Assembly (NCBI RefSeq): GCF_963921235.1
Contig: NC_086097.1
Span: 72,294,001-72,358,000, forward strand
Source: Mobula hypostoma
Taxonomy: Eukaryota
Direction: 5' to 3'
Length of the DNA: 64,000 bases
Shown here: positions 1 through 64,000 of the stretch, one piece after another
Position numbering within the stretch: position 1 is the first letter of the stretch
Layout of the letters: every line of letters starts with the position of its first letter
Made by a program: the position numbers and the translations under genes
The notes under the pieces: model-generated
What the model saw: the letters and a program-made list of their open reading frames with translations, nothing else
What the model was told of the DNA's origin: nothing
Databases searched by the model: none

Positions 1-590
1 GGTGGGGAGAGCTAGTTTCTAATAATTAAGGAAATAGAAGAAGGCATCAAGCCAAAAGCTCATGCATACAAAGTTTCAAAGAGTTGTGGGAAAGTAGTTG
101 AGAAAACGTTTAAAAAACAACAAAGAACCACTAAGAAAGCAATAAGGAAATGAAAGATGGATTTTGAACGTAAACTAGCACAAAATATAGACAGTAAAAA
201 ATTTGTAATTATATAATGCTGAAAAGGGAGGCTAAAGTGAATGTAGGTCCCTTGGAAGATGAGAATGGGGAGTTAACATTGGGCAACGTGGAAATGGCCA
301 AGGCCTTAAACAACTTTTTTTTGTGCTATCCTTGCAGTGGGGGATGCATCTAACATGCCAAAGTGTGATGTCATGGATTCGATAGAACGTGAGGATCTCG
401 ATACAATCGCTGTCACTAATGAGTTAGTGCTGAACAAACAAATGGACCTAAAGATAAACTAGATCCTGGTCTCAATGGAATGGACAGAAATAAATGACAA
501 AAGTTATGGTTATTATGTTTGTAAAAATTTATCAAAGTTCTCTGAACTCTGGGCAGGACACAGCAAGTTGGAAGAGAGCAACACTCTGTA
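1..590 (+). mobile_element. Decayed CR1-type LINE ORF2 fragment (region upstream of RT)
   Basis: Resembles the 31700-32250 part of the CR1 in this window (aaactagca..., gaaatggc...aa...ttt, cctggt); many stops. Confidence 0.6.
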
Positions 591-639
591 CATTTGTAAC
601 AAAATCTCGCTGCCTTTAAACTCTAATTCTTTGCAATAT

Positions 640-1060
640 GAGTTATGTGCCTAACATTTCCTGACTACTATTTGTATTTCATGTGCTCAAATCACTTTGA
701 GTTTCACTCACTTACAGTCTCTCTCCATTTCGATAATAATATGCTTTTGATTTCTGTTACTGAGGTACATAACCTCACATTTCCTCACATGAAATTTCAT
801 TGGCCTGTTGTTCGCCCATTGTCTAATCCATTGTAGAATCATAGTTTCCTTGTCACAATATATCTTTATACATACTTTCACATATTCAGCAAGTTGGGAA
901 ATACTGCATACTATTCCATCCTCCAGGTCATTAATGTAAATAGTGAATGATCGTGGGCCAAGAAATGAACCCTGCAGTACTTCACTTGTTATTTAATTCC
1001 AACATGAAAAGATCAATTTATTCCAATTCTCTGTTTTCTATGTAATAGCCAGTTTGGTTA
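640..1060 (-). mobile_element. Old CR1-type RT fragment
   Basis: Reverse strand of 955-992 encodes a degenerate TSEVLQGSFLGP motif (cf. TSGVPQGSVLGP). Confidence 0.5.
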
Positions 1061-1444
1061 AAGGCACGGATTTAAGAAACATCTTAAAGAAGGAAAAAGT
1101 GATAAAGCAGCAGAGGATTTAAGGAGACAATTCCAAAGATTAGGGTCTTGTCTAGTGAAGCATGAAGTGTGATGGTGGAGTTATTAAATTAGGGGATGCT
1201 TTAGAGGACAAAGTTAGAGAATTATCGATATCATGTCAGGAGATAGAGCTGGTGGTGATTGTGGAAGGTGGTAATATGAAAAGAAGGATAACTATTTTAA
1301 AATCAAGACCTTGCTTAACTGGGAGAAAGTATAGGCCAGCAAGCAGAGGCTGGCAGGTAAATGAAATGTATTGTGTAGTAGGAATGAAGGACAGCAGCTT
1401 TGAATGGTCTCATTTACAGAGTTGAAATCATGAGGCTGCTTAAC

Positions 1445-2545
1445 AAGTTAAGAGGCCATGGTATTACAAGAAAATACGAGCATGGGTAAAGCATTGTGGA
1501 TTGGCAGGAGGCAAAGAGTGGAAATAAAGAGAGCCTTTTCTGATTGACTGCCAGTGACTAGATGTGTTCCACAAGGGTCTGTGTTGGAACCACTTCTTTT
1601 TACATTATATGTCATTGACTTGGATGACAGAATTGATGACTTTGTGACCAAGTTTGCAGACGATATGGAGACAGATGAAGGGGTAAGTAGTTTTGAGGAA
1701 ATGGAGAGGCTACAGAAGGACTGATTAGAAGACTGGGTAATAAAGTGGCAGATGGAATACAATGTTATGAAGTGTATGGCCAATCACTTTGGTAGAAGAA
1801 ATAAAAGGGTAGACTGTTTTCTAAGTGGAGAAATGATTCAAAAATCTGAGGTGTAATGGGACCTGGAAGTCCTTGTGCTGGGTTCCCAAGTTTAATTTGC
1901 AGATTGAGTAAGTGGTGAGGAAGGCAAATGCGATGTTAGCATTCATTTCAAGAGAACTAGAATATAAAAGCAAGGATGTAATGTTGAGGCTTTATGAAGC
2001 ACTGGTGAGGCCTCACTTGGAGTATTGTGAACTGTTTTGGGCCATTTATCTAAGAAAGGAGGTGCTGACCTTGGAGAGGGTTCAATGGAGGTTCACAAAA
2101 ATGATTCCAGGATTGAAAGTCTTGTCATATGAGGAGTGTTTGATGACTCTGGGCCCCTACTAACTGGAACTCAGAAGAATGAGGGATGACCTCATTGAAA
2201 TCTATATAAGGCCTCGATAAAATGGTTGTGGAAAGGTTGGTGGGAGAGTCTAAGACCAGAGAACACAGCCTCAGAATAGAGGGGCAGCCTTTTAGAACAG
2301 AGATGAGGAGGAATTTTTTTAGCCAGAGAGTGGTGAATCTGTGGTATTAGTTGTCACAAGCAGCTATGGAGGCCAAGACATTGGGTATACTTAAGGTTGC
2401 TAGATTCTTGATTAGTCAGGACATGAAGGGATATGAGGAGAGGCAGGATATTGGGCTGAGGAGGAAAATGGATCAGCCATGATGAAATGGAGGAGCAGCC
2501 TTGATAGCCAAATAGCCTAATTCTGCTCCTATATCTTATTGTCTT
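1445..2545 (+). mobile_element. 5'-truncated CR1 LINE (RT C-terminal half plus 3' tail)
   Basis: VPQGSVLEP, KFADD and LVRPHLEYC motifs; ends in the CR1 tail gcctaattctgctcctatatcttattgtctta. Confidence 0.85.
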
Positions 2546-2922
2546 ATTATTGGAAAAATAGTGTATTGAGATAAAAAAAAAGACATGGTTGAGGGTTTCA
2601 TAAGAACACGAGCAGAGACTAAGGGCAGTTTTGGACAATCGTTCAGATTATCTAGGTGATCGAGGCAATAGCAAGGATTCAAGCTTTGATGCAGATTATA
2701 CAGACACCATTGCCATTTTGCATCATGTAGCACTACCCAACTTTTCCATTCTACCGATAAAAATAATTGGTTTCCTGCAAGGCAGCAACTTGCAGTGCTG
2801 ACTCAACTACCACTCATAGCTTCGAATGAGAGAATGGTGCCAAAGGAAAAGAACAAGAAATACAGTTGCAGCACCTCTCAGTGACTGCAGCCAGAACTAC
2901 AGTGTCAGCACCTGTCAACATT

Positions 2923-3279
2923 AACACGAGGAATTCTGCAGATGCTGGAAATTCAAGCAACACACATCAAAGTTGCTGGTGAATGCAGCAGGCCAGGCAG
3001 CATCTCTAGGAAGAGGTACAGTCGACGTTTCGGGCCGAGACCCTTCGTCAGGACTAACTGAAGGAAGAGCTAGTAAGAGATTTGAAAGTTGGAGGGGGAG
3101 GGGGAGATCCAAAATGATAGGAGAAGACAGGAGGGGGAGGGATGGAACCAAGAGCTGGACAGGTGATTGGCAAAAGGGATATGAGAGGATCATGGGACAG
3201 GAGGCCCAGGGAGAAGGAAAGGGGGGGGGGAACCCAGAGGATGGAAAAGGGGTATATATTTAACATTCAACAGGGGTAT
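2923..3279 (-). mobile_element. Penelope-like element 3' fragment (3'UTR, hammerhead, tail)
   Basis: Near-identical to 7295-7627; flanked by 13-bp direct repeat acctgtcaacatt (2910-2922, 3280-3292). Confidence 0.9.
3019..3060 (-). ncRNA. Minimal type I hammerhead ribozyme (PLE-associated)
   Basis: Reverse complement cagttagtc-CTGACGA-agggtctcggccc-GAAAC-GTC-gactg: catalytic core, stem I agtc/gact, stem II GGGU/GCCC, palindromic ACGU in place of stem III. Confidence 0.85.
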
Positions 3280-3937
3280 ACCTGTCAACATTGCTGGGAC
3301 TTCCTGCCCATCACACCTGAAAATGAGTGCAAGGAGAAATATGTTAGAGATCATCTAAATAATATAAGCTTTATGAGCATTAGATCTCCATTTACAATTC
3401 CAATTGGTGGAAGATATTGAAAATATATTTCTCAAATAAGCATAATTTATTATGCAAGACAATTTAATGTGTTCATTTATGCATTCATAAACAAATCTTT
3501 AGTCCAGAATATGCACTTAAGGGTAAAGTATTCTGAAAGCAATACCATTTCAAAAATACAATCCATAATCTAGGATAATCTTTTTTTGCGCAGGAATTAA
3601 TGTGCTAAATCAAATCTACTGTAAAGATACTCAAGTATCTTTAATACTGGTGAATGAAATGATACTACAAGAGATCTTAAGATAATTTCATTAGTGCCTT
3701 AACAACGTGCAAGGGAAGAGATAGGTATTAACTATCTAAAAGTGTGAAATAATTATCACAAAATAAAGCTGTAGAAGTGGGTGAGCCTAGAAGATAATAA
3801 ATGATCATCAGCAAAGCAGAGATTTAAAACAGGTGACTTTAGCTATTGTGGATACTCAAATTGTCCTCTTCCACCATTCTGTAGATTCTGAAATTGTTCC
3901 TGTGGATCAAAGGGCAGTGAATCTGATTCAGAAGAGA

Positions 3938-4062
3938 TTCTGAACATGCTGGAAATCCAGAGTAACGCACGTAAAATGCTAGAAGAACTCAGCAGGTCAG
4001 GTAGCATCTATGGAAAAGAATAATGAGTCAATGCTTTGGGCTGAGACCCTTCATCAAGATTG
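3938..4062 (-). mobile_element. Degenerate PLE 3' tail with decayed hammerhead (older subfamily)
   Basis: Reverse complement has ttgatgaagggtctcagcccaaagcattgact followed by the agatgct...ctgctgagttc tail. Confidence 0.65.
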
Positions 4063-4724
4063 ATGAATGCATCTGATTACTGTATTCAAGAAAAGAGGGA
4101 GAGAGGAAACCAGTGACTACCAACTTATTTGCCAATGTTAGGGAAAAGGCTGGGATCTAAAATGAAGGATATACACCTTAAAAAAATGACAGGATTGAAC
4201 AAGGTCAGTGTGGACTAATGAGGAGAAAATTAGTTGGAGGTCTTTGAGAATATGACTGGTAGAATAACTAAGAAGGAAACAGTGGTATGATGTTCATATA
4301 TGGGTTTCCAGATGGATTTTGATATTGATAATATTTTGTACAGAAGGCTGGTTGAGAAGGTTAAAACAGGTTCAATTAAGAGTACTGTAATATACTGACA
4401 AACTGAGAATTGGTTACTGAACAGAAAGTAGAGAGCAGTAGAAAATGGATCCTCATCAAGTTTGCAGGCTTTAACAAGTGGGATACCTCATGAATCAGTG
4501 TTTCGGCCCCAGTGATTCACAGTGGTTTGGCCAGCAGAACCAGACGTGCTGATGATAGTGAATCAGGTGGGATTGTGAGTAGAGAACAGAATGTAAGCAG
4601 GATTCAAAGGGATTTGAACAACTCAAGTCAGTTGGTGAGAACATGGTGCAAGATATACAATGTGAAAAATGTGTGGTCACCCAATTTGGTGAACAGAACA
4701 GAAAAGCAGGGTATTGATAGATAG

Positions 4725-4854
4725 ATAAATCCCTTACTCACTCTTCCTTCAGTTAGTCCTGACGAAGGGTCTCGGCCTGAAACGTCGACTGCGCCTCTTC
4801 CTATAGTTGCTGCTTGGCCTGCTGCGTTCACCAGCAACTTTGATGTATGTTGTT
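4725..4854 (+). mobile_element. PLE 3' fragment with hammerhead
   Basis: Matches 12077-12202; 13-bp TSD tattgatagatag (4712-4724, 4855-4867). Confidence 0.9.
4750..4791 (+). ncRNA. Minimal hammerhead ribozyme
   Basis: cagttagtc-CTGACGA-agggtctcggcct-GAAAC-GTC-gactg; predicted cleavage after C4786. Confidence 0.85.
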
Positions 4855-5486
4855 TATTGATAGATAGTGATAGTTTAGGGGGTGTTGCTATTCAAAGACA
4901 CCTTGGTGTGCAGGTACCCAAATCATTGAAGATGAATACAAAAGCCTAGCAAGCACTGGGCAGAACAAATGGGAGAATAATCCTAATTATGAGAGGGCTA
5001 GATTAGGAGTAAATAAGTCCTATAATAACTGGACTTAGTGAGTCTCGATCTGGAGTACTGTGTACAGTTTAGCCCGCTTACCTAGGAGGCAATGTGTTTG
5101 CCCTAGCAGGAATGCAGTAACGATGTACTAGATTGATTCCAGGGATGGCATTTTGCCCTATAAGGAGAGATTGTATAAAATGAAATTGTTTTCCTTAGAC
5201 TTTAGAAGAATGAAAGCAGATCCAGTTGAAACTTCTTACATTGTCTAAAGAGTTTGACAGGTGAGAGACTGGCACATTGCTTTCCCTACCTGAAGAATCT
5301 AGGATCAGGGGGCAAGGTTTGAAAATAAAGCGTAAACGATTTAGGATTAAGGTGCAGAGAAATTTCCACCCTCAGAAGGTGGAGGATCTTTGCAATTCTC
5401 AACTGTGGTTGACTGTCAAAGTCAGTCATTGTACTTATACCAAACAAAGGTTGATAGAATTCTGAACATTGATAAAATTAAGAGAC

Positions 5487-5620
5487 TTAGTCCTGAAGAA
5501 AGATCTCAGCCCGAAACATCAATTATCTGTTCATTTCCATAGATGCTACCTGACCTGTTGAGTTCCTCCAGCATTTTTATGTGTGTTGCTTTGGATTTCC
5601 AACATCTGCAGACTTTCTCA
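5487..5620 (+). mobile_element. Degenerate PLE tail with hammerhead remnant
   Basis: agtcCTGAAGAaagatctcagcccGAAACATC followed by the agatgct...ttgagttcctccagca...catctgcag tail. Confidence 0.7.
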
Positions 5621-6423
5621 TGGACGATGCTGGAAAGGGGCATGGATCTTGATGAATAACAGAACAGGCCTGAAGTGATCTCTGGGCTACACCTGCTCCT
5701 GTTTCTTACGTTGTCATGCTCTTTTGAGGTTCAAAATAATGGCCGAGCCATTCAAGAATACACAGATAAGATCAAAAGCCAGGAAGTTCACATGGAGCAG
5801 TGTAATAGATAAATGTTAATTGACACAAAAATCTCTGCTACAGATGAGATTGGATGAGTTCTGGGGGTGGGGGAAAGCTCAGTATTTACAAGATGGTTGT
5901 GTTGGGAGACTGGCTGAATGGACTGATCAAGCACAGATTGAATTGGGTGTTAAGAGGAGAATGCGCTGCAATGTAGAAGCAGTTCAAAAGCTCTAAACAT
6001 ACTGTAAGAGATGCCACAGCAGGTATTGGTTTCTTCGTGTCAGTCCCAATGCAGCAAAAACACTGCGCAGCAAGATAAACTGAAAAGTGACGGCCGAATT
6101 AAAATCTTGGAGACAGTCCAGAAAGGGAAAGTCAATAGACCTGATTTTGAGATTTTGAGAGGAATGGCAGGCAAGTGGGCATGTGAATGTGGGATGATGT
6201 GAAAGCAGAGGCATAAAGTTGGAACTACTTAAAAAAATCCCAAAGTAGAGATTGTTGTATTCATGATATCCTGTAACATTCCAAATATACTGTATCACTG
6301 TAGCCCCACTTGCTTAGTGCCGGTAACCATAGTTAAATTTAATATTAACAGTTGAGTATTAGAATATGTAACACATTGGGCCAGAATACATCAATCTAAG
6401 CTGATGTTGTAGAGTCATTGGGT

Positions 6424-7130
6424 CATAGAACACTACAATACAGAAACAGGCCGTTCGGCCCTTCCTGTCCATGCCCAACCATAAATCACCTTAGTCTCAT
6501 CACTTTGCACCCAGACCATACCCCTCCCATCCATGTACCTATCCAAATTTCTCTTAAATGTTGAAATCAACATGCATCCATCACTTCTGCTGACAGCTCG
6601 TTCCACACTCTCACCACCCTCTGAGTAAAAAAACTCCCCCTCATGTTCCACTTAATTATTTCACCTTTCACCCTTCATTCATAACCTCAATTCTCGTGTC
6701 ACCCAACCTCAGTGGGAAATGCCTGCTTCTATTTAACCAATCAATAGCCCTCATAATTTTGTATACATCTATCAAACATCCCCTCATTCCCCTGTGCTCC
6801 AGGGAATAAAGTCCAAACCATTTATCCTTTCCCCATAACTCAGTTCCTCATAACTCGTCAACATCCTAGTAAAACTTTTTTGCTTGTTTTTCAATCTTAA
6901 TGATATCTTTCCTGTAGGTTACCAGTTCTTCACATAATACTTCAGATTAGGCTTCACTAATGTCTTATACAACTTCAACATAACATCCTAATTCCTGTAC
7001 TCAATAGATTGATTTATGAAGGCCAATGTGTCAAAATCTCTCCTCACAATCGTATTGAACTCTGACGCCACTTGCAAGGAGTTATGGAACTGTTTGTCCA
7101 GATCCTTCTGTCCTACCATGTTCCTAAGGG
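6424..7130 (-). mobile_element. CR1 LINE 3' end
   Basis: Reverse CR1 tail (atagaacactacaatacagaaacaggccgttcggccc) and STFKRNLDRYMD-like C-terminus. Confidence 0.75.
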
Positions 7131-7388
7131 GTCTCGAGGTAACTTATCATGCTAGCCCCACAGCCACATTGAATTTCTGGAGAAGAAAACTCCTAAGGAT
7201 CTGCTAGGACCATCACCACAACCCTGCAATGAATAGCGAATGAGGTATTCATGTCCAAAATAAAGCCAAAGAGGCTAAATGAAGTGTATTAAAACAACAG
7301 GAATTCTGCAGATGCTGGAAATTCAAGCAACACACATCAAAGTTGCTGGTGAACACAGCAGGCCAGGAAGCATCTGTAGGAAGAGGTG

Positions 7389-7430
7389 CAGTCGACGTTT
7401 CAGGCCGAGACCCTTCGTCAGGACTAACTG
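7389..7430 (-). ncRNA. Minimal hammerhead ribozyme (left arm)
   Basis: Reverse complement is identical to 4750-4791. Confidence 0.85.
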
Positions 7431-7718
7431 AAGGAAGAGTGAGTAAGGAATTTGAAAGTTGGAGGGGGAGGGGGAGATCCAAATTGATAGGAGAGGACAG
7501 GAGGGGGAGGGATGGAGCCAAGAGCCGGACAGGTGATAGGCAAAAGGGATACGAGAGGATCATGGGACAGGAGGTCCGGGAAGAAAGACAAGGGGGGGGG
7601 GACCCAGAGGATGGGCAAGGGGTATATTCAGAGGGACAGAGGGAGAAAAAGGAGAGTGAGAGAAAGAATGTGTGTATAAAAATAAGTAACAGATGGGGTA
7701 CGAAGGGGTGGTGGGGCA

Positions 7719-10473
7719 TTAGCGGAAGTTAGAGAAGTCGATGTTCATGCCATCAGGTTGGAGGCTACCCAGACGGAATATAAGGTGTTGTTCCTCCAAC
7801 CTGAGTGTGGCTTCATCTTTACAGTAGAGGAGGCCGTGGATGGACATGTCAGAATGGGAATGGGATGTGGAATTAAAATGTGTGGCCACTGGGAGATCCT
7901 GCTTTCTCTGCCGGACAGAGCGTAGATGTTCAGCAAAGCGGTCTCCCAGTCTGCGTCGGGTCTCGCCAATATATTAAAGGCCACATCGGGAGCACCGGAT
8001 GCAGTATATCACCCCAGTCGACTCACAGGTGAAGTGTTGCCTCACCTGGAAGGACTGTTTGGGGCCCTGAATGGTGGTAAGGGAGGAAGTGTAAGGGCAT
8101 GTGTAGCACTTGTTCCGCTTACACGGATAAGTGCCAGGAGGGAGATCAGTGGGGAGGGATGGGGGGGACGAATGGACAAGGGAGTTGTGTAGGGAGCGAT
8201 CCCTGCGGAATGCAGGGGGGGGGAGGGAAAGATGTGCTTAGTGCTGGGATCCCGTTGGAGGTGGCGGAAGTTACGGAGAATAATATGTTGGACCCGGAGG
8301 CTGGTGGGGTGGTAGGTGAGGACCAGGGGAACCCTATTCCTAGTGGGGTGGCGGGAGGATGGAGTGAGAGCAGATGTACGTGAAATGGGGGAGATGTGTT
8401 TAAGAGCAGAGTTGATAGTGGAGGAAGGGAAGCCCCTTTCTTTAAAAAAGGAAGACATCTCCCTCATCCTAGAATGAAAAGCCTCATCCTGAGAGCAGAT
8501 GCGGCGGAGACGGAGGAATTGCGAGAAGGGGATGGCATTTTTGCAAGAGACAGGGTGAGAAGAGGAATAGTCCAGATAGCTGTGAGAGTCAGTAGGCTTA
8601 TAGTAGACATCAGTGGATAAGCTGTCTCCAGAGACAGAGAGAAAGATCTAGAAAGGGGAGGGAGGTGTCGGAGATGGACCAGGTAAACTTAAGGGCAGGG
8701 TGAAAGTTGGAGGCAAAGTTAATAAAGTCAATGAGTTCTGCATGCGTGCAGGAAGCAGCGCCAATGCAGTCATCGATGTAGCGAAGGAAAAGTGGGGGAC
8801 AGATACCAGAATAGGCACGGAACATAGATTGTTCCACAAACCCAACAAAAAGGCAGGCATAGCTCGGACCCATACGGGTGCCCATAGCTACACCTTTAGT
8901 TTGGAGGAAGTGGGAGGAGCCAAAGGAGAAATTATTAAGAGTAAGGAGTAATTCCGCTAGACGGAGCAGAGTGGTGGCAGAGGGGAACTGATTCGGTCTG
9001 GAATCCAAAAAGAAGCGTAGAGCTTTGAGACCTTCCTGATGGGGGATGGAAGTATATAAGGACTGGACATCCATGGTGAAAATAAAGCGGTGGGGGCCAG
9101 GGAACTTAAAATCATCGAAAAGTTTAAGAGCGTGAGAAGTGTCACGAACATAGGTCGGAAGGGATTGAACAAGGGGGGGATAAAACCGTGTCGAGGTATG
9201 CAGAAACGAGTTCGGTGGGGCAGGAGCAAGCTGAGACAATAGGTCGGCCAGGACAGGCAGGTTTGTGGATCTTGGGTAGGAGGTAGAATCGGGAAGTGCG
9301 GGGTGTGGGAACTATAAAGTTGGTAGCAATGGATGGGAGATCCCCTGAGCGGATAAAGTCGGTGATGGTGTGGGAGACATTGGCCTGGTGCTCCTTAGTG
9401 GGGTCACGATCGAGGGGTAAATAAGAGGAGGTATCCGCGAGTTGTCGCTGTGCCTCGGCAAGGTAGAGGTCAGTACGCCAGACTACAACAGCACCCCCCT
9501 TATCAGCGGGTTTAATAATAAGGTTAGGATTAGTGCGCAGGGAGTGGAGAGCAGAGCGTTCCGAAGGAGTGAGGTTGGAATAGGGACAAGGTGCGGTGAA
9601 GTCGAGACGGTTGATGTCCCGTCGGCAGTTAGCAATAAAGAGATCCAGAGCAGGCAGAAGACCAGAGCGGGGTGTCCATGAAGAAGAGGAGGGTTGAAGA
9701 CAGGAGAAGGGGTCATCGGTGGGGGTGGAAGAGTCCTTGCCAAAGAAGTAGGCTCGGAGACGGAGACGGCGGAAGAAAAGTTCCGCATCATGGCGAACAC
9801 GGAACTCGCTGAGGTGTGGGCGACGGGGGACAAACGTGAGGCCCTTACTGAGAACAGAGCGTTCTGCCTCCGACAGTTGAAGGTCGGAGGGGATGGTAAA
9901 GACCCGGCACGGATGAGAGCTGGGATCAGAGGGGGGAGAGGGGAGGCTGGGTGTGTGAATGGAGAGGGAAGGGTTGGGGTGAGAGGAAGATGGAGCCTCC
10001 AAGGGCCCAGGAGCTGACGATGGGATCTGAAGGAGACGGGATTGCAGAGTATTGGTGGTGGAAGGGGAGACGGGAGTCACAACAGCAGCGCATAAAGACC
10101 CGGCCTGGAGCTCAAGGCTGGAGTTGCAGTTGGTGGTTGCGCAATCGCTGTGAAGGTGTCCATGGTCGTTGCTGGAGTCCGGGTTTTGAATATGTCCTGA
10201 GGTGTTGGAGCCTGCGAGATCAATGGCAGATGCCGCAATCTGAAGTTCATGCCTGCTAGTTTCAGGGCCAGCAGGCTCTGGAGTCCGTAGATGTAGGATC
10301 TTGCGATCTTTGCCTAACATGACAAAGTAAAAAAAAAACGGCGATTGCAGGCGTGAATCCGACGGAGGATGAAATAACGGGTAGGACCATTACAGACGGC
10401 GAAGAAAGTGTCCCGAAGGTGTGGAAGGGTCTGGGATAGGGACACCCAGTACCTCCTCATGGCGGAGAGAGTC
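7719..10473 (-). pseudogene. PLE polyprotein (N-terminal domain, RT, Cys linker, GIY-YIG endonuclease); 5'-truncated and frameshifted
   Basis: LSKGLTFVP, IIKPADKGGAVVV, FYLLPKIHK...GRPIVS, MDVQSLYTSIP, KGVAMGT, RYIDD; frameshifts at simple repeats (about 10330, 9175, 8640, 8215); in-frame TAA at 7974-7976; natural stop 7719-7721. Confidence 0.93.
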
Positions 10474-10488
10474 ATTATATACATTATA

Positions 10489-11848
10489 GGATGTCCAGTC
10501 CTTATATACTTCCATCCCCCATCAGGAAGGTCTTAAAGCTCTACGCTTCTTTTTGGATTCCAGATCTAATCAGTTCCCCTCTACCACCACTCTGCTCCGT
10601 CTAGCGGAATTAGTCTTTACTCTTAATAATTTCTCCTTTGGCTCCTCCCACTTCCTCCAAACTAAAGGTGTAGCTATGGGCACCCCTATGGGTCCTAGCT
10701 ATGCCTGCCTTTTTGTTGGGTTTGTGGAACAATCTATGTTCCGTGCCTATTCTGGTATCTGTCCCCCACTTTTCCTTCGCTACATCGATGACTGCATTGG
10801 CGCTGCTTCCTGCACGCATGCAGAACTCGTTGACTTTATTAACTTTGCCTCCAACTTTCACCCTGCCCTCAAGTTTACCTGGTCCATTTCCGACACCTCC
10901 CTCCCCTTTCTAGATCTTTCTGTCTCTGTCTCTGGAGACAGCTTATCCACTGATGTCTACTATAAGCCTACTGACTCTCACAGCTATCTGGACTATTCCT
11001 CTTCTCACCCCGTCTCTTGCAAAAATGCCATCCCCTTCTCGCAATTCCTCCATCTCCGCCGCATCTGCTCTCAGGATGAGGCTTTTCATTCTAGGACGAG
11101 GGAGATGTCTTCCTTTTTTAAAGAAAGGGGCTTCCCTTCCTCCACTATCAACTCTGCTCTTAAACGCATCTCCCCCATTTCACGTACATCTGCTCTCACT
11201 CCATCCTCCCGCCACCCCACTAGGAATAGGGTTCCCCTGGTCCTCACCTACCACCCCACCAGCCTCCGGGTCCAACATATTATTCTCCGTAACTTCCGCC
11301 ACATCCAACGGGATCCCACCACTAAGCACATCTTTCCCTCCCCCCCTCTCTCTGCATTCCACAGGGATCGCTCCCTACACAACTCCCTTGTCCATTCGTC
11401 CCCCCCATCCCTCCCCACTGATCTCCCTCCTGGCACTTATCCGTGTAAGCGGAACAAGTGCTACACATGCCCTTACACTTCCTCCCTTACCACCATTCAG
11501 GGCCCCAAACAATCCTTCCAGGTGAGGCAACACTTCACCTGTGAGTCGACTGGGGTGATATACTGCATCAGGTGCTCCCGATGTGGCCTTTAATATATTG
11601 GCGAGACCCGACGCAGACTGGGAGACCGCTTTGCTGAACATCTACGCTCTATCTGGCAGAGAAAGCAGGATCTCCCAGTGGCCACACATTTTAATTCCAC
11701 ATCCCATTCCCATTCTGACATGTCCATCCACGGCCTCCTCTACTGTAAAGATGAAGCCACACTCAGGTTGGAGGAACAACACCTTATATTCCATCTGGGT
11801 AGCCTCCAACCTGATGGCATGAACATCGACTTCTCTAACTTCCACTAA
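10489..11848 (+). pseudogene. PLE RT C-terminal half plus GIY-YIG endonuclease; 5'-truncated, one in-frame stop
   Basis: KGVAMGT, RYIDD, FLDL, YYKPTD, CKRNKCYTC...FTCESTGVIYCIRCSRCGL*YIGETRRRLGDRFAEH...GMNIDFSNFH*; the Cys-rich linker is typical of the Neptune clade. Confidence 0.93.
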
Positions 11849-12098
11849 GGCCCCACCTCCCCCTCGTACCCCATCTGTTACTCATTTTTATGCACACATT
11901 CTTTCTCTCACTCTTTTTCTCCCTCTGTCCCTCTGAATATACCTCTTTCCCATCCTCTGGGTCCCCCCCCACTTCTTGTCTTTCTTCCCGGACCTCCTGT
12001 CCCATGATCCTCTCATATCCCCTTTTGCCTATCACCTGTCCAGCTCTTGGCTCTATCCCTCCCCCTCCAACTTTCAAATCCCTTACTCACTCTTCCTT

Positions 12099-12140
12099 CA
12101 GTTAGTCCTGACGAAGGGTCTCGGCCTGAAATGTCAACTG
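12099..12140 (+). ncRNA. Hammerhead ribozyme (right arm), CpG-decayed
   Basis: CTGACGA...GAAATGTCaactg; two CpG-type transitions relative to GAAACGTCgactg. Confidence 0.7.
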
Positions 12141-12239
12141 CACCTCTTCCTACAGATGCTGCCTGGCCTGTTGCGTTCACCAGCAACTTTGATGTGTATT
12201 GTTAAATGAAGTGTATTTATCTCTTTGGGTCAACTTCTG

Positions 12240-13760
12240 TAATGTTTTTGTACTGTCCAGCCTCTCCTCATAGCTAATAGTTTTTCATCCAGGCCATATC
12301 CTGGTGAACTTCTTCAGCATCCTCCTCAAAGTCTACAAATCCTTCCTGTAACGTACGAACAGAATTGTATGTAATACTCCAAAAGTGACCCAGTGAATAT
12401 TCAACACAGTTGCAATTTGATTTCCTGAATGTTATCCTCAGCACTCTGACTGATGAAATCAAACTTACCAACCACCTTCTTGCCACCATCTACTTGTATT
12501 TCCACTTTCAGAAATCTATGGACTTGTATCTCAACATACCTCTCACATCAGTGCCCCTAAGGGTGCTGTTATTTCATATATACATTTTCTTCTTGTGCTT
12601 GACCTCTCAATATGCACCCCACATTTGTCCAGATTAAACTCCATCTGCCATTTCTCTACCTATACTTACAGATGGTCTATGTCCTGCAGAATCCTTTGAC
12701 AACCTTCCTCACCATCCCCAACTCCCATCAATTTTTGTGCCAACTGCACAATTCTTACTCAGACCAACTGCACCTTCCCCACATAATTCCAAACTGCCAA
12801 TTCCCTAATAACTCTATGCTTTTCCAGATGCATTTGAATCCTATCCCTGAGAATCTTCTCCAATAACTATACTGTGTAATTTGGATAAAATGTTATATTA
12901 CTACATCATAAATTGAAGAAAATCATTGGCCTCAGGCTTCCAGTCAGAGTAACACCCTTCCACCACTACCCTCTGTCTTCAGTGGCCAAGTAAATTTGAA
13001 TCCAATCTTCCAAATCTCCATGAATCCCATGAGCCTTGATCAGCCCCTCATGTATACAACATTCAAGTCCTTACCCTCATCAATCATCTTTGCACCTTAA
13101 AAGTTCAATCATGTTTGCAAGAAAAAGCCTTCCCCTCACAAATCTATGCTGCCTATTTCCTAATAAATCTATGCTTTTCCAGATGTGATTAGAAGCTATC
13201 CCTAAGAACCTTCTCGAATTGTTTGCCTACCACTGATACAAGAGTGTATAGATTTGATGTAGGGGTGATGTAAGCCTGTAATTTCCAGATTTGTCTCCAC
13301 TATCCTTCTTAAGGAGAGCATACCATTGACTATTTGCCGGTCCTCTGGGATTTCACCTGTGGCTAAAGAAGGTACAAAGATCTCTGGCAAGGTCCCAGCA
13401 ATCACTTCTCTTCCCTCTCCTGTGAATTTGGAATAGATCCCATCAGGCTCTGGGGACCTATCCAGCATAATGTTCCTCAAGAGCCCTAACACTTCCTCTT
13501 CTTTGCCTAATATTCTGGAAGAATATTAGTGTTATTCTTCCAGATCTCACAGTCCTCCATGTCCTTCTCATTAGTGAATACCAATGCAAAGTACTTGTTT
13601 GGTATCTCACCCACGTCTTCTAGTTCCTAGCATAAATACCCTCTTTTGTCTTTGAGTGGTTCTAACCTGTTCCCTTTTGTTTTCAATGTATGTATAAAAT
13701 GCATTGGATTCTCTTTAATTCTACTAGCCAAGGATATTTCATGGTCTCTTTTAGCTAGAA
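12240..13760 (-). mobile_element. Decayed CR1 LINE ORF2 fragments
   Basis: Reverse ORF 13202-13492 DRSPEPDGIY...SLATGEIPED is the CR1 SPGPDG region; downstream EYSLGHFWS resembles LEYCVQFWS. Confidence 0.7.
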
Positions 13761-16304
13761 ATTTCTGTTACTTCTAATTTTCCAATATTTGTTAGCATGT
13801 GAAATACTATCTTGATATCTGAGCCAAAATCACCCCCAATCTCTCCCAAAACCTATACTTCTGCCTGAAATGAAATGCAGGACTTGTGTCTGTTAAAGTG
13901 TAGTGAAACAATGCACAACATTTTTGCACTCTGTGTTCTAGACATATTGTCAAATTTACATCTTGTTGTGCCCAAAAACCGTTAGCAATTTTTGAGAGTC
14001 AAGCCCCTGGTGTGTACACTTCTATTTTACAAGCCAATCTAGTTAAATCTAATGACTAGGAGTAATATGTTTTACACATCCATGACAACCTTTATTGTTA
14101 ATACATAGCTTGTTAACTCAAGCAGTGCAATGCGCACATTAATTTTGCATCAGCTTTTCTGTACATCTGCATAAAAGTCATCATTTTGCTGCAGATAATA
14201 TTGACATACATTTTTTTCCTTTCCTCTGTGTGTGATACAAATAGGGAACTTTGTTATTCCAGATTCACCAGAGAATACCAAGCCATGTACGAATATTTAT
14301 GTTTTGTCAAAGTGAAATAAAATCTATCAGATACAGATCTTCAAGCTGAACACAGAGTAAACATTACCCTGACAAGAAATGTAATCTCTTGAATGTATGC
14401 AGAGTTTAGTAATAGTAATACCAGGAGGAATATGTAATACATCAAATTGTTAAATACATGAAGTTGCTAAAACATTAATCTCTGATAAACAGTCATAGTT
14501 TCATCTGACACATTTTGATTTCATAATAATTATGACAGATTAATTTGTATAAAAACTGATGTATAGTGTTATTCATCACACATGAAAAACCTATTTGTGT
14601 TATAATTTTTTTAATGCTATTGTTTTTTTTAGCAGAGTCGACCTATACATCCTTGTAGCTTTGCAAACTTTGCAAGCCATAAATAGATTTATTTCACTAA
14701 AGCTGGACTTTCATGTTCTTTCTACATTTTTCTTTACTTTTTTCAATCAGGTCAGAAGATCAAGCCCAAACTATTAGAACAAGTAAAAATATGAACATTT
14801 CTTGCTTATAACTTAATTTTGTCATGTATTCTATGGAAACTTAGAAATGAAAGCTTGTGTTATTTTTATGAAAATGGACTGCCTCCTCCCTTCATTTCCT
14901 GCATGTTAGAATTACATATTCCAGCAGCACCTCACAGATTGGCTGCTAAGTGCTCCAATCATCTTAATATTCAGCTTCTTAATAGCTGTCACCATCTACT
15001 TTAATGAGGTCCATTAAATTGCAAAAACCACTCAATATGGTTTAGTGTGAGAGCGCTGGAAATAGTAGGAAATGTTGATTGCCAAAAAATGAATAAATTA
15101 TAATTAGAATGAAGATCATGTGGCTTGCCATTGCCACTGAGCCTTGTCGCCAATAGAAACGGACTCTGCTCCATCTTGCTGAGAATCACAGACTGATTTT
15201 CTTTCGATATTTGAAAATACTAACTGTACAAGAAGACAGTTAAAATTGCTGCTGGTAAGCCCGCTACCTTTGTCATGGTATTTTCACAGTGTCAATAGCC
15301 TCTATAGTATTGCTAAGGCAAATATCAGCAATGGAGCTACCAATAAAACAAGCTTCTGTGAAGGAAATCAACTCTCAACTAACCACAGTGTCTCGTACAA
15401 AAAAAATCAGAAGCTGTGTCACCTGCTGCACTCAGCTTTAAAATAAACCTGAAACAAATATACAACTACTATTTCCTTTTAAATTAATAAATCCATACAT
15501 AAAATTACAATATTAGTTTACTATTTACAAATTTGAAATTCACAGATATACATACACTGTTAGAAAATGTAATCAGTTATAATTTCACTCAGTTACTGTG
15601 TCTCCTCATTAAAAAAGCTCTTCACATCTGAGGTATAATTAACAGCCCTGAAGTATCCAAACCAGGAACTGATGTGATCCATTGGAATTTTCTCCAGACA
15701 AGCTTCAAACACATCTGGCCTTATATTCTGTTCTGCAATTGTCATGCTCAGCCTGCCTTCTTCAGCATTCATAACTATGAACATAATGGTTCAAAATGAG
15801 CTGATGCTTGGCCTGCAGGTCCATAGAGAACAGCATCCAGACACAAAAGCACAGAAAGCATTCAGAATTGCACACATACACGCTCATTCCTTTAGACTGA
15901 ATCCAGGAGCATTCCATTAGCTGCTGAGCCAAGTGGATAGATATAATGTTCATCCAGCCAGCTCCTGTGGAGCTAGCATGGTTGGCCACCTTGGGGCACG
16001 GGTTAGGATCAATGCATTCTGGTTTATCAGCAGTCCTAATATCAACTGTTGGGGAAATTCAGTGTACACTTCCCTTCAGCTGTGTGAAGTGCAAAGCTGG
16101 GACAAACGCTCCAAAGATCAGACCATGTTAATAGTGAGAGGAGCACCAATCATACGTCATGCTTTAATGACCTACTGCAGAACTGGCTGTCTCTTTGTGG
16201 AATACACCAGACAGTCTTTGCTTGAGTTCTAATTGTGACTGCCTTCGTTTAATTCTATTTCCAGTGCATCGGTGCTGTTTCCTGCGCTCTTACAAAATTC
16301 AAAG

Positions 16305-16510
16305 ATTTTGTTACCATTGCTGTCAATTTCAACCCTACTCTCACCTTAAAATGGTCCATCTCTGATTCTTCATTTCCCTTCTGAATCTCTCCAGCTCCAT
16401 CTCAGGCTAATTATAAGCAACAATTACATGCCCTCAGAGTCCCACAGCTAGCTGGCCTGTACTTCATCCCTCTCTATCCCCTGCAGAGCTCCATTTCATT
16501 CTCCTAGTCT
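16305..16510 (+). mobile_element. Highly decayed PLE RT fragment
   Basis: aatttcaaccctactctcaccttaaaatggtccatctctgattc resembles 10853-10900 (NFHPALKFTWSISD). Confidence 0.5.
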
Positions 16511-17836
16511 TGCTTTGGTGATAAATTGTTGTTGAAGTTATATGCCGACGGCTAGACAGATGGAACACAAGCACAGGAACGTGAATGGTGTGTAATGCAA
16601 GACTATGAGAAATTACAATAAACACCAACATAATCTTAAGGAATCTCAGCTCATCGTCCATTTGGGCATGTTGCAATCTTCTGAAGTCAATATTAAGGGC
16701 AAGAGCCTCGGGCAACTCACTTTCTTTAATCATGTCAGTACCGGCCAGTCTGCTGCAGGTCACCCATCTGTAATAACAGGTCAGTTCTTTCCTTCTCCAT
16801 TGATATGGCCTGAGCTGCTCAGATTCCTCACAGCTTTGCAAAACACCATTCAATATCCTTTGTCTGTGTTCCAGCTCCCCAGCTGTTGCCAGTAGCCTAA
16901 CTACCAGACAACCTCATCAAGTGGCAGCTTTATCACCCAAGAAGTCCTGGCCTCAGCCTGTCAAAGATATTCCTTTGGTTTTAACCATCCTCATTACAAC
17001 TTAAGCATATTGTTTTCTTTCTTTCTTGTCTGATAAGGGTCCTTCACTAAAGTGCTCATCTTCCAACAGATGCTACTTGACCTGTTGTTTTCAGATTGTG
17101 AATTAGTTCTCAGCAGATGACAATAAACAAGTTTTTAAACCAGTGCTGAAATATATCAGAATTATTGAAGTTTCATTTACAATACAAAATAGCAATAAGT
17201 CCTCAATGAAAATTTGCCATATCAGTCATGATACACTCAAAGCAATAGGTTCAGTATTTGTATGTGTTAGCTTTTAGTAAACTACCTAGCTGTACCCACT
17301 GCACTGCACCTTCCCTGTGGCCTTACAAAATTCTCCTTTAAAGGAATATATCCTATTGCTTTTAGAAGTCATGACCGAATTAGCAGCAACTAACCATCTG
17401 TGTGGTGATAATATCATTCTAGATCATAACCATCCACAGCTAAAAATAAAATTCTCAATTCCACAGCCTCACTCATTTCTTTTTTGCCAATTGTTCATCA
17501 GTAGTGTCATCGGATTACTGACCCTGCAAGTGAAAATTCTTTCTCTTGATTTACTTCTGAACACCTCTATTAAATCTCCCCCTAAGCTTCTCTGCCTTAA
17601 AGATAAATTCCAGCCACAAATCTTTCCACATAACTGAAGTGCCTCATCCTTGGTATCATTCTAATAAACTATTTTTTTGTACTTTCTCCAAAGACTTGAC
17701 ATCAAATGTGCCCAGAATTTAACAAATTGCTCCAGCTGTGGTTCTAACCAGTTATTTAAAAATATTTGACGTAATGTCACTGTGTTTGTATTACTTGTTT
17801 CTATTTATAAATACAAGGATCACCTTCAAATATCTG

Positions 17837-17931
17837 CAACACACATATAAGTTGCTGGTGAACGCAGCAGGCCAGGCAGCATCTCTAGGAAGAGGTGCAG
17901 TCGACGTTTCAGGCCGAGACCCTTCGTCAGG
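17837..17931 (-). mobile_element. Minimal PLE insertion (hammerhead plus tail only)
   Basis: 15-bp TSD accttcaaatatctg (17822-17836, 17932-17946); 5' end falls within hammerhead stem I. Confidence 0.9.
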
Positions 17932-17933
17932 AC
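17898..17933 (-). ncRNA. Minimal hammerhead ribozyme
   Basis: Reverse complement gtc-CTGACGA-agggtctcggcct-GAAAC-GTC-gactg. Confidence 0.8.
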
Positions 17934-18476
17934 CTTCAAATATCTGTTCATGTGAAATCATGTTTGTCTAGCTATGAACCCTTTTAAAATGACCTACCCT
18001 TTTAAAATTGAATATTTAATTTATGTTGCCTTTGTGGAATATTGGTGCCCAGCCTAAATGAATGGCTGCTATGTGAGACAGAATTAACCCTGGAAAAGCA
18101 GATACAGATATGTGAAGCTGTGGAGCTATCTGCAGCCGGGCTGGAATTGTTGGCTAGCCAACAAGAGGAAGTAAGTACATGTGGTGAAACACAGGCCAAA
18201 AGACAGAATAGAGAAACCACAGCCAAAATGACTTGTGTGCTTCAAATAACATGCGCGACAACATGAGCAGCTGAAGAGGAAGTTTGCTGCGGTTGGGAAT
18301 AGTGCGAATGACAGGGATGATTTCTAAAAGCAATGCATGATGAATTGGGCATAAAGATCATGGAATGGGCAAGATGAGTCAAGCAGGGCAGAGACGGGAT
18401 GGGATGCACAGTTCAGCTGAACATAATGTACTAATACCTTTGGAGAGAGCACCCAGTCAAAGTTTCATTGCCAAGA

Positions 18477-18799
18477 GGAGACACAAAAGACTGCAGATAC
18501 TGGAACTTTGAGCAAGAAACATACTGTTGGAGGAACTCAGTGGGTTGATCACTATCTACGGGGGAAAGGTATTGTCAACATTTCGGGCACTGCTCCCACT
18601 CTGTGATTTCTACTGCTCTCCTGTTCTTCAATTATATTCTTACCTGCCACCCATCATCGGCCTCCTGTCTCACTCCTCCCACTCTCTCCCTTCTCAATTC
18701 TCAGTTATGCTGCAGGATCTGGACACAAAACATTCCTCATTCCCACCCTCCCACAAATGCGGCTCCTCCCGTTGAGTTCCTTGAGCAGTTTGTTTTACA
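18477..18799. mobile_element. Old two-tailed PLE insertion
   Basis: Minus tail 18481-18588, plus pyrimidine-rich UTR and tail to about 18797; decayed TSD tttcattgccaaga / tttcagtaccaaga (18463-18476, 18800-18813). Confidence 0.6.
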
Positions 18800-19199
18800 T
18801 TTCAGTACCAAGATGCTGGGGCCAAGGAATTTCAGCTTCATTTGGGAACTTCACAGAGCATCCTCCCAAAGCAAGTCCTCTGTCTCAAGTTATGTGCTGC
18901 TGATGTGCTGTAAAATCATGCTGGGGTGTGCACATCCAGAGAGTCACAGAATGATTTCAAAAGATTTTTAAAAAACGGTTTTACAAATCCATACCAGCTA
19001 AGTATACTGTAACTTCAATCTAACTGGTCTCAAACTCAGCCCTCTCCCCATCCCTCTGCAAGTTCTATCCTTTCAGACTCCTACTCAGTTCCCTTTTGTG
19101 TCATACTCTCTGCTTCTATAAAACCCGAAGCACTGGGTGGTTCCTTTAACCAATTTCTCAACATGCCCTATCACTTTTTGACAAAATGAAATCATACTG

Positions 19200-19700
19200 T
19201 ACACCCAGAGGCCACTTCATTAAGAACCTCCTGTAGCTAACGAAGTGTATATTTGTGGTCTTCTGTTGCTGTAGTCCATCCAATTCAAGGTTCAACATGT
19301 TGTGCATTCAGGATGTGTGTGGTTATTTGAATTACTCTCTCCTTCCTGTTAGTTGAACTAGTCTGGCCATTCTTCTCTGAACTTTCTCATTAACAAGACA
19401 TTTTTGCCCACAAAACTGCTGCTCACTGGATGTTTTTTGTTTCCCACACCCTTCTCTGTAATTCTAGGGACTGGTGTGAATGAAAATCCCAGGAGATTAG
19501 CAGTTTCTGAGATACTCAAACCACTCTGCTGGGCATCAACAATCATTCCATGGTCAAAATTCCTTCCCCATTCTGACATTTGATCTGAACAACAACTGAA
19601 TCTCTTGACCATGTCTGCATGCTTTTATACATTGAAATACTACTGCATGATTGGCTGATTAATTGAATTGTACTGCTGCATGATTGGCTGGTGACCATCA
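19200..19700 (-). mobile_element. Non-autonomous Tc1-like element
   Basis: Reverse ORF NFDHGMIVDAQQSGLSISETANLLGFS is a Tc1 transposase HTH N-terminus; end cacccagaggccacttcattaag resembles a Tc1 TIR. Confidence 0.7.
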
Positions 19701-19718
19701 AGTAAATACCAAATAATT

Positions 19719-20211
19719 TTAGATTAGATTATGAGGACAAGCAGTCCTCTTTTCTTGTCATTTAGTAATGTATGCATTAAGAAATGATACAACGTTTCTC
19801 CAGAATGATATCAAAAAACACATGATAAACTGACTGAAAATCTGACAAAAAACACATAATTATAACATATAGTTACAACAGTGCAAAGCAATACCATGAT
19901 TTAATAAAGAACAGACCATGGGCACGGTAAAAAGTCTCAAAATCTCTCAAAAGTCCCATCATCTCACGCAGACGGTGAACCTTCAGCACCGCAAACTTGC
20001 CGATGCAGCATCCTGGAAGCATCCGACCACACTCCGACTCCGAGTTCGTCCGAAAACCCCGAGCCTCCGACCAGCTCTCCGACACCGAGCACCGAGCACC
20101 ATCTCTGCCGAGCGCTTCGACCCCGGCCCCCGGCAACAGGCAATAGGCAAAGCCGAGGATTTGGGGCCTTCCCCTCCAGAGATTCTCGATTGCACAGTAG
20201 CAGCGACAGCC
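19719..20211 (-). mobile_element. Non-coding retroposon (SINE-like) with (TAATC)n tail, 5'-truncated
   Basis: Clearly homologous to 53552-54050; ends in ttagattagatt repeats. Confidence 0.7.
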
Positions 20212-20329
20212 TGAATTTTCTATTCTTCTGGTCTTTTTAGAACTGGCCTTTTAGTTCATGTTGCCTCTTCTCATTCCCACTATAAACAAAATGTCTCATA
20301 TTGTTTATAAAATTATACAAGGCTTATTT

Positions 20330-20640
20330 AGTATGAGAGTAGACAGCCAGTATCTTTTTTTCCCCGGGTTTGAAATGTCTAGTACTCGAGGGTAGGCACT
20401 TAAGGTGAAAGGGAGAAGTACAAAGGATATGTGCAACGAGTGGAGGTGGCCTGAAATGCACTAGATGGTGTTAGAGACAGACAGAGTGGGACATTTAAGA
20501 CACTATCAAGCACATGAATATAGAGAAGGGAAAGATATGGTCAATGAGGGATGAGATTTATTGAAAGTCATTGGTTTAGCTTTGTGACCTAAAGGGCCTC
20601 TCCTGTGCTTTACTGCACCATGCTCTATGTTCTATGTTCA
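20330..20640 (+). mobile_element. CR1 3' end remnant
   Basis: aagggcctctcctgtgctttactgcaccatgctctatgttctatgttc tail. Confidence 0.6.
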
Positions 20641-21419
20641 TTTCTGATCATTAAAGTTCACCTGCCAATGATCTGCCCGTTCCCCCTGCCTATCTTTATT
20701 GCTCCACTAGTCTATTGCCACCTACCTTACAGTACATAACACCTACATGTTTTGTGACATCTCCAAATTTGGAAAATATGTATGTACACCAAGGTCCTTT
20801 AATAAATAGTAGAAAAATCACAGTCCTAATATGGTGTCCTGGGGAACTTCAGTATATGTTCCCTCTAACTTGAGAAGCAAATTTTCACTATTGATATTTG
20901 TTTCCTGTTACTTATTCAATTTTCAACTTGTGCCGTTACAGCCTCTTTTATTCCACATGCTTCAATATTGTTTGCAAATTTATAATGAGGCATCTTATCA
21001 ACAAGATTTTCCACTATTACTGGCAGCTAAAACTATACAGCAGATGGGAATGGTAAGTGTACACCCTGACAGGATCATGAAGATTGCATCAGTATTAGCA
21101 GTTGCTGGATCCACCCAGTTTGCAGGAAAATATTATTAATATATTTCTTGACACAAAAATGTAAAGGATGGCATAGTCCTGAAAAGGCATGGAGTTCAAG
21201 GCAGTTGTTTTGACTGTTCATCATTTTTCCTCCTTGTTGTTAATTAATAAAAGAGTGTAACATATGTCATGGGCAGTGTTGTTTCGTATCACTTGAAGAA
21301 ATTTATTGCTATCTCTCTCTCTTACCAGACTGGTGTGGAACACAATGAAAGCTGGTGACCTCTGTGAAAGGAAGGCAGAGTAAGAATGCTCCCTGACACT
21401 GTGAACTTACTTGCAAACA

Positions 21420-21830
21420 TATGGTGTGGGAGTAAGCCATTCAACCACTCGAGTTTGCTGGGCCATTTAGCAAGATCATCATGGCTGATCTGACAGGAAA
21501 CTCATCTGTGCATTCTCATTGACCTCCCCAACCCTATCAAAAATCTACCCACATCTGTCTTAAATATATTCAAAAAGTTCTAAAGACTCAATGCCTAAAA
21601 TCTCTGCAACTGTTTCCAGTGTTTTATCATAAATAAGGAAAGCAATACTGCACACAGATATCCAAATGCAGTCTCACCAATATTCCATCTAACTGAAGCA
21701 TAACCTCCCTACATAAGTATTCAATGTCAGTAGCAACAAATGATAATTTCCTGTAGGCTATGCTAATTAATTACTTTTACCTGCATCCTAACACTTTTCA
21801 AAGCATGCATGAAAGCATCCAGATCCCATT
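21420..21830 (-). mobile_element. CR1 3' end remnant
   Basis: ggagtaagccattcaaccactcgag...gatcatggctgatct reverse tail; aatactgcacacagatatccaaatgcagtctcacc encodes an LVRLHLDICVQY-like motif on the minus strand. Confidence 0.55.
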
Positions 21831-22136
21831 TATTTAATAAAAACCCTTTTTGTTAATTTAACTTACTAAACATTTTCTAAAATCTTATAGAAAGATTCTG
21901 AGATAAATATTTCAGGCTGACATCTTTAATTGTACCTCAGGGATTGTGGTATTTGCAAAACTAAGTCTTCACATGTATTTGACTTGAAACTTCTTGTAAT
22001 TCTAGACCTTGTTTACTGCTTATCCTGTAGATTGTATTATACTTTTAGATGTGGTTGTTCAAGGCGAGATAGCTTAAGAGAAAGATCGCGATGGAGGTTT
22101 TCAGATTTTTATTTTATTTTGGAGATTTATGATAAG

Positions 22137-22327
22137 TGTTATGTTTTTGTGTATATTTTGACTCTATCGAACTTCCCTGTGTGTGGTGTACTGAATGTAA
22201 TGTAAGAGGGCATTCTGGGTAGTTAACTTACAAGTAAAATAAATTGCTCCACGTTTGTTCCTCACCTCTCCAACTCCTGTTTGTGTTATCCACGGCCACC
22301 CTGCTTCCCACTACCACGTACATAACA
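22137..22327 (+). repeat. Gypsy 5' LTR
   Basis: TGttatg...cataaCA with internal aataaa; similar to 27435-27633. Confidence 0.8.
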
Positions 22328-22329
22328 AC

Positions 22330-22340
22330 TGGCAACGAGG
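22330..22340 (+). promoter_or_regulatory. Primer-binding site, probably tRNA-Ser(GCU)
   Basis: tggcaacgagg, 2 nt after the LTR; one mismatch to TGGCGACGAGG, the complement of the vertebrate tRNA-Ser(GCU) 3' end. Confidence 0.7.
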
Positions 22341-24320
22341 TGATAAGTCCTCACACGATATCTATTATTTTGTTCCCTTCAGCAAGAAAAGTTTGTGTGC
22401 AACGCTGATGGTGTACCGCTATGTTAGGTGGGTGAACAAAAAGAAAATGGCCATAGGAAGTGTGTGGTGAGCGAAGAATCTGAGGGGAGAGAACGAAAAC
22501 AGGAAAACTAAATAAAACATATAAGAGAGGGGGAGGGGGGGATAAGACTAATTAACTTTTCTGGAAAGAGATTGTGTTTAAAAATGGCAACAATGTTTGG
22601 AAGTATGTGTCAGTATTTCAGAACAACAGAACAATGGAGAAAGATTTAAAAGTTTTGCACTGGTAAACCAAATTTCAGGTGATATTCATGTCCAACTCTT
22701 CTGACCGTGATGGGTGGAAAAACTTTTAATTTATTACACCGTCTAGTGCAACCAGCTAAGCCTGGTGATGAGCATCATGAGGTCTTAGCTAAAGTCTTAA
22801 AGGACCACTATTCACTAAACCTTTGATTATTGCTGAGATTTTTAGGTTTCATAAAAGGAATCGAGAGGAAGGTGAGTTTATTTTACAGTTTGTGGTTGAA
22901 CTGAAGCAATTGTCTGATCACTGTGATTTTGGACTGTCGCTGAATGACACATGACATGATAGACTCGCATGTGGTCTGCATAGTGAGGCAATTCAGAAAC
23001 ATTTGCTTACAGAAGACAGACTAACATTACAGAAGGCAATTGAGATTAGTACATCTATGGAGATGTCACCTAAAGAAGAATAGCAGTTAAGTGTATCTTC
23101 CCAAGTTCATAAAGTTTCTACTGACTTTAAGAATAAGGCATGTATTGGCAATCATTGTTAACTTTGTGGAAAAACTGGGCATTCAGCAAATGAATGCTGG
23201 GATAAAGATTTAAATTGTCGAAGCTGTGGCAAAAAGGACATATTAAAACTATTTGTAAAAGTAAAAAGACACTGTCAACCAAAAACACTGCAATTAAGAA
23301 AATTGACTTTTGGAAAAAAAAGGAAACGTGAACAGGATGGAGCATACTGAGGACAGATTGAGTGATTTTCACTCCATTGTTGAAGAAGCTTTTTATGCTT
23401 TATTTATTTCCATATACAAAGATGGCTACCAGGTGACCCCATGGTTGGATGTGGGCCACGGTGCGGTAGCAGATAGACATGGATGTTGCAGTATTGCTGG
23501 TGTCAGAGACGGTTTACCAGGAGAAATTTCAGCATCTCACCCCCAGAAGGGGCAAGGTCGACTTTAAAGACATACATTGGTGGGATTGTCCCAGTGAGGG
23601 GAGTAGTACATGTTACAGTGGCAATTAATGAACAGAGAAAGAAACCTCCACTGCACATTGTTAAAGGTAGTTACCCAGTGCTTTTGGGATGTTAGTGGGT
23701 GGAGCAGCTCAAACGCAACTTGCATTAGGTACACTTGATTGGTGGGAGCACTGGTCTACAAGATGTATTGAAAAAACTTGCAGAAGTATTCATTGTGGAA
23801 CTGGGCAGTATGAAAAGAATCCCTATTAAGTGGGCTGCTAATCCAACACAACACACAAATGCCTGAAAGTAAAACCTATTCCATGTGTCCTGAAACAAAA
23901 GATAGAGGCTGAATTGGAAAGACTGGCCCAGAGTTGGTATTGGAACCAGTGTGTGTAAGTAAATGGGCAACTCCAGTGGTTCCTGTCCTAAAAAGGGATG
24001 GGTCTTTAAGGGTCTGTGGAGACTTCAGGGTAACCATTAACCAGACTCTTAGGGCTGAACAATACCCTCTTGTCCTCATTAATGACCTTGTTTTTGAAGA
24101 ATTGGCTAGAGGACAGACACTTAGCAAGACTGACTTGTGTCAAGTACTGCATGTGGAGCCAGGGTCCCAGGATAGGTTGACCATAGTGACTCACAAAGTA
24201 ACATTCAGATGCTGAAGGCTTCCATTTGCCATTAACTTGGCTCCTGCACTTCTCAGCAAGCAATGGACCAGATCCTGAGCAGGTTTACAGGAGTGCAATG
24301 TTACTTGGATGACTTACCCA

Positions 24321-24929
24321 TGTATGGGGTCTTTTTTTTTGTATGTTAAATTTTAAATGGCTTCTTTGTTATGTTATACTGGGGAATGCTTCTCTGTTAT
24401 GTTAAATGCTGAGAAAGTCTCTAGCTAGACAGTTGTTTGGGTTAATATAGATAGCAGAGTGCTATTAGCCAATGGGTGTTCATGTATCATTCTTTTTCGA
24501 ATGATAATGCTGTCTTATATGACTGGGGACGGAGATTTTGGCGGGGAGTCAGAGGAGAGACGGAGAGGATGGCGGACATGCGGAAAGGCTCCGGTCAATA
24601 ACTTCAGGAGGTCTCGAGCCGTGAGTCGACAGGATCCGGGTGGTCACCAGGAATTGACTGAGCTCCAACGGTTGCGCGCGAAGAACTTGGACTGTGATAA
24701 GTCTTGGCACATTTTTTTCACTACTTCCTTTTCTGTATCGAATTTATATTAATGTCATAGACTTAGTAATATCTATAAAGTGCACTTGGTAAAATGTACT
24801 GGGTGTGCTGGCTGATGACTGATGTTTGGGCTTGATTCGGGCGACAACCGACTCCGTGGGAAGCGTTGAGGCAGGTGCTGGGTGGGATTTCCCCTAGACA
24901 TATACAAGCCAATATAACAGAACATTACA
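24321..24929. mobile_element. Solo LTR of a second LTR retroelement inserted just after YLDD
   Basis: TG...CA termini; 4-bp TSD ccca (24317-24320, 24930-24933); removal restores YLDDLPITGKNE. Confidence 0.8.
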
Positions 24930-24978
24930 CCCATCACTGGGAAAAATGAGTGTGAGCACCTACAAAGCCTGGATGCTA

Positions 24979-25029
24979 AACACAAAATAATCTGCAGATG
25001 CTGGGATCAAAGTTCCTCCAGCACGTTGT
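24979..25029. mobile_element. 51-bp two-tailed PLE micro-insertion
   Basis: 14-bp TSD aagcctggatgcta (24965-24978, 25030-25043); minus tail aacacaaaataatctgcagatgctgg plus plus-strand piece gttcctccagcacgttg. Confidence 0.8.
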
Positions 25030-26879
25030 AAGCCTGGATGCTACACTGCAAAGACTCAAGGAATATGGGCTAAGAGTCTGGAAGGGTAAGTGTGAGTTCT
25101 TTTAATATTCATTTGAATATTTGGACCTTGTGACAGACAACTCAGGACTTCACAAGGTACCATCGAAGGTGCAGGCAATCGTGGAGGCTCCATTACCACA
25201 GAAAGTAAGTCAATTGAGATCTTTCTTAGGATTACTAACATACTATGCGAAATTTATTCCTAACCTAGCTAGCATGCTGAAACCACTTCACGAGCTTTTA
25301 AATAAATCAACACACTGGCACTGGACAGATCGCTGTGAAAAGGATTTTAAAAAGGCCTGAACAGCTTTGTCACTTTCTGCAGCACTCACACACTTCAGCC
25401 TATCATTGCCCACACAGCTAGCCTGCAGTACATTACCCTTTGGGGTGGGGATTGTTATCTCACACATCATACCATCGGGCGAAGAGCATCCAATTGCCTT
25501 CACATCAAGGACATTAAGCAAGGCAAAAAGCCACTATGCCCAGGTTGAGTAGGAAGCCCTCACAATTGTCTTTGGAGATAAGAAATTCCATCAATTTCTC
25601 TTTGTCAACGATTTACACAACTGACCGATCATCACCCCTTGATGTCAATTTCTGTTCCACATACGGGCATTCCTTCCCTGGCTGCTAGCCAAATGCAACA
25701 TTGGGCTATGTTAAAAGTAACTATGGCGCAAGTTCAGAAGCACACACGTACTGACCCTGTTCTATCTAAAGTAGTGGACATGGTAACTCATGAATGGAAA
25801 GGAGAATTTAAACCTTACCAGGCTTGATGGAAGGAGCTCACAGTCTAAGCTGGATGTTCACTATGGGGCTACTGTGTTGAGATTCCTCCACCATTCAGAA
25901 AGCAAGTGCTTGATGAGCTACATGCAGGACACTGTGGTGTGGTATACATGAAAGAAAACATATGCAGCTTCTTATGGTGGCCAGGAGTGTACGTAACCAT
26001 TGAAGGGAAGACCAAAGCATGTCCACGTTGTCAGCAAGTGAGAAATGTTTCTCAGTTTGCTCCTTTGGATCCATGTGATGGCCTGAAGAACCATGGCAAA
26101 GGATTCACATAGATTCTGCAGGACCTGCAGAAGGCCGCATCTTCTTGGTCGTAGTAAACTCACACAGCAAATGGCCCAAGGTTACCATCATGAAGAACAC
26201 CACATCTGAAAAATGTATTGAGGAGCTACATTCCATCTTTAGTCATTTTGGGTCTCCTCAATAAATTGTAAGTGACAATGGCCCACAGCTCCTGTCTGAA
26301 GAGTTCAAGGCATTTATGGAAGCAAATGGTATTCAACGCATCAAGTCAGCGCCATTCGTACAAACATCGAAACAAGTCCTTAAGACTTCAGTGGGAATAG
26401 GATCCCTCAACCAACATCTTAGTATTTTCTTGCTGACATACCATAACGCACCTCACGCCACCAACAAAATGGCTCCAGCCACTACACTGATGAGAAGACT
26501 GCTTTGTACATGGTTTGACCTGCTTAGACCCCCAAACACAAAACAAGTTGAATGAAATGAACAGAAAACCCAAGCAGAGAGACATGCCAAAGCGATGTAC
26601 AGAAGTTTCACAGCAGGAGAGAGAGTACTTACCCAGAACTACATCTCTGGAACCAAGTGGATACCTGTGACGGTGGAGGCACAAACTGGCCCTGTGTCAT
26701 ACACAGAAGAAGCTAGTAACCACAACATCTGGAGAAGGCATGTTGACCAGCTGTTGCCCACTTCTGAGGCTACAGAAAACCAATACAAACCTACCATTCC
26801 AGATCCAGTTGTAGGAATGGGACGGTATTCTGAGACAGCGACTACAGGACCTCCATTAAGATCAAATAACATGGCAATT

Positions 26880-27430
26880 GTTCCTCTGATTGGTGAAGCC
26901 AGATGGGTGGGAAAGACAAAGGGTTAGAGAAGAAGGATTCTAATAGGAGAGGAGAGTGGACCATTATTGAAAGGGAAGGAAGAGGGGACCCAAGGGGAAG
27001 TTATAGGCTGGTGAGAAGAAGTAAAAGGCTAGAATGGGGAGTAGAAGAAGAGGGGAGGGGAGGGAAAAAATTACCAGAAGGAGAAATCGATATTCATGCC
27101 ATCAGGTTGGAGGCTCCCAGACAGAACATAAGGTATTGCTCCTCCTCCCTGAGGGTGGTTTCATCTTGGTACAAGAGGAAGCCATGACCGACAGGTTGGA
27201 ACAAGAATGGGAATCCAAATTAAAATGCTTGGCCTCTTGAAAGTTCTGATTCTGGCGAATGGCCCGGAGGAGCTCGACGAAGCGGTCCCTCAACTTACAA
27301 CGGGTCTCACCAATGTAGAGGAGACTGCAGGGGTAGAGCTGGACATAATAGACAACCCAGCAGATTCACAGGTGAAGTGTTGTCTCACCTGGAACGAGTG
27401 TTTGGGGCCGTAAGTGGAGGTGAGGGATAC
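26880..27430 (-). mobile_element. PLE GIY-YIG and 3'UTR fragment inside the Gypsy 3' region
   Basis: Reverse strand encodes FQVRQHFTCES...CSLLYIGET...RDRFVELLR...HFN. Confidence 0.8.
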
Positions 27431-27434
27431 TGTA

Positions 27435-27633
27435 TATTATGTATTCATGTATATTTTGACCTTTACGGGTTGCTGTCCAGCTTCCTTGTACGTTACATAC
27501 GGTACGCAATGTGAGAAGACATTCTGAGCAGATTTTCAAGCAAAATAAACAGCTGCCTGCTTGTTCATCACCTCTCCATCTCTCGTGTGTGTTATTCACT
27601 GCCACCCAGCTTCCCAGAACCACAAACATAACA
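27435..27633 (+). repeat. Gypsy 3' LTR
   Basis: tattatg...tgtatattttgac...aaaataaa...cacctctcca...gccaccc.gcttccca...cataaca, collinear with the 5' LTR. Confidence 0.8.
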
Positions 27634-28197
27634 GTAAGATAACGGGTTATATTTTATGTGGACATAGCTGGCAATGCTACCATTTACTGTCATCCTTAAT
27701 TGCAGTTAAGATTTAAATCACACTGGTGAGTTGGAACACGCAGGTAACCCTGGACACTTTAATATGTTAAACTACTTTTACTGAAGGACGTTCATGAATC
27801 ACGTAGGTTTTTAATGACAGTATATTAGCTTCATAGCTACTGTTGCTTACATGACATTTTTTTACATTTCTGTTTTAATTATTTGAGTTTTAATTCCCTG
27901 GTTGCTATGATGCAACTCAAACTTTGTGACCAAGAACTCTGGAAGTTAACCATTATTCATTGTGCATGGTAAAATGATGAATTCATTAGAGGAATCATTA
28001 TTTTGCATTCTGATCTATCTTTCCAGACTAATGGGTGCTCCCTGCAGGTAACAACATTTTTGTATTTCTCTACATAAACAAGGCAGTACTGAGTGACAAA
28101 ATAGATTGCAGCCTCATTTGTACCAGAGTTAATTTTGATTCTGAGAATTGGTTGGGCAGGCAAGGAAATTTCACCCACTTTGATATCAGTTCATTCA

Positions 28198-28430
28198 TTT
28201 GTTCTTTCTATGCCGTGTCATGATCTTTCTATGACCATGAGTGTCCTTGGCAAATGTTTCTACAGAAGTCGTTTGCCATTGTCTTCTTCTGGGAAGTGTC
28301 TTTACAATATGGGTGACCCCAGCCATTATCAATATTCATCAGACATTGTCTGCCTGGTATCAGCGGTGGCATAAGCAGGACTTGTGATATACACCAGTTT
28401 GCTCATATAACCATTCACCACCAGCCCCCA
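28198..28430 (-). mobile_element. SINE-like fragment with RTE-type tail
   Basis: Reverse strand has gaagacaatggcaaacgacttctgtagaaacatttgccaag, resembling the GGCAATGGCAAACCAC motif of RTE-related SINEs. Confidence 0.45.
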
Positions 28431-28575
28431 GTGAGGGGCCGTTCACTTACTAAAAGGCACAGACATTCCAACAGATCCTCCTGTATGAAGAGATCAATCA
28501 GAATGCTAAGGTACTTAGTGCCTAGATCATTTGGGTTTCATTATGTGGTGACATCTGAGCAACATCTGATGCATT

Positions 28576-29477
28576 CTAACACACACAAAGTGCTGGAGGA
28601 ATTTATCAGGTCTGGCTGCATCTATGGAAATGAATAACTTTTTGACATTTTGAGCCAAGACCCTTCATCAAAGGGAGGGGAAAGAAGACAAGTAGGTGAG
28701 AGAGTGGGAAGGAGTACAACCTAGAAGGAGATAGGTGAAGCCAGTTGGGTGGGGGAGGGTAGAATGGATTAAGAAGCTGGGAGATGATAGATGGACATGA
28801 TAAAGAGCTAGGGAAGAAGGAATCTGGTCGGAGAGTAGAGTGGACCATGGAAAAAATGGAAGGATGCACAAATGGGAGGTGACTGGTAGGTGAGGAGAAG
28901 TGAAGAGGTAAGAGAGAGGCAAGAGTGGGGAATTGAAGAAGAGTGAAGGTGAAGGGGGAAAATATCAGAAGTTTGAGAAATTGATGCCCATGCCATCAGG
29001 ATGGAGGCTACTCAGACAGAATATGAGGTGTTGCTCCTCCAACCAGAGAGCTTCCTTATCATGGCGGTAGAGCCGGCCATGGACTGACATGTTGAATGGG
29101 GATTGGAATGAAAGTGGATGTATCGGCATGTCAGAATGGATAGGAGACTCTCCTCTCTGATCAGATTCCTTCTTTTCCAGCCCCTTACCTTTTCTACCTA
29201 TCATCTCCAAGTATTTTACTTCATTCCCCCTCCCCCACCCACCTGGCTTCACCAATCACATTCTAACTTGTACTTCTTCCACTCCTTCCCCCAGCCCCTC
29301 CCCCCACCACTGCATCTTCTAATTCGGTCTTCTTCATCCTTCCTTCCCTGTCCTGATGCACCAAAATGTTGACTGTTTATTCATTTTCATAGATGCTTCC
29401 CAACCTGTTGAGCTCCCCCAGTATTTTGTGTGTGTTGCTTTGGCTTTCCGGCATCTGCAGAATCTCTTGTGTGTGTT
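28576..29477. mobile_element. Older two-armed PLE insertion
   Basis: Minus arm to about 29140 (LEEQHLIF...PDGMGINFSNF), plus arm 29147-29477; 12-bp TSD atctgatgcatt (28564-28575, 29478-29489). Confidence 0.85.
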
Positions 29478-29959
29478 ATCTGATGCATTGATGTGCAGAA
29501 CTCTCTGTTTTATTTGAGTACCTACCCCAAAGTTTAACTCCCCACCAGAGGCATACACTATATTGTCAGCAAAACGGCAACTGTTGAAGGAGAAATGGAA
29601 AACAAACCTTTGATGCATGCCATAGACAGTGTGTAAATCAGAGACATCACCTGTTCCTCTTACCATGACCAATCAGTCCTTTCCTCTACCTATGACAACA
29701 ACAGCTGTGATTTTAACTGCACCTTGATCAACGTGTATACTGGATTATCAGACCAATCGCATTTGATATTTGAACAATATTTGACCAAATTTGCTAAGAC
29801 ACTCCAATTACAGAAGTATTTTCCAATGCAAATTCCTGTTAGTGCAACTTAAATCTTTTGGGTTAGTTCAAAACTCTTTGAGCAGAAAGCATCCTTGTCC
29901 TTAGAAAAGGTCTAGTCATATACTCAGAGCATTTAACCTGAATGTCAAAAGAAATGGGA

Positions 29960-32900
29960 AGGTGAATAGGAAGTGAGTGCAGAGCACCCTGTGGCCATTC
30001 CCCTCAATAATGAGTATATTGTTTTGGATACTGTTGTGGGGGTGATATCCCAGGGGAAAGCCACAGAGACCAGGTTACTGGCAGTGAGCATAGGTCTGTG
30101 GTTCAGAAGGGAAAGATGGGGAAGAGGGGAACGGCAGTGATAGGGGACTCAACAGTCAGAGGAACAGACAGGAAATTCTGTCAAAGTGAACGGGACATCC
30201 GGATGGTATGTTGCTTCCTAGGTGCCAGGGTCAGGGACATCTTGAATCGCATCCACAGCATTTTGGAGAGAGAGGGAGAGCAGCCAGAATTCTTAGTATA
30301 TATTGGCATCAATGACGTAGGAAGGAAAAGCAATGAGGTCCTGAAGAGAGAATTTAAAGAGCCAGGCAGAAAGCTGAGAATCAGGGCTGAACAGCTACCT
30401 GTGCCACGCGCCAGTGAGGGTAGAAACAAGATGATTTGGCAGATAAATGAGTGGCTGAGAAGCTGGTACAGGGGTCAGGTCTTCAGGTTCATGGATCATT
30501 GGATCATTGATCATGGATCATGGATCACGGATCTTCTGGGGTGGGGGGGCCGTGGGTATGACCTGTTCGAAAGCTATGGGTCGCACCTGAACCTGAGGGA
30601 ACCAATATTCTCACAGGCAGGGGGTTGGGAACCAGAGTGAAGGGACTCAGGATAGGACAGATTGTAAAAAAAAACAAAGATAGTGTGCAGTCAGCCAGCC
30701 TGTCAGGAAGGGCAGGCAGATTATAGGACAAAATTGCAGCCAGCAGGGTGAGTATCAGTACATTAGGGATGCAGAATCAGAAAGGGTAGCAAATACAGAA
30801 CTCAAAATGTTATATCCCAGTGCACGGAGTATAAGAAATAAGGTGGATGATCTTATTGTACTTTTACAGATTATCAGGAGTGATGTTGAGGCCATCACTG
30901 AATTGTCGCTGAAGGATGGTTGTAGTTGGGAGTTGAATATCCAAGGTTACACATGATACTGGAGGAATAGGAAGGCAGGCAGAGGAGTGGCATAGCTCTG
31001 CCAGTAAAGAATGACATCAAATCAGTAGATAGATGTGACATAGGATCAGAAGATGTTGAATCCTTGTGGGTTGAGTTAAGGAACTGTAAGGATAAAAGGA
31101 CCCTGATGGCAGTTATATACAGGCCCCCAAACAGTAGCTGGGATGTGGACTACAGGTTACAATGGGGAATAGAAAAGGCTGTAAAAAGGGCAATGTTATG
31201 ATAGTCATGGGAGATTTTAACATTAAGGTAGATTGGAAAAATTAGGTTGGTAATGGACCCCAAGTGAGTGAATATGTTGAATGCCTACAAGATGATTTTT
31301 TGAAGCAGTTTGTCATTGAACCTACTAGAGGATCATCTATACTGGATTGGGCGTTATATAGTGAACCCAAGGCGATTAGGGAGCTTAAGGTAAAGGAACA
31401 CTAAGGAGTCAGTGATCACAATGTGATTGAGTTCAACTTGAGAATTTGATAGGGAGAAAGTAAAGTCTGATGTAATAGTATTTCAGCTGGAAAAAGGAAA
31501 TTACAGTGGTATGAGAGAGGAGCTGGCCAAAGTAAATTGGAAGGAGATGCTGCCAAGGATGACAGAACAGCAGCAATGGCTTTAGTTTCTGGGAAGAAAT
31601 GAGGAAGGTGCAGGATAGATGTATTCCAAAAACAAAGTACTGAAATGGCAAAATAGTACAACCGTGGCTGACAAAGGAAGTCAAAGCTAATGTACAAGCA
31701 AAAAAGAGGGTGTACAACAAAGCAAAAATTAATGGGAAGATAGAGGATTGGGAAGCTTTTAAAAACCTACAGAAAGCAACTAAAAGGATCATTAGGAGAG
31801 AAAAGATAAAACATGAAAGCAAGCTAGCAAACACTATCAGAAAATGCCTTTTCAAGTATATAAAAAATTAAAAGAGAAATGAGAGTGGATATAGGACCGT
31901 TAAAAAACGAGGCTGGAGAAATAATAATGCGGACAAGCAGATGGCTGATGAACTAAATGATTATTTTTCAACAGACTTCACTGTGGAAGACACTAGAGTG
32001 TGCCAAAGTTGAAATGTGTCGGGGATGAGAAGTGAGTGCAGTTACTATTACAAGAGAGAAGGTGCTCAAAAAGTTAAAAGAATTTAAAGTACATAAGTCA
32101 CCCGGACCAGATGAACTCCCTAGGATTCTGAAAGAGGTAGCAGTAGAGATTGTGGATCCATTAGTAATGATCTTTCAAGAGTCATTGGATTCTGGCATTG
32201 TGCCAGAGAACTGGAAAATTGCAAATGTCACTCCACTCTTTAAGAAAGGAAGGAGGCAGCAGAAAGAAAATTATAAACCAAATATCCTGACCTCAATGAT
32301 TGAGAAGATGCTGGAGTCAATCGTTAAGGATGAGGTTATAGAGTACTTGGTGTCACAGGACCAGATAGGACAAAGTCAGCATGGTTTCCTTAAGGGAAAG
32401 TCTTGCCTGATGAACCTGTTGGGATTCTTTGAGGAGAGTACGAGTTGGATAGATAAAGGGGACGCAGTGGATGTTGTATATTTGGATTTTCAGAAGTCCT
32501 TTGACAAGGTGCCACACATGAAGCAAGTTAAGAGCCCATGATATCACAGGAAAGTTACTGGCATGGTTAGAACATTGGCTGCTAGGTAGAAGGCAGTGAA
32601 TGGGAAGAAAAGGATCCTTTTCTGGCTGGCTGCCAGTGACTAGTGGTGATCTGCAGGGGTCAGTGTTCGGACTGCTTCTTTTTATGCTGTATATCAATGA
32701 TTTATATAATGGAAAAGATGGCTCTGTTGCCAAGTTTGCAGATGATACGAAGATTGGTGAAGGGGTAGGTAGTGTTGAGGAAACAGGAAGGCTGCAGAAG
32801 GACTTAGACAGATTAGGAGAATGAAGAAAAAAGTGGCAAATGAAATACAATGTTGGTCATGCCTTTCAATAGAAGAAATAAATTTTCTGACTATTTTCTA

Positions 32901-33578
32901 AATGGAAGAAAATCCAAAATTCTAAGATGTAAAAACTTGGGAGTTCTCATGCAGAATGCTCTAAAGGTTAACTTGCAGATGTGATGCTGAGGCTTTATAA
33001 GGCACTGGTGAGTCCTCAACTTGAGTAATGTGAACAGCTTTGGGTTTCTTAACTAAGAAAAAATATGCTGGCTTCGGAGAGGGTTCAGATGAGGTTCATA
33101 AGGATGATTCCGAGAATGAAAGGTCATCATATGAGGAATATTTGATGGCCCTGGGCCTCTACTCGCTGGAATTTAGAAGGATGCGGGGGGAATCTTGTTG
33201 AAATGTTTTGAACGTTGAAAAGCCTAGACAGAGTAGATGTGGATAGGATGTTTGCCATAGTGTGGGAGTTTAGAACAAGGGAGCACAGCCTCAGGATAGA
33301 CGGACGTCCAATTAAAACTGAGATGCAGAGAAATTTCTTTAGCTGGGGGTGGTGAAGTTTTGGAACTTGTTACCACAGGCAGCTGTGAAGGCCAGGTTGT
33401 TGGGTGTATTTAAGCCAGAGATTGATAGGTTCCTGATTGGCTATGGCATCAAAGGTTATGGGGAGAAGACCAGGGAGTGGGGCTGAGGAGCGGAAAAAAA
33501 GGATCAGCCATGATTTTATGGTGGAGCAGACTCAATGGACCAAATGGCCAAAGTCTGCTTCTATGTCTTAGGTCTTAA
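29960..33578 (+). mobile_element. Near full-length decayed CR1 LINE (ORF1 SGNH esterase; ORF2 APE endonuclease and RT)
   Basis: VIGDSTVR...IGINDVG (esterase), VIYRPPN, IVMGDFN, SDHNVIEF (APE), KSPGPD, QHGFLKGKSC, YLDFQKSFDKVPH, QGSVFG, KFADDTK; CR1 tail. Confidence 0.92.
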
Positions 33579-34284
33579 TTACTGCAAAGGTTCTTCTCAT
33601 TGTTGTTCACTTGCAGAACTTCTTAAGATTTTATTTCAACTGCAAGAACACTAATTGGCATACCATGGAACCTTTTAATGTTTTCCAATAAAGTGACCAC
33701 TATAACCAATGTATCTCATAAATGGATCAATGTTCTTTTGTTCAAAAGAAATATTTAGTTATTCAAAATTGTGTTACTAACAGGTGATTGAGTAGATTTA
33801 TTAAAAATTAATTCTATTTTCAGCTATGATAATGGTATAACTGTACCTAGTTACTATTGTTAAATATGTGAGGCATATTTTTTAATGTAAAGAATTTTTC
33901 TGTTCTAAGCTACTGCACAGTACATTGATTTATGGGCAACGACATTGATAAGGAAATGAAGCTAAATAGAAAATTGGCATATCTAAGCAGATGCAGCTTT
34001 GAACATATTTGCATTTGAATTGACAATTGTGGCCAGCATGGACACTCCCGCCCAGTTCCTTTAACGGAGGAATAAAGCCAAGATTCTTCACAGGTCACTA
34101 ATGGAAACTGAGCTAGAAAAGAACATCTCAGAGATTTTGAGGAGGATCTAAATTTTGGTGGAGCTGAAGAGAAGAAGGCTTTAGTGAGAAAATTCTAGAG
34201 GGTTGAATCTAATTACCTGCACAGAATAGATAAGGCAAAGAAAAGCTGTAATACAGCAGCTGAGAGCTGCAAGGAGAGTGGTGT

Positions 34285-35717
34285 ACCTGGCAGGGCACTG
34301 AAAACCAGCTGGCTGAAATACTCAAGAACATCTTCAACCTCTCACTGCTGCAGCTGGAAGTTCCCACCTACTTCAAAAGGGCATCAATCATACCAATGCC
34401 CAAGAAGAGCAGGTGAGCTCCCTCAACAACTATCATCCAGTAGCCCTCACATCAACTATGATGAAGTATTTTGCAAGGTTGACTATGACTGGAATTTAAC
34501 TTCTGTCTGAGCAAGAACCTGGAACTGCTGCAATATGCCTGTCACCACAACAGGTCGACAGCAGATGCAATCTCACTAGCTCTTCGCTTGGCCTTGGATC
34601 ATCTGGACAGCAATAGTGCCTAGGTCAGACTGCTGGACATTGATTACAGCTCAGCACTCAATGCCATCATCCCCTCAGTACTAAAGAACAAGCTACAAAT
34701 CTTGGGTCTCTGTAACTCCCTCTACAACTGAATCCTTGACTTCCTCACCAGGAGACCACAGACAATGTGGATTAGAAATAACATCTCCTCCTCACTGACA
34801 ATCAACACATGTCTATCTCAAGGGTGCGTGTTAGCCTACTGCTCTGATCTTTCTTCAATCATGCCTCATGCTCAAATGCCATCTATAAATTCACCAATGA
34901 CAGAAATGAATTTGGCAGAATTTCAGATGGTGTCGAGGAGACGTAAAGAAGTGAGATCGATTGCTTGGTTGAGTATTATCGCAACAAAAACCTTGCATTT
35001 AATGTCAGAAGACTAAGGAGTTGATTGTGGACTACAGAAAGGGGAAATTAGAACACACAGTAGACATCACTGAAGGGTCAGCAGTGGAAAGGGTGAGCAA
35101 CATCAAGTTCCTTGGTGTCACCCTCTCTGAAGATTTACCTTGGGCACAACATAATGATGAATTAGCAAGGAGGCAACCCAGTAGCTATATCTCATTAGGA
35201 ATTTGAGGTGATTTGGTAAGTCACCAGGCCCTACCAAGTTTCTACAAATGTACATTCTCACGACTGGCATCACCACCTGATATGGAGACAGTAATGCACG
35301 GGACTGGAAAAATCTGGTGAGGATATAGTTGATAGCCTGCTGCATCATGAACACTAGTCTCCCCACCACTAAAGACATCTTCAAAAAGTGATGCTTCAGG
35401 AAGGCAGCAACTAACATGGAGGACCCTCGCGTCCAGGACATGCCGTTTGCTCAGTAACCACTGCCATTGGATGGAGATACAGGAACCTGAAAAATGCTTT
35501 ATGAACTGCTTGTTTCCCTCCATCATCAGATTTCTATACAGTCCATAAACACTACCTCACTATTGTGTTCTCCTTTTTTACTATTTAAATGTATATATAC
35601 ATATGTATTCTTATTATAATTTATCGTGTTTTCGTATTGCGTTGTACTGCTGTGCAAAACAAGTTATTTCATGAAATGTGCCAGTGATAATAAACCTGAT
35701 TCTGATTCTGACTCTGA
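34285..35717 (+). mobile_element. Rex1/Babar-type LINE, 5'-truncated and decayed
   Basis: NIFNLSL...FKRASIIPMPKK, NYHPVALTS, DYSSALNAIIP, IVDYRK, VERVSNIKFLGV; tail aataaacctgattctgattctga. Confidence 0.85.
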
Positions 35718-35929
35718 GGGGACCACAGGTAAAATTACAGGGATGCATCACATTGCTTACTTCAGGAGGGATAAAGCTCTATGGACATCTACACGATCCA
35801 CAGGGGCACCACGAGTCAACGATGACTTGACGATACTCAACAACAACAACAAACAAGGCCATTAAAAGTTTTAAACTCAAAGATAATAATTGGATGACTG
35901 AGAGCTAATGTTAACAAAAGGAGAAGTGA

Positions 35930-36023
35930 CACACGCAGAATTCTGGAGGAACTCAGCAGGCCAGGCAGCATCTACGGAAAAAGGTACAGTCGACGTTTCA
36001 GACCAAGCCCCTTCATCAGGACT
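35930..36023 (-). mobile_element. PLE tail with hammerhead (35987-36023)
   Basis: Reverse complement agtc-CTGATGA-aggggcttggtct-GAAAC-GTC-gactg followed by the agatgctgcctggcctgctgagttc tail. Confidence 0.75.
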
Positions 36024-37574
36024 CAAAAGTGATGAGTGAGTGGCCTTGGAGGAAGATAAGATAACAGCATCAGATTAATGGATCAGTTGAAGGTCACAGA
36101 CATAGAGAATGAAGGCAAACTGGAAAACTTGGAATATCCTCAGAATAGCTTAAGTCTTAAATGAGATTTTTCGGGTGGATGTGGCGGGTAATACAGTGGT
36201 GTCTTTATGATAATAATAGCTTCAAAGCTCACCTTTGGGTTCAATAATATGCTGAAATTCTGATAAGCCTGGTAGAATAAGAGAGGAGAGCCACAAAGTT
36301 ATTTAAATCTTTTGTGGGGTTAAGAAATACATGCTGAATCATGAGCAGGTAAAGAGTACAAATTATCTAGATGTTTAAGGAAGGAAATTGAGGTGAGGTC
36401 ATACTTCCATCCTTCACTTTACTTTTTTAAATCAAAAATAGAAGGTACTCCCTCTGACCAATGCTGGGAAGAAAACATTTGAAAATCTGTACAACATCTT
36501 TGACTTAACAAAACGTCCCAGGATGTTTTCAAACAAAATTTCACGGACAGCACTGCAAAAATTGATATACTGACATGACGAGCTTGGTCACATGTTTTTG
36601 TAGATCCACAACAAGGTTGCAACGTTTTACCTGTGGATCTTGCAGAGATAACATAATATCAATGATCCTCCGAGATGATCCCCCAAATAATAAATTTCTT
36701 CCATCTACATGGTCTCTCTAGAAAGTTAGTAAACCTGTTACCCTACCAGTCTATGTATGTAACAGTTACTTGTACTCTGTGTTTATAGGATTGTCTTTTA
36801 TATTTATATTTATTGTGCTATTTATGTTTATTGTATATTTTATGCCACCTCAGATCTAGAATAACAATCATCTTGTTCCCCTTTACACGTGTACAGAAGA
36901 ATGACAATAAACATTCTTGCCTCTTGAATCTTGAACCTGTTACTGTATTTATTTCAGAAACCTTCTGTACTTAAGAGGTGACCAGGATCCCCAGCAGAAT
37001 TCACCCAAGTCAGAACAGCACTGAACATCAGGAGATGCATTCCAAGATGCTGCAATACCACCTGTAAAAATCTAAGAGCAAGCCTTGAATATGAAGTCTG
37101 GAATCAGGAACATAAAAAGGATGGAGAGACAGGCTCAATATTGCCAAGTGAGATGGCATATGCTCTTGCAACATCCAGCTTGTAGGTATTTGATAAAATT
37201 AATCCAAGTACTTTGCTCAAAGCACCACTAAGTATGTTGGAGAGGCTCAGGCATAAGAAGCAATTCTGTTTACTTATTCCCATTGGGATTTCTTATCAAC
37301 CTGAGACCTCAAACCTGTCCCCAATGAGTAAATTGGAGTGAGTGAATTCCAAGCCAAATTGGGCAATGCAGGAGAAATAAAATTGAAACACAGGTTGGAT
37401 TATGAACAAGATAAAGGAATTGGGAAAAAAGAGATTAAAATGGCCAATTTCATTTTTAGAAGTCACCAAGAAAAATTCAAGCCCAGAGAAGCAAGATCCT
37501 ACATTTGTCAAGGAGGTTCACTGGTGTTAATAGCACTTTGAAACATTGAGACAAATGTGAAGGAGACCGAATGG

Positions 37575-38095
37575 TTCTCAGAGAGGCCATTGGTTCATGT
37601 CATTTCCTTGGAGAGGCCACTGATTCAATCCATATCCCTCTAAGGGGGCCGTTGGTTCATATCATTCCCTTGGAGCGGGTGCTTGTTCGTGTTGCTTCCT
37701 TTGGAGAGGCTGCTGGTTCATGTTGCTGCCCTTGGAGAGGCTACTGGATCATGTCACCTCCCTCTGAGGGGCCGCTGGTTCATGTTGCTGCCCTTGGAGA
37801 GGCCACTGGATCATGTCACCTCCCTCTGAGGGGCCTCTGGTTCATGTTGCTGCCTTTGGAGAGGCCATTGGATCATGTCACTGAACTCAGAGAGGCCACT
37901 AGCTTGTATGGCTTCCCTCTGAGGGGCTGCTGGTTTGTGTCGTCTTCCTCGAAGAGGCCACTGGTTTGTGTCACTTCCCTTCAGAGGGGTTGCTGGTTCA
38001 TGTCATATCCCATTGGAGAGACTGCTTGTTTGTGTCTCTTCCCCTCGGAGGGGCTACTGGTTTGTGTCTCTTACCCTCAGAGGGGCCACTGGGTC
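37575..38095. repeat. Minisatellite, about 30-31 bp unit with a dimeric higher-order pattern
   Basis: Alternating units like cccttggagaggccactggatcatgtcacct and ccctctgaggggccgctggttcatgttgctg; roughly 17 units. Confidence 0.85.
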
Positions 38096-38099
38096 CCGA

Positions 38100-38382
38100 T
38101 GCTCTCGGAAATGTTATCGAAATTCTGAGATTTATGGATTGGACTTCTTTCAGTTCTATGTTTGTTTTGTGTTCTCGCCATTCCTTTCTTTTTGCCAATT
38201 GGTGGGCTAGGGATTGGGGTTTGTGAGTTTTGTTTCTTTCCCTTATCATGCAGTGGGATTGGTGTCTTTCTTTCAAATACTTCTATGGTTTTCTGTATTT
38301 TATGGCTATCGAGAGAAGGCAAATCTCAGAGTTGTATTCTACATACCTACTTTGATAATAAAATGAACCTTTGAACCTTTGA
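38100..38382 (+). mobile_element. Retroposon-like 3' tail adjoining the minisatellite
   Basis: T-rich body ending in aataaaatgaacctttgaacctttga. Confidence 0.55.
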
Positions 38383-38479
38383 TTCACCCTTATCATATCA
38401 GTGTACTAATACTTAGACTTGATATGACTTTAGAGCAAGTTTTGTTCATATTTACTGAACAAAACATCATACATTTCAA

Positions 38480-38644
38480 ACAACAGGAATACTGCAGATG
38501 CTGGAAATTCAAGCAACACGCATCAAAGTCTCTTACTAACTCTTCCTTCAGTTAGTCCTGACGAAGGGTCTCGGCCTGAAACGTCGGCTGTACCTCTTCC
38601 TAGAGATGCTGCCTGGCCTGCTGCGTTCACCAGCAACTTTGATG
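38480..38644. mobile_element. Small two-tailed PLE insertion
   Basis: Minus tail 38480-38529, plus piece 38530-38644; 14-bp TSD atcatacatttcaa (38466-38479, 38645-38658). Confidence 0.9.
38549..38590 (+). ncRNA. Minimal hammerhead ribozyme
   Basis: cagttagtc-CTGACGA-agggtctcggcct-GAAAC-GTC-ggctg. Confidence 0.8.
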
Positions 38645-41322
38645 ATCATACATTTCAATAAAGTTTAATCTGGGGAACCGGATAGTAAGGTACCACCATG
38701 TACTACCAGAGCTACACATCATCTTCAGAATTTCTTTCCTATCACTATCCAGCTTTTCAACAAAATTCACTCAGACGTATTACCTTAATTAACCCTGCAT
38801 AATGTCTATTAACTGGTCTTTCCTGCTCTCCTTGTTCAGTTGATAAGTTTTTGTCTATTTGTATGTTCACAACTATTTAAGTTTGATTATTGACGTTTGC
38901 GCATGTGACCATTCTACTGATTGTTGGTTGCTACTGTAACGTCTGCGATGTTATTGTCCTGTGTTTTATGCTTGGCACTGAACCACAATCAGTTCTGGTG
39001 TGTTTCACATACTGGCAATAAAGTGATTCTGACTCTGATTGTTTTTCTCAATTAACAGCAAAGAGGAACATTTCTGACAGCAGCGTTTCAGTGTTCCCCT
39101 TTTGTATCTGAGTTTTCTTATGTCTCAAGTGCATAAATTCCATCAATAGAATATGTGATCAGCTGATGTTTACTTAACTAAAATTATCCTCATTAATACT
39201 TTCTGACAGCATTGCCTTCATACTGAATTCTAACCTTCTCCACTGCCGTATACTGTGTTTTACTTTAACATGAGTTTTATTATTATGTGCAAGTATGGTC
39301 CTGCTAAAATTGCTTTTGAGTTTGGGGATTACATTTGATAGTTAAAGTGAGTAATCTATTGTGTAAATTCTATGAATTAACTGTACATGAAGCAATGTCA
39401 TATTGTTATTTGAACGATGGTTGCATCACACTTACATTCATCAATTACAGAATAGTTTCCACTAAATATTTTAACTAGAACAATACTGTTGGTATCAGAT
39501 CTCCTAGTTAACTCCCCTAATTTACATTGTAATGCTATCTTGCTGTTGTGTGCTGACAAATAGAAGACTAAAAATGGGATTGATTTTGCTCGTTACGTAA
39601 TTTTTTGTTCAAAAATCTCTAAATCCAAATTAAAAAGCATGATTTGAACTGAAAAAATAAATTTAAAAATATTATCTGATAATTATATGTATAGATGAGT
39701 TACATTTTATAATTATATTATGTTTCAGGGCATAATGGTGAAATCATGCACATATTTAACTGAAAGGCTAACTCTACAATTTAGGTTACAGAGAAAATAT
39801 TTTTAAAGATCTTGAATTATTGAATTGAACTGCAGCAGGAAGATGAAAGAAGTTCTGAGCTCATACACCAACTGCCAGAGATTGATGTCAATTGTTCTGA
39901 AAGCTTTCACAATTGCAAATTGCCTTCGTTGGTATAAGAATGTAAAGATGAAGCAAATTTCGTGTTGTTGCCCAGCAGCAGAATGAGTGTACTTCAAAGC
40001 CTTGTACATTTGAAAGAAAAGAGAAAAATTTTAATCGAGGTAATGGTGGAAAAAATATGTTATAAATAAGTCTAGTAGAAGAACAGAGTTGTTGGAAATG
40101 TTAAAAATACATTTTCGTATAAAATTCAAGGGAGTATTAAATGAGGATATATAGATAATTTAAAGAAGAATGGCTAACATTTTCTCTGTTCTGGGAATCT
40201 CTTGCTGAAACTAGGGAAAGAGATTACAAATCTCAGTGCTTAGGTATGTGGATCATGTGGCCCACCCACCAGATCTGGTTGAGCATAACTACTGCCCAGC
40301 ATATCGGACTGGGAGAGCAAGCAGTCTTTGGTTCAGCAAGACTGAAAATGGATTAGGTGCATTTTATGCATAGGAATTGATAGTTGTACAGCATTTCTCT
40401 GGATCTTTGAGATGCCTGCTGTACTTCATCGACTTTCTGATTGTACACACTAAGGTGAGAACCTCTCAAGTCTGAGCATTAGTGTGACGTCTTCATCTTG
40501 AAATGTTCTTTTTCACAGTTGACTAATGAACAGAAAATGTGAATTACTTTCCATATTCAAGAGCCACTGTTCAGAGAAGGCAGGCATTGATGATGAAAGT
40601 CACCACCATCTTCTGCGTTTCAGCACAGCCTTTAGCCATCTCTTGGGAAGAACATTTGAACATTATTTCTAACACAATTACTGCATCTCTCAAAATGAAG
40701 ACAAAATGTAACACACAGCACTTCTTAAAGAGGCATCATCTTTCTTTAAAGATACCCACTTAAAACTTCTCCCACTTTTGTCTAGTAGTGATCAAAAAAT
40801 TACCTTTTCTCTCTTTGTTTTTCCATAATTAAAGAAGTTTAAAAAATTATTTTTTTATTTCCTGTTATTTTCTCTCTCATAACATGTCTTTCTGTTTTTT
40901 TTTTGTTTCTGTCATTGCTGCTTTCTTAAACTCTCCCAGTCCTCAGGCTCAGTATTATCAGCAGTAACACAATAAACTTCTTTAATCTCATACTTTACAT
41001 AACTTACTTAAGATATGGATGAGTTACACCTCATGGAGTTTTTATTTCTCAATATATTCTGAAAATGCTAAAATATTTCATTAAATGTTTTGCATCTTTC
41101 TTAGCTTTGCCAATTTGCTTGTTGTACCTTTGAAGTAGGTTTAATATAAAATCTCGTAAGAAGGTCATAGAAAAGATTTTTAGATCTTCATTTATAGAGA
41201 TACTGAATTGTCTTTGGCTCCTGCAAGAAAGTTTGCATTCATTGATTTTTCGAGCTAAGATTCAGAACATTTGACTTCATAGCTAATCTAAATCACATTG
41301 CTGCTAAGAGCTTAACCCAATT

Positions 41323-42470
41323 CCAGTGCCGAACAGATGGCTCGTGGTGGAGGAGTTGAGAAGACAGGAGAAGGCAGAGCGAAACGCCAGGGCTGTCTCA
41401 ATGGCCAAGCAGGGCCAATGAACTATTTGGGAGAGCCTGGAAAAGAGGAAACTTAGCTGACGTGACATCTGGGAGATGGAGGGATCTTGGCTCGGTTTTG
41501 TCATCGGAGCCACTTATGACCTCCTACCCACACCCCAGAACCTGAACCAGTGGTGGGGAGAAGACCCCACTTGCTTTCTTTGTCAAGCACCTGCATCACT
41601 AAGACACATTTTAACAGGACGCACCATGAGCCTCACCCAGGGGCGGTACACTTGGCGGCATAACCAAGTTCTCAGACAGCTGGCATCAATCTTGGAACAG
41701 AGGCGAATCACCACAAATGCTCTCTCACAAAAATCAGCAAGAAATGTTCACATCACACGATTTGTACCAGCAGGCCAACATCCAGAGCACCATATAACAT
41801 CAAAAGAGGTAAGCATTCTGCAGGTTGCTCGGGATTGGAAAATGGATGTGGACTTGGAAAAAAAAGCTTGTGTTTCCCCCAGACATTGCGGCTACAACAT
41901 TCCAGCCAGACATGGTCCTGTGGTCTACAACAGCCAAGCTGGCATATGTTGTGGAATTGACAGTACCGTGGGAAGATGGTGTCAAAGAAACTTATGAGAG
42001 GAAAAAGACCAAGTACTCTGAACTGGCAACTGAAGCTGCCTAGAATGGCTGGGAGACCAAGATTTTCCCTGTCGAAGTGGGATGCAGGGGATTCATTGCT
42101 ACATCTACGACCAGTCTATTGAAGAAGATGGGGGTGAGGGGTCACTCCCTCCAACAAGCAATCAAGTCCTTGTTAAATGCAGCAGAAGAAAGCAGCGATT
42201 GGATTTGGATTAGAAGGAAAGACAACAACTGGGCTGCAAGATGAAGACAGGAGGGTATGGAACTGAGGTGGGGGGGGTGGTTTATCTGGGATGCCAGGTA
42301 GCACCGTTGAGCCCTCTGGAGACGTCGTGGGCTTATCAACGAAACGTCAAAGAAGGAGGGTGCCCACCTGATGATCCCAATGATGTACCTACCCTCCCTG
42401 CTTGTCACCACTCCAAGCCCACTGCCAACATCGAGGTTGCCAACTTACCATAGGGATTGAAACATCAAGT
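41323..42470 (+). mobile_element. Hero-like (R2 group, restriction-like endonuclease) LINE 3' fragment
   Basis: YDLLPTPQNL..W, C-FL-C...HIL zinc-knuckle remnant, GRYTWRHNQVL, PDMVLWS...VELTVPWE...YERK..KY, PVEVGCRGF; stop at about 42244. Confidence 0.85.
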
Positions 42471-44309
42471 CCTAGTAGCTCTACTGATCTACCAACAGAA
42501 GTGAGCAACATAGGACAGGCAGATTCTCAATCTTTCCATGTCACCAAGACAAAAACTGTAGATTGTCTGTTGTATAGCAATTTATGGCTCTCTAACAGAC
42601 TGACCAACTCTGTAGAATAAGTCATTAGTGTGTAAGGTAATGTACTGTGTTTTTTTCTATTGGTTAGTTGGTTAATTAGCTGATTAATTGTGATTAACAG
42701 ATTTGAAATTACTGCATGTCCTTGTGTTTGTTCTTTAAAGTGCTACAAAACAATTGCAAAATCAACAGTCCCAAAGAATAAGTCCTAGTAACAGAGGAAA
42801 AGGTCAAAATAAAGATTTGGGGAAAAGAAATACAAGCACTTCAGTGTTTCACTATTTCATGGTAGGTTTGATTCCTGATCTACTGTTTTAGTTTCATGTG
42901 CTTTCTTTCATTTTAAAATATTCCAGGTACAACATTATGTTATTACAAAGTTTGTGACGGCCTAATTCTGCTCCTATGACTGAATGTCTTATGGTCTTAT
43001 TTTCACACTACCTTGTTGTATGCTAACTGCTTCTGCATTTCCCATGTTTACAACAATGACTACATTTCAAAAGTTCTTTATTGGTTCAAAAGTACTTCAT
43101 TGTTCCCAAAATACCTTGTGATATATCAAATAACTCGTATGTCTTTTATTCAGAGAAAATTTTCACCTTCAAAGTTGTGACAGTTGTGTTTACATTCGTT
43201 AAGTTTTGAAGCTAATTCCTCCAGCTAACATTTTATCTCATCAGATTGAGAATTGGAGCCTTTAGCCTTATTAACGAATTTACTTAAACTTCTAAAGTTT
43301 GGTTATACTGCATTGTTGAATATTTCAAGTTTGAGAAAGCTCTTGCTTCAAGCCTTAGTACACCAGAGAAAATTATCTTTGGCAAAACAGCGCTATTTGA
43401 GGTAAGAGGATAATTTTGCTGCAACGACCTCTTCAGCTAGTTGACACTTGCAGTAAAACTGCTCACAGTGAATCCTGGAGGAGATGATTTACTACAATTT
43501 GGAATGAGAAGCGACAGCATAATCTTGTTATACCCTGCAGTGATACTGTGGAAATGATAAAAGATCAGCAATGGATCTTCTTCTGCCTGCCGATATCCCT
43601 TCTAGTTATGGTTTTCCCAATTCGCCAGCATTCCATCTGAAATGTTGACAACCTAACCCTCTTTCTTTGTGATCACCATATGACAAGGAAAGGAATTATG
43701 CTATTTAGTTCAACAAGTACATGTACATGCTAACATTAATTTATCTGAAATAAATAAATTAATTAAATATGGAACACATATAAAAGCTTAATACTGGAGC
43801 AAACAGAAAATAATTTTATATTTATTTTGTTGCTTTGTTATGGTATTGCAACTGATCATGCTTGATTTGGTTACAGAATGTTATTCCTTGAGCTGAGACA
43901 ATCATTCAGAATATAAGTTTGAACATGATTAATGTATGCAAAGCATGGCTGCCCTAAATAGGTTGATCAAATGATTTCAAAATTACATATGACACAAACG
44001 TTTCCAATAGGAAAAATATGGAAAGTTTACAGGAAGAAATTTGATAGGAAACTGCTTTAAAAATCAATGCCATCCCAACATGAATAGTCAAAGAAGAGTC
44101 AGCAGCACTAGATTTTCAGACACATCTCTGAAGATCTTGCTGATGGAACCTCAGGGCTACCTAAGGTAAATGGTTGCATGTTGATAATATGAGGGAAGAT
44201 ATTCAGTAATTTACTAAGGGCCCCAAGTGTATGTCATTGTGCTCCTCCACCACTCATTACTTCAATCTGCTCTTCACCTTATTCTGTACACTTCCCCCGG
44301 GGGTCAGAC

Positions 44310-44730
44310 ATGTTCAAGATTATTTAATGTCATTTCCTGTACACAAGTGTAAATGAAAATGAAATAATTGTTACTGTGGTTTGGATGCTGCACAAAAAAC
44401 ACACAGTAAGATATAGAACACAATAATAATAATACTAAAATCGCAATAAATATAAATACCTAAGATAAGTTGTATACAGAGATTGGTTGATCGTATGTCC
44501 ATAAAGTGATGCTAGGCAGAGGAACGTCTGTACATAAGGTGACTGACAGGAAATCATGAAATAGTGGTGGCTGGGGGAAGTGGAGGGGTGGGTTAGTGGG
44601 TAGAGGTGTTGAACAGCTTACTGTGTGGAAAGTAACTGTTCTTGAACCTGCATAGCTTCCTCCCTGATGGGAGTGGGACAAACAGTTGATAAGCAAAGTG
44701 GTTTGGATCCTTCATGATGTTACTGGCCTT
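44310..44730 (-). mobile_element. Rex1-type LINE/SINE 3' end
   Basis: Reverse tail ...gtgtacaggaaatgacattaaataatcttgaa, also seen on the plus strand at about 36860-36935. Confidence 0.55.
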
Positions 44731-47700
44731 TTACATTGTACAAAAAGAGCGATCTCCACAGTGAAGCACTCTCTCTATACAACCACTCTGCCAACTTGCA
44801 ATGTCAGTCAGAAGTCTTATTGATGATCTTCTTGTCCACTTAGTTAAAGGGATAAAAATCTGAAAATTAGATCCTCATTGCCTCCATGCTCTCATGAACA
44901 CATGCATCATTTTCTCCTTCGAACTAGAATACTGACTGTAACTGGCATCATAGAAATGCAAGTAGGAAGGGAGCAGAAGATATTATACCTCATAGGTACA
45001 CCAACAGACCATAAGGTTACTAGAGAGGTGACAGCTGAAGACTGGTAAGTTAAAGATAGTCTCACTTTAGTAGCTTCAAAAAAATTGCTGCAAGACTACA
45101 AGAGTGAGTTTTCGAAGGGAAAATTTTCTAATGGCTACGGGTCAGTCAGCAGGTCCCCTATAGGGAGAGAATGGTTATGGCAATAATCAACTGGGCATTT
45201 CTGCTAGGAAATTAACTGCCAGGTCCATACCTTCAGCAGTAGTCTTACCATCCGGTTCCCGATACCTAACATGCAAAAGGGCTCAATGCAGGTAATTGCA
45301 TATAAGAGCAATGTACAAATGAGTCAGAGAGTGGTCAACAGAAAGGATAATAAATATAGGTGAGAATGAGGTCCTAAAATGGTAGCTTGGAGAAATAAGT
45401 TCTTAGTAATGGAGACCGATGGCCAGTTTTCAGGGATCCGATTTTCAGAACATTGATGCTAAGGCAGCACTAGTCTCACATTAAGGAAATGAAAATACTT
45501 GCTGCATGTATGGCTGACATAAATAAATAGCAGTTCTGTTCCTTGGGTATCTATAGTTAGGATACGGGGACCCTCCTTCAACATGTGGCAGCTAGCACTG
45601 ATAACAGTGACAGTTATCAAATGCCAGCATCAGCTCGTTACAAATTGCTGGCTTTTGGAAGGCAAGGCCACATTACTGCCATTGATGAAACTTTCTCAGA
45701 GTTTACAAAATGCAGTTAGAATTATTCAGTGTGTACTATCTCCAGCTGGTAACTCCACTGTGAAGATTACTTGCTTTCAATTCTGCAATACCGGCTGCCA
45801 CTACGGCCTACCTTGCTGATATAGTCCTCGAGCACCTCGCAGATTACTTTAAATCCCTCCTGACCAGCCAAATATTCTCCATCCTCAAAAAGTGCTACTC
45901 CTCCAAAATTCATCTTCTACTTCACGTCAAATCTGTGTCACCTGGAATAGTTCAGGTCACCCAACAATTGTGCCTCCACCTCTAGTTACCCACCTTTCAC
46001 CTCCTCATGGCTCACCTTATCATCTTCAATCGATTTCTCCTTCTGGTTTTGTTCATCCCCTCATTTTGCCTCGTTATTGGTGGAGGTGTGATCTGCCATC
46101 TGGGTGACAATTGTAGAAATCCCTTCCTCAAGCCCTCCACAATTCCCTTTACTCAACTTCTTAAAGCCCATCTCTCCTTAAAATCCAATCTCTTCAGCGC
46201 TGCTTTGATCTCTTTTCCTAGACCACAATTTTTCAGCTGTGCCTCTGAGAATATCTTTGGGCCATTTACCTTCTATGTTAAAATACTATTTAAATGCAAA
46301 TTGTTGTTGTGGGAGAGAGTGAGAGTGAGCAAAAACAGTGACATCTAAAATTTGTATTTCACTGGCGGTCTTGCAAACATGAATCCTTTAATCACATAAA
46401 TGATTAGAAACAATGGCATTGAGAAAGTGGAAGTAATATATTAAAATATAAAAGTGAGAGATGTTTTGAAGAGCACATAAAATTAACTCTTCCATGCACA
46501 AAATGTTTCTGTTTTTATTCATCGGACTGATAGTTGACAAATGCTTCTTTAAAGTATGTGATTACTCAACATCTTTTATCTTGCAGTTCTGCTACACAAA
46601 GATGAAGCTTAATCTCTTGTTTGCTCAGTATGTACTTTTCTGATGACTGTTCTTTGCAAAGATAGTTAGCTCAAATGACACTTTTTTAGATAATTCTGAA
46701 ACAAAATCTATGGAGACAAATTCAAAACTTGCTTTCTTACAGAATAAAAATAATTTAAATAACTTAAAACTTCATTCTATTTCCATTGGTATATGATGAA
46801 AATATCAGCGCCCTTACACATCATTTGCCTCCCTATCACTGTCCACAGTGTATAGTATGATAATGACAAGTTGTCGACAGTCAACACTCCATTCCTTGCT
46901 TAAAGCTATTCTTGATGAGGTCTTTATGAATGTCTCAAGAAGTTGCTGTGTGTCATTACATTTTCAGGCACTGGTGTGTTGATAGGCTTGGACGGCATAA
47001 TAAGTGTCAGTAAAGTTCCATTCACTGGAAATCTCTGGAAAGGTAGTTGAGCTATGCCATGATTTTTTCTGAAGCCTTGATGGGATTTATGAAATTGACC
47101 CTTGATTTTTCAATCATTTCACTTGAGCTCGCAGAAGGGAATGCACAAAACTGGTAGCACCAGTCAGCAGAATGACCATTTGAAGGAGAGCAGGCTTTCT
47201 TGATCTTTAATATTTACCTACCAACCAAGCCTTCAATGTACTAAGTATAACCACACACTGAACTCCCCGGCCGACACAGTTGCAAACAGTGAAGAATTAT
47301 CTTGGGCACATAGGCTTAATCGAATTCTGTTTGAGAGATGGGAAGATAATCACATAATTTAATGGAACTGTGGAGTTTAGCAGACATGAGATCTCAATGA
47401 TCCAGATAAGTTTCTTCAATGAATGGAGGCTGAAATTATATATCATGCACTGTGACCAGAATTACAAAGATGATATATTTAGTTAAAAAATGAATGAAGG
47501 TGATACTTTTAAGTAGTAGAGCATGGTAATGGAAGATGGAGAAAGTGAGAGAGACTAATGGAGAAGGAGATAAAGGGAAGACCCAGAGAGGGAGTTACTG
47601 AAAAGTACATATAAGAAACAGAAAATAACGAAGATTATTAAGTAGTTACTGGTGAGGGAAAGGAGAATGGAAATGGGAAAACAAGACCTGAGGTGAAGGC

Positions 47701-49316
47701 AAGCTGAAGGAGAAAATGTATCAGAAAGTGACTGATCAGAAGTGGAGGAACAGAAAAAAAATCTAGAAGTGGGTTCCTTGGGCCAGAAGAGCTTGATACC
47801 ATGCTGTATCACAAAAAAAATCAGTACTCTCTTTCCTTGTATTCCAGCAACATTTCTTTTGCAATCAATTCACTCTCTACCTAGCTGGTTAATGAGAATT
47901 GTTCAAAATATTCTTCCCTGGGGTTTCATTGAGAAACTTGCCGAGATAAAAAAAAATTCTGTTTGATGCAATGTGTGATGCACATCCAAGATCTTTAATT
48001 TACTCGAGTATTCCAGACACCCACCATTCTGTATATTAAAAACAACAACTGGCTGCATATATCCCTTTGAACTTGTCCCCTGTCACCTTAAATGAGTACC
48101 TTCTGGTATTAAACATTTCAACCCTGAGGAAAAGATATCAGCTGACCAAATCTTTCTATCTATTGGGACAATTGGGAACCTATGACAGGCAGTTTATACA
48201 ATTTATGAAACAATCAATTAGTAAATAGGCCGATAGTCCTGGGACAGTCTGAGCAATCTTCATTATTTTACTTATTAATGCATATTAGGATAAATTCCCA
48301 TTTGAGATGAATATAAGCAAAGAACTCTACCAGTGATTGAGATGCAACTATGGAATTTTGTATGGGAAATGCTGGTTGCATATATTGCCAATGAGCCAGT
48401 TATTGCATGGAACAGTTTCATTGTGCATGAAGCTCTCCTAATATTTCTGAGAAATTGTATTGCACTATTGCTTGGATATTACATTGTTATGACATTACAT
48501 TCTTTTGGTAATTCAGCATGTAGTGCTATGCCCATTCCGATCGCTTTCAAAAATTCATGAAATTGAGTAAAAAATTCCTTTAAGTAAGCAGCACTATGGT
48601 AATTTACTCACAGAATCCTGCACTAAATTGGCACAGCATTGGTACCATCAACAGCTGCCCGAAAAAAAAATCACGGCTGCCACTTCATTGCCATGCTGTC
48701 TACTGGGAAGAATGTCACTTTTTTAGATTCTCCTGTCATGGAACAGCTCCGTAAGAGGCTGCCATGTCTGTGTGGGAAAATGTGGGGAAAGGAGGCATAA
48801 TTCCCTACTGGGTGTCTGGGCATCCTCCACATGATGGCCTACCCTGACTGAGATCCATGACACCAACTGTGTAATATACAAAATGATTAAGGGAGCGAAA
48901 CTGTAACATGTAAATATGTACATAATGGTTACACACTGTCGTCGAATAACTAATAGTGAGCTTTCCATAATCCGCCTGATCAACGAAAACTGAGACTAGC
49001 AGTAAACAACACTTTGATGTTAAACTGTGAATAATTTGATCGGTGTCTCAATGGAAACTTTAATGTGATAAATTCCCAGTTTTTATTGTCCTTGATTATT
49101 GTGAGTTACTCCAAAATCTGATTTTTTCGAGTAATGTCAATTTAACTTATTAACATAATAGAGCTCTCAACTTAAACACATTCTGAGGTGGAGGTACGTT
49201 GAAGTAGGATTTCAAAGAACTTGGGGGTTACTTGCAAATTTAACAATGATTTTCCTCTCGGCTAGGGTAGTTCTGCAGACAGAATGGTGGCATAATTTTG
49301 TTGTAGAATACACCTT

Positions 49317-49415
49317 CTGGTGCTACTTGGATACATCTTCAGTGATGAACCCGGGGTCATAGGGCATTTCGGGTCTTTAATCATCAGACAATCTCGACCG
49401 GGCGACCACAGTAAG
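49317..49415 (-). mobile_element. Probable Hero-like LINE 3'UTR remnant
   Basis: Reverse complement gtctgatgattaaagacccgaaatgccctatgaccccgggttcatcactgaagatgtatcc resembles Hero 3'UTRs as I recall them; not verified. Confidence 0.45.
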
Positions 49416-49486
49416 ACAGTTACAAAGCCAGCTGTAAAATCAAGGCTCATTTCCCACAGCTATCTGTAAATAATTTCGGCATGGTG

Positions 49487-49670
49487 CTCAGGTTTCCTCT
49501 CACATTCCAAAGATGTACAAGTTAGGGCTAGTCATTTGTGGGGGTGCTATATTGGCACTGGAAGCATGGTGACACTCGCAGGCTGCACCCAACATATCCT
49601 CGACACAAACGGCCCATTTCACTATATGTCTTGATGTACATGTGACAGATAAAGCTAATCTTTCATCTAA
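49487..49670 (+). mobile_element. V-SINE-like fragment
   Basis: ctcaggtttcctctcacattccaaagatgtac resembles the V-SINE central domain; tail is similar to 52660-52760. Confidence 0.55.
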
Positions 49671-50129
49671 AATAATCTTTAGGTTTTAAAATGTGCCATT
49701 TTAACAAGGGATCATCTGTTTAGATTTTCTGTTTGCTTGAGATGGTATGAGGGCATTCAAAAGATTTGACCATATTCTGAATGAAAAGATTGCACTCCGT
49801 CTTTGATTGCCATCAGTGTTTTGGCAATGTTTTATTTTGTGCCAGGTTTACTGAAATGGTTTATGATCCTGACCTCTGTACTTCTTCATAAAAAAAACTA
49901 GCACACAATCATATACAAGTCACTTCTTAACACCATTGAGTAGGTTCTGGTTCATCTAGACTAGGTGTGTGAAAGTTCGTCTTTTCTGAGGTGCTCAGTC
50001 AGCATTTATTGACTAATATAAACAAATAAAAATGGTTGGAAATTAATTGACAATTCCCACTTTTCATGACTATATATGATATTGCAAAAGAAGTTTCCAT
50101 GTGCACTCAAGAATTGACTAAAACTGCAT

Positions 50130-50750
50130 GAGAAGTTGTACAATTGGAATGGTTTGCTCCTGAACTGCATGGGGACCAATATCCTTTGGGGAAGGTTTGC
50201 TAGTGTTTCTCTGAATGGTTTAAACTAGAATTGCAGGGTGACAGGAACCAGAGTGTTAGGACAGATAGTGGTGTGGATGCATGGAAGAATTACGTTTAGT
50301 CTACATACAAACACAGCTACACCCTAATAGTCCATGGGGTTCAGAGGAACAGATTTGTAGAGTGATTGCAGATAGTTTCAAGAAATATAAAGTTGTGATG
50401 GTAGATTATTTTAATTTTCCATAGATTGTCTGGGACTCGTACAATGTAAAAGTTCTGAATGGGATAGAGATTGTCAAATGTGTTCCTGAAAGTTTCCTTA
50501 ATCAGTATGTAGAACTTCGGAGAGTGTAACGTGTAATACCAGATCTCCTCTTGGGGAATGAAATAGGTTAGGTGATAGAAGTTTATGTAGGGGACACTTT
50601 GCATCTAGTGATCACATTACCATTAGTTTTAAGGTAATTATGGAAAAGTATGGATCTGGTCCTCAGGTTAAGACCCTAAATTAGAGAAAGACCAATTTTG
50701 ATGGCTTTGAAAAGGATCAAGCAGATATGAATTGGGATAGGTTGTGTTCC
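50130..50750 (+). mobile_element. CR1 ORF1 end / APE endonuclease remnants
   Basis: ttgctcctgaactgcatggggaccaatatcc, MVDYFNF-like and SSDHITISF motifs. Confidence 0.6.
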
Positions 50751-51838
50751 GTTCCCAAGTCGCAGACTGCATCAGGTTTTTCTCCAGGAATTCCCCATAC
50801 TTTGTTGCATTCATTTAACCCTCCTCCTTCACAAGCTTTCCAGGGCCTGATGCAGTGAAGTATCCCCACATAATGCAGCCACCACCATGCTTCACAGTAG
50901 AGCCGGTGTGTCTTTGATGATGTGTGGTGTCTGGCTTACGCCACACATAGCGTTTAGTCTGATGGCCAAAAAGCTCGATTTTGGTTCCATTAGACCATAG
51001 AACCTTCTTCTAACTGACTTCAGAGTCTCCCACGTGCCTTCCGGCAAACTCTAGCTGAGACTTCATGTGAGTTTATTTCAACAACGGCTTTCTCTTTGCC
51101 ACCCTCCCATACAGCTGCCACTGGTGAAGCACCCAGGCTACAGTTGTTGTACACACAGTCTCTCCCACCCTAGCCACCGAAGCTTGTAACTCCTCCAGAG
51201 TTGTCCTAGGTCTCTTGGTGGCCTCCCTCACTAGTCTCCTTTTTGCATGGTCACTCAGTTTTTGAGGATGGCCTGCTCTAGACAGATTTACAGCTGTGTC
51301 ATATTCCTTCCATTTTTTGATGATTGACTGAACTGTACTGCAAGCAATATTCAGAGACTTGGAAATGTTCTTGTATCCATCTCCTGACTTGTACTTTTCA
51401 ATAACCTTTTTGCAGAGTTGCTTGAAGTGTTCTTTTGTCTTCATGGTGTAGTTTTTGCCAGGATACTGACTCACCAGCAGCTATACCTTCCAAATGCAGG
51501 TGTTATTTTATCACAATCAATTGAAACACCTTGACTGCACACAGATCTCCAAAAACTGATCTCCATTTAACTAATTATGTGACTTCCTAAAACCAATTGG
51601 CTGCACAAGTGATGATTTGGTGTGTCATATTAAAGGGAAGGTGAATACTTACCCAATCAATTATTTTGTGTTTTATATCTGTAATTAATTTAGATCACTT
51701 TGTAGAGATCATTTTTCACTTTGACATGAAAGAGTCTTTTTCTGTTGTCAAATTAAATCCGCTGTGATTCAATGTTGTAAAATGAAAAAACATGAAAACT
51801 TCCAGTGGGGAGGTTAAATAATTTTTATAGGCACTATA
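50750..51838 (-). mobile_element. Tc1 DNA transposon, 3'-truncated
   Basis: MKTKEH...KSGDGYKNISKSLNI..STVQSIIKKWK...RVAKRKPLL, then VLWSNGTKIELFG and VKHGGG; terminal tttttataggcact-ata TIR-like end with TA. Confidence 0.9.
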
Positions 51839-53296
51839 TAAATATTTGGATAGACAGGGCTTGATTAGGGATAGTCAATATGGCTTTGTGCTTGGTAGGT
51901 TGTGTCTAACTAATCTTACAGAATTTTTAAGATGTTACCAGGAAGGCTGCTGAAGAAAATGCAATGGATGCATCTATGTGGACTTTATCAAAGTCTTTGA
52001 CTATATTTTGAGCGGTTTTTTTTCAGATTCAAAGGGGGTGATTTTGGGGACAGAGAGGGGAGTTAGGGATCATGTTAGGGTTTAGAGACAGGGATTTAGG
52101 GAAATTAGAGGACAGACTAGAGTCTAAGCCTCTGTTCTGACTTCATAGGTCAGCAGTAGGGACCTAGTCAGATGCCAGGCCAGCAGGTCGGTAAGGATGT
52201 TCAGCGTGCAGTCTTCAGTGAGTCTGGTGTTCAAGGCCTGGTGTTAGTTCCCTCATCCATGTTCCTCATATGCCATCATCTGCAGGTCCTGGGTCGATCA
52301 GAAGTCAAGACTGAATTCCAAAGGTCAATTGGAAATCTATATCAAAGCCCAAAAGTTGATTGCATGTCCAGAAATCACAGCTCAGTGGCCAGAGCCCTGC
52401 CTTTCTGCAAGTCTGCTGGTGACGTCAGGGCCCAGTGTCTGTGAATCCATGTCCACTGGAGGGTGGAGGCCGAAGAAAGCCTGTTTTGGGGTTAGAGAAC
52501 TGTGTGTATGCATAAGTGTTTAGGTGGAAGGGATGGAGGAATAGGGCTTATTTCACTTCTGTTGCTTTGTTTCTTGGTATCTTCTGTTTCGTTGTGTTCT
52601 GTGTTGGTCTGCCGAGCATTGAGGGCATGATTTTTAGGCTTCTGTGTGAGTGGTGATACATGCAGGCTGTCCCCAGCACATCCTTGGTTGTGTTGGTTGT
52701 TAACACAAATGGCACACTCTACTGTATGTTTTAATTAACATATGATAAATAACTCTGAATCAAAGTCCTGCATCGGAGACTGGTGAGAAAGATTCTCTCA
52801 GGATGAGGTAGTAAATTGGATTAGACATTGGCTTACCAGTGGTAGTAGATGGTTGCCTCTCTCACTAAAGGTCAATAACCAGCTGTGCTGCAAGGATCAG
52901 TGCTGGGTCCAAATTTGTTTGTCATCTATATCAAAGGCAATATGGTAAACTCTATGAGCAGATTTGCGGATGACACAATGATTGGGGAATAATGGACAGC
53001 AAAGCTTGTTGAGTAATCTGAAACAGCTGTAATAAGGGCTAAAATATAGCAGACAGAAATTAGACAAGTGTGAGGTGTTGCACTTTGGAAGGGTAAACCA
53101 GGGTAGGGCTTACATAGTCAATGGTAGGATACTGAGGAGTGTTGTAGAACAGTGGGATCAAGGAGTACAGATCCATAATTCTATGAGAGTGGCATCATAG
53201 ATGGGTAGGGTTGTAAAGGGAGCTTTTGGCACATTGACCTTTGTAAATCGAAGTATTGAGTACAGGAGTTGGGATATTATATTGAAGGTGTATAAT

Positions 53297-54274
53297 CAGT
53301 GGTGCAGCGCTAGCTGGAGCACACCGGAGCGCGTCCGGCACCTCTTTAAGAAAAAAAGCCGAAATAAGCCAGTGGATTTAACAAGATGTTTTCACTCACA
53401 GAACAGCCACTCCCTGGATTTTTTTTTTTTGTTTTTGGCACCATTCTTTGTAAACTCCAGAGTCTGTTGTGCGTAAAAATCCCAGGAGATCAGCAGTTTC
53501 TGAGATACTCAGATCACCCTGGGCAGCACCTAATTAATTAGCTCGTTTATTTTAGATTAGATTAGATTATGAGGACACTCAGTCCTCGCTTATTGTCATT
53601 TAGAAATGCATGCATTAAGAAATGATACAATGTTCCTCCAGAGTGATATCACAAAAAAAAAGGACAAACCAAAGACTAACACTGACAAGACCACATAATT
53701 ATAACATATGGTTACAGCAGTGCGAAGCAATACCATAATTTGATAAAGAGCAGACCATGGGCACAGTAAAAAAAGTCTCAAAGTTCCGAATGACTCCTGA
53801 TAGTCCCGATAGCAGGCAGCAAAAGGGAGAAACTCTCCTTGCCATAAACCTCCAGGCACCAACAACTGGAAGCACCTGACCACAGCCGACTCTGAGTCCG
53901 TCCGAAAACTTTGAGCCTCCGACCAGCCATCCAACACCGAGCACCATCTCTGCCAAGCGCTTCGACCCCGCCCCAGCCACTGAGCAACAAGCAAAGCCAA
54001 GGACTCGGGGCTGTCTCCTCCGGAGATTCTGGATCACACAGTAGCAGTGGCAGCGAAGAAGGCATTTCAGAAGTTTCTCCAGATGTTCCTCCGTGCTCTC
54101 AAGTCTGTCTTCATCAAATCAGGATTGTGCACGTACTTGACAGTTTACAGATATCATTCACCAGAGTGGCCACTGCGCGCTGCATCATGCCACCATCTTC
54201 TCCTCCTCCTCGGCTATTTCGGCTTTTTTTTTAAAAGAGGTGCCGGATGTGCTCTGGCTAGCACTGCACCACTG
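53297..54274. mobile_element. Composite hAT-type MITE
   Basis: TIRs cagtggtgcag(c/t)gctagc...tccggcacctcttt; 8-bp TSD tgtataat (53289-53296, 54275-54282). Confidence 0.85.
53552..54210 (-). mobile_element. Apparently full-length non-coding retroposon with (TAATC)n tail
   Basis: Second copy of the 19719-20211 family; 5' end gaggaggagAAGATGGTGGC (YY1-like). Confidence 0.7.
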
Positions 54275-57200
54275 TGTATAATCTGTTGGTGAGACCAAAT
54301 TTGGAATATTGTGTGCAGTTGTGGTCACCTACCTAGAGGAAGGATATCAATTAAAGATTGAAAGAGTGCAGAGAAAAGTTACAAGGATGTTACCAGGACT
54401 TAAGGACCTGAGTTGTAGGGAAAGTTTGAATAGGTTAGGGCTTTCATTCCCTGGAGTGCTTGAGAATGATGGGAGATTTGTTATGAGGGGTATCAATAGA
54501 ATTAATGCAAGTGTGCTTTTTTCACTGACGTTGGGCGAAAGTGAAATAGAGGTCATATGTTAAGGGTGAAAGGTGAAGTATTTCAGGGGAAACTGAAGGA
54601 AAACTTCTTCATTTAGAGGATGGTGAGAGTAAGGAACGAGCTGCCAGAGGAAATGGTGGATGTAGGTTTGATTTCAACACTTAAGAGAAGTTTGGATAAG
54701 TACATGGATTGGAGGGTGTTGGAAGTCCGTGATGCAGGTGCTGGGACTCAGCTGAATAACACTTTTGCATGGACTAGATGGGCTAAAGGGTCTGTCCCTG
54801 TGCAGTAGAATGCAAGATGTATTTTGTTGAGTAATTGAGATCTAGCAATACAGTATTCTTTCTGGTGTTTAACTTTTTCTACAAACCAAGTCATCCTTGA
54901 ATGAATTACTGAGCCACAGACTGAGTTATTTCCTGGAACTGAGTTTTATGATCGGATCTCAAAAATCAATAGCATAATAACCAAATTTAAAAATCTATTT
55001 ATTTATCCCCCATTGCAGTTAGGAAGCTCACAAATAAATGAGGGAGAAATGAGTATGAAATCTCCAATTTCTCAAAGATGATGCAGCCCAACGTGGAAGC
55101 TACACAAATGGAGTCTCAAATTAATCCAATAACCTACCAAGCTTAACTAACTTTGCTGTGATTTCACCAGGCACAGCAAATGAATAGATTATGGATTTTT
55201 TATATATATATATTTTTCAAAGGCTGGATCTTCTGATCTAGATGCATTCAACCTGTTCAGATAGTAGGTGACCAGCTCCTTCATGAATAAACTGATTTGC
55301 AGAAATTGAGTGATGTGCTAAGTCTAGAGGAGAAAAATAACAGATGTTACTGGTGAAGTTGGGGTAGTGGGGGGGGGGGATGGTTGGTGGTTTAAAACAT
55401 TTTCTTGTAATGAAACTATGGCCACAGTTCTCAATCTCTGCTTAAGTTCCAAGTGAAGGAATGTATGTGTATAGATGGCTCGGGTATATCGTTATGAATA
55501 TGTGAGAAGGTAATATTATTAATTTGTACATAGTGCTCCTCAAATATGAATTGCAAAATACAAACCTACTTAATATGCTAATACAAGCTACAATATTATC
55601 AAGAACATAGTTGACAGCACTAGAAATATAAGCTTTCAGCTGCAGTACCTGCTGGCCTTTGATATATCAAAATAGTTTGTCACCAGCAAACTAATGGATC
55701 TTTTATAGGTATGGGAGCATTAAATAACATTATTCATTCTGTAATAAATTATGCCACTCTTAGAATCCATCCATAATAATGTTCAAGGATACAGTCCTGA
55801 CCTCTTCTATTCTGCATAACTTTTATTTGCCATGTTTATTGAAAACCTTTCCTCTAAATTATGTAACAGGTACTGTATGATACCACATTATTGATTAATA
55901 GGTAAAAAGCATGCACACCAAAGAGAATTGTTAGTGTTGAGATCATCAAACGCATCTTGATTGAACCCACTCAGGAATCTTCTCTCTCCAGTAGGAATAT
56001 CATTAGAGGTTAAGCTCCAAGAATCGGGCTCCAACCTGCAATGAACCTTCTTAAAGGCTTCAGAGTGCCGTTAAAGACCTTAAAGACGTCAGCCTTCAAC
56101 TGTAAAGAACTATCAAAAAGGCACTCTATGTTCCTATCATATACTAACTTTTTCACCATGAAGTATCGATGTTTTGCCTCTAACCACTCTGACAATAATT
56201 TTTCTTATTGGTACACAGAAATTTCATGCAGAAGACTTTTTTTCATTTGTGAATGAAAGTAGATTTTTCTTGGAGAATCATGCAGTAAAGATTATTTGTA
56301 GGCATTTTCAGTTATTCTGGAACTTTGACCAGTCACTCTCCAGTGAGTCACACAATGTATTAACACACAGATTTCCAGCCCATTTGTAGATATCAGATAG
56401 TCTTGGTTAAGATTCCTGGAACTACTGCAGCACCTATTTATTACCATCGAGGAAGACCCTTGCCCATACCTCAAAGCCTAACTTTCTTCCACTCTCCTCC
56501 ATTGGACCACATTAACAGAAGGTACTGAAAAACATGATTAAAATTCCAGAAATGCTCATTAACTGAACACAGCACCAGAAGTATTGTGAGCTTTGAGGAC
56601 ATTATGTTCTCTGCAGCTACCTTCTGTACATGAAAAGATTTCCCTATCTCTTGGTTGCTAAGGAACCATCTATATTCCCACTATCTACATTTTTATATAT
56701 CAGCATTACAAGCTTGGCTTTCCTCTCAGCCCCTTGTCCCTCAGCTTCAAAAATTAACAATATCTGCTTCAATATTCTTGTATTTTGACTTTGTATACCT
56801 TATTTCAAGGTTTCATCAGCCATCACCGTGTATTGAAATCAATACTATTACTATTAAGGTCTTCCCCCAAAAGAGGTAGGGAAATCTTTTAACTTCTTAT
56901 ATAACAGAAACAGATGCAAGTCTTAAAATTGGTGCTGATATTATGTTTTCATTTAAATTTATCTCTTAACTTTAAGTAAATTGCATTGTTCCATCACCTC
57001 CAGAATTATCAGCATGGCTTATGGATGCTAAAGAATTTGTCTTTTGGGCCAAGAGCCAAAGTGAAAAATTATTAACAGAATGATGGATTATAATAATTTG
57101 TCCAAAAATAATTAACATATGAGTTGAAGTATGAAAACTCTTCTTCAAAGTCATTTAGCAATGAAGTTTTGTGACAGCAAACATTTATATACCAAGTCAT

Positions 57201-58064
57201 AAATGGACACCCTGAAGTCAGAAGATGCCACAATACAATAGGTGTGAGGAAATTATGATCATAGTTATCTGATTATGGAAATCATATCCGTAAAAAAGAA
57301 AATAAACAAATTCTGATAGATTCTAAAAACTAAACTCAGCTTGAAGACTTACATAAATGCTATGGTAGATGTTGAGTGTTTGCTGTGGAATTAAAATACT
57401 GTGCTGTGCCTAAAAATACTTTTATTTTGGCAATGTATACATAATCATAAAATTATAAACCATTTATAAACTCTCATCAATTTACCATCAAATTACACGT
57501 GTGCAGAAAATAATTTGAAGTTTTAGGATTCTTAATTGTTTGACAATTTTCTTAAAAGTAAGATAAATTATATTTCAAATGTGTTTATTTTCAATTACAG
57601 CTAGAGATGTGTGAAATCCATTTGTAGCTTTGCAGGTAGAAAAAATAGTTATCACAAAACTTGTAGTGGAAATATCTTGGGGTAGTTTGATATTTCATAC
57701 ATGAACTTAAGAGGTGAACAAGAAGTTTAAGTACAACCTTTTGCCACCCCTGGCTGAGTGGTAGAATTCTCAGTATTAACTTAAGGTCTTTGGTCAAGCA
57801 TGTCCCCAAACACTACAGCACACAATCAACAATGATATTTCAGTACAAAACTGAAGAAGTATTGTATTGTCAGATGGTTTCAGGTATAAGATGAAACGTT
57901 AAATCAAATTCACTTTTCAGGTGGCAAACTCCATTCAAATTGCCTAGCTCATAGGATGTCATCTAATTGCCTGCTAAATGCTTGCAATGTATTATTTTTT
58001 TTGCATAAACTCTTGAACTAATCATTCCAAAATTAAGAGTGAAAGAGTCAGCTTACTCTTTTCT

Positions 58065-58760
58065 CCAATGCATTGGAGAAACATAAACGGGTTGGGTAAC
58101 TGTCTTGTGGAGCACCTGTGTTCAGCCTGCAGGGTGATTTCTAGCTCCCTGTTCCTAGGCATTTCCGTTGTTCTTCCCACTTCCATTCCAGCTTCTTACA
58201 CTGTTATAGTGCGAATCAATGTAAGCTTGGGGATCAGCTACTCGTTTTTCATCTGGGCAGGTTATAACCTTTTGGACTTGATATCAATTCTTCCAACTTC
58301 AGGTAACTCACTTCCCCTGTAAGGCACTTATCTGTGAAATTGCCTTAGTTTTTCTCTCTCCATCAGCACAGCCTGACATGCTGGACGTAAGCTACTGCCC
58401 TGCACATTACAGCTTCTTACATTCCAATATTTCACATTATTCTAAGTACACTTACTGCATCTAACAGTGTTTATACTTTTTCTCTTTCTTTAACTGCTCC
58501 TATCAACCTATAGATTAGGTGACATCTACAAATGATCTCTGTGGTAATCTTGGCCTCACCCTGTCAGAGATACTCCATTTGTCCTTTCAATCTGTTCTCA
58601 GCCTTCACTGCAATGTAAAACTAACTTCCTTTTTTATCTTACACGTTCTGACAAAGGGTCATCAATTTGAAAAGTTAACTCTGTATTTCTTTCCAGAGAT
58701 GCTGCCTAGCCTGTTAAGAGTTTTCTGCATTTATTTCAGATTTCCAGCAACCTCAGTTTA
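58065..58760 (+). mobile_element. Ancient PLE 3' fragment
   Basis: attggagaaaca (IGET) remnant; ctgacaaagggtc...gaaaagtt decayed hammerhead; agatgctgcc...tttccagca tail. Confidence 0.55.
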
Positions 58761-59864
58761 ATACTTGATCTACTTCTCTCATGTAAGGACATGACTGGTG
58801 AACAATAATTGCATTGAGCCAATAAAGAGGAGATATTTAAAACAATGTGGAATCTTAAAGATTTGATTAATATCTGATTGGCTAAGAAACATCAACCACT
58901 GCAGTAAGTAAAGAAGAACACAAATCTAGCACACTCTTCTGTGAGTCTCCAGACAGCAAGATAAAACTATTATTTATTAATATTGCATAGAACTTGAAAA
59001 ATCACTGCAGGATCTAACTCTAACCCACATAGGAATATTCTGATATACTGTAAATAGATGCCAAAAATGCATCTGCTCCTGTTATTTTTAAGGTAAGCAT
59101 GAGGCAGTATTCTGGTGATACTGACGGCATCATTGATTCTGTTATGTTTAATATTCACCATTGCTTCTCATGTAGATAAACAGAATTATAGAATCCTTGA
59201 AATGTAGAAGGAGACCATTCACTCCAAACAGTTTATACCGGCTCTTTGTAAAGTAATCCAGCTGGTTGCATTTCTCCCCTTTTTCTTGCAACCCTGCAAT
59301 TATTTGGCTTCAAGTGCCCGGATTGACTCCACACTTACAATGAGCTCCAGATCATAAGCAACCACTGTTAATGATGTTTAATCTCAAATTTCCCATATGT
59401 TATTTGCCCATTATCTTAGCTCCGTCCAGTCTGATTTGGTTGGTCCTTCATTATTTATCCCATTTGAACCCATCATAATCTTGGATGCATCTATAATAAC
59501 TCCCCTAAACCTTCAATGCACTCAGAAGAATTGCTGTTTCTCCAATCAGATCTGATAACTGGAATCACTTATCACCATGGAATATTTCCATATGTCTATA
59601 TTTAATACAAATGCCTATTGTTCTGTCAGTGCTGAAAGGAGCCACGAATGCTGCAGTCAAGAGAAATGATGTAAGCACTTACTTGGCTTCTATTGTGAAC
59701 CTTTTCTATTTTTAAAAATGAAATAATTCCAAAACTAAGAGGACAAGTTTGCTGATTTAGCATAGAAGTGCTGTAAATATTTGAATGATGAGGTTGTGCA
59801 GGATCTATTCATTTTTCATGTAATCCACTAGTTGTACAGTCTGAGAATTGCATTCATTGTATGC

Positions 59865-60460
59865 AAGGAAGGTGGCTAGCCATTTAATTCTACTTCCCAT
59901 TCCCTTTTCAACATGTCAGTGCATGGCCTCCTTTACTGTTGCAATAAAGCCACAGGCTTGAAGCGCAATACCTCATATTCTGTCTGGATAGCCTCTGACC
60001 TGATGGCATGAACATCAATTTATGACCTGCTAATTCCCCCTTCTCCCTTCTCTCTTTTTACATTCCCCATTCTGGCTCCCCTCTTAGCCCTTCACTTCTC
60101 ATCTGTTCAACATCTCCCTCTGTTGTCCTTCATCCTGCCCTTTCTCCCATGGTTCACTCTCCTATCTGATCAGATTCCTTCTTCTTCTGCCCTTCATCTC
60201 TTACACCTATCATCTCCCAGCTTTTCATTTCATCCCCACCACTCCCAACAAACTACCTTCCCCCTCACCTAGCTTCACCTATCACTTGTCAACTTATAGT
60301 CCTTCCCCTCCCCCCCCACCCCCACACCTTCTTAATCTGGCTTCTTCTCTCCTCCGTTTCAGTCCTGATGAAGTGCCTCGGCCCAAAATGTTGACTACTT
60401 ATTCCTCTCCACAGATGCTGCCATAGCTGCTGAGTTCCTCCAGCATTTTGTGTGTTGCTC
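59865..60460 (+). mobile_element. PLE 3' fragment with decayed hammerhead (60360-60398)
   Basis: HLILLP/MSVHGLLYC/PDGMNIN remnants; cagtcCTGATGAagtgcctcggcccaaaatgttgact. Confidence 0.75.
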
Positions 60461-60999
60461 CACAAGAGCAGCAGCTGTTAAAGACCTCCTGATGTTTACA
60501 GGAAGTGGTTTGTAATGTTGTAACTAACTACCCCGGATTATTAAAAATCCTAAGTAATCAAAAAAAAGCAATGACCATTAGGTAGGCACATGTACAGCAA
60601 AAGAAGAATTACAAGAAATGAATCAGCATCTTCCATTGCACTTTGTACTCCAAACTGAATTTGCTCTAACACTGTATTCACCAATTATGGAAGTAAATAA
60701 GGAGGAAATTGGTAGCTAAAGTATTGTGTAGATCCAAGAAATGGTTATGTCTTGTATTCACCTGCCCAGAGTGTATGGGCATATCTATGACTAAAATGAG
60801 CCTAACAGCCAGGGCACTTGGATTTCATTTTCTGTACTTTTCCAAATTCTACCTTTTTAATTGTTTGCATTTATCTGCATAAAAAACAACTCTTGTACCG
60901 ACAGGAAGTGCAATGTATAGTGAGAGGATTGTGCAAATGCCTGCCTGAAGAACAATCAGAGAAGTCCACTCTTGCACTTCATACCCTGTAACCATAGAG

Positions 61000-61073
61000 C
61001 AGGGGTTCCTGGGGTCCACACACTCCTTAGTTAATGGTAGGAGTCCATGGCATAAAAAAGGTTGGGAACCCTG
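61000..61073. mobile_element. Tiny hAT/Charlie-like MITE
   Basis: caggggttcc...gggaaccctg inverted ends; flanks ccatagag / ccatgcag may be a decayed 8-bp TSD. Confidence 0.5.
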
Positions 61074-61222
61074 CCATGCAGGGAATGGCTTTGAAGACTA
61101 TGGGGGGTGGGGGGGGGCGGAATCTATCCTGAGTCTTGTACATTAAAGTACAAATCAGCAGAATGGGGTAGCCCACATCTGAAGTCTCATTCAGCTGAAG
61201 CAAATCGAACTAAACTTTGGGA

Positions 61223-61379
61223 CTCAGCAGGTCGGGCAGCATCCGAGGAAACGATCAGTCAGTGTTCCGGCCTGAAACGTTGACTGATTGTTTCCATGAA
61301 TGCTGCCCGACCTGCTGAGTTCCTCCAGCGTGTTGTGAGTGTTGCTTTGACCCCAGCATCTGCAGAGTATTTTATGTTT
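61223..61379. mobile_element. Fold-back two-tailed PLE insertion
   Basis: ctcagcaggtcgggcagcat...cagtca is inverted against tgactg...atgctgcccgacctgctgag; 14-bp TSD actaaactttggga (61209-61222, 61380-61393). Confidence 0.85.
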
Positions 61380-64000
61380 ACTAAACTTTGGGAAAAGTGT
61401 TCAGCTTGTATTATGCATGTGACTGAGGATTCTATCCCAGTGCGACTTCACCTGCATTCATTCTTCGTTCAGTATTGATGCTCCTTTTCTTCCATCAATT
61501 ACATAAAGACAGTGTGATGTTCCTTTCTTTCAAAATGTTTTCCTGCCAAGATTAGTATTAAAAAGTAGTTCCCGCAGCAGAGTCTGCAGAGCCCAGGTGA
61601 GGTAAGGACAACAGAGAATTTCTGGGACACGATTGAAATTGTATATGTCTGCACTCGTGTTTCACCCTCTGCTGAGTAAATGTGAGCAGATCCTGCACAA
61701 TGTTCTCTTTGGACCTCTCTACCTGCTACAGACATTCATTAGAATCTATGTGCTGACAGTTAACAATGTTTCCACAACTGATATGACCTTGTCCTAGTGA
61801 GCTGCTTGGTTGAATTGGTTATCTGCCTTCCTTTCCGATCATGGTATTGAGATGACAAGGTGATAATCCTTTTTCTGTAACGATAATACCTGTTCTTCCT
61901 GAACTGATGTCTACAAGGGAAGCCCATTTTTCTTGCTGGAAATACCAATGTAAAGTTAATGCTTAAATTGCATCTCGCCTGAATTCAGCAACATATTTGA
62001 TTGACACATCTATTCCAGCCTATTGTTAACTAATTTGGTTGCATTTAATGACTTCAGCGCCGTTATCTCAAAGCCACACTTTGATACTTGCAACAACATA
62101 TTTTATATAGTATACAGTATGCTCAGTAAAAATTATTACAGAAGCTGACTAAAGACATCAAAGAGAATGAACACCTAATAAAACATGGATAATCTGCTGA
62201 AAGATATACCAAATTTGAAGTCTAAAAAAGGTACGAGCTTGCATTTCAAAAGTGTATTCCATGACCTCAGGGTCTACTAAAACAATTCACAGCTGATTAA
62301 ATACTTCGTATTTTTCACTGCACAAAACACAATAGCCATTCTTCTCATAAGAGTCTGAAACCCAGGGATCTAGACTCTGTGAAGTTAACTGAGGGATGAT
62401 AATCAGGTTTGCATAAAATAGGAACTCATTTGCTTTACATTGAATTTTTTGCATCCAGCTGAGCCAACTTTGATACATAAACTACACCTGAGATGATTTA
62501 GCACCTTTTCAGTACTACTTTGAAGTGTCAGTCTAACTTGTGTTCAATAGGAGCTAAACTGTGAAAATATTAATTTAGTTCATAACCATCCTGAAGCAAT
62601 AGGAAATTTATTGTAAATAGAGTTAATGGTCAAGGACAATCAATACATTGTACATGTCCATGTATGTTAAGTGATCGAGGTGTTAGAGCTGTTCATTAAT
62701 TTCTGGCAGAGTTCCTGTTTTCAAAGCTGACTAAAACCGTGTAGCTCAGAAGTTGCCAGCTTTATTGAATCAAAACACAATTGCTGATCCCTGACAACTC
62801 CAAATATTTCTGAGTTCATAAACATGTGAATCTTCTGGAAGCAGGACCTGCATCCCACTGTTTAATTCTTTAGGCTTCCCTTAGCTGCATCTGTTCCTCG
62901 TCCAACTTTGAGGACAAGAGAAACGGCCATCCATCCTCTGACTTTTGCAGCCACAAACATTTTATTTGCAAGCAACCTTCTGATGGAGAAAACAGTAAAA
63001 TAATCCAAGTGACTTAAAATAAAAAAGAAAGAAAACACTTTACAACTACTATATTTTAATGACACAGGAGAACACATTTTGAAAGCAGACCATGTCATCC
63101 TAGCAAATTCTAAGGTACAATTTATGTGATTACAAAGGTATTGGTACATTCCTTACCAGAAGACTGAAAATGTGACTTTAATTTACTTAAGTAACTTTTG
63201 CGATCCTTGCATAATTTATACAAGAATATTCTCTGAAAAATCCAGAGTAACTGGAAAACTGAGACAGCAGAATGGACAAAAGTTGGTAGGTGAAAGTAAT
63301 TTAAATTTCTCATTGATACAGCTATATTACTAACATTACTGATTTAATTTATTTGTACTAGTCATGTTAACCACCACAGTATACCATACCAATGACTTTC
63401 ACTAGATTTTCAGACCAATATATCTAACCTAAGGTCCTGGTATTCTTGCATCCTAAATGCAGATGTCAGACTAGGGTGCAAATGAAGTCTTTGTTGGTTG
63501 ACTGGAAACATATAGTTCTGTCAAGGAGCCGTAAATATTACAGATAGTTATTCCTCATTCAGTTGTCTTGATGCCTCCATAGAATAAATGCAGATTGGAT
63601 TTTGAAGTAATGTAACACAGATTCGAAGTATCAATATGGCAGAGATGGTAGCTATTTCGCCAGTTGAGTTTATGTCAGCTTTTGTTGTGCGATTCTCTTA
63701 GCTTCATTCCCCCATGCTAACCCCGTGGTTTTGCAAGTTCATTTCTGCCAAGTATCTATCCAAGACCCTTAAACTTCCACAATGCGTGAAGGCAACAAGT
63801 TCCAGGTCAAATTCTCTCATTACATTGGATGTGCATCCACATAACCCCTGAACCCATCTCCTGAACCTATTACCTCAAGCTTTAAATCTATGTCTTTGAT
63901 CATAGAACATAGAACAGTACAGCACAATATTTCCTACTTTTAACCTACTCCAAGATCAATCTCACATTTCCTTCCCACATGCACAGTTGTCCTTTTACCA

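Follow-up and report, generated by a model that had tools for sequence, protein, structure and literature searches.

The hammerhead-like motifs dispersed through the window (the whole 64,000-nt stretch of Mobula hypostoma DNA analysed here) are very probably minimal hammerheads from the end repeat of an endonuclease-positive (EN+) Penelope-like element (PLE), left in likely inert, decaying 5'-truncated insertions. The solo copies look like passengers, and cutting of host transcripts by the motifs of the window most likely does not happen.

The CUGANGA-stem II-GAAACGUC motif occurs in six copies, at the positions given in an initial annotation of this DNA. The pattern CTGANGA-N10-16-GAAACGTC matched at 3024-3051, 7394-7421, 17903-17930, and 35992-36019 on the minus strand and at 4759-4786 and 38558-38585 on the plus strand; 0.01 matches were expected by chance and six were reached in none of 100 shuffled sequences, which bears out the six intact cores, and the high copy number claimed for the motif likewise stands. 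These six contain the complete core CUGANGA ... GAAA ... UH, which is incomplete at 12108-12135(+) and in all nine old remnants. The former had been described as a CpG-decayed copy (12099+), and its two changes confirm this (Table 1). C4786, proposed as the cut-site nucleotide of the copy at 4755, is indeed C17, and the reported reduction of stem III to an ACGU palindrome was seen in 6/7 young copies, all of which have an unpaired A before stem II. Closure by agtc/gact had been ascribed to all six intact copies and holds for four, the exceptions being 17903- (ggtc) and 38558+ (ggct). At positions 10.1-11.1 only the 3024- copy has G-C, and the other five intact-core copies have G.U. The 35992- copy differs from the other six young copies at 19-22 of 87 letters (3-7 among those six), and no target-site duplication (TSD) was found at it.

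Judged by its sequence, the carrier is an EN+ PLE with reverse transcriptase (RT), CxxC linker, and GIY-YIG. The ORF of arm A of the largest insertion is broken across several frames and runs through an N-terminal region, DKG, RT, CxxC linker, and GIY-YIG, and the in-frame TAA within its GIY-YIG motif is shared with arm B. RVT_1 (E 8e-4) and GIY-YIG (E 2e-4) were matched in the same frame, both scores falling just or well short of Pfam's cut-off, and the same domain order is present in relatives. There were 128 longer relatives at E<=1e-20, the best named one being a bamboo shark protein (68%), and C319, C324, and C327 of the CX2-5CxxC motif between RT and EN are nearly invariant in 20 sequences. 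Neither an intact element ORF nor a tandem pLTR-ORF-pLTR unit was found within the window. A PDB search with the PLE profile gave no matches, none of 100 candidate stretches in viral contigs was a relative, and the exact tail pattern had no match in metagenome contigs.

The carrier copies are 5'-truncated insertions with TSDs of 12-15 bp, and five are head-to-head pairs. Such TSDs flank 7/13 insertions tested, and none above 11 bp occurred in 300 random pairs. The insertions have short or long tails, and the 3' ends of six measured copies lie 59, 66, 67, 68, 101, and 103 nt past C17. No tandem array was found at any motif, the copies being solo or inverted. Rfam matches to the microRNAs MIR8670 and MIR1033 scored far under the gathering score and correspond to the inverted tail pair at 61223..61379.

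Table 1. Penelope-like element (PLE) insertions, hammerhead motifs, and remnants in the window
Feature	Position	Strand	Remarks
5'-truncated PLE insertion (3' region, ribozyme, long tail)	2923..3257	-	13-bp TSD at 2910 and 3280; 22-nt filler at 5' junction
Minimal hammerhead	3020..3055	-	C17 = 3024; sole fully canonical copy (G10.1-C11.1)
Old remnant	3929..4062	-	Five lesions in core or stem III
128-bp PLE insertion, short tail	4727..4854	+	13-bp TSD at 4712 and 4855
Minimal hammerhead	4755..4790	+	C17 = 4786; core intact; G10.1.U11.1
Old remnant	5487..5622	+	G16.2>A; stems broken
Arm A of head-to-head PLE insertion	7291..10488	-	3' region, ribozyme, long tail; pair (7291-12202) flanked by 15-bp TSD at 7276 and 12203
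Minimal hammerhead of arm A	7390..7425	-	C17 = 7394; core intact; G.U at 10.1-11.1
Arm B of same insertion	10489..12202	+	5'-truncated inside RT; short tail
Hammerhead of arm B	12104..12139	+	Two CpG-type changes: C15.2>T, one in stem I
97-bp PLE insertion	17837..17933	-	5' end inside stem I; 15-bp TSD at 17822 and 17932
Hammerhead	17899-17934	-	Stem I truncated by insertion's 5' end; reads ggtc
Two very old remnants, head-to-head order	18488..18810		Absent from initial annotation
51-bp head-to-head insertion, two tail ends, no ribozyme	24979..25029		14-bp TSD at 24965 and 25030, read from sequence
Old head-to-head insertion, both hammerheads broken	28576..29477		12-bp TSD at 28564 and 29478
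Hammerhead	35988..36023	-	Core intact; stem II degraded; other subfamily
Small head-to-head insertion	38480..38644		Tail-only minus arm, hammerhead-bearing plus arm; 14-bp TSD at 38466 and 38645
Hammerhead	38554-38589	+	Stem I wobble; ggct
Very old remnant	58639..58755	+	Found with tail profile
Old remnant	59883..60460	+	Broken hammerhead near 60360-60395
Head-to-head insertion of two tail ends	61223..61379		Half a hammerhead; 14-bp TSD at 61209 and 61380

The placement of a minimal type I hammerhead at PLE ends, claimed from the start, is upheld by the arm B motif, found 260 nt after an RT + GIY-YIG frame ends, and by relatives. A sense-strand motif was found in 11/42 relative loci having enough 3' DNA, and in 10 of these it lies 92-154 nt after the predicted ORF end. 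A hammerhead descriptor, which required the stems so that the stem support it gives is partly circular, had 20 matches in 80 relative loci versus 0-1 in each of 20 shuffles; in a core-only search made as a check, stem II was present in 26/32 core matches and both stems in 22/32. Core conservation, the lack of which had been named beforehand among the grounds for refutation, was found across families, with 11/11 core columns invariant in 15 aligned relative motifs. Of eight stem pairs, six show changes in both partners; paired cells make up 91.7% of the alignment as it stands and 22-45% once it is slid, and G10.1-C11.1 is kept in 26/26 relatives. As the relatives with this invariant core and these covarying stems are of invertebrate type, at about 50% protein identity, the ribozyme was selected in the element.

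These data also bear on whether the hammerhead likeness is a coincidence or was inherited from a hairpin without catalytic activity. The hammerhead search proposed earlier succeeded with the core pattern and failed in Rfam, which returned no hammerhead hit up to E 1, and the folding z-scores of the monomers (-0.9 to +1.0) are what such an origin would allow. Families without alignable flanking DNA nevertheless share the invariant core and compensatory stem changes, which already contradicts it, and we give it next to no chance.

A profile of the tail, for which a reversed-sequence control gave nothing under E 2.8, recovered all six older remnants of the initial annotation at E 9e-13 or better and added others at 18488-18588(-), 18692-18810(+), 61220-61276(-), 61261-61367(+), 17055-17092(+), and 38489-38530(-). 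No TSD was found at the 18488..18810 pair. The hammerhead is broken in 9/9 old remnants, with G12>A in five and C15.2 or G16.2 changed in eight. In the six young copies, none of 12 core CpG positions is changed, and non-CpG changes number 0/54 in the core versus 18/369 in the tail (p 0.15); when all older copies are included the counts are 7/80 and 137/609 (p 0.003). The counts are confounded, as subfamilies are mixed and the copies were found through the motif itself; taken as they are, their apparent lean towards core conservation does not favour pure neutrality.

The passenger reading follows from several observations. In the six measured copies the sequence continues for 59-103 nt beyond the cut site, as expected of a template uncut there. 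Five of the six intact-core copies have G.U in place of a pair conserved in all 26 relatives, and CpG sites are where old copies are broken. By prediction a monomer adopts an off state, and for each young copy the closest antisense twin lies nearer than the closest same-strand copy. In the predicted off fold the core pairs with the cleavage site, the G5-C17 pairing probability being 0.59-0.98 in 6/7 young monomers under an energy model without magnesium and tertiary terms. The off fold is also predicted in 8/14 relatives and is thus a family trait, not a sign of decay.

The initial annotation had proposed that a host pre-mRNA could be cut when two copies on the same strand, separated by kilobases, dimerize within it. 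The geometry is possible, as the partners named there (3024-, 7394-, and 17903-) can be arranged into an intermolecular double hammerhead of 14 bp. Dimeric and trimeric constructs of the minimal schistosome motif are reported to cut weakly in vitro (PMC4209133), and tandem retrozymes are reported to be under-represented in Xenopus introns (bioRxiv 10.64898/2026.07.22.740005). Against this, the computed active dimer lies 9-17 kcal/mol above two off-state monomers in 8/8 pairs, and tethering across 4.4-14.9 kb would cost a further 8-10 kcal/mol or so. Between the named partners there are 4.4 and 10.5 kb. The nearest opposite-strand copy is 1.7-5.8 kb away versus 4.4-26 kb for the nearest same-strand copy, antisense being closer in 7/7 young copies, and the predicted pairing energies of antisense twins are -186 to -247 kcal/mol (four pairs computed). 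Of nine Xenopus dimers one cut in vitro, and for the minimal motifs described in the literature cleavage is weak even when dimers are adjacent (PMC4209133) or depends on the protein of the element (PMC11167929). The proposal is thus unsupported, not disproved, and we regard it as barely credible.

The host side adds to this, as no host exon was found in the window among the candidates examined, which comprised 23 splice-flanked candidates, Pfam matches, and homologue searches. A Pfam scan of 81/645 unmasked frames of at least 38 aa and nine long ORFs gave transposon domains and two sub-cut-off matches. An Ocular_alb match (E 0.0088) at 16467-16913(-) was rejected, with no PDB match, none of 18 candidates in a homologue search, a best Atlas value of 0.82, and a sole further match that is repeat-inflated and bacterial-type. 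The window could be a large intron. In two runs taken as probable RNA, four contigs, which are family members from other loci, extend across the cut site with at least 31 letters on each side. Unique bins of 2600-4600 were covered in 15/30 and 11/30 cases in these runs, which is no evidence on expression. One contig starts at 3024, the cut site, and was rejected as a cleavage end since contigs cannot show RNA ends and the CpG makes a branch point there; no pile-up was listed at 3024 in these two runs. An empty site was looked for in a second species, where the left contig stops at 2923 and the next one listed starts at 3326, and among the 15 joints listed of 515 none decided for or against it. 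If the inverted copies at 7291-12202 and 2955-4855 are transcribed, A-to-I editing would be a likelier outcome than cleavage.

In the element's own tandem transcript the ribozyme would work weakly, as a dimer of neighbouring end repeats, probably assisted by the element's protein. From the genomic ends, the RT would begin either about 60-68 or about 101-103 nt beyond the cut site, using a template RNA that would be uncut at that ribozyme, and each truncated insertion would therefore carry one passenger motif. The retained stretch between ribozyme and RT start sites can also be taken to mean that a solo tail acts as a cut site under protein control, inactive in the soma and cleaved once the element expresses its protein or RNA. 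In every young copy 59-103 nt of tail is left downstream, six keep every core letter, and the anole Poseidon ribozyme is reported to cut only with its protein added (PMC11167929). In the same study no RNA-seq reads were found to end at the anole cut site, and the anole protein, of another clade, needed 172 nt downstream of the start codon, more than these tails offer. With the loss of G10.1-C11.1 in 5/6 copies and a window without an intact ORF, we see only a slim chance for protein-switched cutting. A similarly slim one is given to germline reawakening of the element, in which its protein or RNA would switch on dormant solo motifs, present all over the genome with core and RT start stretch retained, and cut the host transcripts carrying them.

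Cervera and De la Pena described minimal type I hammerheads in PLE ends in 2014 (PMC4209133), with reports in fish Xena, Poseidon, and Neptune elements, coelacanth, and Xenopus; PLE hammerhead dimers were treated by Lunse et al., as cited in PMC6765202. As in the metazoan pLTR motifs of the 2014 account, helix III of the window motifs is a palindrome only, an unpaired base precedes stem II, and stem I is short, and that account likewise has thousands of solo copies on truncated elements and close opposite-strand pairs. The window motifs differ from it in a 4-bp stem II and in the G.U at a pair reported as highly conserved, and cartilaginous fish are unnamed in the parts of that account considered here. 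Craig et al. (PMC8557442) describe EN+ PLEs of the Neptune/Nematis type with RT followed by GIY-YIG, DKG, and a CX2-5CxxC linker, and with strong 5' truncation, an inverted 5'-truncated partner, and a 30-40 bp one-end tail, all of which resemble the copies here. Unlike that type as described, the window lacks a tandem unit or intact ORF, and its TSDs are clear, 12-15 bp long, and in AT-rich non-microsatellite targets. Frangieh et al. (PMC11167929) reported two RT start sites past the ribozyme with short and long tails in Anolis Poseidon PAc, extension of both target strands, and uncut RNA as the main template. These features parallel ours, although PAc belongs to another clade and the start sites in the window are deduced from genomic ends only.

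Type I hammerheads in vertebrate PLE-derived non-coding repeats are also reported in non-LTR retrozymes, where cutting is dimer-dependent (PMC7229834; bioRxiv 10.64898/2026.07.22.740005). Retrozymes are described as tandem 150-400 bp repeats yielding circular RNAs, whereas the window copies are never tandem and the nearest same-strand young copies are 4.4 kb apart, and we rejected this identity. We also rejected a domesticated intronic hammerhead of the RECK type (a single conserved copy with full helix III in a host gene), as the window motif is multicopy, TSD-flanked, and without helix III, and no host exon was found among the candidates examined.

As it stands, the finding has little import: an abundant family in a cartilaginous-fish genome is added to the known range of the motif. 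Were solo copies shown to be cleaved within host transcripts, the stability of host RNA would be under retroelement control at large scale, and protein- or RNA-triggered cutting, if true, would amount to transcriptome cleavage triggered by a transposon. The family is well suited to such tests: with very many dated copies on either strand, strand bias can show whether latent ribozymes cost the host anything, and the pairing of long with short tails preserves an in vivo record of two RT start sites.

A pattern search confirmed the six hammerhead motifs proposed in the initial annotation (3024-, 4759+, 7394-, 17903-, 35992- and 38558+; 0.01 expected by chance), and a tail profile search recovered its CpG-decayed copy (12108+) and all six of its listed remnants, along with several further ones, with a clean reversed-sequence control. 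In a copy-by-copy alignment, each of the six has 11/11 of the invariant letters of the core, together with the ACGU palindrome and the cleavage-site base C17. Stem I is AGUC/GACU in four of the six; the truncation of 17903- falls within this stem, 38558+ has a wobble in it, and 35992- belongs to a separate subfamily with a weak stem II. Only 3024- has a G10.1-C11.1 pair, the other five having a G.U, which reduces hammerhead cleavage without abolishing it; a literature search for a rate effect of G.U at 10.1-11.1 found nothing. Rfam gave no match on these motifs, which is consistent with the absence of helix III.

None of the nine old remnants in the alignment is intact, each being either broken or missing half of the motif. 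Their lesions lie mostly at its CpG sites, and the G12 site is broken in five. Among six young copies, a shared C-to-T change at 11.1 abolishes the CpG preceding G12, so the “intact core” of this subfamily would persist longer without any selection. Sequence comparison gives a weak selection signal for single genomic copies, with changes at 0/54 core versus 18/369 tail positions in young copies (p 0.15) and 4/58 versus 56/423 in older ones (p 0.21); adding the three oldest gives 7/80 versus 137/609 (p 0.003), a comparison in which mixed subfamilies and ascertainment act as confounders.

In the element itself the ribozyme is under selection, judging from relatives of the Penelope-like element (PLE) at 80 metagenome loci (best-segment identity mostly 40-63%), many of which derive from few samples and are thus not independent. 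A descriptor search of these loci found 20 motifs, compared with 0-1 in each of 20 shuffles. The sense strand carried a motif in 11 of the 42 loci having sufficient downstream DNA, 10 of these lying 92-154 nt past the predicted ORF end, and outside the motif the relatives' flanking DNA cannot be aligned to the window tail. The initial annotation named a lack of core conservation as part of what would refute it, and the core proved to be conserved across families: it is invariant in 15 aligned motifs (three from the window and 12 of the 20, leaving out three near-duplicates and five with another stem length), with both-sided change at 6/8 pairs. A core-only search gave 32 matches, 26 of them with stem II, and all 26 have the unpaired A and G10.1-C11.1. 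Three marine metagenome relatives (L004:2184-4558, L008:1005-3663 and L043:1959-4752) likewise come as inverted pairs, each arm carrying a hammerhead.

As to the carrier, the motif at 12108+ lies 260 nt past the stop codon of a frame that encodes reverse transcriptase (RT), followed by a CX4CxxC linker and then a GIY-YIG endonuclease; a single in-frame stop was treated as X. The linker suggests a Neptune/Nematis type, following the typing in PMC8557442. The opposite arm supplies the DKG region and the N-terminal part, spread over several frames. Longer relatives at E<=1e-20 number 128, the best named being a bamboo shark protein (68%), which makes a cartilaginous fish the likely host. The region 7276-12217 is a single 4.9-kb head-to-head insertion with a 15-bp target-site duplication (TSD), with 42 mismatches between its arms over 1703 ungapped columns. 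The arms share a TAA within the GIY-YIG motif and 17 differences from the copy at 2923, with 6 and 7 private differences; a single defective template or a pair of sister templates is therefore their likely origin.

Of 13 insertions examined, seven are flanked by exact TSDs of 12-15 bp; no match among 300 random pairs was longer than 11 bp. An eighth such insertion, 51 bp long (24979-25029), was found by reading the sequence. Five of these eight are head-to-head with tails outward, each with one long and one short tail, as if the two target strands had used different RT start sites for priming. Six young copies end either 59-68 or 101-103 nt 3' of C17. Two tail lengths about 35-40 nt apart with an inverted partner are a described PLE signature, as is a tail on one side only (PMC8557442), and two RT start sites with extension of both target strands explain the signature in vitro (PMC11167929). 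The copies read through the cut site, which implies RNA templates uncut there or re-joined; the main template of the anole element is likewise uncut RNA (PMC11167929). Three insertions (17931-17933, about 4060 and about 5487; n = 3 only) begin at the 5' strand of stem I or slightly ahead of it. The inverted tail pair at 61219-61323 forms a long hairpin whose score resembles that of a microRNA precursor from plants (E 8e-5, well short of gathering); pairs of this sort could give false miRNA calls or act as sources of dsRNA. Other mobile remnants fill the window and are listed in the table.

Inverted insertions and other features of the window
Feature	Coordinates	Basis or remark
Inverted TSD-flanked insertion	7291-12202	long-tail and short-tail arm
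Inverted TSD-flanked insertion	24979-25029	long-tail and short-tail arm
Inverted TSD-flanked insertion	28576-29477	long-tail and short-tail arm
Inverted TSD-flanked insertion	38480-38644	long-tail and short-tail arm
Inverted TSD-flanked insertion	61223-61379	long-tail and short-tail arm
Gypsy-like element	22683-26924	zf-CCHC match, remainder by eye
CR1-like LINE	30014-33600	RVT_1 match
Non-LTR C-terminal fragment	41461-42241	by eye
Tc1 transposase	50720-51480	Pfam matches
31-bp minisatellite, about 13 copies	37647-38092	opens 192-codon frame

The proposal that distant same-strand copies pair and cut a host pre-mRNA found no support, as no host exon turned up in a search covering 81 of 645 unmasked frames and both predicted folding energetics and nearer antisense copies oppose it. 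At this coverage, the window may still be part of a large intron. A 47-codon protein-like stretch follows a possible splice acceptor at 16626-16766(-), and homology searches returned no relative of it. For the monomers, folding predicts a rod, with GACG of the core paired to the CGUC of the cut site; since the same pairing is predicted in 8 of 14 relatives, the rod is likely a built-in off state. Under an energy model that leaves out magnesium, tertiary contacts and proteins, the active double hammerhead lies 9-17 kcal/mol above two rod monomers in 8/8 pairs; by an ideal-chain estimate, a separation of 4.4-14.9 kb would cost a further 8-10 kcal/mol.

More telling than dimer energetics is that the nearest opposite-strand copy is closer than any same-strand copy for all seven young copies. 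Duplexes between opposite-strand copies, predicted at -186 to -247 kcal/mol, would leave the motif buried, and transcription of the region would more likely yield long double-stranded RNA. In two runs presumed to be RNA, four contigs from other loci of the family extend across the cut site. Published cleavage tests agree with the view against host cleavage: the schistosome motif showed no monomer and low dimer cleavage (PMC4209133), one of nine Xenopus dimers was active in a published test, and in the anole cleavage was protein-dependent, with no reads ending at the site (PMC11167929). Tandem retrozymes are reported to be rarer than expected in Xenopus introns, which favours some host cost (bioRxiv 10.64898/2026.07.22.740005). 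The boldest remaining reading, in which solo tails within host RNA are activated by the protein of the element, is highly improbable.

The initial annotation was correct in its catch, and the motif family is of an already known type. Cervera and De la Pena (PMC4209133) described the motif, carrier, solo-copy dispersal and dimer model in 2014, and reviews cover the same ground (PMC6765202, PMC6155905, PMC7229834). A literature search found no paper on this PLE family in sharks or rays, although supplements may list such motifs; the 2026 preprint on tandem retrozymes (bioRxiv 10.64898/2026.07.22.740005) includes one chondrichthyan among its species. Two DNA runs show that the hammerhead-carrying family is very large in two related species, with summed contig depth of 13 and 30 million at the motif bin versus 11-61 at unique flanks, a measure that is inflated by short overlapping contigs and does not equal copy number.

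Follow-up and report, generated by a model that had tools for sequence, protein, structure and literature searches.

Two-armed insertions of a Penelope-like element in the genome of Mobula hypostoma point to priming at both ends of a staggered cut

Introduction

Inverted inserts of Penelope-like elements (PLEs) that lie within one target duplication and carry a tail at one end are already in print (PMC3846280, PMC8557442). In the closest case, Pen2a_Av of Adineta vaga (PMC3846280; scheme in Fig. 2 of PMC8557442), inserts show a head-to-head inverted, 5'-truncated copy in one short duplication, a tail of 30-40 bp at one end only, and an ORF encoding a reverse transcriptase (RT) with a C-terminal GIY-YIG nuclease. 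PMC8557442 still terms the PLE transposition cycle undefined. Frangieh et al. (PMC11167929) reported cleavage and extension of both DNA strands by a purified PLE protein, for which a dimer is predicted; synthesis begins at two adjacent internal RNA start sites whose interval equals the tail. The products in that work, on PAc (Poseidon of Anolis carolinensis), were observed in bulk on separate strands, and the main text draws no link to inverted genomic inserts. Minimal dimer-type hammerhead motifs have been described in PLE terminal repeats, in an arrangement said to act as a dimer (PMC4209133). The accessible portion of the literature on Penelope-like elements and twin priming held no work on PLE mechanism, and that of a 2026 animal retrozyme preprint (10.64898/2026.07.22.740005) nothing on inverted inserts.

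Here we describe two-armed PLE inserts in a 64-kb stretch of the Mobula hypostoma genome (the window) and genome-wide. They resemble Pen2a_Av in the inverted truncated copy, the one-end tail and the domain order, and PAc in the pair of start sites bounding the tail. They differ from Pen2a_Av-type inserts in that the copies examined hold no pseudo-LTR partial tandem, the shortest pair measures 51 bp, the genome holds very many copies (74,129 exact 22-nt tail motifs) and the one-tail rule is near-absolute rather than 'often'. Compared with PAc, the genomic products show the two ends of one event using different start sites and different templates.

In L1 twin priming, reportedly described by Ostertag and Kazazian in 2001, the second 3'-OH of a staggered cut is said to prime reverse transcription as well, and the two cDNAs are said to be joined by microhomology into an inversion inside one duplication. 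Because the second L1 primer anneals internally on the same RNA, the resulting pieces are adjacent and essentially non-overlapping. The arms described here, in contrast, both have their start in the 3' tail, have an overlap of up to 1.7 kb and trace to templates that can be told apart. L1-type twin priming calls for adjacent, non-overlapping segments of one RNA, whereas the aligned columns common to two paired arms number 97 to 1,703.

Results

Identity of the element

The element was assigned to the PLEs because both a reverse transcriptase and, at the C terminus, a GIY-YIG nuclease are present. The 613-aa open frame of one natural copy (L018) matched the Pfam models RVT_1 (residues 105-265, E 1.9e-5, 24.9 bits) and GIY-YIG (residues 516-590, E 4.2e-4, 21 bits), both scores lying below the curated cut-offs. 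A YIDD motif is visible in the PLE translation, and the nuclease region reads GVIYCIRCSRCGL-x-YIGET, then ...EHLRS...THF, the motif of endonuclease-bearing PLEs. The element also has the single-ORF architecture of that group (RT, then C-terminal GIY-YIG), its optional 30-40 bp tail at one end, here an extension of ~37 nt, and the inverted 5'-truncated copy adjoining the 5' end inside one target duplication. Pseudo-LTR partial tandems, common though optional in that group, were not found: 3/3 near-full-length copies showed no upstream tail, and same-strand motif pairs numbered 33 against 237 with tails outward.

By eye, the tail carries CTGACGA...GAAACGTC|GAC and a palindromic GTCGAC, putative hammerhead core boxes that resemble the dimer-type hammerhead of PMC4209133. 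A search of Rfam for a hammerhead gave no match at gathering score across the whole window, and none at E up to 10 in the tail of either arm. Folding of the tail allows hairpins, with a minimum free energy of -41.1 kcal/mol (z -2.2).

Two-armed inserts in the window

In all six pairs of the window the left arm is on the minus and the right arm on the plus strand. The features are as follows.

7276-7290 / 12203-12217: duplication of the 4.9-kb pair, 15/15 identical
7291..10488, minus: long arm, 3.2 kb, 5'-truncated PLE, distal start with 37-nt tail extension
10489..12202, plus: short arm, 1.7 kb, proximal start without extension, duplicating the 3' 1.7 kb of the long arm
18463-18476 / 18800-18813: duplication of the 18477 insert, 12/14
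18477..18799: old 323-bp pair, minus arm with extension ~18477-18590, plus arm to 18799
24965-24978 / 25030-25043: duplication of the 51-bp insert, 14/14, the host being another repeat
24979..25012, minus: 34-nt arm, tail extension only
25013..25029, plus: 17-nt arm, ending at the proximal start site
28564-28575 / 29478-29489: duplication of the 28576 insert, 12/12
28576..29033, minus: arm without extension, older subfamily
29153..29477, plus: arm with extension
38466-38479 / 38645-38658: duplication of the 38480 insert, 14/14
38480..38529, minus: 50-nt arm made up of the extension and 12 further nt, 96% identical to the tail
38523..38644, plus: 122-nt arm, ending at the proximal site
61209-61222 / 61380-61393: duplication of the 61223 insert, 14/14
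61223..61261, minus: 39-nt arm without extension, starting ~65 nt from the distal end
61262..61379, plus: 118-nt arm with extension
2923..3280, minus: single-orientation insert that carries the extension and a 23-nt filler at the 5' junction, duplication 12/12
4725..4855, plus: single-orientation insert without extension, duplication 12/12
17836..17933, minus: single-orientation insert without extension, duplication 12/12

A preliminary description of the window had listed six two-armed inserts, one of them with a decayed duplication, and three single-orientation inserts with clear duplications. All six pairs lie where that description placed them and the three single ones were located too; five of the six pairs are clean, with tails outward and exact duplications of 12-15 bp. 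The sixth, at 18477-18799, has an imperfect duplication and weak arms: the right arm was assigned by weak similarity to the tail, and the similarity between the two arms did not exceed that of shuffles (score 44 against a shuffle maximum of 54). When inserts of the same lengths were placed at random in the window, allowing a slack of +-3 nt, exact repeats of at least 12 nt abutted the insert in 6 of 20,000 placements.

The long arm of the 4.9-kb pair has stretches coding for RT and GIY-YIG, and an in-frame TAA; its identity to the short arm is 94.6% over 1755 aligned columns including gaps, with 40 substitutions in 1703 columns. In the inserts at 7291, 28576 and 61223 the arms match each other well above shuffles. 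Those at 24979 (34 + 17 nt) and 38480 (50 + ~120 nt) have arms that barely overlap, but each arm matches the family tail.

Orientation across the genome

Across the whole genome, motif pairs at a spacing of 150-180 comprise 237 with the left motif minus and the right plus (-,+), 9 of the reverse order (+,-) and 33 on the same strand, the tails-out excess that had been proposed as a check. At a spacing of 50-80 there are 3,964 (-,+) motif pairs. Among the first 100 genome places of the 22-nt tail motif, neighbours closer than 3 kb were (-,+) in 15 cases, (+,-) in none and same-strand in one; for a 28-mer of the ORF (first 100 places, neighbours closer than 4 kb) the corresponding counts were 11, 0 and 0. 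The suggestion that this is a main integration route is borne out by the locus sample, in which 11/20 tails belong to tails-out pairs; the sample consists of 20 of 40 full-length tail matches, the best matches to one query arm.

Junctions, duplications and target sites

A duplication of 9-18 bp flanks 11/14 pairs at the fetched loci, and none was found in the other three (L015, L017 and L028b). No internal duplication is present at the inner junction of the pairs. The head-to-head junctions show 1-4 nt of overlap in seven pairs, 2-17 nt of filler in five and a complex structure in one.

For the repeat hosting the 51-bp insert, the left and right flanks of six paralogs overlap on a single copy of the 14-mer, and in the alignment of fetched paralogs 3/3 have an uninterrupted target with one 14-mer. 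Comparison of region 19000-38999 with contigs of four runs (X1, X5, X11 and X9) gave output dominated by repeat copies; among the joints listed, none corresponded to an insert plus one duplication copy. Single-step gain of the pairs is thus suggested by their anatomy and by the paralogous copies.

One tail extension per pair

In 6/6 window pairs one arm has the distal start with an extension of ~35-39 nt, and its partner starts ~32-65 nt further in. Both arms thus begin within the same short 3' tail, as the preliminary description had it, but their start points differ in every window pair. Exactly one arm carries the ~37-nt terminal tail in 21/21 pairs (6/6 in the window, 14/14 at fetched loci and 1/1 on contig C64). 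Genome-wide, the extension motif is found on both arms in 20 pairs versus 3,528 with it on one named side, and pairs with a tail on both arms are ~15 times rarer than expected under independence. Among the first 50 motif pairs the exact extension motif is one-sided in 28 and two-sided in 0. Either arm can be the longer one, the extension arm being so in 12/20 pairs.

Templates of the two arms

The in-frame TAA is rare, with 11 exact 28-mers against 6,354 with TTA (0.17% of copies), and is present on both arms in 2/2 pairs that hold it, the 4.9-kb window pair and the C64 pair. Each of these pairs combines two haplotypes, defined at positions 394 and 330 (counted from the 3' end), that recur in other, independent TAA copies; the window arms differ also at positions 428 and 385, where the C64 arms agree. 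The two arms of such a pair thus have a rare allele in common but are set apart by recurrent haplotype sites; neither is a copy of the other, and they derive from two distinct, closely related templates. The arms of L016b (16/16 duplication) differ at both subfamily sites 98 and 86, and those of L019 at sites 86 and 224. At informative non-CpG sites 41/275 arm comparisons were discordant, compared with 20.2% for shuffled partners.

Sites 301 and 300 were excluded for poly-C length slippage. The 20-tail sample is biased toward the query arm alleles 107T, 103A, 224T and 41A, which weakens lineage tests on it; tests at sites 107, 103, 224 and 41 were set aside because the sampled arms had been selected for these alleles. 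A nearest-neighbour test on arm divergence (within-pair 1.5-5.8%, median to other loci 2.0-6.2%) was discarded as uninformative because the family is star-like.

One RNA could in principle serve both primers, if dimeric RTs load at adjacent start sites and copy in tandem while the trailing RT displaces the first cDNA. Such a scheme would directly explain the extension on exactly one arm and agrees with the 0.17% allele common to both arms (2/2 pairs), with the concordance of subfamily site 86 in 50/50 short pairs and with the L017 arms, which have nine variants in common that are absent from all other sampled loci. We nevertheless regard it as unlikely, given the two independently recurrent haplotypes mixed in the window and C64 pairs, the arms of L016b and L019, and the discordant non-CpG comparisons. 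The preliminary description had offered an RT dimer, two RNAs or template re-use; among these, two templates from one source lineage fit best, and re-use of one template stretch fits least.

Other origins of the pairs

Single priming followed by snap-back or self-priming, an idea raised for rotifer PLEs in PMC3846280, would have the first cDNA or an antisense template fold back into a hairpin-like inverted repeat. Short overlaps at some junctions and the hairpin capacity of the tail are compatible with it. It is very unlikely, however, as the arms of the window, C64, L016b and L019 pairs were not identical at birth and arms are unequal, with either one the longer. Moreover, copying back past the primer is expected to leave a flank in inverted orientation; the flanks observed are direct duplications, and an arm stopping ~37 nt short is not predicted.

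A single transcript with two tails, from a partial-tandem source whose upstream and downstream terminal repeats template both arms, would allow arms of one rare lineage to have different tail haplotypes. It would likewise account for the confinement of private variants shared within the window pair and L017 to at least 549 nt from the 3' end, and multi-unit tandem PLE transcripts have been described (PMC11167929). Against this, nothing tail-like lies in the 1.3 kb upstream of 3/3 near-full-length copies, tails-out pairs outnumber same-strand pairs 7-fold and no source locus was identified, which leaves such a transcript highly improbable.

A history of two independent insertions, in which the later one homed to the 5' end of a copy already in place, would accord with the recognition of PLE sequence by PLE nucleases (PMC11167929), with the three pairs without detectable duplication and with 3/15 close (-,+) neighbours of differing subfamily haplotypes (which may be such cases or chance neighbours), but can be given hardly any credence, as one duplication encloses both arms with none at the inner junction, the 0.17% allele is common to both arms, extension states are strictly complementary, and tails-in and same-strand pairs, also expected from homing, are at or near background.

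Discussion

The two-armed pattern is real and very common in the Mobula hypostoma genome, and it is an already published hallmark of the PLE class. The novelty of two-end priming implied in the preliminary description is therefore not supported, as inverted inserts in one duplication and two-strand extension had both been published. What is added here is quantification, the strict one-long-one-short rule and the evidence for two templates.

Each pair is probably one integration event of an endonuclease-bearing PLE in which both cut ends were primed. The PLE nuclease would cut the two target strands with an offset of ~9-16 nt (median 14). Both of the resulting 3'-OH ends would prime reverse transcription, each on a template RNA at its 3' tail. 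A cDNA starting at the distal site would give the arm that retains the ~37-nt tail; the second cDNA would start at the proximal site, ~32-44 nt further in. Both would extend toward the 5' end over variable distances, and their free ends would then be joined via a few bases of microhomology or filler, with fill-in producing the single duplication. The route originally proposed, in which a staggered cut offers two 3'-OH ends that both prime reverse transcription before end-joining, accords with the single duplication and lack of an internal one, the junctions (0-4 nt of overlap or 2-17 nt of filler), the paralogous targets, the tails-out excess and the related but non-identical arms.

Cleavage and extension of both strands and the use of two start sites have been demonstrated for another PLE (PMC11167929). 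In that in vitro system no difference in start-site use between strands was reported in bulk; we thus infer, rather than directly observe, the coupling of both primings in one complex, and likewise the joining step.

More tentatively, the complex may be obligately asymmetric, a reading that we consider possible but doubtful. Two sister RNAs of one source would be engaged at once, one DNA end always being primed distally and the other proximally, and one cDNA may switch template ~0.5 kb in; such a switch would account for private variants being common to paired arms solely upstream of the switch point. That a putative hammerhead palindrome of the dimer type holds the two templates together is offered only as a suggestion from the tail sequence.

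A genome with tens of thousands of insertion products is a natural record of the PLE cycle. It sets three constraints on any model: in roughly half of the events priming occurs at both cut ends, the start site at one end of an event almost invariably differs from that at the other, and the templates of the two arms are distinct but belong to the same rare lineage. These constraints are directly testable in the published in vitro system. For annotation, a tail pair should be counted as one insertion, not two.

The 4.9-kb insert and the identity of the element

The window lies on contig C1 of the 3.48-Gb assembly. Its largest two-armed insert is built from two copies of a Penelope-like element (PLE).

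Features of the 4.9-kb insert
7291-12202: large inverted repeat of two PLE arms
7291 to about 10488, minus strand: long arm
10489-12202, plus strand: short arm, repeating the 3' 1.7 kb of the long arm

The two arms are 94.6% identical over 1755 aligned columns with gaps counted, and differ by 40 substitutions in 1703 columns. Translations of the element contain motifs of a reverse transcriptase and of a GIY-YIG nuclease, the latter having two cysteines between GIY and YIG. An open 613-aa frame in a natural copy outside the window carries RVT_1 at 105-265 and GIY-YIG at 516-590, both matches falling slightly below the Pfam curated cut-offs. This order, reverse transcriptase followed by GIY-YIG, is that of endonuclease-bearing PLEs. 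Near-full-length copies (L045-L047) exceed the 5' end of the window long arm by 150-177 nt, so that the element measures at least about 3.36 kb; a likely start codon lies within GCCATGAGG.

Two-armed inserts in the window

All six pairs of the preliminary description, said to have a minus arm at the left and a plus arm at the right, were found at their coordinates and in this orientation. The direct repeats around them match, in order, at 15/15, 12/14, 14/14, 12/12, 14/14 and 14/14 positions, while an exact abutting repeat of at least 12 occurred 6 times in 20,000 random placements. For the weakest of the six, at 18477, position, orientation and the 12/14 duplication held, but the arm-to-arm match did not rise above shuffles. 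In all six, one arm starts from the tail's distal end and bears an extension of ~35-39 nt, and the partner arm starts further in. The three inserts described as single-orientation were also real, with 12/12 duplications. One of these, at 2923, has a 23-nt filler at its 5' junction (3258-3280), within which 8 nt of the element's end, GGGGTATA, recur.

The host of the 51-bp insert at 24979 is a repeat of another family. Six paralogs of this host repeat have left-flank and right-flank matches that overlap, sharing a single copy of the 12-14 nt duplicated in the window, and the target site was uninterrupted in all three paralogs aligned. Within 24860-25150, the host repeat has many paralogs, at 81-87% identity, and 24860-24930 is part of another repeat whose copies are 93-97% identical. 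From a related organism, a 217-nt contig spans 25005-25221, covering the right part of the insert, the duplication and flank with 8 differences. From this alignment the insert may predate the split from that organism, the repetitive flank making a paralog match possible as well.

Pairs at sampled loci and across the genome

We sampled 10-kb loci around 20 of 40 full-length tail matches. In 11 of the 20 the focal tail formed the plus arm of a pair joined head-to-head, in nine it was single, and the same loci hold three further pairs away from the focal tails. Duplications of 9-18 bp flank 11 of the 14 sampled pairs and 6 of the 9 singles; none was found around the pair L017, whose short arm ends 28 nt short of the distal end. 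Where the arms meet, seven pairs overlap by 1-4 nt, five have 2-17 nt of filler and one is complex. Across the window and L010-L028, duplications were longer around pairs (n = 17, median 14) than around singles (n = 9, median 11), with p = 0.0047 by a Mann-Whitney test that omits inserts without a detectable duplication and in which several boundaries are uncertain by a few bases. L021 (oriented 8331-8894) has a tandem duplication, of period 358 bp, of a 206-bp tail insert together with its flanks; it arose locally after the insertion and is not a tandem PLE.

In the whole genome there are 74,129 exact matches to a 22-nt tail motif and none to its reversed control.

Orientation of neighbouring motif matches
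Tail motif, first 100 places, neighbours <3 kb: 15 tails-out (-,+), 0 tails-in (+,-), 1 same-strand
ORF 28-mer, first 100 places, neighbours <4 kb: 11 tails-out, 0 tails-in, 0 same-strand
Motif pairs, spacing 150-180, whole genome: 237 tails-out, 9 tails-in, 33 same-strand
Motif pairs, spacing 50-80, whole genome: 3,964 tails-out (only orientation counted)

Tails-out pairs were thus far commoner than other orientations, both at spacing 150-180 and among the first places. The preliminary description would have been refuted had they been no commoner than the rest, so these counts do not refute it. Tails-out pairs were also 17 times commoner at spacing 50-80 (3,964) than at 150-180 (237), an excess which implies that many pairs have both arms ending within the 5' part of a hammerhead-like motif, ~120-135 nt from the 3' end.

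One long and one short arm

Exactly one arm bears the extension in 14/14 sampled pairs. Genome-wide, a motif running from the proximal start site into the extension occurred on both arms at matching spacing in only 20 pairs, against 1,798 and 1,730 cases, for the respective sides, in which it lies on a given side and the motif of the partner arm is at matching spacing. Among the first 50 motif pairs (spacing 50-80), the exact extension motif was one-sided in 28 and two-sided in none. At the per-arm rate of these 50 pairs (0.28), independence predicts that ~310 of the 3,964 pairs would have the extension on both arms, ~15-fold more than the 20 observed. The one-long-one-short rule is near-absolute.

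Templates of the paired arms

Because the 20 sampled arms are skewed to the query's alleles at several sites, we relied on other evidence for the templates. Both arms of the 4.9-kb pair carry an in-frame TAA (7968-7982 and 11585-11599; motif GL*YIGET, in GIY-YIG), where 17/17 other sampled arms read TTA. Exact 28-mers number 11 with TAA versus 6,354 with TTA genome-wide, an allele frequency of 0.17%. Among the 11 TAA copies is another tails-out pair, located on contig C64, with a 10-13 bp duplication and the extension on one arm only. Since so rare an allele lies on both arms of both pairs holding it, the templates were close kin.

Counting from the 3' end, the TAA lineage has two recurrent haplotypes at positions 428/394/385/330, T-T-(A/G)-C in seven arms and (G/T)-C-G-T in three, with one arm intermediate. 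Both TAA pairs combine one arm of each kind. Arms are also unlike at subfamily sites 98 and 86 in pair L016b (16/16 duplication), and at sites 86 and 224 in pair L019. Pulling the opposite way from these differences, nine variants are common to both L017 arms and occur in no other sampled locus, and in 50 short motif pairs site 86 was concordant in 50 and site 98 in 47. Discordance within pairs at informative non-CpG sites was 41/275, versus 20.2% with shuffled partners (12/5,000 shuffles as low). Taken together, these results argue that paired arms stem from two distinct templates within one source lineage, being neither mutual copies nor random draws from the family.

In the 4.9-kb pair and L017, all shared private variants lie at least 549 nt from the 3' end. 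Either a template switch or gene conversion between the arms could produce this distribution; a two-tailed transcript could too, but is unsupported in 3/3 near-full-length copies. Over the last ~500 nt, the arms of these two pairs differ at the haplotype sites and share no private variants, the one exception being a common CpG variant in L017.

The TAA lineage, a small one (28-mers in the window and L035-L043), kept inserting, two of its inserts being two-armed. Copies whose nuclease codon is broken were thus mobilised, presumably in trans.

Relation to known systems

According to PMC8557442, the 5' end of PLE insertions often bears an inverted copy that is 5'-truncated, a 30-40 bp tail is often at one end only, and the mechanism is undefined. 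The rotifer element of PMC3846280 has terminal repeats in direct and inverted orientation and a 9-bp duplication, and one of its inverted repeats carries a 31-bp tail; self-priming is discussed there. A purified anole PLE protein, predicted to dimerise, cleaved and extended both strands and used two adjacent internal start sites, the interval between which is the tail (PMC11167929). The main text of that paper lacks 'head-to-head' and has 'inverted' only for a blocking 3' 'inverted dT' in an assay description, and so makes no explicit connection to inverted inserts in genomes. PLE hammerheads, according to PMC4209133, have an architecture for acting as dimers. By eye, such a motif is present in the tail of the window family, but an Rfam search matched no model to it.

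The two-armed observation is confirmed, and its interpretation, that both target strands are primed, is supported by pair anatomy and orientation counts; both are essentially in print already. What the Mobula hypostoma genome adds is scale, a one-long-one-short rule that is near-absolute, the greater length of the duplications around pairs, and evidence that the arms of a pair come from two sister templates.

Follow-up and report, generated by a model that had tools for sequence, protein, structure and literature searches.

Two broken, 5'-truncated Penelope-like copies lie head to head within one target-site duplication (TSD) in the stretch of Mobula hypostoma DNA analysed here (64,000 nt, hereafter the window), and this structure is real. 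We consider it very probable that the locus goes back to a single insertion, now dead, of an endonuclease-bearing Penelope-like element, primed on both target strands, with the ends of the two cDNAs joined head to head. The insertion runs from 7291 to 12202, bounded by the TSD copies, and these limits agree with those of a preliminary description made from the letters alone. Its parts, with positions in the window, are the following.

7276..7290, plus strand: left copy of the TSD, 15 nt
7291..10472, minus strand: longer Penelope-like copy, 3.18 kb, 5'-truncated, lacking about 90 codons as judged from a weak match
7291..7326, minus strand: 3' extension (tail), 36 nt, at the left end only
7384..7429, minus strand: minimal hammerhead-like motif of the left copy (pattern scan)
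7737..8213, minus strand: zinc-finger-like linker (C-x4-C-x2-C) and GIY-YIG endonuclease region of the left copy
7974-7976, minus strand: stop within the GIY-YIG motif of the left copy
9073..10488, minus strand: spacer, 1416 nt, made of the N-terminal region and first part of the reverse transcriptase (RT) of the longer copy, plus filler
10473..10488, no strand: A/T-rich filler at the head-to-head joint, about 16 nt, left boundary inferred
10489..12202, plus strand: inverted, more strongly truncated copy, 1.71 kb (blastn, alignment, profile)
11591..11593, plus strand: stop within the GIY-YIG motif of the right arm, present in the left copy too and rare among family members
12056..12057, plus strand: site of a 39-nt deletion between two 12-nt direct repeats
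12100..12145, plus strand: hammerhead-like motif of the right arm (pattern scan, alignment)
12203..12217, plus strand: right copy of the TSD (sequence; contigs 23 and 30 of the contig comparison)

The arms had been described as near-identical reverse complements, and blastn indeed pairs 7328-9072 with 12201-10489 at 94.6% over 1755 columns including gaps. In a global alignment of 7332-9072 with 10489-12197, 42 of 1699 columns (2.5%) are substitutions; there are also 6 gaps, and the 39-nt deletion in the right arm is the longest of them. The spacer had been put at about 1.4 kb, which stands, and had been called unique, which holds within the insertion only: it is ordinary family sequence that many contigs cover. 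As for the proposed 5' truncation of both arms, the right arm starts inside the RT, at about position 445 of the 899 of the profile; for the left copy the case is weaker, its first codons matching profile positions 92-142, in the expected order, at an iE of only 0.054.

Both copies are dead. The longer one is shifted in frame at three places or more, near 9176, 8640 and 8217, and probably also in the A run 10329-10338, and it contains one stop, while the inverted one, which holds the second half of the RT, the linker, the endonuclease and the 3' end, is in one reading frame with a single stop. The order of RT and then C-terminal GIY-YIG comes from collinear matches to relatives of 889-958 aa, the frame being broken at this locus; RVT_1 scores under its curated cut-off on pieces of the window, and the relatives carry RVT_1 and, in part, GIY-YIG. 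The closest named relatives are from Mobula hypostoma (89-95%) and Hypanus sabinus (71-88%). An open reading frame of RT plus GIY-YIG, an inverted partial second copy at the 5' end, a one-sided 36-nt tail and a short TSD at an A/T-rich site are all features of endonuclease-bearing Penelope-like elements, and on this sequence the element is probably such a retrotransposon, of a high-copy ray family. A C-x4-C-x2-C linker stands between RT and endonuclease in both arms, which fits the Neptune and Nematis clades, where a CX2-5CxxC zinc-finger-like linker occupies this place (PMC8557442); the C-terminal endonuclease and a putative minimal hammerhead motif near the 3' end are further likenesses, and the features compared here do not tell the two clades apart. 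Between the 3' bin and the last full bin toward the 5' end, summed contig depth in run X2 drops about 68-fold, which is consistent with frequent truncation of family copies, depth not being copy number.

The preliminary description had read the structure as one integration event. We reach the same conclusion on three grounds: the insertion has just one TSD, a related organism's contig is compatible with an empty site, and both arms carry two letters that are rare in the family, one of them making the stop in the GIY-YIG motif. The 15-nt word TAAATGAAGTGTATT, 12 of whose 15 letters are A or T, occurs across the window at 7276-7290 and 12203-12217 only; in a control for chance, of 19868 pairs of 51-nt stretches drawn at random, 3 had a common word of at least 15 nt. 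The contigs were compared over 9073-13572, a stretch that takes in the right arm alone, so that the private changes read at the DNA level are those of this arm, and an apparent 9075-10489 joint in the contig table was rejected as a reflection of that missing arm. A 739-nt contig of organism B (contig 30, the only contig of its run over 12240 among those listed) fits only from where the right TSD begins, at 12203, and has 302 letters before it, none on the element. An empty site would look like this, and we take the site as putatively empty. As for the right arm, 10 of 12 rows of differences are private to it and two (11592 and 11656) are common to the left arm, against 99.6% and 98.7% of the contig depth in run X2, these row counts being from 40 of 178 rows. 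A protein comparison with 11 ray relatives gives, away from gaps, 5 changes private to the left arm, 8 private to the right and 3 that are ambiguous. Three head-to-head insertions are seen in the window, the other two smaller, and all have one tail and one TSD each.

The mechanism we favor would run as follows. The element protein would nick each strand of an A/T-rich target, the cuts lying 15 nt apart, and each nick would prime reverse transcription on element RNA, one at a downstream start site, giving the tail, and the other 36 nt further in. The cDNAs would stop after 3.2 and 1.7 kb, their ends would be joined head to head with a short filler, and fill-in would yield the TSD. The arms would then have been identical or nearly so at insertion, with separate decay since. 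The joining step and the order of events are likewise reconstructed, and double priming we infer by analogy with the Poseidon element of Anolis carolinensis in vitro. In the parts of that study consulted (PMC11167929), both target strands are cut and extended, two start sites bound the tail (two discrete 3' ends lie a tail's length apart), and targets are A/T-rich; extension from both target strands would give the structure seen here. Poseidon differs in belonging to another clade, the zinc-finger-like linker being a feature of the element studied here, and the same parts of the paper reconstitute no complete insertions. An in vivo demonstration of double priming was not found in the literature consulted on Penelope-like elements.

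Head-to-head insertion as such is already known and is the published typical arrangement of these elements, with an inverted 5'-truncated copy, a one-sided tail of 30-40 bp and one TSD (PMC3846280, PMC8557442). The nearest published case is Pen2a_Av of Adineta vaga (PMC3846280), together with the scheme in Fig. 2 of PMC8557442: RT followed by GIY-YIG, an inverted 5'-truncated copy at the 5' end, a head-to-head joint, a 30-40 bp tail at one end and one TSD round the unit. The differences are of degree and of detail. The inverted copy is 1.7 kb here and 181 bp in Pen2a_Av; the main copy here is itself truncated and without a direct 5' repeat, unlike the inverted-repeat insertions of those papers; the joint has filler where Adineta vaga has a palindrome; and the TSD is 15 nt rather than 8-10. 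Twin priming of L1 (PMC12016303) also has both target strands prime cDNA, an inverted 5' part and a TSD of about 13-15 nt, but its cDNAs copy different parts of the RNA, with a median overlap of 12 bp when they overlap. An inversion of the L1 type was rejected here: the two cDNAs have 1.7 kb in common, each beginning from the 3' end.

The stop in the GIY-YIG motif, common to both arms, suggests that one template RNA, itself without endonuclease, was mobilized in trans; alternatively, gene conversion may have carried the stop from one arm to the other. A fuller version, which we hold only tentatively and think rather less than even in its chances, is that one stop-bearing RNA was moved in trans by the dimer of another copy and primed at both nicks from two start sites, with the same 1.7 kb copied twice by strand displacement and the filler partly templated. 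The filler and 10502-10509 have an 8-nt word in common, a length reached in 2.0% of 20000 shuffles. If this version is true, double-primed Penelope integration acting in trans would here be recorded in vivo in a vertebrate, and such pairs in the genome would make the question of one or two templates countable. A nonsense change in both arms is the type of marker wanted for this: tallied across many insertions, it would tell one RNA from two and show whether dead RNAs move in trans. By itself the locus is a clean, long-armed instance of a published insertion pattern and carries little weight, one data point on a mode of integration that is still unsettled.

Arm-to-arm divergence (42/1699) exceeds the flank divergence between organisms A and B (17/1399; Fisher p 0.012), and excluding 14 CpG-context changes brings the comparison to 28/1699 against 17/1399 (p 0.37), the CpG label being assigned by context alone and wrong at 11011 by the family letter. 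The excess disappears only with these changes dropped, so slightly different templates may have been used. That the arms came from two templates of different source copies, or from two successive insertions at one site, followed by gene conversion between them, is very unlikely in our view. An arm divergence slightly high for the age limit from organism B speaks for it, and so do the rare letters at 11592 and 11656, which lie 64 nt apart; together with residues at 11549 and 11567, also common to the arms against Mobula copies, these four sites fit one 110-nt conversion tract. Successive insertions, however, should leave a second TSD, of which there is none at the joint, and private changes are spread along the arms at 2 to 8 per 200 nt with no visible subfamily pattern. 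Changes may be more numerous in the right arm: among C/T and G/A pairs it has 21 and the left arm 10 (p 0.07). Within the 100-340 nt nearest the 3' end the arms differ by 6.0% and other copies in the window by 5.8-14.5%, stretches too short to rank and with ragged ends included.

A single integration in which self-priming on an antisense template, not priming from both target nicks, produced the inverted copy would likewise give identical arms, and self-priming has been put forward for the head-to-head copies of Adineta vaga (PMC3846280). We regard it as a little less plausible again: the model needs palindromes at the joint, where there is no palindrome but filler and the 1416-nt spacer, and the right arm stops where tail-less solo copies stop, as expected for a target-primed start. 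An assembly fold-back, which had been named as the outcome that would overturn the structure, is the least credible explanation of all and can practically be set aside: such structures reportedly trouble short-read assemblies (PMC8557442) and no contig bridges the joint among those listed, but the arms differ by 42 substitutions and 6 gaps, each with its own changes, their ends differ by the tail, and no fold-back could produce a TSD that has distinct flanks. In run X2, which may be the window's own sample, contig 23 also continues from 12174 into the flank without a difference; of its letters, 29 fall within the element, below the threshold of 31.

The preliminary description had proposed that a transcript of the locus would form a long hairpin, and on paper the capacity is there: in the predicted duplex, 26 uninterrupted runs of at least 21 pairs total 1490 nt, the longest being 150. 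Rearranged Penelope copies of Drosophila similarly have long inverted arms that could pair if read through, and in transgenic Drosophila melanogaster these copies are transcribed and the siRNAs sequenced matched their inverted parts (PMC3681739, PMC3136932); for the locus here, sequence and assembled contigs gave no sign of transcription, editing, silencing or instability. It is very unlikely, in our judgement, that it is a working source of hairpin RNA, cut to siRNA or edited by ADAR, that restrains the family. The siRNAs from the Drosophila copies, already published, were judged inefficient silencers (PMC3681739, PMC3136932). No promoter-bearing 5' repeat was found before either copy, and among 244 open frames of at least 62 aa outside the element Pfam finds no host coding domain, only transposon domains in 5 frames, a search that would miss short exons. 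Similar head-to-head pairs exist, three within the window counting this one, so nothing singles out the studied pair as a controller of the family. Both arms have simply decayed, and nothing suggests that they were held similar.

Two putative RNA runs over 9073-13572 cover the element through other family copies, which swamp the signal; they give no cover at 12373-12522 and, among the pieces listed, no bridging piece at the joint. A>G places number 39 and 39 in DNA runs and 34 and 37 in the putative RNA runs, so the latter show no excess, with counts that are family-wide and not copy-specific. Taken together, the results point to no host function. Were pairs of this kind to supply small-RNA control in rays, the Drosophila observation would extend to vertebrates, but nothing here suggests it. 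As to the instability of inverted repeats, the portion of the background literature consulted has distance and divergence lowering the risk, except in long single-stranded DNA, and this arm pair has persisted long enough for 2.5% divergence.

Both arms hold the core boxes of a hammerhead by our custom pattern, and the pattern scan found no ribozyme motif upstream of the left copy. In the left motif the core boxes and a palindromic helix III are intact and U replaces the conserved C11.1; the right motif is altered at 12132 and 12136, changes that would, with helices assigned from the letters, break the helix III palindrome and one helix I pair. Rfam gives no hammerhead match at E up to 1, and the predicted RNA folds of the putative hammerhead regions differ from the ribozyme fold. 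Across the window, Rfam returns two weak miRNA-family matches only, at 61219-61323.

The Penelope-like insertion at 7291-12202 pairs a left copy on the minus strand (7291-10472) with an inverted right copy on the plus strand (10489-12202), and we find that this head-to-head pair is real, the outcome of a single event, and ordinary. The inverted repeat recovered here has arms at 7328-9072 and 10489-12201, separated by a spacer of 1416 nt and 94.6% identical when gaps are counted; their alignment holds 42 substitutions in 1699 aligned columns (2.5%) and 6 gaps. The single target-site duplication proposed in the preliminary description is also present: a 15-nt word sits at both edges of the insertion (7276-7290 and 12203-12217) and nowhere else in the window, as a chance control, stretches of 51 nt were paired at random, and 3 of 19868 pairs had a word of this length in common.

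The open frames hold coding sequence for a reverse transcriptase, then a linker of the form C-x4-C-x2-C and the region of a GIY-YIG endonuclease; long relatives carry RVT_1 and, in part of them, GIY-YIG. The closest named proteins come from rays, namely Hypanus sabinus (71-88%) and Mobula hypostoma (89-95%), and the linker definition in PMC8557442 would place the element with the Neptune or Nematis clades. Aligned to a profile built from 40 relatives (899 positions), the left copy matches 163-898 in four pieces and, weakly, 92-142 (iE 0.054), and the right copy matches 445-898 in a single frame; both copies are truncated. The left copy has at least three frameshifts and one stop, a stop that the right copy also carries; both copies are dead. 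Separately, three public ray proteins (P0121, P0122 and P0221), which bear the names of host genes (chitinase domain-containing protein 1, a kinase-domain protein and nicotinamide riboside kinase 1), are largely made of this element's frame, and would be either gene-model contamination or exonised copies.

Did both arms arrive together? Assembled contigs from an organism A and its relative B were aligned to 9073-13572. Contig 23, from run X2 of A, continues from the element into the flank. Contig 30 of B, the only contig over 12240 among the B-run contigs listed (84 in 100 of the run covered), matches from 12203 onward only, preceded by 302 other letters; we read it as a probable empty site in B. 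Among the 40 of 178 variant rows listed, 12 fall within the right arm: 10 are private to it and two are common to the left arm. At these two, 11592 (the stop, inside the endonuclease motif) and 11656, a different letter makes up 99.6% and 98.7% of the contig depth. In the protein comparison, changes away from gaps are private to the left arm in five cases and to the right in eight, with three ambiguous. The pattern fits arms that were alike at the start and then decayed separately. Two observations count against this. The arms diverge somewhat more (2.5%) than the A and B flanks do (1.2%, p 0.012); with CpG-context changes removed the arms differ by 1.6% (p 0.37 against the same flanks). The shared letters also cluster in one stretch of 110 nt, as expected of a conversion tract. 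The earlier claim of one integration event is nonetheless upheld by the single duplication, the contig 30 pattern and the two shared rare letters.

Such an arrangement has precedent. Penelope-like elements frequently have a tail of 30-40 bp on one side and, beside the 5' end, an inverted 5'-truncated copy (PMC8557442), and head-to-head is the inverted arrangement observed most often, displayed, as here, under one duplication (PMC3846280). Our insertion likewise has a 36-nt tail on its left end and none on its right. Among the papers listed by literature searches, mostly outside subscription journals, no title or abstract opening reported such pairs in rays.

In PMC11167929, the Poseidon protein of the anole is described as cutting both strands of the target and extending them, with two start sites that bound the tail. 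By analogy, each target nick would prime one cDNA, one per start site, and the two cDNAs would be joined head to head. One tail and one duplication occur in all three head-to-head insertions examined in the window (7291-12202, 38480-38644 and 61223-61379), three being too few for a rule. If the stop was already in the template RNA, that RNA would have been moved in trans, as reported for rotifer Penelope elements (PMC3846280).

At the joint lies a filler of about 16 nt, an 8-nt word of which recurs 27 nt away within the right arm; 2.0% of shuffles reach this, at most a hint of templated end-joining. A pattern scan finds a hammerhead-like motif near the 3' end of each copy, with two further changes in the right one, and an Rfam search called neither.

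The preliminary description also envisaged a double-stranded RNA. A read-through RNA of the locus could pair as a candidate hairpin, with 26 predicted uninterrupted runs of at least 21 pairs (1490 nt in total), a figure that bears out pairing capacity only, for a hypothetical transcript. Contigs from the available runs over the element are dominated by other family copies, and a search for host coding domains in the window found none. The hairpin-siRNA idea is already published for Drosophila, where siRNAs matched inverted parts of rearranged Penelope copies (PMC3681739) and were judged incapable of efficient silencing (PMC3681739, PMC3136932). As for the suggested DNA instability, according to PMC10164571 that of inverted repeats is reduced by spacer length and divergence, except in long single-stranded DNA.

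Two small head-to-head insertions lie within 14-nt duplications: 38466-38658 (same family, tail on the shorter arm only) and 61209-61393 (related family, tail on one arm), the latter with a hairpin that weakly matches two miRNA families, far under their cut-offs. Three truncated copies of the element's own family stand alone, at 2910-3292 (13-nt duplication, with tail), 4712-4867 (13) and 17822-17946 (15); the last two stop at the tail-less position, and 17822-17946 starts a few bases upstream of the ribozyme core. The window also holds:

16244-16487, 26902-27436, 28581-29470 and 59883-60460, older decayed relatives of the element (DNA identities of about 70-78%, or weak matches at the protein level)
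23162-26109, LTR retrotransposon remains (separate frames match a zinc knuckle, RNase H and an integrase zinc-binding domain)
32029-32538, reverse transcriptase fragment (adjoining DNA ~71% like 1444-2556)
37577-38095, degenerate tandem array (period of about 31 nt)
51076-51480, minus strand, Tc1/mariner-type transposase fragment
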